Both the position numbers and the translations under genes were made by a program. A stretch of 64,000 bases of DNA from NCBI RefSeq assembly GCF_000150275.1, contig NW_002060970.1, positions 22,197 through 86,196 on the forward strand. The letters run 5' to 3'. The notes under the pieces are model-generated. The model did no database searches, had not been told where the DNA came from, and saw only the letters and a program-made list of their open reading frames with translations. Source of the DNA: Trichoplax adhaerens (lineage: Eukaryota > Animalia > Placozoa). This document shows, piece by piece, positions 1 through 64,000 of the stretch. How positions within the stretch are numbered: position 1 is the stretch's first letter; every line of letters starts with the position of its first letter.

Positions 1-545
1 TAGTAGTTATAGTAAGACAGACAATTTACTGTATAGCTAGCTTTTCAACAATATTATCAAATCTTAATCATCAAAATGAGAACATTAAACTCATTACCGT
101 AAGTAATCTATTTTTATGATATTTTGTTCCCTGACATACCTAATTATAGGGTGTGATAAAATCCAATCACGAAAATTCCAAAGTTGTAGAAATTTAGAAA
201 TTTATTAGATCAAATACAAAGACTAGCTACACACAGCTCTACTCTAGCCGAATACATCTACTGAAAGACTTCTAGAAAGAATAATTAGATAATCTAATGT
301 CTCCTTCATTTATACTCTGCGTAGTCTTATCAGCTACAATCAGCATAGCAGTATTCTACCATATTTTAAACATATTCACCTTTTTATTAGTCACAATATT
401 TTACAGCAAACCATCATTAATCCAATGTAAAAATGATTGCAGTATTTTCGTAGACATTATTCTTACTACTTAAAGTACAATGAACTAAGCACATCCTAGT
501 ACATGATTTACAATTCTATTTCTACCTGTAACGTTATTAGTAGCT

Positions 546-1211
546 TGTCACGGTGCAACTACTCCGTGAATGATACCGTACAAATTAAGTATTTGTGTCT
601 TGATAGATTTCCATACTTATTGTTGATTCTATATGATTTATTCTTTCATACATGACTTGGTTAGAGTCCTATAGTAGTATAAAGGTATGTTATTTAGAGT
701 GTTCCTTTATTAGCCTTGTAATGTAAGCCGAATAGCTGGCATTCCTATTATGTTACGCTAATGAGTCATTTATATATTTTCCATACCGGCTACACCCGTT
801 AGTATGTTTTATCTTAACGAACTGTACGGGGAATCTATTAACGGAATTCGAGACTCCTAATCTTTCTCTTATCTATAATTAAACAAAGAACGATGTTTTT
901 CTCTACAGTTCTACCTATATAAGTTGGGTCGATTAAACATTTATGATTTGACTTGTAACTACGAATATTGCTCGTTAGTAAATGATTGCAGTAATCTTTT
1001 ACGAGTACATCGCGTTGTTCGAATTAGGTGAAATAAAGTAATTCGAATTAGTTGAAATAAAGTAAAAGTAGCTGGACAGTGTAAAATTTATCCATGTAAC
1101 TACAGTCTAGAAGGGAGGTTCTAGGCGAAAACTAAAATAGTGGTTGACAGTAGCAATTTTGAGGAACAGAATACTTTACTTTATTCCTTGTCAGGAGAGT
1201 AGTCCATGACA
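546..1211 (+). mobile_element. Solo-LTR-like element E nested in B1
   Basis: TGTCA...TGACA ends with TSD TAGCT (541-545 / 1212-1216). Copy B2 has a single TAGCT at the empty site. TATATAAG at about 916 and duplicated AATAAA at about 1032 and 1056. Confidence 0.85.
1018..1065. repeat. 24-bp tandem duplication inside element E, duplicating AATAAA
   Basis: ttcgaattaggtgaaataaagtaa / ttcgaattagttgaaataaagtaa. Confidence 0.9.
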
Positions 1212-1409
1212 TAGCTCAACACCATACTGTATATAGTCATCTGTGCTCTAGTATGAAATCTAGCCTTACAGTCTATAATTTTGGGCTACTAAATTTATCA
1301 TAAGATAAATACAGAAAAGATACCACCGTACATCATACTAAACATAGCTAATAGTCTACAATCACAATGCTAAGTTACTTTACATAGGGATACGTCGTTG
1401 TCCTAGTTA

Positions 1410-2140
1410 TCCCATCCACCCACCCTTTAAACGAGCAGCACGGGGGTATTTATACTACTGTTAGATGACTGTCATTATGGGTTCATTTCAATAGGTCAGT
1501 ATAAGATTCTTACAGTACTTTTTACCTCAAGATTTCTTCATGTAAAACGAATAGCTCTAAGGTAGTCATTTCTGCAGAGTACTGATTTTTTTAAATAGTA
1601 TTCGTTATATCGCTAAGGGTGGCCACTGGGCCTTTCAATTTTGATTTGATATAATACTCTGATGAAAATTGAATAAACATAGAATCTTTATAGAGTTTTC
1701 TACACAGCCATTTTGATTGTCATATTTTCTTATAACGGTTGTTATCGACAAAGCAAGTTTGCTTGCTTACGCAAGCGATCCTTAGACACATTATAATGAT
1801 TGGTATAGAATTGACCACAATATTAAGGACATTGTATCGCACTGTCGATATCTTCCAGTACCTGCTAATCTTAACTTGGTATGTCCATCATCGTGTATTA
1901 GCTATCATGATGTGCTTAGAACCATGAACTAATCTTAATATAGCATTTCATAGCATTTCATAGCATTTCATCTGTGAATGCATTATTGAAAAGTAGTATC
2001 CTGGAAGCATAGCTGTGACTATAGTAATGCCTGGCTATTACCGGGATATATATAATGTCGAATGGTAATACTATCTGTAAATTATTAACAAATGGGTACA
2101 TTATCGTAAACCTCAGCAAAGCGACGTGAGTTTGTACTGG
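1410..2140 (+). mobile_element. Non-autonomous Helitron copy 1
   Basis: A|TC 5' end, subterminal GC hairpin, CTGG|T 3' end, no TSD; closely similar to 6427-7147 and 19247-19842. Confidence 0.85.
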
Positions 2141-4180
2141 TAATAATTAAGCTTCAGAGAACAGTTTCATTTTTCTATAGGGCTGATCTTGATTCAATCG
2201 TAAACCTGTAATTAGGTCTGCATGTACAATCATGAATAAATCCAAAATTTCTTCAAATTCGAAAATTCATTGATTTATCTAAATATTATACGTTTACGGC
2301 CTTGGGAACGATTTTGCTTAACCGGTCATAATTTTACATACTGTAAATAAACTATAAGCTCTTAAAGTAACATGATAAGAAACTAGTACTTCAATTCTTC
2401 TGACTGCTTCTAGACAGGATGATTCATATTTTAAAAGTAGATGCTATGAAGAGTGAAGAATTTTACTCTTGTTAATTTTATAATATTATATTCCTGAAAT
2501 TTGTTTATTATTAGATTTATTCTCTTATATTTTGAGTTACTTATACGCACTATAACTATACATTATAACTATGTGGCTAAACTTACCTAATTAGGGATAA
2601 TAATTATTTTGAACGCTATTTTCAAATTTCTAAAATTACATTAATTATTTGTATTAAGCCTGTGACGCACTTGCTGTGAGATATCTTTTACATGGAATTA
2701 TCTTAAAAATCGTACATTTTAAGATACGGCTTCGAACATACCTAATGCATTATCTATATTACAGGACATCTGTTTCAGTCTCAATTTCTTATAATAATTA
2801 CTTCCTTATTGTTTCCTAGAATGATAATATAAATCAATGAGTGATAAATTAATGCTAAAGCGCCCCTGAATTTGTGTGGAGCTGCATAAGCTTCTATATA
2901 TCCGAAAATTTTAAAAGCGTGCCTACTTGCGTAGCGTTGAGAAATTAATTAATTTTGAATACATTTATAAATTTTTCTGTAGCAAAACATTGATTTTTAA
3001 CCAAATAAGATTATTTAGAAAAGGTGTAAGATCTCTCTTACTTCACTTTACTTCAATTTGATCAATTTGCTAGAATTAGCAAAGCACTATCTTATCTCAA
3101 AATAAGAATAGCCAATATAGATATAGCCTTCAAATTCAAAAGGTTTATTAAACCGCTATACAAATCACGTTTTGGGAGGTGCATCGTAAATCCCTTCTCT
3201 TCCCTCATAAGAACAGTCGAAAGTGGCTAAGATAAACCGGACAATCGGACTTAGCCAATTTTCTACCAATCACAATTTCATACAAATCATACATCTAAAA
3301 GTCTCTACTCTCTATATAATAATTCCTTACTAGAAAACATCAGTCGAAGCCAGAAACGACATCCGACTAAGATAAACCGAATAATTATCCCGATACTTAG
3401 GACTGTAGAATCATCATGCAGGCTACCACTATTTGCTATAGTACCAAGTTCTTATAACTAGAGCATTACTTAACTAGTTGATTCTGAAGGAATTTTGAAA
3501 TTTACTTGGCACTACAAAAGGTTATGATAAAAATTTGACAACTGTGTTTCTAAAATGGAGTTTTGTTACAAGGAAGAAATTGATAACCTGTAATTAGCTG
3601 AACTTTAATGTAAGTTCCACTTTGTTGATTGACGTCTTTAATTGTACAGATAAAAGAAAATAATTGATTGTTTCTAAGCTGCTCAAATAGCAGTTGTCAC
3701 CTTAATTAAATTATTATGGCAGCAATTAATTTTCATCTATCTAACAAGATTAAAGTTCAAACTTCCACCATGGTAATCACGTAATTGGAGTTTAGAATCC
3801 TCGGATAAAACCTTTTTTACCGTTTAGCAAAGTAAAATTGAAGATGTTTGCACCATTGTTAACTTTTAGAAAAGCTGTAAGCTACCTATCTATATATCTA
3901 TCAGGGTGATTAGATTATCTCATTAAAGTTTCATATCTTTCAGATAGCTATTTCTCAAAGGTAATTCATGAAAATTAAATAATGCACATTAAAAATTTCC
4001 TCAGTAGCTATATCTTCTGTAAACGGATAAGAAATAATTTCTACGAAAACACCAATAAAATTTTAAATCCTGTGCAAAGCTAATATTTTAATATAAATTA
4101 TGTTAGGCGAAAAATAAATTAAAAAAAAATCTCGCTGAAACAATTTGCTAACTTCACAAACTATCACCTGCAAATCAGTT

Positions 4181-7100
4181 ATGGCTCTTGTACATGCAAC
4201 AGTTAAGTTCTTACTCTTCATTTGGGCACCAATGGTAAGTTTCAAGTAAAATTGCAATTAGTACTATCTATATGCCTAGACTTTTAATAAAGTTTTAAAC
4301 TTTAATGCATACTTGGTAAATATGGATATGATTGAAAGTACTTGAAGGATTAATATTAGTAGCGCTGCTTCGAAACGAAACCAAAGTATCTTATTTTGAT
4401 TAAATTATATCTGCATTTCTGTCTCTTCTCAATTAGGTTTTTCATGGCCGTTTAGGTACTATTTTGTAATTAGCAGTGAATAAGAAAATTATTCTGACAT
4501 GACTTATTTTGTCATGGTATTTCTGATTTAATCATTCCACTTAGAATAAGTGGAATAATTATTTGAATTAATGTCATAGAACTTAAAAATGCTAACTTAA
4601 TTTCCAGGATTCGAAATTTACACACAAATTAATGTTAGGGTTTCGTTGTGTAACTTCAATATCATGTTCTCACTTTAATCTATTTTGATCTAATGGTTTC
4701 AATGCTGTAATATTTAGTCGCTTCTGATGCGGTTAATGGTACTTGTGATCCAGGTTGGCTACAATTCAGAGATAAATGTATTTCATTTTCCTCCAAAATG
4801 AACTATGAGAATGCGTTAAAGTATTGCCAAAACATCAAAAGTAGTTTGATGGAAATTGATAGTGTGGAAAAGGAATCGTTTGTTGCAAGTTCTGTTCCAG
4901 ACTCATCGAATGTCTACTGGTTAGGATTGATAGACTTGGTTGGTAATGATAGCATCAATGATCATGTATGGGTGCAAAGCAATCGTTCCGTCATTGCTAC
5001 TGGCTATCAAAACTGGGGGCTTTCTAACCCCGGAAAAGCCTCTCAACGTTGCGTAGTTTTACGCAATTCGCCGCCTTACCAATGGTATGATCGGAGTTGT
5101 GACGACACTTATTATGCTATCTGTGAAAAAAGTAAGTTAGTGTAATTAAATGCAATGAAGAAAGTACTAAAATTGTATCATCATTTCATTGTGATCCAAT
5201 GCAATTTGAGTACTATATTATATCAAATTTTCATTGCATATCAAGGTAGGTGATATGGTCTGTATTAACGCAAATTAATCGCCGATATATTATTTCATTA
5301 CTGCAACATCATTCTAACTCTAATTTTACTTGCGCAAAAGTATAAAATGAGGTTTACTGCACAGAATATGTTTCTTAAATGAAGGAGTTTGTACATTCCA
5401 TATTTTGCAAAGAAATTTTTACCCTGATTTATTGTTTCACTACTGCCATTTCCTTCTAGTCTTAATTTTACTAGTATAATAGTAGAGAAATCGGATTTAT
5501 TTCATATGTTGTAATCATCAATTTAAGGAGTTCATAAATAAGGTAGTTCGCAATTTGCAAATTGTCTGATTTCAAAAGTTGCCGTCAACTTATACTGTTG
5601 TATTTCATTACCGCAATATCATTCTAGCCACAATTGTACATGTATAACAGTAGAGAAATGAGGGTATGTTTTACGTGTTCTAATCCTCGAATGAAGGAGT
5701 TTGTACATTACATATTTCGCAAGAAAATATTTCATTTCGGTTTCTGAGAATTATATTATCTAATGTTTTATAGTAATAAAATATTTGAATACCAAATTGC
5801 TATAATTTACCAAGTTTAGGATAGTCAAAAAAAATGTGTATAAGATATCCTAAGAATATATAATTATGCTATTTATTCAATATCTGTAGTATGCTGACGG
5901 AGTAAGTGAATATATTGTATGCGTTATTATTTTAAGATTCGGTGAAAGATATTGTGGCTTCGTCAACGGTTGGATATCCAATGTCGTCGACTGCAGGTAT
6001 GTAACTGCTCAATACTTTTCATATGTACTTTGATGGCTTAACTAGGTAGAAACTTCGTTTGACAGCAATGGTATTAAAAGCTGAGTCTTGGTAAATATCG
6101 TAGATTTTACCTTATTGCGGCTAAATATAGTGCTTAAAACATTCTCAGCAAGAATTAAGAGGTCTATTGTGGACAAAATGTCGTACGATATTGAAAATTT
6201 TTTCCGTATATTGATTTTTCATTTTCAGTTTAATTTAGTATTCAAATGGTAAATATTAAATAGTATAACAGAGTATAAATTTTTACAACATTTTAAGCTA
6301 TCTTAGGCTTTAATTAGGATCTCAAAAGTTTCATAGGCAGTTTCTATGGTTCTATTAGTCTACAAATTAAAAATTAATTGCAGAGTTGCAGTATCAATCA
6401 TTTTCTTCTCTCATCTTTCATCGTAATCCCACCCACCGTCCCTTTAAACAAGCAGCACGGGGGTATTTATACTACTGTTAGATGACTGTCATTATGGGTT
6501 CATTTCAATAGGTCAGTATAACAATCTTACAGTACATTTTACCTTAAGATTTCTCCATGTAAAATGAATAGCTCTAAGGTAGTAATTTCTGCAGAGTACT
6601 GATTTTTTAAATAGTATTCATTATATCGCTAAGGGTGGCCACTAGACCTTTCAATTTTGATTTGATGTAATACTCTGATGAAATGGAATAAACATAAAAT
6701 CTTTATAGAGTTTTCTACACTACCATTTTGATTGTTACATTTTCTTATAACGGTTGTTATTGACAGAGTAAGCTTTGCTTGCATAAGCAAGCGATCCTTA
6801 GACGCACTATAATGGTTGATATATAATTGACCACAGTACTAAGGACATTGTACCGCGCTGTCGATATCTTACCGTACCTGCTAATCTTAACTTGGTATGT
6901 CCATCACCGTACATGAGTTATCATAATGTGCTTTGGACCATGAACTAATCTTAATATAGCATTTCATAGCATTTCATTCGTGAATGCATTATTAAAAAGT
7001 AGTATTCGACAAGCATAGCTGTGAATATAGTAGTGCCTGGCTATTACCGGGATATATATAATGTCGAATGGTAATACTATCTGCTAATTATTAACAAATG

Positions 7101-10100
7101 GGTACATTATCGTAAACCGTCAGCAAAGCGACGTGAGTTTGTACTAGTACCTAATAATATCAGTGCTAATTTCTACTTGAATTCCTATAATAGTAAATAC
7201 CGCTCGAAGTAATGTTTATAGCTCTAGGCATATATGGCACTCTTCATAAGTTAATGTTACAGTACTTCCTAAATTAACAACTAGATCATTTTTCACTTTA
7301 AAAAATTTTATGTCACTGAAAGCCAACGTTAATCTAACCAGTGCATAAATCTGTTATGTATAGTGATAGAGACTGAAATATTTAAAGCCTAAAATGTTGA
7401 TACTCGAATATTTACGAAAGTTTAAAAAGAGTCATAACACGCTTAACATTCCTTTTTTATGGCTATATTAAATATTTATAATAAATCTATTACTAGTATT
7501 ATCAGCAATGATTATTGTACGCCTAGGTTTCTTGTACAGGCAATATGTGTAAAATAAGAAACTGTATTACTACTTTAGAATGTAAATTTTTTGGTTAGTT
7601 ACCAAAATTCGGAAATGCAATATACCTTGTCCGTGTTATTGATTACATATAATTACTCATTCTCTACATTCCGCTAAACTCGAAAAAATATATAAATATA
7701 GTATCGTGCCTAAGCAAGTGTAGTGTATTTGGATTGTACTGTCACTGTAATCTACTCTTAAATATAGAAATTTTGTATTGCTATTAAATACAGACACATT
7801 TACAGTCTATTCGCTCTACATTAAAATATGGTTTACTACATTTAGTTATTACAGTCCTAGCTATTTTCTACAATCATCTGTTATTCAATAACCTGTTATG
7901 GTATATGTTGTATCTAATCCTACAATCATGTTCTCTGCATGTGTTCTAATGCCATAGCTATAAATACCGCCGTTTTCTACCTTAGATTTCTTTAGTTGCA
8001 TTATTAGCCACAGTTAGTATTTACACTTTACTCACGGCAGCTACCACGCTGATCTACCGTAATTATCACATTATACTTAACTACTATGTACAATAAAGTA
8101 TCCCTTTTCTCAGGCTCCTTGTGCAATTCTCTGCATGGTAACTAAAACCACATTATCTGACTCTTCGAACCCTCCATCACAGCAAGTTCTCTTTTAAGCT
8201 AATGTCTCTGTTAATGTGGGACATCTCTGCTGTAATAATAATTTGATTAATGCCTAAATACATCATTTAAAAACGATCTAATGAAGGAATTCGTTTATAA
8301 AAAATGGATAGGCTATAAGCTGTAAAAAATCATGCTGAGAAAACATAATTCCGTTACGAGTACTACACATTTTTTATTTATTTTTTCTAGCTTTCTGTAA
8401 TAACATCGTTGAATTGATATCAGAACTAAAAACATTGTTTGTTCATGTAATATATTAAATTATACTTCTACCATAAAGATATTTTTATAAGATAGCTCAA
8501 TAATGATTTCAATACTAATTCTAATGCTTAATACAAATATAGAGATTTCAAGATCACTTGGACCCAGTTGTGATATTGGATGGACCCAATATAATGACGT
8601 TTGCCTAAAATATGTAGCCATTTCTGCCAGTTTCGCAGTAGCTACCAGTTATTGTAAAAATGACGATAGCTATTTAGTTGAGATAAAAAATGAGAGTAAA
8701 CAATGCTTTCTTAAGAAATATATTCTACAAAGCGATACCACTTGGTGTGGCTTAAGGGATGTTGTAGGCGATGACAAGATGTCTAGTCATCGTTGGACTA
8801 AGAGCAATCTTTCGCTAGTTGATACTGGATATACAAAATGGAGTACTTTCAGTCCTGATTTACTATATCAGGAATGCGTCGCACTTGTGCCTGTATCACA
8901 AGAGTGGTTATGGTTCGATCGCACATGCTATCAGAATTATCATTTTATTTGCGAAAAAAGTAAGATATAAAAAAAACCAATATTGTTATTTGTATAGTTT
9001 TGTCACCATCGATGGTAGAAAAGTAATTTATCGATCATCAATGCCATTTTCACTAAATAGAATGTTATTATTCTATTTTCAATTACATATTCGTTAATGC
9101 TATTCAAATTATACTACTTGTCTATGCTTAAATAGTAAATTTAAGTGATGGATTGCTTTCAATTTTAGTATATCGGATTCATTATAAGCAGCTATCATTC
9201 ATTTTACCACTCGTTAGGGGACGTCTGATAATTGATTGATAAAGCACTATTTTTTTTCTTTTCTTCTTTTATGATATCTTACATTTATTGATGATCATTA
9301 CTAGCAATACAGATTCACTTTTGGGTAATTTAGTCTATAATTATCAAATGAAAGTTAGATATTAAGAGTTCTGTAAATGAGGGCTGATCACAGTTACTTT
9401 TTATCAACATGCGTCCTAAACAGAGGCATACACGCTGGGATCTTCCTCATACACTTGTGAAATAACATCAAGCATAAAGAATGAAGTATCAATCTCATCA
9501 ACATCTGAAGGTAAGACACGGCTATTTATCATTGTTTTCTTACTTGTATAATACAAGTATGATAGACATGAGCTACATATAATATTTGCTATCCTATAAG
9601 ACTAAAATCGTAAATCAAGTACCATAAAGACTTCTCTATCTCTCATGTTTCTTACTAATTTTATTAGACTTGTCTAGCGCTAGTTCCAAATATATGAAGT
9701 TAGTATTTGCTCCTTTGCTTAGCAAAATCCAAAATGTGGTAGTTCGTATAAGACTCAAAAAATTCTACAGACGTCTCTTCTTTAGGCATTGCTCTTAAAC
9801 TATCCGGCCTAGTATACGTTTTAATAGATAAGCATGGTGTAGCCAATTTCAGTTTACAGGGCTTTGCCAATATGTAGAAAACAGAATATGTTCTTAATTT
9901 TATACAAACACTGTTTATGAGCTCAAAATTGGATATGAATTCAAATATTGTAATCAGTTTATATTACCAGCTAGCTATAGAGAGATTATATGCTTATAAA
10001 TGTTATTAAGGCGCAAAGCTTATATAATAGTCAAATACTGAGTTTGACGACATCATAACATTATTACATTTCGCACATCCAAGGCACAGGTAACCCAAAA

Positions 10101-13100
10101 TAGTATCAACATTTTATTTACATGGCCTAATTTAATCTGTGCATTGGTAGTGGCATTCATTTTCACGATAAAGGGGAAAGTGAATTTAGGATATATGATT
10201 GAAATTTTATATCATGATAATAATTTTAAATTCTAACATTATAATTATTTGATGGTATAAGATATTTTATGCATTGCTTACGGTAATCAGTCACACACTA
10301 AAGGGAAAAATAAAGTTATAATAATGTATGTGAAGACAATAATAACAATTTCAATCGTTACATCATAATGCTAATTATAAATTTTAGCATTATTACGGTA
10401 TAATACGCACTCAATCTTCTAAAATTTTACCACGTCATGCAGTAAGTGGTTTTATTAATACTGGTAACTAAAATCACATAACGAATTAAGTGAAATCTTT
10501 AAACAGTAATGATAATTGAGAGAATGTGATAAATAAATTAGAAGTTAATTGGAAGCTTACGATAGGGATAGACTGGAAATTGAAAATACTTTAAAAATTA
10601 GATTTTAAACAGAAGGCTTAATGATTTCCATTAGAATTAAGTAGAATATAAGCAAAGCAGTTAAGTTAATAGAGATGCTTATGGATAAAGGATAGGCAGC
10701 TATAGCATAATATTCTTTAGAAAATTAAAAATTTTAGGTCTACTATATTGTGAGCATTTAAGTTGCATCACCGGCATTCAAAGGCGATACGCAAGACAAC
10801 CTAGAGTAATTTACTTAGAATAGCGCTTTGATTCTAATATGGCTTGCATTACTCTAGAAATTACTAAAACATCTAGCTATCAATATCGTATGCATTATCT
10901 TTATAATTCCCTAGTCTTAAATCAAATTCAATGCTGAAATATTTTAACGACAGATTGTGTGATCATTATGTTTGTAATCTGATGTAAATACAAACCATAC
11001 ATCTGGTTTTGCAGGAAAATAGGAGTAAAAAATTGTGAAATTTCTTACACGTTAGATTTGTCAATGTAGCTCACATTTAGCATGCACCGTATTAAATTTA
11101 TTTCATTTATAGATATTCGCATTAGCAGCAGCAACATAGCTGTGTCGGAACCCTCGTCTGATATTGGAAATACTTCAGTGAGTACCGATAATTCATTGAC
11201 GTCGATATCAAATCTGGAGGTGGATAGCGTTAGTTCCCCTTTAATCGCGAGCATTNNNNNNNNNNNNNNNNNNNNNNNNNNNNNNNNNNNNNNNNNNNNN
11301 NNNNNTTTCTCGTCTGATTATTTTAATGGGATACAACATCTGATAATATGCAAAGTAGCACCGTCCAGAAATTTAATTTAGGAATTCCTCAGCAAACACA
11401 AATAGGACTGGAGCCTCTTTATAGTTCTAAACAGTACGCCGTCTCCAGTAGTGCATATGATGATTCATCAATTGAAAATGAGTATCCTGCGTTTATGATT
11501 GAAGATGATGCAATTAACGCGTCTTTAATCTCCATCACTTCTGTCTCAGCAACGTTGCCTTATAGTAAAAATAACTGGATTGAATTTTTCAAGCCTAATT
11601 CTGTACTAGGAAGCTCCGCATTATCAACTTCCATATCAACGTCCAAGAACAATCCAAGTTGGATTAAATCTTCACTTGAGCACCATATCAATGCTTCAAA
11701 ATTAATGTTGCAGAGCATCGAAAGTGCTAACTTATTAACATCAAGTATTGTATTACCTTCCATTCATCCTATTTCTGCTACAACTGCATCGCAAGGGATT
11801 CAGATTGATAATATTTTGGATTATGTAAGTTGCTTGGAAAATATAACAACTTAAAATTTATTACCTACGGTTAAGAGCCCGATTTTTCTTTGTATGACAT
11901 GCTATTAGATTGTAATTTTTATATTATTCTGTATTGTAGACATTAGAATCAGTATTTTACTTCAATTGTTTTATTTTAATATCCATGCAGGCTAATATTG
12001 CTTATAGATTAAACTTTGGCATAATTTTTATCGATTGATCTAGATTTATAATGCAGAGAAGATCGATAGCGCTCACTGTAATTACATTGTTAATGCTGTT
12101 CGCCATCTAAGCACTGAACTTAGTGGAAATAAAGCTGAATCGTACATAGACGGATTGTCCATAATGAGCAACAAATTGATCTTAAATGATACCACTATAG
12201 ATATAAAACGAAATATTTTGGAGGTTAGTATGACCTAGAATCGATTATAGCTTAAAAGATAGGAGTTTTAGTCATTAATGAAGCAGTTATATTTTCCTAG
12301 ACTATTATTTATTTTATGGACACATTAAACGCCAAGTTTACCGGTACTGATGCTTCTAAGGTATATTATAAATAACTACGTTCACGATCAGAAAATCAAT
12401 CCGTAATAAAATAAGAGCTAGCGTTTATTACAACCTATTCTCGATATCAATTAAAAACTTGCTCGACTAACGTACATTTAAAATTTAAAGTTCCTAGTCA
12501 TAAGCGAATCATATAGTTCTCAAATATGTACATTAATATGAATTAATTTATATCTTATTGAAAGCTAGAAGATAATAATAATTGTATTCATATTCTAGAA
12601 TGCTTTGAAGGCTACAACTCAGATGAATATTATAAATGAAATCGGGAATAGAATTGCACTTACATTACCAGTAGGTGCTTCTTTTAGTGTATCTTACTGC
12701 AAGGAGGCTTGTAAGTATGCTAAAGAGTTAATTTATTGCTTTAGTAGAATACCTTAGACTATCGATGTAGAGTCATTTTACTAATACTATTTATTGTTAA
12801 TGATTGTAAATAAATAAGATAATTTATTACTTGATGTTGCTAGGTTCTAATCTTACTATTCAAGTTCAGAATGGAACAGAATTTCGAATGACAGGATACC
12901 GAGTAGTTTACAATTCATCTAGAACAGAAAAAGTTGCAATTCAGCTTTCTAATGGTGCTTTTAATTCAGGTAGACTCTACTATTTCTTTACTCGTACATA
13001 TATAATGAAACTTATTTCTATTCTTCCTAAGATTTCAGAGCTTAGAAATATCAACATTATAGCATGTTTATTACAATTTAATTCTCTCTTACCGTGCTAC

Positions 13101-16100
13101 GGTACACAATATCCTTTAAATAAAATGATATTTTAGGAGCTATTCTTTTTTTAGGCGGCCGAGTTGAAATAGTATCTGGAAAGTACGCCTTTCTAAATAA
13201 ACTACTTAATGATAACTCCAATCTACAGTAGGTTTCTTTTTCAGGGTAGCTTTAAATGGAATGATTAACACAGAATTAGATTATCGATAAGCGTGTAGCA
13301 TGGAATTTACTATTAGATATTACTGCTATAAAATAATGCTTAAAAACTCAGCCTCTCTATTGTTCTAAACTGCTAGAAAATCCCTTATGTCAGATATTGT
13401 CATTTGCAAAGTTAATCCTTTACCACCCATTGGCATCAGCGAATTTTTTACTTTTTCAACATCCAATCTTACTACTAAGGATAAAACTAACTCGGTAGGG
13501 TAAAGAAAAGCACTTTATCAGTCTTGCCTCTAAAGTTAATAGAAGAATTACTAAGATTAAAGTAATCGATTGATTTTGAATTTTGCGCAGATGGATTACA
13601 GTTATACTATTAAATGTGTCTACTGGAATATTGAGTCTAGGTGAGTTAAAATGACTTTTGGGAAGGCATTGCATAAATTCGGGAACTATTCTAATAGTAT
13701 CGTTAGTTTATCGGCAACTCTGAAATCTTACTTAAATTGAGCAGTCTTGCAGTGCTTGAGTTTTACAACCCTTTACGGTGAAAATATTATAAGCAAAATC
13801 AGCAAGAGTTATTTACAATATTGGGTAAAATCCGATCACGAAAATTTCAAAGTTGTAGAAAGTTAGAACTTTATTAGATCTAATACAAAGACTAGCTACA
13901 CACCGCTCTACTCTAGCCGAATACATCTACTGAATTACTTCTAGAAAGAATAATCAGATAATCTAATGTCTTGCTTTTATTTTCTCCATAGCCTTAGCAG
14001 CTACAATCTGTATAGCAGTATTCTACCATATTTTAAACATATTCACCTTATTATTAGTCACAATATTTTACTGCGAACCATCATTAATCCAATGTAAAAA
14101 TGATTACAGTATTTTTGCAGACATTATTATTCCTACTACTCAAATACATGATTTACAATTCTATTTCTACCTGTAACCTTATTATTAGCTCAACATCTTA
14201 CTGTATATCGTCCTCTGTACTCTAGCATGGAGTCTATCTTTACAGTCTATAATTATGGGCTACTAATTACATCATAAGATAAATGTAGAAAAAACACTAC
14301 CGTACATCATACTAAACATAGCTAATAGTCTACTTTCACAATAATAAGTTACTTTACAGATATACTGTACATTACAACATGTTAAATAAGCCTTATTCTC
14401 GAACTTGCCGTAAATATGATAGTAACATGCTACTCTAGATATTACAATGCCGTATTACATTTGATTGAAAGTAAAGTTTATAATATTTATAATGCCGGTC
14501 ATTTCAAGCAGCATTTCCCTCCTACCATATGAGATAGGCACTCCTTTCACCTATAGTAGCGATATCAGTATCTAATTTAAATGAGTAGAACTCCGAAACT
14601 ATCGATAATATGAATATAGAAATAGCTGTTAAAATTGAAAATAATTCTAATGGTATTAATAACGATTCTTCTTGTAAACTGTCATTACACGATCTGTTCT
14701 GTTGCATAGTTCTTGGTTGAGCGATGGCTGCAGGCTAGCATTGGCAAAGAAAGGGAACTACACTTGTGCATGCAATCATTTAACCCACTTTGCAATTTTA
14801 TTACAAGTTACGGAGGTAATTTTCCAATCGCTTACGTATTAAGCAACCCTTATTTTGAATTGAATACAGTACGTTGAGGTTATTTAAGCCAAAAGATACC
14901 TGCCTAAGGCATCATTTTTTATTGTTCCGGTTAATTGCAGATCGATATTCATAACGCAAGCTCGCTTTTACAAGAAATCAATTTGGTTGCGTATATAGGA
15001 TTAGGGATATCAATTGCTTCTATCGTCTTAACTTTGCTGATTTTTACATTATTAAGGTACCATGACGAAAAGCTAGTAGAATATATGTTTACGATTTTAA
15101 ATTATTTCGTAATCTTAAGTTATAATACAGAATTATGTTATTTTTGTATTTATCTACTACGAACAACAATCTGCTTCCAATTAAAATGCGGTATCGCTCA
15201 TAATCTTAATTTAATCGAGCTGTTATAATATTTTGTAGGCTAAATAGCGGAAGATTTACTATTCATAAAAACCTTTTACTAGCTATTTTGCTAAGTCAAA
15301 TATGCTTAGTTGCTAGTCCCAACGCCAATATAAATCCAGTAAGTATCGTCAATACGTATTTTACCTTATTTGTTCTATGTATATCTTAGCCAGGTGATCA
15401 TAGAATAACGTAAAAGCTTCCTAATTAAAGCGATATTATCCTCAAATTCGTACGCAGATATTTTGTAAGATTGCTGCGATTTGCCTGCATTTCTTTTGTT
15501 TCGCTTCGTTTTCATGGATGCTGGTAGAAGGCGTACATTTATATTTCATGATAATTGCGGTATTTAATCAGAAAACTAGAAGCCATTACTACTATATTGT
15601 TGGTTGGGGTAAGTTTAGTTTACCTAAGTTACTAGCTTATTAATGAAATCTAAGATTTATTATTGCCAATCGGAAAATTTATCATTCCGTTTTCGCAAAG
15701 TAATATAATTACTGCCTTTTATTTTTTATTTTTCATATGAAAGTCTCACTCTTGATATCGTTTACTGATGTAAATCGCACTTTTATATTTTTCGTATATT
15801 TTGTCACAGGAATGCCATTAGTTGTTGTAGGTTTCTCTGTATTAATAAGATTTGATGGCTATGGAGGTGATGAAAGGTAAGTATTCACGACACTTGGTGA
15901 ATTTTTAGCTGATTACCTAAGTTTTTTAATAGAGAGTAATTACAGATATAAAATGCGGTTGCATAGCCTTAATGAATGACTATAGCAGCATATTTAATGC
16001 AGCTGAGAATAATTTAATTTAATAAGATTACCTTTTGTAGATGTTGGCTGTCTACCAAAGATGGGCTAATTTGGGCCTTCGTGGGTCCTGTTATTGCTAT

Positions 16101-18408
16101 AATCTCAGTAAGTCATAATATCGGGAAAATTTTGTCCTTAAGCTACAGTAACGAGTAATAAAATAGTTTTACATCTAACGACTAGCAGATATTTGAAATG
16201 TCGTAATTAATATATATTGTAACGTGAAGTTGGTAAATAAGGCTTTTAGGTTACTTTCATAATTACCATAATACGGTACGCGCGCGTATATCAAATAGCA
16301 ACATCTGTAAAATTATAGTGTATTTAAATATATACTCTTAAAGTACGATTTATGGCCATTTTGGCGTTATGATGAACATTAGAATTCATACAAGTCATGA
16401 ATGTTTGGAAAGCAATCACAGATTATACGCCGCGACGTCAACTTTCATATTTATACTATAATACAAAACAAACTATTGTGATAGTTGATAGCATTCTTTT
16501 ATAATCGTACCACTGATAAATTTAATTCATTTTAGATTAACACCATTATCATGGTTGCAGTTATCAAGATTACAGTTACTTCTACTACTGTGCTTGTCTA
16601 TCAAAAAAATATAGAAAATTTTGCTGGAATTAAGTAAGAATATTTCTCTCACATTTCCTAATATCTAGTTATAGTTAGCATTGAAAGTTTTTATGAAATG
16701 CGTTGCATTATAGCATTAATTGTTTACTAGCACAAGCACTTCTATAATCGGTTAACATTTCTTCAGATTTAAAATTGCTTCTTTTCGCAATTATCATAAA
16801 CAACAGATCTATGGTTAAAGCGACAGCAATTCTTTGTCCACTGCTAGGATTGACATGGATATTAGGAATGATTCCTATCTCAGGAGCTACTATTGTTATG
16901 TCTTATGTTTATGTCATACTAAATTCAACTCAGGTAATTTGATAATATTTTTCTATTATCTTACAAAATATTCCTACAGGTAATTTTGCTTATAATTTGT
17001 ATAGAAGTTTTGTTTGACGGTAATCTACTGTAGATTAGTATCATTAACTAGAAGAAGAGTTTATTTCACCATTATAAATATAATAAATCGTATATATCAT
17101 AGCAACGATGGAATATCTCAGCTATCATTATAGAATGATATTGAAAAGAGCTAGATATAAACTAGTCCGGATACACCATAATGCTTTATTAATAAATCTA
17201 TTATATTAAAATGGTATTAGGGTTTATCCATTTTCGTTTTCCATTGCCTTTTTAATTCTGAGGTATTATAATGAATATTATTAACATTATTGCATTTCTT
17301 TTACTTAACTTACAATTATTTCGTTGTAAGCGATACTAAAGCTAAATTAAAGAATTTTTACTACATTCGATTACTGTTCACAGTATTTTTGAGTTGTAGT
17401 ATTAACAGTTATATAAGTAATCGTTAAGGTGTGAAAAGTACTCTTTTAATTTGATGTTCTATAAAGTATATTATAGTAAATCTTGGATTTAATACTTTCT
17501 TACTGTAGGTCCGCCAAGCATATCATCGCATGGTTAGCAAGAGACAAGCTACATCGATGACTGGAAAGGTATTAGCGTAGAGCGAAAACTGGATAACGCA
17601 GATATAGTCAATTATCTTTCGATATATAATTATTTTGTTTTCGCTTTAAAATAATTTATCTTGTTTTCATCGAAATATTTGATAATAATTATATGAAAAT
17701 TACTTTAGTCGCAAGCCGTAGGAACTACACGAGGTCCAGGTTTCCGCAGAAACTCAAAATGTAAGAGCAGTAAAACTTAAATTTTTGTTAATAGCAGATA
17801 CACTATACATATAATACTTCAATTCGAAAAATTGACGTATAATTTGTAATGATTTGTACCTCAACACATCTCAGAAAGAAAGTAAGAAAGAGTATTTTAA
17901 AGTTTTAAGTAAATCGTTTTTCATGGTAGATTATACTTTAGCTCGACTTCTACAGCATGCAGTTATTGTAAATATTCAGGTGTAGTATGCAAGTTTATTC
18001 CATTCCGCCTATGACATACGCGCAGAATAAATTTTCAGCTTCACTTATGTTTACTTGGCAATCTGTTATAAATGAGACGATTTTTTGAAACAAAACATAT
18101 AATTCTCGTTACTTTATCAAATAATAAAATAATCTTTTCCAAGAAATCATAATTCAAAGGAATTAAAATATTCCATTGCTATCAGGACTTCTCTACGTTT
18201 ACGAAAGTTGAAATCGATTCAATATATTGTATTAGGTTAATTGTCTATCATAAAGGAAAGAGCCTTTCCTAATTTAGCAATGGAAATAATTAGCATCTAG
18301 ATTTTGGAGATTCGCTAAATGTTAGTAATGCATTTTGTTTCTCGAATATTTCTAGATGCTGACGAATCCAGTGTTGAGGGACGATTTTCATCCGGACGTC
18401 AATCGTTG
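4181..18408 (+). CDS. Gene 1: adhesion GPCR with two C-type lectin domains, Ser/Thr stalk, GAIN/GPS and ADGRD(GPR133)-like 7TM; last exon unresolved
   Basis: Phase-consistent GT-AG exons: 4181-4234 (MALVHATVKFLLFIWAPM, signal peptide), 4437-4455, 4718-5131 (CTL1), 5937-5996, 8543-8959 (CTL2), 9424-9510, 11113-11824 (stalk, crosses an N gap). GAIN: 12044-12223, 12301-12360, 12599-12710, 12844-12969, 13155-13227, 13377-13494, 13591-13640 (CVYW), 14710-14815 (WLSDGC..CACNHLTHFAILLQV). 7TM: 14941-15056, 15239-15338, 15458-15608 (WMLVEGVHLY..GWG), 15810-15876, 16041-16107 (CWLS..WAFVGP), 16536-16633, 16807-16933, 17221-17262 (QGLSIFVFHCLFNSE). Tail: 17509-17568, 17709-17760, 18356-18408. The stop codon probably lies in or near the gap at 18545-18594. 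Confidence 0.88.
4718..5131 (+). CDS. Gene 1 C-type lectin domain 1 exon (phase 1-1)
   Basis: CDPGWLQFRDKC..ALKYC..YWLGLID..NWGLSNPG..C..WYDRSC..YYAICEK; tttag acceptor and gtaagt donor. Confidence 0.93.
5291..5726. repeat. Intronic direct repeat of about 125 bp (5291-5415 vs 5601-5726)
   Basis: tatttcattac.gca..atcattcta...aatgaaggagtttgtacatt is present twice. Confidence 0.8.
6427..7147 (+). mobile_element. Non-autonomous Helitron copy 2 (in a gene 1 intron)
   Basis: A|TCCCACCC...CGTCAGCAAAGCGACG-TGAGTTTGTA-CTAG|T. Confidence 0.88.
8543..8959 (+). CDS. Gene 1 C-type lectin domain 2 exon (phase 1-1)
   Basis: CDIGWTQYNDVC..YC..WCGLRD..KWSTFSPD..EC..WFDRTC..FICEK; atag acceptor and gtaaga donor. 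Confidence 0.93.
11256..11305. other. Assembly gap (50 N) in the gene 1 stalk
   Basis: N run. Confidence 1.
13591..14815 (+). CDS. Gene 1 GPS motif (exons 13591-13640 and 14710-14815)
   Basis: KCVYWNIESS|SWLSDGCRLALAKKGNYTCACNHL^THFAILLQVTE: canonical four Cys, two Trp and H-L-T cleavage triad. Confidence 0.93.
13822..14358 (-). mobile_element. Solo-LTR-like family B copy 2 (in the intron splitting the gene 1 GPS)
   Basis: Homology to B1 without the insertion; ends TG..TTACA; imperfect TSD AATAT/GATAT. Confidence 0.82.
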
Positions 18409-18544
18409 GTAAGTAATTTTAGTTTGTTCCGAGTAGAAACCCTAATCATTCTCCAACATTGATGATTAAGCTGAAGTTGAAGTACAAGCTGCAATTGTTT
18501 CAAAGCGATAATTTTGCTATTAAAATCACATAATTTTTATGCTT

Positions 18545-18594
18545 NNNNNNNNNNNNNNNNNNNNNNNNNNNNNNNNNNNNNNNNNNNNNNNNNN
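18545..18594. other. Assembly gap (50 N) near the 3' end of gene 1
   Basis: N run. Confidence 1.
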
Positions 18595-19246
18595 CTTCTC
18601 TGACAATAGCAGTATTAGATGGATTTTTGTTAAATATAGTTTGGATGGAGCAATTAAGGTATTTTGCTGCAGTATTTCACGAAGTATAATTAACGAAATA
18701 TCGTGTAATTTAAGTAAAATATAACTGTAGTTTCGATATGAAAACACATAAAAGTGCGATACATAAGGTACTCTAGATTATATTGTGGAGATTATGAGAA
18801 AAAAGTAGTTAGGTAGGTAAGGACAGCTACTGCACCAGGCTGCTTGTAAGTTTCAAGTAAGAACATATAAATAGTTTACGGAGAGTTTTTATCATACTGC
18901 TCCATTATTAAGGTCTTTTGAAATTGTTTACTCAAGCTAAAGATAATTTATTAGTTATGAATGGAGTACGATACCAGCCAGCTTAAGTGAAATCAGTAAA
19001 AGAAGCTTAAGACTATAAAGTTGCTGCTGTCTACCGAAAATTATAATATTTTCTTGTAAATGTAATATAGTCTATTCTTAGTAAAGTTAATTTCCACATA
19101 GACTGTGACATAACTCGTTATTTGTATAATCTATATTTAACTATTCCTACTATGGAAATCCCCTATACTCTAGTTTGATTGTATCGTAGAATTACCTTAA
19201 TATAGAATCAAGGTATTCTTATTAGTCATTCGTATTTTATAAATTA

Positions 19247-19842
19247 CTAGTATAAATTCACGTCGCTTTGCTGACGGTTTACGATAATGTACCCATTTAT
19301 TAATAATTAACAGATAGTATAACCATTCTACATTATTTATATCCCGGTAATAGCCAGGCACTACTATATTCACCGCTATGCTTGTAGAATACTACTTTTC
19401 AATAATGCATTCACGGATGAAATGCTATATTAAGATTAGTTCATGGTCCAAAGCACATTATGATAACTAATGTACGATGATGGACATACCAACTTAAGAT
19501 TAGCAGGTACAGTATTAAGATATCTACAGTGCGGTACAATGTCCTTACTACTGTGGTCAATTCTATACCAATCATTATAATGTGTCTAAGGATCGCTTGA
19601 GTATGCAAGCAAAGCTTGCTCTGTCGATAGCAACCGTTACAAGAAAATGTAACAATCAAAATGGCTGTGTAGAAAACTCTATTAAGATTCCATGTTTATT
19701 CAATTTTCATCAGAACATTACATGAAATCAAAACTTAAAGGCTTAGTGGCCACCCTTAGCGATATAACGAATACTATTTTATAAATCAGTACTCTACAGA
19801 AATAACTACCGTGCTGCTCGTTTAAAGGGTGGGTGAGTGCGA
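19247..19842 (-). mobile_element. Non-autonomous Helitron copy 3 (inverted, about 120-bp internal deletion)
   Basis: The reverse complement reads A|TCGCACTCACCC...hairpin...CTAG|T. Confidence 0.87.
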
Positions 19843-22833
19843 TTTCCACCTGCTATGCTTCTTACATTATATAAGCGATAATCTTGCATCTATCAAGTTA
19901 GTTAGTTACATGATAAGCTTGCACGCTTTATCTATTCTACATCACTATAGCTACTTGACTAGTCAGATCGCTGTATACGCTATAACCTCGCAGGATTTTC
20001 CTCTTGCTCTAATTCCAACAAAGTCTAATTCGATGTGTTAATTTAATTCTGGTAATTTATTGCGATTATTACGAATCTTAAACCTTCCGAAACATCATAA
20101 AAATGACTAGAATTCTGTGTGAAGCCGAGACCTATAGTATGATGTAACATTGAAATCATTGGCCTACTATCATTTGTATTTTACGCTATCTAAATCAGAA
20201 TTATAAAAGTAACATTAATTCTCTACAGCAAAGTCAGCAGAAAAATACTTTAGCCAGTGAATTTATTTTTCACTATATATGAATTTTTTTAATAAGCGTT
20301 CACGTTCTTACGGACAATTGACTATGTGCTATCAGGATCAGAATCATATTAAAACTAAGCAATATAGCTAACTTAGTCTTATGATTCATGTGGATCTAGT
20401 GCAAACAGTTGCATCAATATGTTTTATAAGTATATTCATATCAGTACTTAATTACCTAGATACATTCTTAAAGTTATTTTAAACAAATAAGATGTAAATT
20501 ACACTATTACCAAAAATATAAATTACGGCCATAATATTATTCAAAAGAATTTAATAAAGGTTATCAGCAGATAATCTTTCATTTTAACTGCATAAACCAG
20601 CTTTAAATATCAATAATTTCTGTAATTGGAATATAAGATTCAGCTGAGATAATCTCTAGGATAATAGACTCAGGCTAGCGGTAGCCAATATAAGACAATA
20701 GAAGTTAAAAATACTTCTAACGCATTTATAATGACGATTGTGGCAAAGAATACAGGAAAAATACCGGCAACTAACGATCATACACAACAATTGAAATCTA
20801 GAATAACCTGCCTTAATTAAAGTCATACCGTTTACTCTATATATAGAAAACTACACACTAAGTGAATAAATTGCTAATAAACTATTTAAAAATCTTTGAA
20901 TTAAAAATTTTTTAAGATAACAGAATTAAAATTATCTATTATTTTGATTTCTATATGAAATTCGTTTAATAAATCTCGCTCACTGGAAGTTACTATAGTC
21001 AACTATCATAAATTCACTGTTTGTGTAACTGGAAAAAAAGATTTCTATCGCAAATGTTAACATAAATTAAGTTTAACATGTGTCTTATTATACTTAGTCA
21101 AAAAAACAGAAATAACAAGAAAGCAAAACTGTGTGTATGCTGCTTAAATAATTTCGAGGAAGGAGGAAAAGGCAGAGTAGAACAAAGTATAATCAGCATG
21201 TATTAGTAACCTCCTACTCTTTTACAATAAACTGTCAGTATAATCGAGACAGATAAGAAATAAATTGTTAATAAATGTACTTAGCCATAAAAAATAATGA
21301 CCCTTATTGCTTTGCATTGTCAGATAATCTAAATTATCGTATAATGACAGATATTGTCCTCTGAAATGATTTGTTTACAAGTAAGAGTTTATATTTAAGA
21401 ATTGTTCCTAAGTAACATTATAAATATCCGGTGATTGATTTATTACAATTAGAGAAGTAACTGAGTCAAAATATAACTAAATTGTTATAAAATCAATAAA
21501 ATTGAATGGTTTTCATGAAAATAATTTATCCAACTTGATCTTTATTCATTATAAGCATAATTTTTTATATGAAATTATTGATAATAATCGAAAAAAATAT
21601 ATAGAATAAAATCAATTGATCAGTCTACTATTATTACTATTGTAATATCAATATTCAATCAAAGAGTAGATATTTTGTACAATCTATTATAGAACTTTAT
21701 GATTACACACATGAATATTCCTGAACTATACTGTAAGTGTCATCTATTATTGCAATCATAAATAATCCATATAGTTAATATTGCAAATATCATAGACAGA
21801 ATTCTTACCCATATGGGAATATTAATTAGTTTCATAGTATTTCTAGCACTTATCACTATCGTCATTTCATTTTAGATACGTAATTTTATGTTTTTCTCTA
21901 TTAAGCTATCTAAAACTGAAAATTTCAAGTCCATCAAAAATCATTTTGCATTTACACATATTTGGTCGGTCATTCAAGCCTACAGACATTAAGATTTGAA
22001 AATTGATCAGCATTTTCCTGGCACTGGTTCTGCCTTTAATCGGCCTTTACAAATGGTACTGTATTTAATGAAAATAAGTTGGAGGCTAACATACATTATA
22101 TCGGAAAAATGTTTATGCGTACGGTACACGTACATTATTAGTTTTACTTTGATAAGTACCAGCTTGTTTAGCTTATTATAATAATTTAGAAGAGCGAATG
22201 GAACAAGGAAACAGGAATTGCCTCGATATTTCTAGAATAGGCTACTTGCTAGCGGAGAGGTTGTGATTGGATTGAACAACTTTTCTGCTTCATAACTGAA
22301 TCAATAATTAGACTTTAGTACCATATATAATATTTCTATAAAATAATATTTTAACGTTTAGAGAATAAACTTTCAAGTACTGATAGTTAAGAATAAATTC
22401 ATAATTTCAAATTTTAAAGTAGGTAAATTCTTCTTTACGAAATTTATTTAATCAACAATTGAAGTAGTTGTGCGTTTACAAGCTAGTTAAAATGAGCATT
22501 ATAATTTTACAACTTGAAATAAAATACTTCTTAGAGCAATATACTTTGAATAAGTTTATTTATATTACACACTCTTGTTGAAGTTAAAGTATTTCGCTTT
22601 CTTTTTCTCAGGTTATCTGAATCTCCTTAAACTTATCTTGAGTTATCCAAGTAATGATATTTACAGACGATGCTAGCTTGGATGCTATAGTTGATCTATG
22701 GAACTTATGAAGAATTGTTCTGTTCAATAATATCATTAAATACGTAGCTACTTATAGTAGTACTACAGATTTATAATAAAACGCCATTTATTTATTCCTA
22801 ATACAAACATTCCATTGCAAAATTAATTTTTAA

Positions 22834-25800
22834 ATGGGAACATCATCGAACTACTTTATGGCAAAGGCAATCTACGGATTTATCATTACAGTAAGTTATC
22901 TTCCAAAACTTTAATTTTAATTAGGTTTGAGATCAGTCATTAACAATTATGAGCACTTACTTGATCTTATGTTTAAGTAATTTAGGAAAGCTTCTGTCAG
23001 ATTTTTATTTATGACTTTAAATTCAATTTGAATACAAAAAATGAGTCTTAATAGTCAATGATTTTGTAAATGTAGATTTGCTGGCCAATCTAATTCATAT
23101 ACATATTACATTTTCTTTAGTAATACTGCCTTGCAATATTGTAATTTAAGATCTAAAGTTCTTGCTTAAGCATGTTATGTAAAGATAATTTTCGTACAAT
23201 AGCATTCATGATAGAGAATTAATCGTTAACGGGTTACAAAAGCGTTATGGTTGACTTAAATACACGTGAATTTGCCAGTAAATAAATAAATTTTCGATAA
23301 CGACTTTTATGAATAGCAAAAGACACGATAGTGTGCCTAACTGTTCTACCTAGAGATCATTTAAATAAATTGTGCGAAATTTGAATAACATTTAGATACA
23401 AGTTCAGTAAACTACAATGTTATTAGTTTGCTATAAAGATGAAAGTGTTAGAGAAAGTTTTGAACATTAGATTACGTACATAATTTATTTATTTTTTCCA
23501 CTTGGATAAAATATTGCTTTGTTATACGGTAATAACACTTTATAAAGTTTATTTAGCTAGTAAATATCTATAAGTAGTAATAGCTTTAATTATGCAATAT
23601 TAATACAAACGTAAAAGCATTTAAAGGAATTAAGAATATAAAATTACGCGTCAGAATCAAGTGTAACTCACCATATTATATCGAAAAATTGCTCTTAATA
23701 CGGTGAAGCAATTGATCAATAATGAAGTAATATAATAACAAGCTGAAATGATATTTCCATTCTTTAAGACATCAAACAAAATTTTTAATCGGATAATCGA
23801 TAAAGCCTCTTACACAAACATAGAAACAAATGTTGCAAAATAGAAATACAAAATAATGCAATCGAGTATAATAATAGTTATAGAGTATACGTGTGACAGA
23901 TATACTATATAGTATACAAATGAAAATGTATTTATTGCATAAAGAATCGTTTGAATCCGAAATAAATCTAATGAACAGCAAGACATAGTAATAAAACTAT
24001 ATGAGAAAAATGATAAATTTAATGAACTGATAAGAAAATCATACGTATGTTTATGTTAATTTCGTTGACTTATATAATAGTATAAATATCTCAACCTAAT
24101 TGACATTCTATGCAAATACTGCCGTCGTATACACGAAAAGAAAGATATAAATGACGATATCTGTAAATACACAAGTCTTAGAGAATTTCCATAATTATAG
24201 TTCTTATGATGTACTATTATAATATAAAATGTGCCTAATTATATATCATTATTACGGAATCAATTAAAATGGACTTCAGAAGACATCGTATAGTTACGAA
24301 TCACGGGACAAATACGAAAATTACAAAATTAATGGTTGCAACTCAAGTATAAAATTTATATTTATATAAATTTTATGTTTATCATTTACAAGGCCAAATG
24401 TTGAGCTAGTTATAATAACGACATTGTTTGAAATTTCAATATTATGCAAGAGCATATCAAGGAAAATTCGTGACGCTGATGTCTAAATTACAGGCTAATA
24501 TTGATCACCACCGCATGGGCTTCGTAGAATATATTCATGTATAATTTTAAATGAGTTTAAATATGGAAGATGGTCTACAGTTAAAATAAAATGGATAAAT
24601 TACTGCGATAGTGATTGAAATCCATGCCTGTAATAGATGAATTTCTCTTGAAAAAGCCGTATAAGATCGTGCTTATACTCTCACATAAAACATATGAATT
24701 ATCAATCGAAATTCTTACTCATGAAGCTCTGCAACATCTAAAATTAAGTTAAGAAGCAGTCTTAATCTAAAAGTTATGTGCTTGAAGGGTATCTGGACTT
24801 AATATGAAAATCAAATTACTAGATGACAATAAATGATTGTATTCATTCCGTGTTAATTTCGACCCTAAGAATTTTTTCTTTTGCTTCAGTTCATTCTTTT
24901 AGAGAGTAATTTAAATGATTAATGCCGTTTTACATTTTGCCTTAATGATTACATTTGAAAAAAGTTATTTCTTTAATTTAGTTAAAAATGACCTGATAAA
25001 GTTACTTAATAACTGAAAATATAATTATTCGGAGTGATTTTATCATTGCCATAGGCGGTCAAGATAAGCCAGATTACTTAGCTTAATAATAAGAAAAATC
25101 CTTTTGAATGCCGGATGTTCCTAGTTAAAATCTATCTTTATCCTATTGTTAAGGAGCAATGAAAAAAGTAGAATCAGTAATTTTCTCTTTTACTGAGGAA
25201 TTCCTCTGATTCATGGAAAAATATGTTCATTAACAGAAAAGCTCATTTACATCATTCCTGATAAGCTCAAATTATGCATTTCATCCAAATCCATCTTTAA
25301 CTGTATTTTCAATGCCATTGGATATGTTACCGTAAATTTATCCACTACTAACTTATTTATTTCGAGCTATTAAATTTATACTTCTAATACTTAAATTACA
25401 TATTTTATCTTGCATTTGGTATACGAATACATTTATATTTAAAAGAGAAGGTCGGTAACTTTTTTGTAAATTGAAATAACTTGAAATTTCTAAAGAAGAA
25501 ATTCCGATTCTTTAACCGATTTTAGTTACACTTGAAAACTTAAGATATTTTATTGCAGTTATTTACAGCAGCAGGCCTTTGTAGTTTATTACATTTGAGG
25601 CATCTCCATCAATAAAAACGGTATCAATTAAGCTTACTATTTATGCACATGCATACACACAGTAAATCTTAATCTGTAATTTCTTGCATTATTTAATCTA
25701 TGATCAACAATAGCACGCTTCATTTTCCTGCCAACCAATAATATAATAAGAATTTCTGATATATTCAATAATAAGTAGTCGATTTTAACCACTTAGGCTA

Positions 25801-28800
25801 ATTTAAATTTTCTGTCTTAAGAAGCAAAAGCAATGCTTGTCCTCTGTTATACTTTATGTCACAATCTTATAAACGCTATTTATACATATAGCTTAATTGC
25901 CCTATTGCTATTCTATGATAAGGAGTAACATATTTCTTTCTCTAATAAAGAAATGCTTACATCCCAATACATAAAATTAATCTATCTGACGTTTCTTACC
26001 TCCGCAAGAATATTTTCCTATTTGATAATGATATAAATTTAAAGATTAAAGATGCATTTGATTCTTATTGTCTGTTTCGCTAGTAAAAATTTCGATAATT
26101 GGCATACGTTTAATTACAGATATACTTCTTTTAACGATAAAAGCTTAAAAGATTTTTTTGTAGAGGATATGATTTATGCCTTATGCTTAAAAGGAATAAT
26201 AGAATATTTATTATATTTCAAATATACAGCTAGTATTTTAATAGCTATTATGCAGGACATTTAAATGTAGCTGTAACGGTTAACTGGATATATGACTGTA
26301 GTTAGCTATCTAAAATACAAACCACAATAGCAGGCTATTACCATTTTGCTTTAGATTGTAATTATAATATATTACAAGATCATAGAATTCATTTTTGAAT
26401 AGCTCAAATCTATTAATTTTAAATAAGTGCTGAGAATATGAGTAACTGAACATTAATATATTTTTCCTTGAATTCATTTTAAATCTAAAATCTTTAGCTA
26501 TTCACGGCTTACAGTAGTATTGGACTTATGAAAAATTCCTATAAATCAAAATTTTATAAAATAATCTATTGCTATTTAAAATTATTAGCCTAAAATTTCA
26601 ATTTCAAGCGATTATTTCCGATTAGCATAGCATTATGTAAGAATTAAATATACATGTCGTTAATTGAAATTCTAATATTTCGTAATCTTATCATTATTAT
26701 GTATTTCAATCGCATTTTCTAGATTGCCATCTTACAACTTCCGGGTAAGCAAATTTAATTTTCTTACTAACAATGTATTCTTATGATTAGTAAATAATTT
26801 TTAGATAGCTATTAGATTAATTGCGTTGCATAATTCTTACGATTTTAATCATTAAATGCTAATACATTAATCATGACTGCAAATTTTATTGCAAATCTAA
26901 AACGTCTGCAAAATATCCATAAATTTTATTCTGTGATCAGCCAAAAAATATATAAAATGGTTATTATTAAATTGCTTGCTTTATAATTATTAACATTTTA
27001 ATCAATACAATAGAAGTCATTCCCTATATTAGCTATGTTAGTATAATGATCGAGTAATAGTCTTCCGCTATTACTGTTGGTTCACCTACGTACCCAAAAT
27101 TTAGCCAACTATTGTACCGCTGCAACTAGGTGAGATCATTAAAGCTAATAAATGTTAGAAAGAATAATGATGCCACAAACTCTTAGTTTTGGTGTGTTAC
27201 TTCCTAAAATGGTTGTTGTATAAATCAACAATGACTATTGCTATGTTTTTATCCAAAATATCCGTGAAGATATTATATTTCTAACAATTGGCTTCTTATC
27301 TGTAGTTGCGTAATTTTAAAAGTCATTGTAAAAAACAGATAGATATATATTTTAACAAATAGAGTTAGGATCAACAATGCAAGGTCAAAGTACAGTCGAT
27401 TGTACATTATTTCTTTTCTAGATTGAATTTTTCTTATTTTAGTGATATCTCTTTGCCAGTATAAAAGCTAGCTGGAGGCATTTATATTTTATCTAAATTT
27501 CAATTAGCATTTCTTTAATTTCCGTCAACCATAAGCAATCGAGCAGCATCGTTTGATCTCGACACGAGCGATACGTTACAAGCAGTATTGAATAAATCTC
27601 TGCCTTTGGTATAATAATCAATCCAAAGATTACATTAATTAATTATGTTCATATTAGCTATAAGGTTTTAAAAATCATTTAATATGCAGATATGTAAAGA
27701 TTTGTTCGTCATAGAATAGGCAAATATTAATGTCTTTTGAATTCTCCGATTAGACAATCAAACCTTATTATAAACACTCTTTAGTATTCGATTGTCCGTT
27801 TCCATGATACCCTAGTGAACAATGATTTCTGATTAAATTATATAAGAATAATAAATATCGATGTTTGTACTGCAGTTACATAGCTATAATACCATGAATA
27901 CCTAGTGTTATCGCGTGTAAGGAAAAAGAAATTAATAACGATCAAATTAGTGAATTTTTTGTCAAGAAACTTGATATATATTGTGTGCTAAATATATTGG
28001 TATATATTCGAATAAAGCTGACGCTATGAGTAATAGTAGAAGTGACAACTACTATTACTGGAGGATAGTTTCGAGCGTACAGTTTATTAAAGCATATACC
28101 GTAATTTATAGGATTTCCGAGCTCTATATTAGATAGTTATATTCCATATGTTATGTTTGACTACATTATGTGAGAGTATCATGAGATAAAGTATAATGTC
28201 GAACTGCCTGCTTTTCTAACATGTAAACCATTACTTATACCATAAAGAATTAAGTACCTATTTCATCATCTTCCCTTTGATATTTTTTCTCCATATTTGC
28301 GGCGAACCTCATTTAGATTACATTTCTAAATTAAAGATATTTTTACTATATACTAAATAGCCTTAATATATGGTAAATAATATCGTTGCTTTCTTAAAAT
28401 AAGTACATTATCAGCTTTACTGTATATAGTCATTTTTGAAATTGATGTTGGTAAAATTAAAAATTTTAAGCAATTCTTAAAGCTATTGATAACTTAGTTA
28501 AGATTGAACTAACTCTTTGATCTTCTTGATAGAATTTGCTACTACTTCCTGTCCTCCAGGTTGGAAATTATATGAAAAGCAATGCGTTGGCCAAATTGCA
28601 TTGCTTAAAACTTATGATGACGCACGGCTATATTGTCAACGATCTATGAACGCTGACCTAGTTGTTATTGACAGTCAAACAAAGGAAACATTTATGGAAA
28701 CTTATGTAGCAAGCACTTACTCAGGTGCAAGCTGGATAGGATTAAAAGATATGACAGGCGATAATAATAAAAACAGCCATATATGGTTGCCTATCAATAA

Positions 28801-31800
28801 GTCAGTAACTGATGTGGGCTACAGTAATTGGCATCCATTAGAACCCAATGTGCTGTCACATTTTTGCATCATATTGTACATGGATGGTACGCCTGAATGG
28901 AGAGATCGAAATTGCTACGACAAGTATTACTTTATATGCGAGAGACGTAAGAGAAGACTATAATGTCGAGTTATGCTAGACAGATTACATTACTTGCAGT
29001 TACTACTATGATTAGGAGTTGTTAAAATCTTTATAATTTTTTAAATGCCTTCCCGATATTTCTATAACAGCTTTCATATCAGATGCAACTGATAAGACCA
29101 AAACAGATTCGATGCCAATCAATAATTACAGACGCAATCTCGAAGGTGCCTGCTAACTAATTTATTTAATTAAAATTTTATTATACGAGTATTACAAAAG
29201 GTAGTAGATTAGCAAAGTTACCCATAGAATTATAAACTTATAATCTTAATGTCGATAATATATTGCTATTATAAATTAAACGATCTCAAATCTTATGGCC
29301 AAGACTTGATATTTAATTTACAGATTTAAAATTATCCGAGTCTGCTTCTTTGGTTTCTTTATCTTCATCAATAAAGCATCCTCCGGATAAAGGTAAGTGA
29401 TAATGGGATAAATACCACGCTTGAGGACAATCGCGCATATCGTCTGTATGATAGATTTTGCGGGGTTTCTTGCCTCTATCTTGTAACGGAAGTGTTCATT
29501 ACCGGCAGCTGATAATTAGAGTCGAAATAAAAGTAAAACTTTCCAGTAATTAGAAACAAGGGCGGTTTAGCTTTACCAAAAAATTGCCTTACTTTGATTT
29601 AAATCTATGGATACTTACTGATTAAGCTAACAATTTTGATCTGATGAAACAATTAATAGAGCTTATTTATTGGAATATATATTATCCCATGTAGATGTTG
29701 CATTGCAAACTGAAAAGCTGAGTATGTATGAGGCTCCGACGGTAGCAACATCCTTAGCAGGTTAGCAAACAAAAATGAAGGAAAATTCCTTCTAACTAAA
29801 GTGAAATCAGCTAATTAAAGAATTTCCAGTTACGAACAATTTAAACTTCAATTCATGATTGTTCATTCTTTTCTATAGTCCCAATTATGCAAACAATTGA
29901 ATCGTTTGCTAATGATTTTAGGCAATCAACGACAATACCAACAGGTATACGAGCATGACCTTATATTGATGTTTACTTAAACTGCGATTTTAGAGTTTAT
30001 TTAACTTTGCATTGTCCATGGTGCACCAATTAACGCCTTTATTTAAAAAATTTCGTTAATAAATACGAAAGTAACATTGCTACATAGATCTTAAGTTACA
30101 AAAAATAGACTAGTATCGAAAATATTTGTCATTAATACAGGCAACGTTAGCACACTAGGCCTCTTCGATAAAACATTCTTTTTGAAAAGAAGAAATTTGA
30201 AAGCTAGTGCTGCCTTAACTAATATTTTTATAATAATTAACGATATAATAAAAAGTATTTTGCTCAGATTTTAACCTGCAGGCTTCAATTATCAGCTCAA
30301 AAGATTTCGATAAAGCGACGTCGGCTAGGCTAGGTAGTTGAAATACTGTAGAGCAATGTCAAAGTTCGCTTCGGAAGTAAAAGTTAAATTTTTATCTTAG
30401 AATAAGAGCTAAAAATATAGATTAGATTAATTTTAATATACTAGTAAACTTTATTAGTTACTTTTGTTTCATTGTCAGATATCAGTTTAAATTTAAAATC
30501 AATTATTTACGTAAATATTTTACTATTATACGAATATGTACGTATTATATCAAAATTTTATTGTATCAGATTATGAGCATAAAAACAATAAGAAAACTTC
30601 TGAAAAATGATGTATTCCTTCCTCTCTATGATCTCTAATTCAGGCAATATGCAGACCGTTGAAGACGAAATCATACAAACATCACCAACCGTAGCAGGTA
30701 GATGAACTGATTAGTAATCTAAGAATTTAAGCTATTCGTTGCTATTATCAATCGAATCATTTTAAACTTGAGCTTATAAAAATTTTACGAAACCAATGAC
30801 AAAATATAGAAATATAAAATTATAGCATAGTAAAGAATTCATATAACTTACCATGGTACAAGAACTTGAGTGAATTATAATTTGAGGAATGATCTTCACG
30901 GGATACTTGGATGAACTATGTCGCTCTAGCTTTTATCTGTATTCTATACCAAAGCAGAGATTGATCTTAATAAATCTAATTCATTTATCTTCGATTATCA
31001 AATTTTGTTATGGTAGTACATCATTACTCTACAGCAATAAAATGTTTCTGCTAGACAATGGGTGAATGAATTAAAACAAATGGGACAAATATGAAGTGTC
31101 TGTACTTAATCAATATCGAGACTTTACGGGAATACCTCATTTAATTAATATTTATACTCTGAAAGGAATTTAAATTTATTAGAATTCAGAAAGTGCAACA
31201 TATTGGATAACAGATATTTGATAACGAAAAATCCCCAATAGATACCACGTTACAGCTATATTTAACCCGTATTTAAATAAATTCTTTACTTAGTGGCTAT
31301 GAAGTTTATTTAGTAATAGGATTAATAAACTGAAAATTTATTAATTACTTTCATATAGACTAAAATATAGGGCTATTACTAATAAATCTATTAAGCAGCT
31401 CTAGTTTTAAAACTTTATCAAGAAATTTAGCATAGGTTTGAATCCTACAAATTAGAGCCAAATTACCAACGATAAGCCAAGATAGGAAGTAGAATGAATT
31501 TAAAGAATTAGAGCTATTCTCGATAAATAACTATTAGCCAAAGTTGTTACGGATACAAAGCATACCTATTCGCCGTTTCATTTGTTAGATATAACTGGAC
31601 TTTAGCACGTATTTACTATAACTAAATTTCCCAGAAGATCTGTTTATTGTTTAAATTCAGATTTTTAGCAAATACTTTATTAGACTTGCCACAAAAATAT
31701 TTAGGCTAGAGATAATTTATTTCTGTAGAATTTATTACTAAATACTCGCTATAATCGAAATTCATCGTTTCGATAAACTAATTTATCAATCTTGAATTCT

Positions 31801-34800
31801 GAAGGTGACAGTAAACTTGAAAAAACAAAATAGTTACAAGCGCTTCAAAATTGATTTAATGTAAATGCTTTGGTTTTAGAGTATCAACTTGAGCTGACTT
31901 TACCAGTTCCTCATCATCTTGGAGGGCGGTTTCTGCAGGCGATAAATCTTTTAAATATGTATTGGATTATGATTATAAGCCAAAATTAAACCTAAAATTT
32001 ATTTTATAATCTCATGGGAGAATCAATTCCTTGTTGACGTCAAAATTTCGCACATTGTCTACGCGATATAAATCAGGCTATTAGGATTGCTAATTAGCTG
32101 ATTAATGTACTTACGAACTATAGTAAATCAACAAGGCTAATAGTTACTCGATTGCTACTGACCTTAATTTTATACTTAAGCAGACTCGCATAGGTGTCGT
32201 TGATACGTCCATAGCCTGTAAAAATTGATTTATTTAGAAGAAGTAACTGATTGCGCAATGTATCCTATCACAAAACAGCTTTTCAACAAGATAACATAAT
32301 GTACGATTAATAAGTCAAGTCCTTGAACCAATGTATCAAGGAATGATATCTGCACTATCAGGAACACTTTTGCTCTACTAGTAGACTACACAAAGACATA
32401 GACGCCTCGTATTTTACGTTAAACACCAAGTTTAAGAATTAACTTTATTACCCGATATATTGCGTTTATACATACTCTTCCTCAATAGTTCATGAGTCAT
32501 AGTTAGTACGGTTAACTTTGGAATCATTCTCTGAATTAGACACTCATTTTACCTACTGCTCTCTAATGCAGACAACAGTATAGCCAGATTACGATATGCC
32601 CTATCATGGGACAATTCTGCGATAATTTACAATCTACCATAAGCAAGTTACAATCACAATGATTCGAAATTAGAAGTTTACTAGATAAGGATAGGCTAAC
32701 AAAATTATCCTAACATAGATATTTCTACTTTAATACAGTATATAAAACTGTCACGTATACACTTCATCATACTATGAAGTATTTACACCTTATTTCGTAA
32801 TAATAATAGCTTATCTAACATTCTCCAATTTAAAAATTATTTTTTGTTAATTTTCCGTACAATTCATTTCCCATTAAGAGAATCACTTTTCGCAACAAAG
32901 GATTGATTCCGATAATGGGTCCACATTAGGTATTGCTATAGCAAGTTGATTAGTGCTGACTTGTAGATATTAATTACTTCATACTTCACTAACCTTGATC
33001 AGTTTTATATTTCATGTAACCGTACCTTACCCACTTGGTGCTATAGATTTAAAGAAAAGTTCATTTGTGTTATAGCCAATATAGTAGAGAGTTGATAACA
33101 AATCAAAAATTGCTGAAATATCATCAAATATCCTCTATAAGCATATCGAAATGTCTAGTATCACTAAAGATACTTGTTTTACATGTGATTAGGTTATTCC
33201 TTGAGCACCTTTTCATCATCCCTTCCGATATCGGAGAAAGCAGTCATGAAGCCATCTTATTCGATTAATATCCGTAAGCAATTTATTCCTTTCGATGGAC
33301 ATAATACTAATATTGCTCGATTCATTCCATCTAATTATGGTATGCTAAATAAACAGAGGAACAGCTGCAGACGCCAATCGCAAATTTTAGTAATATTCTC
33401 GAAAATTCATTCCCGTCCACTATTTCGGCTGGAAGTAAGTGTACTGGTTTCAAAAATTAGATTACTAGCCGTAAGGAATATAGTCGGATTCAAGAAATAA
33501 TATAATATTATACATAGATCTCCGCATTATCGCTAGCATGACTCAATCAGAAATAGAATTTGAGGAACAAATTATTTATAATTCCGTCCAATCAGGTAGT
33601 GTATACCATTAGCTTCTAATGGTAAACAAAATCAATACAATATCACGGACATCACTCCGTGGCAGTCAGCTATTTAAACATTCACGGTAGTTGGTACCGT
33701 AACACTGATATTTAACTTAAATTTTTGCGATTCATCAGACAATAAAGCAATATTTTTATAGAAGCATCATCTGCTGTTTAATAAGCTAATAAATGGATTA
33801 TAACAACTGCCTTACTATATAGCCATTTATAATCTTAAAACGAATTTCGAATTCTTTTTAATAATTCAGAAAACTTTCAGATGGGATCTACAGTATTTAG
33901 TAGCGAAGAAATCAATTTAACTTCGGAAGTATGGTCAAAATCTATATTTCAAGGTATTAAAAAAACAACTGCTAAAGCACAAGATAGTATTGCAGTTAAA
34001 TTACCGGAATACATGTAAATAGAATTAAAATATTGCCATTCTGTTTTCATATCAATTTACAATCCTCTTGAAAGAGTGATAACCAAGGTCAATGACAGTC
34101 AATATCGTTTTCTACTTTTGATAGTTAAAATTATTCAAATAAAATATTAATTGCTCCTTTTTGGCTGCGTTATAACCAAGAAATATAATTGCAATCGTAA
34201 TTCTATAAAAAAGTATTTAAATCTGTTTACCACGGCAACAATTGCTTTAAGATACTTTATTGCCATATTTTTGAAATAGCTACAGATGAACAACATATCT
34301 TACGAACTTCGGTCTGAAACTATCAAAATATAAATTTTATCTAATTCTCCACTTATTACCCTATAAATCCTTCAGATTAGACATATTCGAACTATAACAC
34401 GAAGGTGATAGTGTTTAATTGATTTTCATGCTTATGTTCTAACAGAATCTGAGCCATCAGTACAGACATCACCATTACTGTTTTCATCCATAGCAAATGA
34501 CATGCCTAAAGATTCCGTAATTTTATACGAACTTCTGCCTTCCCTACTTTCCGAGATTAGTGGTAAAGATAGCCATATTTACACCATTTATAAAAATGGA
34601 AGTACTCAATAATAACGATAACACGTAACTCTTAAAGGCGATTGTCGAAATAGTAATTGGCCTTTACTGACTTTAAATTTATATGATAAAGTTGGAACGA
34701 GTTTGTGTAATTATAGCAAAAATTATCCGTTTCTAATTAAACATTAAATAGATTTTTATTGTAGTAGTAGCTCTTATTATGGTACAAGATCAGTCTCGAT

Positions 34801-37800
34801 CATGTTTTCATATTGCTTCAGATGAACAATTGGACATTATCTCTCAGCCACAAGTTTCGAGTCGTAAATTTATTATTACGAGTTGGCTAGAACATTCTCA
34901 AATAGATATTAAAGAATCTATGCTATCAATGAGTATGTTGGCATGGTATTAAAATTAAATTTGCAACCTAGATATTAGACATGACCGTAATTTTGTTCTG
35001 TTAACGAATAGATGATGTTATTATGAATGAAGTGAAGATTTTTACATCCCCCGACATATCAGTATCGAATCAAAGTCTTCAAGATTTAGCTGCAGAATCG
35101 ATTCACTTGCAAAAAGGTAAGATTACGTTCATCACATTATTGTATGTAGTAGACTGAAGCAATTAAAATTAAGCACAAGATTAACAAAGCTATCGACCAC
35201 TAGATGCTTTACTGAAGTATTATCTAGTGATTTATACTAAAGCTATGTCAGGAATCACTAATAGCGACGAGCTATTACAATTATCATCATGGTCTAGCCT
35301 ATTTATAGACGAAAAGCAAAAGTTAGATGATTTCATGTTGACATCTGCGCCACTATCGCAACGTACTTGAATTTTCCTTTAAGAAAAATTTAATCTCATA
35401 ATCTCATAATAGTATTTGATCAATTAATATTAAAAATGGGTACAATTATTTGCAGACAATTTCTTTTCTAGCTCTCTTATTAAAGTAACTCCTTCGCTTT
35501 CTGGTTAGTAATCAACATTTGTATTATGATACTGAGTAGATCTACAGCAGTAAATAGAGTTAATGACTTCCGAAAGCAATGCAATACTGATACAATTTTA
35601 ATATCAGTTATCGATCTTAGAGGCTGACTATTTGCAACGATCCTTAATCATCTGCTGCAGATTTTTATTTCAGAATCAATTCCTATATTATCACATAGTT
35701 TAAGTTATGATGTCGTTGTTAGCTATATGTGTATTCTAGATTAAGGATAAGCCTGATATTAGATTCGTAAGGACATATTATAAATACTAACGTGCATTAC
35801 TTATATTGCATCAATCAAAGAGATTACTACGTTCATGACGAATAGTACAAAATAAGAACGCAGTGTGTTAGCTATATTACTTAAAGCCCTACTCTTAAAG
35901 ATTATTACTTCGGAGGAAAATATATGTCCGTATTTTAGTCATTAAATACGCATGCAGGTTCTAAACCTTATTTATTGCTGGCTCAGCATACTAAACTACA
36001 AAATTTCACTTCGCAATAGTGCTATAATTAGTTGACTAGAGCTTTAAGTAATCAAATAAATTTTAATTTTATCATAACTTAATTTAATCTAGATGCAACT
36101 ATTTCACCGGAATTACGTACTCAAGAGCCAATGTTTTCTCTGAAATCAAGCCTAGATCTTACAAATCAGCTAGATTTATCTGGTAAAATTATTGAAAGAC
36201 GAGTTACTATAAAATAAATAATCTATCCAATCAAGCTTATCCATTTTTTGCTAATATCATCAACTGAATATTTTCTAAAATTTCTGCTGTCTACCTAATC
36301 AGAAGTATCACTAGTATCTAATATCGATTCAGTGGCTATTTTCTCAGAAGCAGACGGAGTTGATGGTAGGTGATAGTTCATTAAATAATTTTGAATTCGT
36401 TTGAAGTCATAGCACTTTTTCGAGCGATTTCATAGTCTGGACGAATAATTTATACTAAGACTACGAAATATTCTAAGAATTAGTTCTTTAAAATTATGTT
36501 TCGTCACGATGAGGTAAGATTTGTTATCGTAATTTAATTCTATTTTAGTTATAACAATTTCATCAGAATTAACTGTACAAGAACCACCAATGAATTTCCC
36601 GAAATCAAGCCTAAATCTAGCTGATAAGCCAGATTTATCAGGTAAATTATTGATAGCTGAATTACTATAAAATAAATAATCCTTGCTATTAAAGCTCATC
36701 TGTTTTTAGTTAATAATATAATTTACTTAAAAAATTTCTAAAATTTCTCCTATTTGCAGTACTAGAAGTATCTAATATCTATTCAATGACTATTTTCTCA
36801 GAAATAAACAAAGTCGAAGGTAGGTTGCAGTTCCCTAAGTAATTTCGAATTTCTTTGAGATACAGCAATTTCTCATGTAGCTTGATAATCTAGACGAATA
36901 ACTTACTCATAGATTACGAAATAGTGTAAAAATTAGCTGTTTAGAATCATAAATGGTCATGATGATGTGGTCTATTANNNNNNNNNNNNNNNNNNNNNNN
37001 NNNNNNNNNNNNNNNNNNNNNNNNNNNNNNNNNNNNNNNNNNNNNNNNNNNNNNNNNNNNNNNNNNNNNNNNNNNNNNNNNNNNNNNNNNNNNNNNNNNN
37101 NNNNNNNNNNNNNNNNNNNNNNNNNNNNNNNNNNNNNNNNNNNNNNNNNNNNNNNNNNNNNNNNNNNNNNNNNNCCTTCTACAGCAGCTAACATTCACGA
37201 GTTATCTTATAAAAATACTTAGGTGAGAACATCTATTAACTAGTTTTTCACAGTCGGACTACAATATGTCCATTCACAGAATCATTTCAGTACACATTAC
37301 AGCACAGCATTAAATTTACTGTAACACATTTATAATTAAAGTAATTCCTATTGTAAGGAACTAGATGTAATATATTATCACTATATTATATTAACCAAAT
37401 TTAGATATCTATTTCTTCACGGTAGTTCGTACCGTGACATCATCATATATTTAATAGTAAATTAAAAAATAGTGTTATATTCTTTACAACTTCAAAGAAA
37501 ATTTACGATTATGCCAAATAGATCATGAAGACTTATCGAGTGTTACTGTGGATGCAGACGCACGCTTAATATTAACAGAAATCATTCAGCTACAGAATCC
37601 AACTGCTGATCTACAGTCCGAGCTTGGTGATATTCAAAGTCAGTCTTGGCCTTTACTAACCGACTTAAGCTGTGATCTTGATATAGATAAACGTGTTTAC
37701 TGGTCAGATATTCTACAAATGCAGCCATCATCAAGTTCTTGCATAATTTCTATTTTAGAATCAAGTATGGACTCTGCCGGTGATGTGTGTGATCAAGCAA

Positions 37801-40800
37801 ATAATTGTCCTGAATACTATACGACCTTACCCAGTCAACAAGAGCCTGATTGTTCGACAATTAATCCTCTAAAGTCTCCAATCAAGAATTCTATCAGTAA
37901 TTTATCCTCTAGAACTCTATACGGTAACTAAAATAACATTAGAATTTTCAGTAACTACCGCGTGAGCTAACGCTTAGTAATGTTTTGATTTTATTTTTAA
38001 CTTTCATTTTCTTTTCCGATACGATTTTATAAATAAAAAAATATTATTCAAGATACAACCTTGGATATGACTTACAGAACACCTACCCCAAGTTCAACAA
38101 CAAAGTACATCACTCAAAGAAAGAATACTGGGGTAACAGTAATATATAATATTAGCCACTTCATTTCCTATAAAATTATTTATTCTTATTTGGAAGTAGA
38201 AATTAAATATATTAAATGCCAAGCATTAATAATTTAAACTTTTTTCACCAGCATGCTACATCGACATTTAATGGTAGCCAAGCCAATCAGATTCTAGCCT
38301 CATTTAATCAAAATATAAGCAAAACCACTGTGAACACAGCAAAAGTTCTAGGATATAGTCGAACATTGCATGAAATCATAGATAAAATAGATATGAAATC
38401 TTTATCTACAGCAGAAACGACAGATTTATCGGAGGTTTCATCACTAAATTAATCACAATTTTCCTGTAATCAAATGCTATAGTACCGGTATTAGATATCG
38501 TTATAATAATTTAATGTTTTCCATTTGTTTACTTCTAGTTCGTAGTTAAAATAGTTAAAAAGCTGGTAACTGCTGGAATAAATGGTAGTAATCAGGTAGA
38601 ACATTGGAATTCCTAAAGATTTAAGATGTGACGTATAACGCCATATTTGTATACCAACACAAGCTCTACACTTAAAAATTATTATGCAGAAATAATGTTT
38701 CGATGAAATTTTTACCATTAAACTAAACTTCTTTTTTTTTTGAATAATTCTATTCGATTTCTTATTTACTAACATTCAAATATTACAATTCAACTTAAAG
38801 GATAAAATAGCATCAGATTATATGCAATTACTGGATCACTATTTTTTACGGGTTGCTGAGAAATTATCATACGGGGAAACATTTAATTTTACGGACGTAG
38901 AAACAGGTAATTTACAATTATGCCTAAAATTATTTTTTTTAGAAAATATAAAAGGTCCCATGAGTTAAATAGGAATAAATATATATAAAAATTATACATA
39001 GTGTACGTATAAATATATACAAAAAGTAAGGTAGTTATTTATTTCATAACATATACGTATAAATTTTCATAGACATTTATTCTTTGAATTACGAATTATT
39101 CCATTCAACATCTAAAATAGATTAGATTGACTTTAAAATAAAATTTACCTTGTGCTTACATTTTACGTTTTAGGCGATGTTACTATGGTCATATCTGTTC
39201 AACAAGTAGAAGCTTACAATTCGACCAACTATGAATTTGTCTTTAACTCTAAATCAGCTCTTCGAAAATCGGACGATGTATTAATAAATTTATCTAATAT
39301 TATGTTTCGAAAAAGTAAGTTCAAGCTTTAACAATATCTATCGAGTTTCGGCGGATTGTTTATAATCATTTATTCATTAAATGTTTGACACCTTGTAAAC
39401 AAATATTTTTTCATTCGTATTATAGATGAAACCGTTAAAATTATTGCCGGTATCTATTGGTTCCTGCAAGATACTGTAGCACGCGTTAATGATCAATTGT
39501 AATTTCTAAAATCTATATTTTTATTTATTGAATGGTATTTTAAACATCAGGCTGATATAGGTTTTTCTAATCATATTTAGAACTTTATCCTCGGATATTA
39601 TATCCTGCAAAATAGAACCTTATCCTGTCTTTCAGGATAACGCAATTTTTCAATATCATGTTTCTTATCCAAATAAAGCCTCAAAGGTAAGACTTTTGAA
39701 AAGACTATTGAAGATAAAAACATTTATTATGAAAGGTTTCTACGACAGCTGCTTTGCTTTACATGACTAGTATTTTACGTTAGTTGCATAGCATTGAATC
39801 ACAAACTAATTAACAAAATTTTATTTTATTAACTTATATGATATTAAAATAAATTACATTGATAAGTTAATAAGGTTATAGTAGACTAATGTCAATTTCT
39901 GTGAGCTTAGTAGATTAATTTGATTTCTTTCTGGTTTAAATCTACCCCTTAACTTATCCAGAATAGTGGAAATAATTGGAAGTGCATGTACTGGGACTTG
40001 CAATCAAGGTACAGTAAGATTGTTCTCTGAAGATAAAAAAATGCCAAAGCTGTATCGCCTTTCGATTAAAACACAGGAATTAGATTATATTTGCTACGCT
40101 ATTTACTATCCTTGCTATTTTTTACCTATTTCTTCTTATTTAGGAGTTGGAATAATACTGGCTGTACCACGAACTTAAACTTGAATAAAGTCGTTTGTGT
40201 ATGCAATCATTTAACTCATTTTGCTTTGCTATTACAGATTAAAGTAAGTCATGGATAAATTGCCTTAATGAATTTCTTTAAGCTTTATAAATTGATTCAT
40301 ACAAATACAGTTTTGAGAGCTAGTAACTGAAAAATGTTAAGATTCTTGATTATCACAATTAGAGAGTGGTGAATTACAAAATTACTTGAAAGGATTAGTT
40401 TGCTATTATTTTTTTGCAGATTTATATTGTTTTATACAGAGTGAAGCTAAGTTAGTATGATACATCTTCAAAATTAATCAGGAAATATCACCGTTATTTC
40501 AGTGCTAATAGCAAAAAATAAGTAAAATATTCAATATGAAACTTCTATGGTATAAGTTAGTTATACTTAAATATTTTCTGATCATTCTTCATTATTACGT
40601 ACATATAATGGATGACATCTATAAACTCAAGAAAACTCAAATTTTTGTTGATGTAGTGGTAACAAATTTGCATATTTGACTTCATTTTCCTCATTATTTT
40701 CACTATTTTTGTTGTATGGTTGTCATTAGATTCGCATTAATACCACCTTGCTTAACGCTATCAACACTATAACATATGGTTGCTTGGGAACATCAGTCAC

Positions 40801-43800
40801 TTGCATTATTTTCACATTACTAGTCTACACAATTTTTAAGTAAGACCTTGCCAAATTATCGTTTAGAATTAAATTTCATAGACTCTACTATCTGACATAC
40901 AAATAGGAATAACTTCCAATGTTTTTTCAGAATGTTCAAGCTTTTTTCTCTCTATATAGAATTAATTCTGAGCGATTTGTCATACATAAGAACTTGTTGG
41001 TTGCTCTCATGTTCTCTCAAATTTGTATAATCACAGCATCTCAGGCTACTAAGTTTGAGGTGAGGTCTAAATCAAATACATAAGCTTCCTAATTTTGACT
41101 ATACGATCTGCATGATAAGTGCTAGCAGTATTTTGATTTGAAAGTAATTATCAACTATTTATCACCATAAATAGGTGCTATGTAAAGTAATGGCCATCAT
41201 ATCGCATTTCTTCTGCCTTGCTTCCTTTTCTTGGATGCTGGTTGAAGCGGCGCATTTATATTTCTTAATTATTTCTGTATTCAACCATCGAAGCAAAATG
41301 ATTTTATATTTTATATTTGGTTGGGGTAAGTCCAGAGACGACAGATTATTTTTTTATTTCTTGAATATAGACTAAGAGAGTAATGGTGTACACTCAAGAA
41401 ATAGATTACTTTTTAAAGTTTTGCAATATACTTTAGACATCAAACAGATGAAATCTGAAAATCGGTATATGTTATTACCGTTGCATATCTTATGATTGCT
41501 TAGCTAAGCCATTAACGTCCATTTTGCACACTAAAATTATATGAGTAGATTAAATGCGACTGATTTTTAGAGTATAGCCTAAGTGAAATCATTTTTAGTT
41601 GAGTTTTTAAATTAAACTCCTTCATTAACTAAAAATCTGTAAGCTCTTAAATGCATGATTATCAGCATACTAAACACCTAACTTAGCTAAATTAATGCTA
41701 ATTTTTAATTACATTACCCTAGGAATTCCAATTATAGTGGTTGGCGTAACAGTCGCTGTTCAGCATGAAAATTATGGCCGAGATCAAATGTAATCCATAA
41801 TCTTTAAATGCCATTCCAAAGGATAGTTTCTATTTCTTAAATTAGTATTAAGTAATGCAAAATTCTTTCACTGATAAGCTACACCTTTAGTCGTTATTGT
41901 ACTCAGCAAACAAAGCCTATATCGTAATGCTAACAACAGGATTGATAGTAAATTTAGTAGTTACTAGACGACTATCACTATATAAGACAGTGTAAGGTTT
42001 TGTTCAATAAATCTTAATTTTCTAAAGTTTTAAAGATTCTTGATCTATCAACCTCACACACTTCTGTTTCAGATGCTGGCTATCAACGAAAAACGGGTTT
42101 ACTTGGGCATTTATAGGACCAGTTGTGGCAATTATAGCGGTTTGTAATAATGAAAACCCTGCTTAAAAGGCGTACCTTGTCTATTTTAGTAAATTATTTC
42201 TTTAATTATATATGATGCAAAATAGGTGCAGCTAAATGTGTTTGAATAGAATTAATTGTATGTGTGAAGTTAACTTATCTCAATCTATAATTGTCGGAAA
42301 AATAGATTAATTTCGTTGTCATGATTGCTGTGGTCAAGATTGCGGTAGCATCCAGCACTAAGAATATTTTCGCTAATCACGGCATCAAGAACAAATTGCG
42401 AGGAATCAAGTATGTTTCTATATTAGCTATGCTATTGAATTGCCTAAATCCTACCTTAATTAAAAATTTAGGTTAATACGGCAATACTAATTAGCTTATA
42501 TTTATTAATATAAATATTATATTTTTATTTAATAATCCTGAATATCTCATAGCTGTTTTAGTAGCTGATGTTTTTTTCAGTATAATAAATAATATCGAAT
42601 CAAAAGTTGTCGATTTCATTGACTTAAATTTGTATCGCTGTCTGATTCATTGGAAATCAGTGTCATATTTAATTTCATAATTTCATTTCTTTTTTTCATA
42701 TTTTTCTTGCCTTTATTGCCTTTGTGATATCCTGGACTAAATAAAATCCAATTACATTTCTAGAACAATGGTCAAGGCGATATCAATACTTTGCCCAATT
42801 TTAGGCCTGACTTGGCTAATTGGGTTAATACCTATCACTCAAGAGACGATTGCTGTAGCATACGTCTTCGTTATCTTAAATTCCTCTCAGGTATATTAAC
42901 GATCAATGTAGAAACTTAAAGGCATCTGATATCAGTTTTATTCCTATATGATTGCTGATACTAAATCAGAACTATGTATTCTTAAAATCTGTTGAAATCT
43001 GATAAGAATTTTAAATTGCGCTTTTTCTATTCTAATTCTAGGGAATTAGCATATTTATATTTCATTGCTTATACAACAGTGAGGTAAGACATTTTTAATA
43101 TAGAATTAATTGATTATCGGATCAGCAACAGATTTTAAGAAAAATAAATCTTGCCAGTCAGGTGTATTAAAGTCTCAATTATATTCCTCGAAAGCTACTG
43201 GTACCAAACTAGATCTTATGTCTGCTTGTACCATTAGGTTCGCCAACAGTATAGAAGACTGATCCAAATGAGAGTTGTCTGTTCATCTCATGTAAATAAG
43301 GTATCACCGTAGCAATATTAGAAACTATTCAATACTAAAATCTAACTGCTCTTGATTATTAAAGAGTCATGTTAATGATAAAAGTGATGAACTTGGAACA
43401 TGTTCAATTTCTCTAAAGCATTTGTTGATTTACGTGCACAAATTTATTGTTCTAAATACTAGAACTCATTAATGAAGTTTATCCGTCAGTGTATTTTCAA
43501 TCTAAAATGAAAGTAAAAATAAGTTAAAAACTGAACCCAAATTTTCTATTACAGATCAATTCTAACGTTATTTCAAGTCCTAAATTTTCAACAAGTTCCA
43601 ATAAAATCGCCAAATTAAAAGACGGTAAAGCATTGATTTCGACTGATATTAATTTAACTTATTCATTATTACGAGATAGGTAAAATTTCTTCAGCCAATG
43701 CAATGGTAACCCTTAAAATGCGAATGAAAGCTAATTACTTGTGTTCGATTTAGATTTAAATCTCTCCTATAAAATTATACCTTTGGCAAGAGCAATAGTA

Positions 43801-44048
43801 AGTTTTACTTTTCACTTTAATTTATACCGTGATTCTTTATTAATCCTATTCGATTGGCTGACCTAGCGATCGGATACATGATATTCGTGTCTGCTAAGAT
43901 TTTATAAATTGTTCAAATTGTAATTAAACATTATCTAGGAAATTTATAATATAGCAATAAATAATTTAACCATTGAAGCATTTCAACTTTATTTTAGACA
44001 AAACCAATTAATGAGCAGGAAGAAGGAAGATTGAACTGCGCCTATTGA
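22834..44048 (+). CDS. Gene 2: adhesion GPCR with one EPN-type C-type lectin, micro-exon-encoded stalk, GAIN/GPS and ADGRD-like 7TM (about 44 exons, about 1430 aa if all are included)
   Basis: N-terminus: 22834-22890 (MGTSSNYFMAKAIYGFIIT), 26723-26744, 28533-28946 (CTL). Stalk: 29071-29145, 29324-29392, 29695-29760, 29879-29944, 30268-30333, 30644-30697, 33193-33273, 33357-33434, 33518-33595, 33870-33953, 34446-34562, 34822-34932, 35012-35116, 35252-35362, 35456-35503, 36093-36182, 36303-36365, 36549-36641, 36760-36819, 37522-37923, 38053-38132. GAIN/GPS: 38252-38434, 38539-38595, 38801-38906, 39174-39314, 39426-39498, 39581-39686, 39962-40008, 40144-40243. 7TM: 40730-40839, 40960-41059, 41175-41325, 41723-41789, 42073-42139, 42306-42409, 42764-42890, 43042-43083. 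Tail: 43238-43300, 43555-43624, 43754-43797, 43998-44048 (..GRLNCAY*). Summed length is 4299 nt, a multiple of 3. Individual stalk exons are less certain than the rest. Confidence 0.88.
28533..28946 (+). CDS. Gene 2 C-type lectin domain exon with EPN motif
   Basis: CPPGWKLYEKQC..ARLYC..SWIGLKD..NWHPLEPN..FC..WRDRNC..FICER; EPN at 28841-28849. Confidence 0.94.
32266..32755 (-). mobile_element. Solo-LTR-like family C copy 3 (gene 2 stalk intron)
   Basis: Reverse complement of 46548-47042; decayed ends; TSD TATCC/TATAC. Confidence 0.8.
33641..33704 (-). mobile_element. 64-bp element made of two D/E-type termini
   Basis: The right end ttcacggtagttggtaccgtaaca matches the family D terminus; the left end tatcacggacatcactccgtggca resembles the opposite end of element E. 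Confidence 0.5.
36070..36945 (+). repeat. Tandem duplication of an about 456-bp two-exon/two-intron unit in gene 2
   Basis: Exon pairs 36093-36182 / 36549-36641 and 36303-36365 / 36760-36819 align, and so do their introns (e.g. ttactataaaataaataatc). Confidence 0.88.
36978..37174. other. Assembly gap (197 N) adjoining family D copy 2
   Basis: N run. Confidence 1.
37175..37439 (-). mobile_element. Family D copy 2, truncated by an assembly gap
   Basis: Close reverse complement of 50140-50404. Confidence 0.82.
39962..40243 (+). CDS. Gene 2 GPS motif (exons 39962-40008 and 40144-40243)
   Basis: WKCMYWDLQSR|SWNNTGCTTNLNLNKVVCVCNHL^THFALLLQIK. Confidence 0.93.
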
Positions 44049-44307
44049 TTTAACTATTGCATCTCTCCTCATGTGACACGATTAAGTACGACAATGTACA
44101 TTGTTGTCAAGAGATTTGAGGAAAAGCAATTTTATGAACAAAATAATTGCAGTAGCTATTACGTCTTGAATACTTTGATTTAAATTACTAGCAAGTGTAT
44201 AAATGACTCTTACGACACTAGCAGCAAGTGTTATAAATACAAGTAATTAGTAAGAGCAAGTAATATCATCAGATTGACTTGGTATCATGTTTGCTCTGTA
44301 TACTAGC

Positions 44308-44313
44308 AATAAA
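44308..44313 (+). terminator. Candidate polyadenylation signal of gene 2
   Basis: AATAAA about 260 nt after the TGA at 44046-44048; weak evidence in AT-rich DNA. Confidence 0.35.
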
Positions 44314-45737
44314 ATTTATTCTGCAATTAAATTCGGGTGTTGCGATCTGTAGAGGGTCGTACCTTTATTTCTTACCTAAGTGATGGAATTTCGTCGATAT
44401 TTAAAATCATACAGTCGCATGCTGCCATTAGAGCACGATATGCTGTCATATTTTCTCTTCATAAACTTGGTTTGTGATGGTAACCCAAAAGTAGTCGCGG
44501 GTAATGAGTGATTAATCATCTAAATTCAATTAAGTTTCAATAGTTCTTGGAATATGCGAAAAATTGCCAATATTTATAGGAAATTATTCTTTAACAATTG
44601 GAAAATTCTTCTGATCAAAGTTTTTGATCTTTAAATATAATGTATTAACGGATATGAGAATAAAGAAATATCCATTTAAGCGATTATTGTGATTTATTTA
44701 TCGTTTTTGAAAGGAATTTTTTCAGACTATTTGACGATACAAATTCTGCCAGGATTTGTGTTTATTTTGCAAATAAGAATAATTGAAGTTAACCTTATAA
44801 ATATAAGTAATATCTCATTCGCATTAATAAAGTAGGCAATATCTTTTGTATAATACATATCATAACTTAACCAACTATTCGGCGGTGATACCTCCGAATG
44901 CAGACATATTCATTGAGTATCCTTTAATCTTACTTAGCTACGGTATCAGTTAAAATTATCCCCATAACTTTCTCATCTATAACATAAAAATTTTAAAATT
45001 ACTTTAAGAACTTGCTAAAAATGACTATTATTACGAATAGAAATTTTAAATTAGGGATCAGCCAGCTAATCTAGAAGTCACTTTACGAGGCAAGCCTATT
45101 TAATAGTTAAAAGCTCTAAATCGGAGATTTTCACACATTAAAAATAATTAGTTTTTTCAGTCGTAAATAGGAATCGCTAATATTGCGAATATAAGATCCA
45201 GCTAAAAGGCTATTAAATTAATAAATACAGTAATAAAGTCCACAATTCTATATTTAGGCAGATCAATACGCAGCTAACCTTTGCAAAAAAACTAGAAAAG
45301 CAAGAATGGGAAACTGTTAAAAATAATATTAATTGCTTGAAGTATTGGCTAAATAATTTAGAAATTAAATATGCTTCAGTAGAAATATCTGATGGCAAAG
45401 AAAAGTTATTTTTGGAAGCTCTACGTATTCCGAAAATTTAGATTATTAACACCAATTTGAGTTAAATCACCATCGATATAAATAATATGGAGCATCAATT
45501 TAGAAATGCAACTTTTTAGGAGCAGAATAATGTAAGAAAATTGGTTTATATATATTACGAGCTAGAAATAACCCTAACTTGCAACAAGAATTTAGAGGGT
45601 AATTTCTATTCTATACTACTTATCTCAAACTTAACTTGCGAACTACTAACCTAAACTAATTGATTACTTATTCCTATCTCCACTACACCTGGAATTCTAC
45701 TGTGTAGTAGTTCTATACTACTTACGGTCACACAGGG

Positions 45738-46286
45738 TGTAATGTAACTAGTATCGTGATTGTAGACTGCTAGCCATGTTTAGTATAATGTATAGTAGAT
45801 ATTATCCTAAGATATATTTGGTAGCTATAACTATAGACTGTAGTGGTATAGACTCTATGCTAGAGTACAGATGACAATATACAGTAAGATGCTGAGTTAC
45901 TAATAAAGCTATAGGTAAAATAGAACTGTAAATCAGACATTAGGATATGGTTAATTCATTACACTTTGGCTGATGTGAATAATGTCTACGTAAGTACTGT
46001 AGTCGTATCCATATTGGATTAATGATGGTCCGCAGTAGAATAGTCTTACTAAGAATAATTTAACTATATGTAATATAAGGTAAAAGGTTGCCATGCAGAT
46101 TGTAGCTGCGAATGCTACGAAAAGTATAAAAGCATGCAACTTTGGATTATTCTGTTAGTTCGTTGTAGAAGTCTTTAGTAGTAGTATTCGGTTAGAGTAG
46201 AGCTGTGTGCAGTTAATCTTTGTATAAGATTCAATAAAGCCCTTATTTTTCTAAAATTTGGAACCTCGTGATTGGTATTTATCACA
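45738..46286 (+). mobile_element. Solo-LTR-like family B copy 3
   Basis: TGTAAT...ATCACA with perfect TSD CAGGG. TATAAAAG at about 46125 and AATAAA at about 46233 on this strand give an LTR-like U3-R-U5 order. Confidence 0.87.
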
Positions 46287-46547
46287 CAGGGATAAGACTA
46301 TTTTAAGAATTTAGTATAGTTTTATTAATAGAGTAGCCGAAGCGCTATCTTATCACGAGATGAGGGGCTGAGCATTCGCTCTTACTTTTATACCCTACAA
46401 CCGAACTTGTGGTACATACATAGTAATTTAATATGATAGCATTTACATGGTTCGTATACTCGTACGTCACTCATACTTCACGGCGAATATTTTTATAATA
46501 AAAATATTTACCAAATATATGGAGTGAGCTACGTAATAGTTACTAGT

Positions 46548-47042
46548 TGTGATAGTGTTATATACTGAATTAGGGTAAAAATATCTATGTTAGGATAATT
46601 TTGTTAGCCTATCCTTATTTAGTTAACTTCTAATTTTACAGTTCGAATCATTGTGATTGTAACTTACTTATCAGGACATATCGTAATCTGACTATTCTGT
46701 ATTAGTCATCAGATGTCTATGTCCGTAAATACTGTTATCTGCATTAGGGAGCAATAGCTAAAATTAATGTCTAATTCAGTGAATAATTCTAAAGCTAATC
46801 GCACCAACTATATGACTCATGAGCTATTGAGGAAGAGTATATAAACGCAATATATCGTGTAATAAAGCTAATTCTTAAACTTAGTGTTTAACATAAAATA
46901 CGAGGCGTCTAAGTCTTTGTGTAGTCTGCTAGTAGAGCAAAAGTGTTCCTGATAGTGCAGATATTGTTCCTTGATGCTAGGTTCAAGGAATGGACTTATT
47001 AATCGTACATTACGTTATCTTGTTGCAAAGCTGTTTTTGACA
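46548..47042 (+). mobile_element. Solo-LTR-like family C copy 1
   Basis: TGTGAT...TGACA; TSD CTAGT/CTAGA; TATATAAA at about 46838 followed by AATAAA at about 46861. Confidence 0.83.
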
Positions 47043-50000
47043 CTAGAATACTAAATATTTTATTTTCCTACTTAAATGTTAACATATAAAAGAATCCGTC
47101 AACAAATGTAGGCAATAAACTTTTTAAAAATTAGCTGCATTATACGTAATCTGCCTAGATCTATAAAATTTTATAAACTGGCTTAGGCCCTTCAAGATTT
47201 CTTTTTAAAGTTTGCTACTAATTTCTCACAATTGCATTCCAATTAATTTATCTATTTTGAATGCTCAATCGCTACCTAAATAGCTACTATCCTATTTTTT
47301 CCCATCTAGTTGATTATGGTAATAATAGAATAATTGAAACATAACTTCTAAATTATGTCTCTAATTCTAGTGCGTTGGCACTTCAAAGCGGCATGATACT
47401 ACAGATAAATATCTTGGATAATAATAGTTTATTTGCCACTAATGAATACCACCTGATGTATCATCATTACTTTAACAACACAAAATTTTAGGAATGTTCT
47501 GATGAATATCTTACCTTTTACAACATCAGTTACTAAAAGGGAATCTTTGAAAGTTACAAGAAACTCTTTTAGATGCCTTCTTTAAATCGATCAAATAGTT
47601 GGTAAGAATTATGTACTCTTGCTGTGTGAGAAATTTATGAAAGTAAGTAGTCATGATAAACATAAGTTTATTTAGCCAAAGTAATTGATGGCAGCATCGG
47701 TTAATTGTCTTTTCAATCATATTGTTTATTATACTAATTAATTACGTCGATTTCAAATTTAAACAAACAAGGAAGAAATCCAGTTAAATATCTGGCTGGA
47801 CATAATTGGAATGCAGTGATACTATAATAGTATGAGTCACGTAAAATGTGAATAAAACGACACGTTATTGTTCTTGGGAGCTGATCTATATCTTACCATT
47901 AAATAAAAACTAGAAATTTGATACGTGAGATGATCGTTGGGATAGACATGATCCTTGTTAGTAGCGACTACAACTTTCTCCCTTGACTCAATTTAATCAG
48001 ACTAGGCGATGTAAACAATTGACGCCGATAAGATTATATTAAGATTTAACTTGTTCAATTTGATCATTTATCTATAATACATTCCAAAAAGCTAAAAAAT
48101 TAAGCAGATGTTTTCATTAACATTCAAATATCATCTTATGTAGCAATAATATGGATATAAATGTCGACAATACCTAGGGTAACTTGAATAATCAGATACA
48201 CCTGCTTCTTATCAACTTTATATTATAATCAATTGAATAGCAAATTGATTCAATACTATGGCGTTAATTAATCATATCATTTGCTACTTGATTCTTTTTT
48301 AAGTAGCAACTATTCATTCAGATATAAATTGAGATACATTAATGCCTTAGTTTGAATATAGCAACTCTTGCATAAACATTACTTATGTAAAATCAGTATT
48401 TTATACATCGATTATGTTAGCGTAATAGATTTCATACCTCCATGTTTATTAGCAAGGTAGTCTAACAGTTCACACATAATACTTTTCATTACTCATTTAA
48501 AGGGAATCATTTACAGTATCGAATTTGGAAATTCTATAGCATTGAAAAAGTTTTAGTAATTTAGGAAAGAATTATTATTGCCTTTGGCGATACCGACGCC
48601 GCCGTGATAAGGATATAGTCAATTAGGTTAATATATCGGCTTGCAGTGGAAAAAATTGAGTTGCGGTGATAAGAAATACTAGCAAATTTAGCGGCATCAG
48701 TTAAAAACGATTATAACAGCACAATCAATTGCAGAATTTTACGTGGTATTTTGGTAAGTTACTTGTTATTCATTGAGGCAAATCCTGATAATATTTATAT
48801 TTTCATTATCAAATGATTTGTTTTCATCTGGAATACATAACAGTAAAGTAATATAAAATTGTGACATATCTGAATTATATCGGCGGTATAGCTTTTATTT
48901 TCATTGCTTCACAACTTGATCCGTACTTAAATATATATGGCAAAATGGATCGAAATGGTGAATAGTTGATGTTTTGCAATCCTTCGTCAGCTTTAAAATG
49001 AGAAAGAAAAATTCGTAATACCAAAATTTCGGCTAACTACTAGGTGTTAGCTTTCAAATAATTAATGAGCCATGAGGTCGATAGAGCATTGAGCTATCGC
49101 TCATGTGGCAAAGGTCAACATCGATAAATATTAATAGTTAAATAATATTAGCTGTAAAAAAATTAGTTAAACTATCTTCGAATTATCGTTGATGGTACTA
49201 TAATTAACAAAATTTGAGGAAAAACACGAAATACAGCACATTAATTGTGATTACATTTGAATTATCTAAAATCTATCTTTATTATTATGTATAGACGACT
49301 GATAAAACCTTATTCCTAACATACTTCATTCACTATTCTAAGGAATATGCGAACGATATTTAACCGAATATATTTGCTTTTCTTAAAATTAATTAGCCAG
49401 TTATTCGTTATAATATTACTTTAACTTTCTCCTCCTGATCATCATTGACTATATTACAGCTACGATAATGATACATTAATATATATGTTAAGGCCAAAAT
49501 CCGTAATACGTAACCTATACACAGTTTGTGGCTTAAAATGAAAGTGTGGTTAGAATTTGATTTAGTAGCGTGAATAGCTACTGTAATCGCCTCACTGCTA
49601 CACAGTTAGTTTCGTAACTTAAAGATCTTACTGTCTCAGACCGGCTTAAATTTCTGTACTATCATCGTTTCATCATCAGCCAAGGCCCACTAATATACTT
49701 TATTCTACGTAAACCGTTGCAGCTACAAAAATAACAAAAGAATCTAAGAATATCGAATGATTCATTCAAAGCTCAATACTTTAGAATTGAATAGAAATCG
49801 ATAAGTTCTCATTCACCACCGTAAAATTTTATTTAATTCATTTTCATTTCATTAAGGTATAGAAAAAACATATCAGTCAAAATACTGTAATTAATCATGA
49901 AATGACTGTTATGATTAGGTTCTTATTCTTACAAATATTACACTACCTAATCAATATCGGATTGACAATGGCGTTTCTGTATAAATTGTAATGAAATGAA

Positions 50001-50139
50001 ATGTGAGCAACCAAGCTAAAAACTTCAAACAAACTTTCATTCTACTTTCTTTGTACTCTGGTCGACAAAGCAAAACTTTGATATCAAATACAATTGGGGA
50101 ATCAACCAATCAACAATTTATTAAGAAAATGTGATGGAG

Positions 50140-50581
50140 TGTCACGGTACGAACTACCGTGAAAAAATAGCTATCTAAATTTGGTTAATATAATATAGTG
50201 ATAATATATTACAACTAGTTACTTACAGTAGGAATTACTCTAATTATAAGTGTGTTACAGTAAATTTAATGCTGTGCTGTAATGTGTACTGAAATGAATA
50301 TGTGAACGGACATATTGTAGTCCGACTTTGAAAAATTAATTAGTAGATGTTCTCACCTAAGTATTTTTATAAGATGACTCGTGAATGTTATCTGCTGTAG
50401 AAGGGTATATAAGCCCGTCAGATAGTTGAGTAAAGCAGTTCTCAATTGTCTAGTTGAGTTTAGCGTAGAATCAAAGGCGTCTAAATTCTTGTGAGGTAGT
50501 TAAAGGATACTGATTTCCGGAGACTATAGTAATTTAGAGATTTGTTTTACGTTCTCCTTATCACGAAACTGGTTTGTGACA
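50140..50581 (+). mobile_element. Solo-LTR-like family D copy 1
   Basis: TGTCACGG...TGTGACA ends, each with an internal hairpin; TATATAAG at about 50406; weak TSD (TGGAG/CGGAT); second copy at 37175-37439. Confidence 0.78.
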
Positions 50582-50689
50582 CGGATTCTGATCAAATAAC
50601 CTTCCCAAATACCTAATTCTAAGTGTAATAAGCAAAGAATTAAAAAAACGGCAGAACTGAAACTGTCAACAACCTAGCGACCTAACAAA

Positions 50690-50840
50690 AAGAAGAACAT
50701 TTTAACTTACAACAGTTCGACCTAGGAGACCTTTAAAATTCAACAAGTTCTTCAAACAATCTTCTTTTGCTCTACTTTAAATTTTTTGATTGCACTATCA
50801 TTTATAGACTTCGCAAAGCCATTCCTCAGTGGTACATGAA
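50690..50840 (+). pseudogene. Possible highly decayed non-LTR retrotransposon reverse-transcriptase fragment
   Basis: One frame reads ST*ETFKIQQVLQ...LSFIDFAKPFLSG, resembling the LINE RT segment ST.D.IF.L.Q.LE...FIDF.KAFDSV; it lies in an A/C-skewed tract. Confidence 0.3.
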
Positions 50841-52064
50841 ACTAAATAGTTATTAAGCAATCACTCTTAAGATCCACTTTAGAAACTACTTTGCACCACT
50901 TAAGAAAACAAAAATCATTCAAAGTTCAGACACAATTTATACATTATGAATTCCTTACAAAACACTATAAAATACGTCAATTTTCACTTATAACATAATT
51001 TCTAAATCATAAGACATTACAAAAGTCTAAAATTAACCTTTAAACATCAAGACTTAGTCATAAAAGCAACAGTCTAACTACTTAACAATCAACACAACCT
51101 CTGGCATTAGCCATCTTATTTTCTATTTTTTCAACTAAATTTTCGTAATGTAGCTTTCACGTCACGTCATAAATTCCCGTAGTTTCATATTCAAAACAAA
51201 AAGTTCAAATTTCAAAAGTCAACTCTTAAAACATTTTCCAAAAATAAACTCCGAAAATCGGAATTTTATAAAGATCACAGTAATCGCTTATCAAAAAATT
51301 TTATATTACAACTATGGCAACTTTTCTGACATTAGTATTGACAGTTGATGTTTTAGCATGAAGTTGTACGTTAATTGTACTATTATAGCCAACATTAAAG
51401 AACTTTACTGTCATGTTATAAATCCGCTTTCTCTATGGATAGGGTTTGTTACGAAGTTAAATTCATTTATAATCTCAATAGACTATCAAACGCCCTTTCT
51501 TTAGATTATGCGATTTCTCTTAGGTTATTCCTATAGCAATTTATATAATATCTTGTAAAATTGTAAAGAAAAAATGATGACGACAATAAGATTTTGGCAG
51601 GGCAAAACTGAAAGATACTATCACTTTCTAGATATTTTCTATAGTAAATGAAAAAATTTACGTAGTAAAAGCTTTAAAGGACTCTGCTTTTAGTCCTTTA
51701 TTACATAATGACATAACGATTATGTACGACGATAACTGAGGGTGAACTAAAATATTCGCATCGCAATAGCGTACTTCTGTTTCCAAAAATTTATAGCTAT
51801 TATAAGAAATATTCAATCCATTTAAATAGTAAATTAATCCATATTTTTTCAATACTTGAAGTACTATGAACGCGCTGTTTTAATACATCATCCAGGGTAA
51901 AATGATTGTGCTGTAAAATCCAGATATCTTACTTATATTTACAAACATAATCGGTATCTTTGTTGACACAAGGTCTAATAGAATTATAACTATTATAGAT
52001 TTTAGATATTATCCAAAAAATTTTTGCAGCTTGAAGTACAAAATAATACAGATAAACGCCAGTG

Positions 52065-52166
52065 CTATATTAAAGCACAGTATATCCAAATTAGAAGTTG
52101 ACTAAATAAGGATAGAATTATCCAACAAGATATTTCTACCCTAATACGGTATATAACATTGTCACA
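52065..52166 (-). mobile_element. Fragment of the family C 5' end, just upstream of the first coding exon of gene 3
   Basis: aaattagaagttgactaaataaggatag...atttctaccctaatacggtatataacattgtcaca matches the reverse complement of the family C start. Confidence 0.7.
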
Positions 52167-52375
52167 ACAAGGCCAAATTATGATGTAATCCATTAAAATC
52201 TCTCTACCTTGACAGATTTTCACTTTACGGCTGGAGAAAATTCTTATTCTTCAAACAACGCATAGTAACATACATTACTACTAACAACGTTACATAAAAT
52301 TTAAACAAAGACTAGCTTTCCACATATCTTTTATTTTTCATGTTAATATATTTTTTATTTTTTTGCCTAGAGAGC

Positions 52376-55300
52376 ATGAAAATTCGTTTTAAGTACTTCA
52401 TTCCGGGAGTAATGTGGATTTATTCCATCCAGGTAATTAATCGTCTGGTTAGAAATCAGTTTATGAACCATCTATAGTTACTATCAAAGAGAACTTTTAA
52501 AGATAATAAAATAGTGCAATATTGAGACTATATTCTGAACCGTTTTCGATATTTCCGCTGTCTATGCTCCTATTCTTAGTATTCTAATTTAATTTTTTAC
52601 AGATGTACATTCAGCCAACTGCAGGTAATGTAAATCTTTTTAAACTGTATGTAGTTTCTTTAACTACTTTTGAAAATAAAATTAGAATAGCAATCACGTT
52701 AACCTAATCAAGAAGTGACTGACAGAAGCAGTACAAAAGCATTCAGTTTGCCACTTACCTAAATATACGCTAAAATTTGCCAACTAATCACTATAATATT
52801 AAATTAATGAATATAAATCATAGCAGATCATTTAATCTTATATTTTAGAATTAAAAATTCAATTAGATAATTTAAGCATTAAAACAATTTTTCCTGATAT
52901 AAGAAAATTGTAACGAGAAGTGCAAAACATCTGTTATAACGAGGCTTTTAATTTCTATTTAAATACTTACTACATTATCAAGTATAAAATATTTATATTT
53001 TGTTTTCCTTTTATAAAGATAGAAACATTAGCAAATGAAGATTTTGTCGTAATCTACAAATATTTACAACAATTAAATACAACCAATTGTATAAGTAAAA
53101 TATAACTGCAATACCATGGACAATTACGATTGAGTGTTTTTATTTCTGAATCAAATTTCATTGTCACTCTATAATATTTATTGCTAGCTCTAATAGTAAC
53201 TTTAAAATAGAGATATAGCGAAGTTTCATAGTTAAAGAATTTTCGAAAATAATTTCATTTATGAAGACATTAGAATAAATTTTCTCATTTTGAACAGTAC
53301 ATAAGAAACAAAACCTGTTCTAATAATGTTAGAGTGTAGATCACACAAGTGATTTATAGTAGTAGGTTTATTATTGATTCTCTATCAATTGAGATCTTAT
53401 GTAATAACAAAAAACTCTGATAGACCACGAAAACTTCCTACAACAGCAGATCTTTAAAAAGAAGGACTGTTACAGTGTTAAATACTGTATTACAGTAGAA
53501 ATAACTATGTTAGGATAATTCTGTTAGACTATCCTTATTTAGTTAACTTCTAATTTGGATATACTGAGTTTTAATATAGTACTGACTTTTTAAGACAGTG
53601 ACACTTATACACATACTGAAATTAATAGTTATAATAGGGAATGCAAATCATCTACTTACAGTTCGAATCATTGTGATTGTAATTTACTTATGGTAGACGG
53701 TAAATTATCATGAAAATGTTCCGTGATAGGACTGTGATATATACCAATCACGACATTCCAAATTTTAGAAAAATAAGGGCTTTATTCAATCTTATACAAA
53801 GATTAACTACACAGCCCTACTCTAGCCGAATACTACTTCTAAAGACTTCTACAACGAACTAACAGAATAATCTAAAGTTGCACGCTTTTATACTTTCCGT
53901 AGCATTCGCAGCTACAATCCGCATGGCAACCTTTTACCTTATTTTACACATAGTTAAATTATTCTTGGTAAGACTATTCTACTGCGGACCATCATTAATC
54001 CAATACGGATACGACTACAGTACTTACGTAGACATTATTCACACCAAGCAAAGTACAATGAATTAACCATATCCTAATATATGATTTACAGTTCTATTTT
54101 TACCTACAGCCATATTAGTAACTCAACAGCTTACTGTATATAGTCATCTGTACTCTAGCATAGAGTCTCTACCACTACAGTCTATAGTTACAGCTACCAA
54201 ATATCTCTTAGGATAAATATCTACCGTACATTATACTACACATGGCTAACAGTCTACAATCACAATACTAAATTACATTACAAGGACATATCGTAATCTG
54301 ACTATTCTGTATTAGTCATTACATGTCTATGTTCGTAAATACTGTTGTCTGCATTAAGGGAGCAGTAGCTAAAATTAATATCTAATTCAGTAAATAATTC
54401 CGAGGTTATTGGATTAACTATGACTCATGAACTATTGAGAAGTAGTATATAAATGCAGTATATCGTGAAATAAAGAAGAATTCTCCAACTTAGAGTTTAA
54501 CGTAAAATACGGGGCGTTTAAGTCTTTGTGTAGTCTGCTAGTAGAGCAAAAGTGTTTGCGATAGTGCAGATATCGTTCCTTGATACGTGGTTCAAGGAAT
54601 TGACTTATTGATCGTATATTACGTTATCTTGTTGCAAAGCTGTTTTGTGACAAGGACTAAGAACAGCAGCGACAGGAAAGTGTAGCCGCTTAAAATACTT
54701 TATTAAAGTTATTTACAACATAACAATTGCGAAAAACATCACTTGACACTTACAAAACTTAGTTTGAGAATAAAATTCTATGATTAGTATCATATTTTAC
54801 GAAGCTGAAATCAACATACTTGAATTATCGCAAAAATTGCTTATATATAGCTATTGTTATCAGCAGTCCTAGATTTTGGTATATATTTAAGTTATATCTA
54901 ATTCATTTCTAAAAAACCTGTTGACAACAATAAAGTTATAAATCTCTAAATGATAATAATTATATTGTTCCTAAATATTAAATTACACTATTATTTAATG
55001 GAAACTACCAATAGTACAGCGATTAAGTTAGTACTTCATCTACAATACAAACTTGTATCTATTGTAAGTTTAGATATTCTTATTGAAATTATGCTTACTA
55101 AAATAAATAGTATACATGAGCTATAGGAAATTTTGGTAAAATTTATTGGAGCTTGATTTATCTCATGATATTATTAATATAAATCTTATTTAAATGCAGT
55201 AACTGTTAATAATCAATGATTACTATATAGACGACAATTGTTAGATACCTTTATTCTTAAATGTATTGTTGTTGCCAATTATGACAAATGTACGGTATAC

Positions 55301-58300
55301 TCTTTGTTTTAGTAACATACTAGATTTAAGCAAACATCAACTTCTAATATATCATATATTTATGAATACGACATACAGCTAATTGTAAAGTTACCAATTT
55401 TCTGCTATTTAATTTCATTTAATAGCANNNNNNNNNNNNNNNNNNNNNNNNNNNNNNNNNNNNNNNNNNNNNNNNNNTATTGCACATAAGTTTTGGCAGA
55501 TATGAAAAACCTTTATGCCATAGAAAATCTTAGAAAAGTACTAAGAAAAATCAAAACAGAATAGTAAAATTTCATGAATACCTTACCTAACTTATTGCAA
55601 ATATCATCACTTAAAACATACAGTACTTAGCACGACAATAAAGTTCTATGATTATTATTATATTGTATAAAGCTGAAATCAGTATACTCAGGATATCAGT
55701 AACATTACTTATCTGTGCTTATTGCTGTTAACAGCTCAAGATTTGGCATTATTTTTTAGCTATATCTAGTTTACTTCTTCACAAAATGTTAACAACAATA
55801 ACTTATACTTATTTGACAGCTTCACTACAGCCAATAATTCCTTTCCGAAATTTTTACTTTGAAGTAATAATGCCAAAGGTTTTTAGCAAGCTTATTACCT
55901 TATCATAGTAGTATGCTGATCTTAATAAATGCATCAATATCTTCTTCACTAGATAAAACTTACAAAATTTAGCAATGAATACTTATACATACAAAATATG
56001 CATCGTAAAATTCACGAATATAACGATATCTATAAATGTTTTTTCCATAATTTTCCAAAATTAAATCTCGATAACAGTTTAATAATCATGCACTCCACCA
56101 TATAAAAGTTTTAGAAATTTTCAGCGGACAAAGATGGCTTATAGCATAGTTAGTAAGCAATATTATAATTTTGATTAATTCGTTGAGTAGTCCTAATCGG
56201 AAACTATTACAAGAAGGAAGCAGCAATGGAAAATTTCATTAACGTACTTTCAGGGCTATGGTTGTTTAAATATATAATTAGACGCGCTTTTTACTAGCCC
56301 CACTTTCAATCCCAAAATTCAGTACCGAGCACTAAATCATCAACAACTTTCATAGTACAATTAAAAAAAAGAGATTAACTACCACTGCTAGAAAAATTAA
56401 GACACTTAGATATAACCAGTATCGAAGAAAATTTGATTGCTTTTTAGTCTGGCTTATATCTTCACTTTGCGCTATTAATTGACTGTTGTATAACTAAAGT
56501 AGTTGTACTGATAAAGTAATCGGTCTCAATCTGATGTACCTTTGATTTCATATGATAATTTCAAGTAAACTAAATTCGAGGGATTATAAAATTATTAGCT
56601 TGGCTTTATAAGAACAGATCGCTTGTTTTACTGTATATTAATTAAATTTGGCATGATAAAACAAAATAATCAATTGACATTATTTTAAATCTCTATAATA
56701 GCTACTGAAAATTATACACCTCTTGCGTGAGATTTAAAGCGGATATCTATATCAAAATAAGCTTACTTTAAATTTAATGCAGGATCTGAGCCTTGCCCAA
56801 GCGATTGGTACTTTTATGGCCCAGAAAATGTTTGTTTACACTTGGTTGACAAGAACGCTAAATTTCACATTGCTAAGAAAACCTGCTGGAATAATTTTAC
56901 CGCAGGGCTCTTATACATCGATAGTGCTAAGAAGGAAAACTTCATTAAGACTAACATTATTGTCAATAAGCATACGTTTTATTGGCTTGGATTAAAAGAC
57001 CTTGTTGGTGATGATAAACTAGAATCTCACCGATGGCTAGCTTCGAATAAAACCTTGGCGGAAAGCAATTATATAAATTTGGCAAATAATAGACCACCCA
57101 GGATAGATGCATATAAATGTATTATCATATATTTTCGACGGACGCCTGAATGGCGGGAAGAAAGATGCGGTAGTAAAAATAAATTCATCTGCGAAAAAGG
57201 TTTAGAAACAAAGTTAATCAATCTGCATTTAAATACAAATGAAGAGCAAATGCCTTCCTAAACCGATTCAAGATATAGGCCGAGCTGTTTTTTATCCGTT
57301 TCATTCCTAAATTCAGCCATTTCACGATAATTTATTTGTTAAAGTTGTTTAAAATGTGCTAAGTTATTTTCTTTAGCTTTATTCTTTGTCAAACACAAGA
57401 CAAATTTTACGTAGTAATCACACCGCTTAGTTCTAATACAATTGCAGTAACGGTAATAAATTTATTAAGTCTAGTAATACCAATTTATAAGACTTCTTCT
57501 TGTAAAATATATTGACAGAGCATTGAATAATTTTTCTCTTTGCTTAGCTGCAAGTTCTTCAGCAATGGTATCCGCAACAAAAAGTTCCTTGGGTATGTAT
57601 TTTGAATAAATTTCTTGCAGCTTACTATTTATTATAGTGATTTTCTATTCAAATTTTCTAAATATCATGGTATTGAATGAATTGCGGCATTTCATTCAGC
57701 TATGATCTCATCCTCAGAAGGACGATATAGTAAACATGTTAAATGATGCGATTACTCTTACATGTAAACATTAATTTCACGAATACAAAATTAACGTGCG
57801 TAATGATCGAAATTATTTATTCATTAGTTAGTTCTAAGTTTATGCCTTTCCTAGCAGCGATATAAGATATAGACTGTAAATTCTTCTAACATGAGTATAG
57901 CATGATTAACCAATATTTATTACTGCTATTGGAACCCAAACCTGTTATCAACTATAACAGCGTTTAATTTTCAACTTTATAATTAAATCTCAAAGCTATG
58001 TTCATATTAAAGTTAGCTGCACAGTAATTTATCTTGGTAGAAGATTTAAATCAGCTTATAAATAGTAGTAAGCAATCCCAATATTATATTATGTTGCAAG
58101 AAAAATGTTTGTCCATGCAATACATACGCTAATGTTACTTTATTTCTTATGCTGTGTTAAAGTATGATATTTACTGTGGCTATTTCTTAACAGTTGATTA
58201 TGAAATTACCTCTTTGCAAAAAATAGCATCATGTACGATTATTAGGCCAGAATGAATACTCATAAATTAGAAAAAGGACATTCATAGAACTATGAAAACA

Positions 58301-61300
58301 ACACTAAAAAATGATAGCTTGGCTGGGTATAATGACATTTTAAAATAAATATACTACAATTTTTACAATTTATGGATACTACGTAACATCAGTCCAATGA
58401 TGTTAAGCAGCTTGTATAATAAAGACAGTCAGTACGATTATTACGCTAAGGTAGATAAAATTATATTCGCAAGTCACTAATTATAGTCACCAATTCTAGT
58501 CATCAATTCTAGTCATCAATTCTAGTCTTGAGTATTTCATAAGGCAGTTAATGTTGTTAATTATAAATTGTTTAGATTACAATTTCAATAGTGATAGCTG
58601 CTTGGTACGGTGTATAAGTTATAGTGACCATTAGTAGTTTGTAATCCATATACAAGGGTCTGCATGATGATAAATATACAGTTTCTGCCGAATATTTTGC
58701 GATTAATAATAAAATGATACCAATCAAACCCTCCTGTTATATCATAATAAAGATTACTATCTTACTGATAGATTACTGTACCTCGGGACTTGAATATCTA
58801 TTATATTATAATTACCTTACTGACTATAATTATTTCTTACTAGTCGTATCTCAAATGATTCAGCCTTCAATGATGATATCGTGTATAGTCCATGTAGACC
58901 ATACACATACATATTAATAAATACTAATAACTACCTATAATTCAGTTGTGAATCTATAAGTCTGTGTTTCACAACTTTGCTAAATGTATAAGTAACTAAT
59001 TTTGCTCCTGCTGTATCCGCTCTACCGTAATATACCGTTGCTAATAAGCGTCACTGACTAGACTAGTTCAGTATATGACCTTATTCAGCAGTGAGTATAT
59101 CCAGACAACTTCATAAATCATCTTTATTTGAACGATAGAATATACTACTAGAAAATGTAATATGAGAACTCATTCTATGATTAAAGGCTCCCTCTTATAT
59201 ACCTGTGCCGATTTCCGTCGGTGTAAATTAATACATAATTCTATTTACAACATACTCGATTTTGTATAAATATATTTATGATAATTAGTATAGAATAAAT
59301 ATATGCTAATTAATATTGAGTGCTTACTACTCTTGCTCCAATTAAGAAATCAACTAGACTTGTTAACTAACAACTCACAGTTACAAGTGTGACAATCTCT
59401 ATTACACATTATACTCTTATTTAATGATTTAAATCGTCAGAGTCGCTAATGGAAATCCATAAAAGATTTAACATATTACAACTCTACTTTAGATAAAAAT
59501 ATGAATAAATATTTATTTATTAACAGTAATGGTGAACCGTAACACTGTGATAGTATAAGTCTTGCAAACATAACTAAACATATACTTGTAATTAGTGATA
59601 AATTTGCGATACTAACGAAAACCCATCATTTGCACTTAATGACACTAAGGGAATTTCACAGTCTACAGCTTTTGAAATTGAGAGCTTGTCATCACTTACG
59701 GCTATTCAAGATAATAGATTATCATCACCTATAGCTATTGGAGATAGTAGATTATCATCAAATACAGGCATTAAATATGGCAAATTATCATCATCTACAG
59801 CAATAAAAAATAATAAACTGTCACCTGATATAGCTGCTGAAGATAACAGATTATCATCATCTACACCTGTTGGATATGATAGATTATCATCAGGCACAAC
59901 CATTAAAGATGGTAGATCATTATCATCTATAGCTTTGGAAGATTATAAATTATTACTATCTACAGTCTTTAAAACCACATGGCTATCAGCATCTACAGCT
60001 ACTAAAGCTAATAGATTATCACCAGATACAGCTATTAATAGTAACAGATTATCCCCATCCACCACCATTGAAGCTGATAAGCTATCTTCATTTACACTTT
60101 CTGAAGACAATATATTACCACTATCCTTAGCCATTAAAGATACTGAGCTACCTTCATGAAATAGCGTAATATTGTCATTAGGTAAAATCATGCAAAATTT
60201 TTATCAGTTTTCGAATTTATATGCTTTTTTTCTATTATAAATAGCATCAATTAAGACATGTAAGTTACCGATTTAATTTCTGAAAGGAAGATTGTAGAAA
60301 AATAATCTATAATGATCATTTCTAATTTTAGCAATGCCCTACATCTTTAGTGGCTTCATGATATATATAACTACCTCTTTATACATGCAGTAAATTAGCT
60401 CATGCAAGAAACTTCTGAATGAAGGATAGTTAATAATATATTACTAACATTACAACTACTACTTATTTCGACATAAGATGGAGAAAGATTGATGGCCTTA
60501 TAGCCCTTCTCCTGGAGGTTATAAGCAAATGCGATTATGCAGACTATTTATACGTTGCATATTAAGAATTTGAAGCATCAGTTTCAAAATTGCTATTCTT
60601 AACCACTGTTCACGGTCTTTACAACTATTATATATAATCAAAAAGCTTTATTATCGATACAAAATTTGATATTAAGAAGCTTTAAATCGCATACATTAGT
60701 TCCAATATTTGACTTTAATTAAAATCACATTAAATATAGCATAAAATATGACCTTTAATTTAGGCAGATAGTTAGATGACCGTGCGACCAGTGACCATAA
60801 GTAGAGGGGCTGCGAAAATTATATTAATAACTCGTGAAAAAATGACGGATTCAATAGTGGATAAAGAATATGATTTGCTATTTTTTTTAATTTGCTTCAT
60901 TTCTTTATAGCACCACCTTTAGAATCTCAAGTAACCATATTGTCCAAATATTCCAAGACATCGCCTTCTGAATCATCTAGTGCAAACCTTTTCGCTACAG
61001 GTGAGAGAGTATGTGAAAATTGACGAAACTTTTTATTTTGGATTTATGTTGCTAGTACTAAATACAAAGATACGTTTTGTAAACGAATTTCCCTGAATAT
61101 TATGATGTACGATGAACCTCTAGACCAAAATTTAGCAAATTTCATGCACTATTTATCCTATAAATTCAAGATAGATCTGCTCAATCGAATCTTTTGAGTC
61201 ACTTTCTATAACTACTTTATTTGATTGTACTGAATATTAATAATATCTTCTCATATAACAATACCGGCCAATGTTATTTGGTAAAATGCAATCTATTGTA

Positions 61301-63667
61301 GAAGTATTTGTTTAGGACGAAACAACAACTCAAAAGATGTAAAAGTGGCAGCATAATCATGTTTAACACAAAAATTTTCTAGAATGAAATAGTTGTAGAA
61401 GTATACTTTTAAATATACCATTTACAGTTGTATATTAAAGATAAACACGCATAGACCTTTACACACAAAATTTTAGAAGCTTTATCATAAAGACTAACAA
61501 TATCTAGTTAATTTTTTATCGCATATTTCCTTCAGAGTCCTTAGGATTTTCAATTTCTACTCATACAGAATTAGCTCAAGAATCGAATACTTTGCTCACA
61601 GGTACAAAATATCAAGTAGAGAACTAATAATTTAGATACATAATCTGCTTTCAGAATTCGATTTATCTAATTACACTTTTAATTGTCTCTGATACTTTTA
61701 AAAATCTACTGGTGTTACTACTATAAAATTTGGCACGTTATTGATAGGTAATGACTTATCAAATGATACTTGCCCTGAACGATCTTAACTGTTGTTTTAA
61801 TTTGAAATAAATAAAATTTAATTAAGTTGAAACTATTCATATTTACAGATTCAACAACTTTATTGGACTTAAAAGGTAGTTTTACTGCCTTGTTGATCGA
61901 TTTCAGCACTTCAAAAACAGGTATATTTACTTTTCTATTACCTATATCATTTACTAGGCTGCAATTCTTTAATAAACGGAAATTATGAAGTTATAAGTCG
62001 TAAAATATTTGTCTAAAAGTTTATAATCGCTCTTTCGCCGATTACTTTCTTAGAAGTAAATATTTGCTACCAACGAAATTAAGCATTTATCTTTCTAAAT
62101 TAGAAAAGTTTTTTAATGTTATGATCAAATTTACGATTAAATATGAGAAATAAATTGATCTGGTTTATATAATTTTTTGTCAAGATATGCAAGATATTTA
62201 TCAGTTCTTCACTACTGACAACAAATCGACCATCGCAAAATACACTGCAACCTCAGATGTACAAGAAAAAGTAAATACCAATTTGTATAGCTCTGGAAGT
62301 ACATTCACATTTGATTACAACAAGAAAAGCCTCTCTTCCAGAATTGAACCAAATATCTATTTAACTACCGTTGACGATATTGAGTCAGCTTCCTCGTTCT
62401 CTCAGCTATATTCTAGCTGTTATCAGCCGTCCATAAGCCACTGGCCTACATTTTCGTCACAATCTATCTTGAATAGTAATCAGAATATCAATACAAATGC
62501 AGATAGACTCAATAGTGTTTCCTTCAAATCCTTAGCCGGTAAGCCATAGAACTTCGTAAAGTAATAAACTAGTGGAACCATTTAATGTAGTTACGATGTT
62601 AGCATTGTTATCGATTCATGTTACAGTGTTATGCACTGTAATATCGAGATTATAGTAGAAACATCTATGACAGGATAATTTTGTTGATTTACCCTTATAT
62701 GAACGGTTTCTAATTTAGATAAGTGATATTTAAGTATAGCATTAGTTTTTATGGTGATATATACAGCCTACTGAAATTAATAGTTTAATTAGGAAATCGA
62801 GAATAATCTTTTTAAAATTCAAGTCACCGTGATTGAGATTTAATTATGGTAGATTGTATATTATCGTAGAAATGTTCCGTGATTGGACATATTGTAATTT
62901 GACAATTTTGTATTAGTCATTCGATGTCTATGTTCGTAAATACTGTTGTCTTCATTAGGTAGCAGTAGATAAAATTAGCTTTAGATTCACTATCAGATTT
63001 CAACATTAATATTACTAGCTAGAATGCCTTTGCTATTGTAAAAGAGTATATAAAAGCGATACATCGTATACTAAAGTTAGTTCTTATGATTATTGTTTAA
63101 CGTAAGATACGAGGCGTCTAAGTCTTTTTGTAGTCTACTGCTATAGGAAAACTGTTCCTGAAAGAGTAGATGTTGCTCCCTGATACGTGGTTTAGGGAAT
63201 CGACTGATTGATCATGCATTACGTTATCTTATTGCAAAGCTGTTTTGTAACTATTCATAAATAAGTAATCAATAATTTTTTTAATTAAATTGATTAAACT
63301 TGCCTAATATTCAACAGCGTCTACTGACATCGATGTAACTACGCATCAGATCCCCTTCCATCCTACACCTACAGACCAAGACATTACTTTTAATCCTTTC
63401 GAGGAGGTGCTATAATAGTTATCTCTAATACAAACACGATGAAATCTTTTACTATATTTGCATTTGTTATTATTTTAGTATTCTAAAGTTCCTATTGTAA
63501 CAGCAAATGATACACTCAGGGCATTAGCAAAAATTAATGAAGAACTAGCGATCCATCCAATTCTAACAGTTCAAACAGCAAAGATTTACGGTCAAGGTTT
63601 AAATCAACTTATATCCAAGCTTATCACAAATGCATCAAATACTGAATTAATTATAGCATTATCACAG
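52376..63667 (+). CDS. Gene 3 (5' part, runs off the window): C-type lectin, repeat/micro-exon stalk and start of GAIN; third adhesion GPCR paralog
   Basis: Exons: 52376-52432 (MKIRFKYFIPGVMWIYSIQ), 52603-52624, 56783-57199 (CTL), 57548-57592, 57700-57729, probably 58194-58232, 59669-60181 (11-aa repeats, in-frame TGA), 60911-61000, 61536-61601, 61849-61920, 62185-62538, 63318-63406 (phase 1-0), 63479-63667 (phase 0-0 helical exon equivalent to 12044-12223 and 38252-38434). Same 57-nt + 22-nt + CTL start as gene 2. The 7TM is not in the window, so GPCR identity is inferred from paralogy. Confidence 0.75.
53468..54652 (+). mobile_element. Solo-LTR-like family C copy 2 (contains B4)
   Basis: TGTTAC...GTGACA with perfect TSD AGGAC (53463-53467 / 54653-54657). 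Confidence 0.86.
53733..54282 (-). mobile_element. Solo-LTR-like family B copy 4 nested in C2
   Basis: TGTGAT...TTACA with perfect TSD AGGAC; other family C copies have a single site here. Confidence 0.87.
54715..55807. repeat. Diverged direct repeat of about 220 bp (about 54715-54940 vs 55585-55807) in gene 3 intron 2
   Basis: Shared blocks aataaa.ttctatgatta, aagctgaaatca..atact, tatatcta and tgtt.acaacaataa. Confidence 0.7.
55428..55477. other. Assembly gap (50 N)
   Basis: N run. Confidence 1.
56783..57199 (+). CDS. Gene 3 C-type lectin-like domain exon (degenerate sugar site, basic)
   Basis: CPSDWYFYGPENVC..AKKTC..YWLGLKDLVGDD..NNRPPR..KC..WREERC..FICEK. Confidence 0.92.
58472..58527. 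repeat. 13-bp tandem repeat (agtcatcaattct), about 4.3 copies
   Basis: Directly visible in the sequence. Confidence 0.88.
59686..60156 (+). repeat. Coding minisatellite: 14 copies of a 33-bp unit (11 aa, consensus about LSSSTAIKDNR)
   Basis: The ORF splits exactly into 14 units of 11 aa plus LPS; recurring agattatcatc at the DNA level. Confidence 0.9.
62619..63252 (+). mobile_element. Solo-LTR-like family C copy 4 (gene 3 intron)
   Basis: TGTTACAGTG...TTTTGTAACT with perfect TSD ATTCA; homologous to C1 and C2. Confidence 0.83.
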
Positions 63668-64000
63668 GTAAAATAAGTATTAGAATATGAGTGAAATTTA
63701 GTTTATTGCATCTTTAATAAAATTAGAATTAATTCTAAATTACGTACATTTTTTTAATTTCAATCTGAATGAATACTAAAATAAGTCTATGATCAAAACG
63801 GTGGAATCTGTCAGCCGCACAATTTCAGCTCAATCTGATAAGGTCTGCTAATAGCTTAGTTTTCGTAATAGTGAATTTTTACCGTGTAAATATTGTGTAA
63901 TATTCTAAATTTTGCATTTTAATTTAATTTGTTAAGGTCAATAATTTAAATAACTATCTCAATGATGCAGTATATGTGAATTGTAAAACAACCTATTTTT

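What the first reader, a model, noticed from the sequence alone, without database searches (positions are those of the whole stretch)
4181..64000. Tandem array of C-type-lectin-tipped adhesion GPCRs: conserved signalling end, variable recognition end
Seen: three co-oriented paralogs share the same signal-peptide exon / 19-22-nt micro-exon / CTL exon start. Genes 1 and 2 have an intact GPS and a clearly similar 7TM, while the stalks are unalignable and lectin number differs (2, 1, 1). Established: CTL domains bind glycans; GAIN/GPS with a tethered agonist is the adhesion-GPCR activation module; the 7TM motifs (IHKNL, WMLVEG.HLY, CWLS..G.IWAF, FHCL.NSEVR) resemble ADGRD1/GPR133, whose vertebrate ectodomain is a pentraxin domain rather than a CTL. 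Inference: a lineage-expanded family of glycan-sensing GPCRs, possibly for recognising microbes, food or self in a simple animal. The ORF track shows only fragments, so automated annotation could split the lectins from the receptors.
Basis: partly seen in the sequence, partly recalled or inferred. Interest (0 to 1): 0.85.

Follow-up and report, generated by a model that had tools for sequence, protein, structure and literature searches.

The report
Lectin-headed adhesion GPCR gene array
The window holds three neighbouring Trichoplax genes for adhesion-type G-protein-coupled receptors that carry C-type-lectin-like heads; the genes are real, but the family was already published in 2019, so this is confirmation with some added detail.

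Summary
The window is Trichoplax adhaerens scaffold DNA. It holds three co-oriented paralogues, each built as C-type-lectin-like domain(s), a serine-rich stalk, GAIN/GPS and a 7TM.

- **Gene 1 (4181-18412+)** has two lectin exons. RNA contigs give a GT..AG junction chain from the exon after lectin 1 through the stalk and GPS exon into TM1.
- **Gene 2 (28533-43679)** matches a complete 1589-aa Trichoplax sp. H2 protein at 99.3% identity.
- **Gene 3** starts at 56783 and ends about 5.9 kb beyond the window.
- **Gap 1** lies inside a stalk exon. The frameshift next to it is an assembly error: all four runs add an A after 11324.
- **Gaps 2 and 3** probably hide coding exons.

The family is already published. 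Kamm et al. 2019 found that 28 of 36 lectin-domain receptors of Trichoplax sp. H2 are secretin/adhesion GPCRs. This scan also met the family about 62 kb beyond the window's end (s1-749471).

Four things are added here.
- One RNA contig skips the lectin-2 exon in frame.
- The stalk exon of gene 1 exists in strongly divergent versions.
- The classical Ca2+/sugar-binding residues are incomplete in all four lectin domains, so glycan sensing is unproven.
- Lectin-headed adhesion GPCRs also occur in crinoids and corals.

The 7TM is as close to ADGRL as to ADGRD.

The parts
4181..4234 (+). Gene 1, first coding exon (start codon, hydrophobic signal-peptide-like 18 residues), phase 0 end
   Evidence: Matches residues 1-18 of TRIADDRAFT_61845 and RDD36399.1 at 100%; donor gtaagt
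4437..4455 (+). Gene 1, 19-nt micro-exon
   Evidence: Encodes the six residues between the signal exon and the lectin exon in both database models; AG/GT flanks
4718..5131 (+). Gene 1, C-type-lectin-like domain 1, one 414-nt phase 1-1 exon
   Evidence: Pfam Lectin_C 2.7e-19; 98% to TRIADDRAFT_61845
5937..5996 (+). Gene 1, 60-nt linker exon, phase 1-1
   Evidence: In both database models. Its 3' end is seen in RNA contig X9 joined directly to 9424
8543..8959 (+). Gene 1, C-type-lectin-like domain 2, one 417-nt phase 1-1 exon; skipped in at least one RNA contig
   Evidence: Pfam Lectin_C 7.2e-11; 96.5% to RDD36399.1. Skipping: the loose end at 9421 in X9 matches the linker exon's 3' end
9424..9510 (+). 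Gene 1, 87-nt stalk exon
   Evidence: RNA joint 9510/11113 with GT..AG in X9, X12 and X10
11113..11824 (+). Gene 1, large Ser-rich stalk exon interrupted by assembly gap 11256-11305; one base (A) missing after 11324
   Evidence: RNA contigs cover both sides and bridge the gap. 'Put in behind 11324: A' in 4 of 4 runs. Two divergent continuations appear at 11203 and 11255. H2 orthologues have about 55-135 residues where the window has 50 N
12044..13640 (+). Gene 1, seven exons of the GAIN region (12044-12223, 12301-12360, 12599-12710, 12844-12969, 13155-13227, 13377-13494, 13591-13640)
   Evidence: GT..AG joints in RNA contigs X9/X10/X12. In the AF2 model of the H2 orthologue this part is a helical bundle followed by a beta sandwich, matching GAIN crystal structures
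14710..14815 (+). Gene 1, GPS exon with H-L|T site and tethered-agonist-like strand
   Evidence: Read directly. Pfam GPS 4.4e-13 in RDD36399.1. RNA joint 13640/14710, and a loose end that continues into 14941
14941..17262 (+). Gene 1, nine 7TM exons (14941-15056, 15239-15338, 15458-15608, 15810-15876, 16041-16107, 16536-16633, 16807-16933, 17221-17262)
   Evidence: Pfam 7tm_2 on single exons; 92-100% to the H2 orthologue P0152; splice sites
17509..18412 (+). Gene 1, cytoplasmic tail exons (17509-17568, 17709-17760, 18356-18412); the last coding exon is not found and is probably in gap 18545-18594
28533..28946 (+). Gene 2, C-type-lectin-like domain exon, phase-1 start
   Evidence: Pfam Lectin_C 1.6e-17; 99% to TRIADDRAFT_61847 and to RDD37692.1
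29071..38132 (+). Gene 2, stalk of about 20 mostly 3n-length exons; gap 36978-37174 probably hides about 34 residues
   Evidence: Collinear mapping of RDD37692.1 at 99.3% identity; missing residues 737-770
38252..40243 (+). Gene 2, GAIN region and GPS exon (40144-40243)
   Evidence: Pfam GPS 4.3e-10 on the exon; mapping
40730..43679 (+). Gene 2, 7TM exons (40730-43083) and tail exons
   Evidence: Pfam 7tm_2 on exons and 9.3e-50 on the H2 orthologue; same exon lengths as gene 1
56783..57200 (+). Gene 3, C-type-lectin-like domain exon, phase-1 start
   Evidence: Pfam Lectin_C 4.1e-11
59650..64000 (+). Gene 3, stalk and first GAIN exons; the gene runs on to window-equivalent 69925 (GPS 65884-65989, 7TM 66134-68814)
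   Evidence: RDD37689.1 maps collinearly at 99.4% over the window plus L002; Pfam GPS and 7tm_2 on that protein. The link of the lectin exon to 59650 was not tested

Best explanation
Three tandem paralogues of the placozoan family of adhesion (class B2) GPCRs whose ectodomain is headed by C-type-lectin-like domains. Each gene encodes an N-terminal head of one or two such domains and a long, disordered, serine-rich stalk built from many symmetric exons. After the stalk come a GAIN domain with a canonical GPS (H-L|T), a 7TM of the ADGRD/ADGRL type and a cytoplasmic tail.

Inferred mechanism: the head binds an external ligand, which may be a glycan or a protein and is not decided. Ligand binding or pull on the stalk displaces the N-terminal fragment at the GPS. 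The exposed T-H-F-A-I/L-L strand then acts as tethered agonist on the 7TM, which couples to G proteins and/or arrestin-mediated uptake.

Shown: domain content, gene continuity for gene 1, intact frames, family expansion and tandem origin. Inferred: GPS cleavage, tethered agonism, ligand class and cellular role.
For: - Pfam on single exons finds Lectin_C four times, plus GPS and 7tm_2.
- The organism and split v1 models were identified.
- H2 orthologues carry Lectin_C+GPS+7tm_2 in one protein: RDD36399.1 and RDD37692.1. They map collinearly at 95-100% and 99.3%.
- RNA contigs give a GT..AG junction chain from the linker exon to TM1 of gene 1, and they correct the frameshift.
- The AF2 model of the gene 1 orthologue shows a disordered stalk, then a five-helix bundle, a beta sandwich and seven TM helices.
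- Foldseek matches CD97 (4.9e-19), ADGRD1 (35% identity), ADGRL3 and GAIN crystal structures 4dlq, 4dlo and 8oek.
- PDB sequence search gives ADGRD1 1.2e-57 and ADGRL3 5.8e-57.
- The GPS/agonist motif is conserved in all three genes.
- 32 co-oriented lectin-7TM pairs exist genome-wide.
- The window genes form a clade (SH-aLRT 96) inside a placozoan clade (97).
- The family is published and reported as expressed in defined secretory metacells.
Against: - Pfam's GAIN model does not score on the placozoan proteins. GAIN rests on a model with moderate confidence (pLDDT 60-90 in that part) built from the H2 orthologue, not from the window's own joined sequence.
- The link between lectin and 7TM is transcript-supported only for gene 1. 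It rests on a gene model for gene 2 and is untested for gene 3.
- Signal peptides for genes 2 and 3 were not found.
- Ca2+/sugar ligands are incomplete in all four lectin domains.
- Three assembly gaps fall in or next to coding sequence.
- No biochemical evidence exists for cleavage or signalling.
Confidence: 0.87

Rival explanations
1. The lectin exons and the GPS/7TM exons are separate genes: secreted lectins lying upstream of headless adhesion GPCRs, as the T. adhaerens v1 annotation has it.
For: TRIADDRAFT_61845 (187 aa) and TRIADDRAFT_61847 (271 aa) are lectin-only models. The H2 models of genes 1 and 3 are 'partial'.
Against: RNA contigs splice the linker exon after lectin 1 through the stalk to the GPS and TM1 exons of gene 1. 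The H2 model of gene 2 is one 1589-aa protein. All ectodomain exons are phase 1-1 with no stop. Genome-wide there are 32 co-oriented pairs against 0 on the opposite strand.
Confidence: 0.03
2. The proteins are mainly endocytic scavenger or pattern-recognition receptors, as Kamm et al. proposed. The 7TM then serves arrestin-driven uptake rather than tethered-agonist G-protein signalling, and the head may bind non-glycan ligands.
For: Kamm et al. 2019 propose this and report an expanded arrestin family. Canonical sugar-binding residues are incomplete. The nearest solved lectin-like domains include PLA2R and mannose-receptor family members, which are endocytic.
Against: The GPS H-L|T and the agonist-like strand are strictly conserved in all paralogues examined. 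The 7TM keeps the motifs of signalling-competent ADGRD/ADGRL receptors. The two roles do not exclude each other.
Confidence: 0.3
3. One or more of the three copies is a decaying pseudogene in T. adhaerens. Candidates for lesions are the frameshift at gap 1, missing exons at gaps 2 and 3, and an unlinked lectin exon in gene 3.
For: The window sequence has a frameshift after 11324 and lacks orthologue residues at gaps 2 and 3. No signal peptide was found for genes 2 and 3.
Against: All four runs restore the missing A. Mapped exons are 99.3-99.4% identical to the H2 orthologues and have no stops. Gene 1 is transcribed and spliced. The missing pieces coincide exactly with N runs.
Confidence: 0.07

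Closest known systems
Placozoan CTLD-bearing secretin/adhesion GPCRs (Kamm et al. 2019, BMC Genomics 20:5, PMC6321704)
   Same: Same organism group, same domain combination and same family. Their count is 28 in Trichoplax sp. H2; the positional estimate here is at least 32 in T. adhaerens. The H2 orthologues of the window genes are such proteins.
   Different: The paper treats them as scavenger receptors at repertoire level. The passages found in it mention no gene structure, tandem arrays, isoforms, Ca2+-site analysis or GAIN fold. Its statement that the combination is essentially unique to Placozoa is outdated.
Vertebrate ADGRD1/ADGRD2 (GPR133/GPR144)
   Same: Best 7TM similarity: 35-36% identity to ADGRD2, ADGRD1 top in the PDB sequence search, and highest identity in the fold search. 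GPS and agonist strand are of the same type.
   Different: The ectodomain has no pentraxin/LamG domain (Pfam). The tree does not resolve a specific D relationship. ADGRL3 scores almost equally.
Latrophilins (ADGRL1-3, C. elegans LAT-1)
   Same: A lectin-type head on a GAIN-7TM chassis with a glycosylated stalk. The 7TM similarity nearly equals that to ADGRD. NCBI auto-names of the H2 proteins include 'latrophilin-like'.
   Different: The latrophilin head is a rhamnose-binding (Gal_Lectin) domain plus olfactomedin and HormR. Here it is a C-type-lectin-like domain with no HormR.
Lectin_C + GPS + 7tm_2 proteins of crinoids (Antedon, Anneissia) and corals (Oculina, Acropora)
   Same: Same order of domains: signal peptide, one C-type lectin domain, GAIN/GPS, 7TM. 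The 7TM is 35-37% identical.
   Different: Short stalks (711-799 aa in total). The crinoid heads keep EPN. They do not group with the placozoan clade with support, so common origin versus independent shuffling stays open.

Membership tests
Adhesion GPCR (class B2) | Seven-helix 7tm_2 domain | tested here: met
   Pfam 7tm_2 on window exons and 9.3e-50 / 6.7e-51 on the H2 orthologues. Seven helices in the AF2 model. ADGRD1/ADGRL3/CD97 are the top fold hits.
Adhesion GPCR (class B2) | GPS motif with conserved Cys pattern and H-L|T/S cleavage triad directly before TM1 | tested here: met
   Pfam GPS on the gene 2 exon and on the orthologues. C-x-C-N-H-L-T-H-F-A is read in genes 1, 2 and 3.
Adhesion GPCR (class B2) | GAIN fold (helical subdomain A plus beta-sandwich subdomain B enclosing the GPS) | tested here: met
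   In the AF2 model of P0152, helices span 365-472 and strands 478-645. Foldseek hits GAIN crystal structures 4dlq, 4dlo and 8oek at E about 1e-10. Caveats: Pfam GAIN does not score, and the model is of the H2 orthologue.
Adhesion GPCR (class B2) | Autoproteolysis and tethered-agonist activation | not testable with these tools
   Only the sequence prerequisites are present.
ADGRD subfamily (GPR133/GPR144) | 7TM orthologous to ADGRD to the exclusion of other subfamilies | tested here: inconclusive
   ADGRD1 1.2e-57 against ADGRL3 5.8e-57. The quick tree gives a polytomy of the placozoan clade, ADGRD2, ADGRL1 and the crinoid proteins. The careful tree did not finish.
ADGRD subfamily (GPR133/GPR144) | Pentraxin/LamG-type ectodomain | tested here: not met
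   No PF00354/PF13385 on the placozoan proteins, while the ADGRD2 hits carry them.
C-type lectin-like domain (fold family) | Lectin_C profile, four conserved Cys, WIGL core | tested here: met
   Pfam scores of 43-70 bits against a cut-off of 22.6. Invariant C, W, G-L and C columns. PDB relatives.
Ca2+-dependent carbohydrate-binding C-type lectins | Ca2+ site 2 ligands: EPN or QPD, a Glu before the third Cys, and WND | tested here: not met
   At these positions the alignment columns read NPG/WYD, SPD/WFD, EPN/WRD and RPP/WRE. The motif definition is from established knowledge of MBP-A/DC-SIGN-type domains, not from a tool. Gene 2 keeps EPN only.
Placozoan CTLD-GPCR family (Kamm 2019) | CTLD and 7tm_2 in one polypeptide of a placozoan | tested here: met
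   RNA junction chain for gene 1. RDD36399.1 and RDD37692.1. For gene 3 only position and orientation support it.

The most novel reading that the evidence does not exclude
The ectodomain is a built-in diversification module. A lectin-domain cassette exon can be skipped, about 20 symmetric stalk exons could be varied by splicing, and a stalk exon exists in versions only about 63% identical while its neighbours are 95-100% identical. Together these could give each locus a variable set of receptor heights or heads. In addition, a lectin-headed D/L-type adhesion GPCR may be ancestral to animals rather than a placozoan invention, since the same architecture occurs in corals and crinoids.
Probability: 0.2. 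Interest if true: 0.6.

Novelty: already known. Interest (0 to 1): 0.3.

Why it matters
The receptor class matters because it joins a pattern-recognition-type head to a GPCR in an animal with no nerves and no adaptive immunity. It is also one of the largest receptor expansions in placozoans. That point is already in the literature.

What this check adds is practical.
- The reference T. adhaerens gene models for these loci are wrong (split), which affects domain censuses and single-cell atlases that use v1 identifiers.
- The glycan-binding assumption is weak on sequence grounds.
- The claim that the architecture is unique to placozoans no longer holds.
- Gene 1 shows in-frame skipping of a whole lectin domain, and it has unusually divergent stalk versions that deserve a proper long-read look.

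Tried and rejected
- **Signal-exon search.** An ab initio search for signal-peptide exon plus micro-exon upstream of genes 2 and 3 gave 36-40 candidates per gene with acceptable splice sites. I assigned none.
- **First exon of the H2 gene 2 model.** It maps to 24624-24746, 3.8 kb upstream, and is not signal-like. I take it for a prediction artefact.
- **Whole-protein search with P0151** was swamped by serine-rich words and gave only two hits. A region-restricted search worked.
- **MAFFT --auto** on whole proteins timed out, so 7TM segments were cut by BLASTP instead.
- **The careful IQ-TREE run** did not finish, and the quick tree was used.
- **HSP-based exon refinement** failed where HSPs ran through short introns and was replaced by k-mer diagonals.
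- **A wrong search string** printed a meaningless long translation. The exon start was fixed.
- **No joined spliced model was sent to any search tool.** Window exons were searched by reference. Whole-protein searches, folding and the tree used database proteins (H2 orthologues). Exons were joined only inside a script, to check frames.
- **Supplement of Kamm 2019.** It lists TrispH2 locus tags, not RDD accessions, so I could not confirm that these three genes are among their 28.

Full report
**Identity of the DNA.** The window is G000:C1387:22197-86196 of a 105.6-Mb, 1414-contig, roughly 30% G+C genome. Exact protein look-ups name it as Trichoplax adhaerens. The first lectin exon with its upstream exons is TRIADDRAFT_61845. 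The gene 2 lectin exon with five stalk exons is TRIADDRAFT_61847.

**Observation.** Stop-free frames on the + strand hold four Lectin_C domains. Their exons are:
- 4718-5131
- 8543-8959
- 28533-28946
- 56783-~57200

7tm_2 pieces lie at 15210-16939 and 40913-41372, and a GPS lies at 40070-40255. The own-genome scan shows no other Lectin_C exon in the window, so the counts 2, 1, 1 hold.

**One gene or two?** This was the stated refutation test.

*Database models.*
- Trichoplax sp. H2 proteins join the parts. RDD36399.1 (947 aa, partial) has signal peptide, two Lectin_C, stalk, GPS and TM1-2. It maps collinearly to 4181-15338.
- P0152 (963 aa, partial) carries stalk, GPS, the complete 7TM and the tail, and maps to 11321-18417.
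- RDD37692.1 (1589 aa, complete; Lectin_C 6e-17, GPS 1e-10, 7tm_2 9e-50) maps to 28535-43679 in 39 exons at 99.3% identity without stops.
- RDD37689.1 (959 aa, partial) maps to 59650-69925, which is 5.9 kb past the window end, at 99.4%.

*Reads.* I laid contigs of two runs on record as RNA (X9, X12), one RNA-like run (X10) and one DNA-like run (X1) on 8900-14899. The RNA runs cover exons only and give these GT..AG joints:
- 9510/11113
- 11824/12044
- 12360/12599
- 12710/12844
- 12969/13155
- 13227/13377
- 13494/13591
- 13640/14710

Loose ends supply 12223/12301 and the step from the GPS exon into the TM1 exon at 14941. One 1495-nt X10 contig runs from 12597 through the GPS exon and a further 830 nt downstream. 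Upstream, a 1330-nt X9 contig reaches 9424 from sequence that matches the 3' end of the linker exon 5937-5996.

So gene 1 is one transcription unit from the exon after lectin 1 into the 7TM. For gene 2 the link rests on the H2 model. For gene 3 it rests only on position, orientation and the genome-wide pattern.

**The gaps (asked to be tested first).**
- *Gap 1 (11256-11305)* lies inside a large Ser-rich exon (11113-11824). Frame across it is meaningless, because H2 orthologues have about 55 to 135 residues where the window has 50 N. Just after the gap the window is frameshifted relative to every orthologue. All four runs insert an A after 11324, at full depth, so this is an assembly error and not a lesion. 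Before the gap the window is identical to the RDD36399.1 version of the exon. After the gap it is 96.6% identical to P0153 but only 63.5% identical to RDD36399.1. Both continuations appear as loose ends in the same RNA run, X12. The gap therefore marks a switch between two divergent versions. Whether these are alleles or a collapsed partial duplication is open.
- *Gap 2 (18545-18594)* follows the donor at 18413. The last 21 residues of the orthologue are not found in the next 5 kb.
- *Gap 3 (36978-37174)* coincides with orthologue residues 737-770, which are absent from the flanks.
- *Gap 4* is upstream of gene 3 and uninformative.

**What the proteins are.** An AlphaFold2 model of P0152 was built with a 30-sequence alignment:
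- Residues 1-361 are disordered.
- Residues 365-472 form five helices.
- Residues 478-645 form a beta sandwich that ends in the post-GPS strand.
- Seven long helices follow.

Foldseek matches:
- inactive CD97, GAIN+7TM, at 4.9e-19
- ADGRD1 at 35% identity (TM-score 0.70 on the target)
- ADGRL3 and ADGRL2
- the GAIN crystal structures of latrophilin-1, BAI3 and BAI2

By sequence, ADGRD1 (1.2e-57) and ADGRL3 (5.8e-57) lead, followed by ADGRL2, ADGRL4 and ADGRE5, with ADGRF/G and calcitonin receptors far behind. The best non-placozoan database hits are bird ADGRD2 proteins at 35-36%. A quick maximum-likelihood tree of the GPS-7TM segment puts all placozoan sequences in one clade (97). The three window genes form a sub-clade (96). 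The whole sits in an unresolved group with ADGRD2, ADGRL1 and invertebrate receptors, apart from ADGRG.

**Tandem origin.** The three genes share exon lengths through the signalling end (gene 1 / gene 2 / gene 3):

| Exon | Gene 1 | Gene 2 | Gene 3 |
|---|---|---|---|
| GPS | 106 | 100 | 106 |
| TM1 | 116 | 110 | 110 |
| next | 100 | 100 | 100 |
| next | 151 | 151 | 151 |
| next | 67 | 67 | 67 |
| next | 67 | 67 | 85 |
| next | 98 | 104 | 104 |
| next | 127 | 127 | 127 |
| next | 42 | 42 | 42 |

The stalks, by contrast, give no BLASTP alignment.

Genome-wide I merged 86 7tm_2 exon hits into 63 loci. Of these, 32 have at least one Lectin_C exon within 15 kb upstream on the same strand, and none has one on the opposite strand. 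Those pairs account for 56 of the 89 Lectin_C exons, with one to six lectin exons per gene.

**Is the head a lectin?** The fold family is certain. At the positions that bind Ca2+ and sugar in classical C-type lectins (EPN or QPD, then WND; my knowledge of MBP-A/DC-SIGN-type domains), the four domains read as follows:

| Domain | Motif positions |
|---|---|
| Gene 1, lectin 1 | NPG / WYD |
| Gene 1, lectin 2 | SPD / WFD |
| Gene 2 | EPN / WRD |
| Gene 3 | RPP / WRE |

The closest solved relatives are PLA2R and mannose-receptor-family domains, snaclecs, lithostathine and CD23. Several of these bind proteins rather than sugars (from my own knowledge of these families, not from a tool). Glycan sensing is therefore possible but unsupported.

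**Isoform.** The lectin-2 exon is 417 nt, phase 1-1. The X9 contig joins 5996 directly to 9424, which keeps the frame and gives a one-lectin receptor. Low contig depth over 8900-8959 in X9 and X12 shows that inclusion also occurs. This is one contig in one run, so it is a lead and not a measured ratio.

**Prior knowledge.** Kamm et al. 2019 report that 28 of 36 CTLD receptors of Trichoplax sp. H2 are secretin/adhesion GPCRs. They call the combination unique apart from one amphioxus gene. Mayorova et al. 2025 mention CTLD-GPCRs expressed in astacin-positive secretory metacells of four placozoans. A follow-up in this scan, 62 kb beyond the window's end, reached the same filing. The uniqueness claim no longer holds. 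Lectin_C+GPS+7tm_2 proteins occur in the crinoids Antedon and Anneissia and in the coral Oculina. Acropora has one, with SEA and HormR domains in addition.

**Verdict.** Interest is modest. The leads worth keeping are the skipped lectin exon, the divergent stalk versions at gap 1, the degenerate sugar-binding sites, and the wider distribution of the architecture among animals.

Noticed in passing
window 13700-14500 (intron of gene 1); similar ORF-like copies at 285-470 (+), 13967-14173 (+), 45954-46154 (-), 53863-54063 (+): A very high-copy repeat. Contig depth in the DNA-like run X1 rises to 12,000-21,000, against about 100-180 around it. RNA runs also cover it. Many loose ends start at 13826 and 13829, suggesting an element terminus.
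   Followed up: partly
window 1736-1924 (+), 6632-6838 (-), 19444-19722 (both strands): A second dispersed repeat family with near-identical ORF-like translations, seen in the stop-to-stop frame list.
   Followed up: no
window 11113-11824 and 12132-13349: The stalk exon of gene 1 exists in at least two strongly divergent versions, about 63% identical at protein level, while neighbouring exons are 95-100% identical. Both are seen in RNA run X12. DNA-like contig depth is 163-180 over 12132-13349 against 71-89 over 8900-11157. Alleles or a collapsed partial tandem duplication would both fit. In H2, two partial models of this gene lie on one 26-kb contig.
   Followed up: partly
window 17221-17262: The 42-nt exon for the end of TM7 (G-L-S-I-F-V-F-H-C-L-F-N-S-E) has good splice sites in the window. 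It is missing from the H2 model P0152. Genes 2 and 3 keep the equivalent exon (43042-43083; window-equivalent 68773-68814).
   Followed up: partly
L002 / window-equivalent 68773-68814: The H2 model of gene 3 (RDD37689.1) repeats the 14-residue TM7-end segment twice in a row. The T. adhaerens DNA has one copy. Either an H2 exon duplication or an assembly/model artefact.
   Followed up: no
window 59602-60159: The long repeat-rich frame of gene 3 ends in a stop at 60157. The H2 orthologue leaves this exon at a donor at 60040, before the stop, so the stop need not interrupt the protein.
   Followed up: partly
window 24624-24746 and 45258-45438: The first and last exons of the H2 gene 2 model map 3.8 kb upstream and 1.6 kb downstream of the rest. 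They look unlike a signal peptide or a receptor tail, and are probably over-extensions of the prediction.
   Followed up: no
window 29071-36641: Eighteen consecutive stalk exons of gene 2 have lengths divisible by three (48-168 nt).
   Followed up: partly
G000:C1405:1.57-1.73 Mb and C1411:7.00-7.14 Mb: Larger arrays of the same family lie elsewhere in the genome. On C1405 single receptors are preceded by five or six Lectin_C exons.
   Followed up: no
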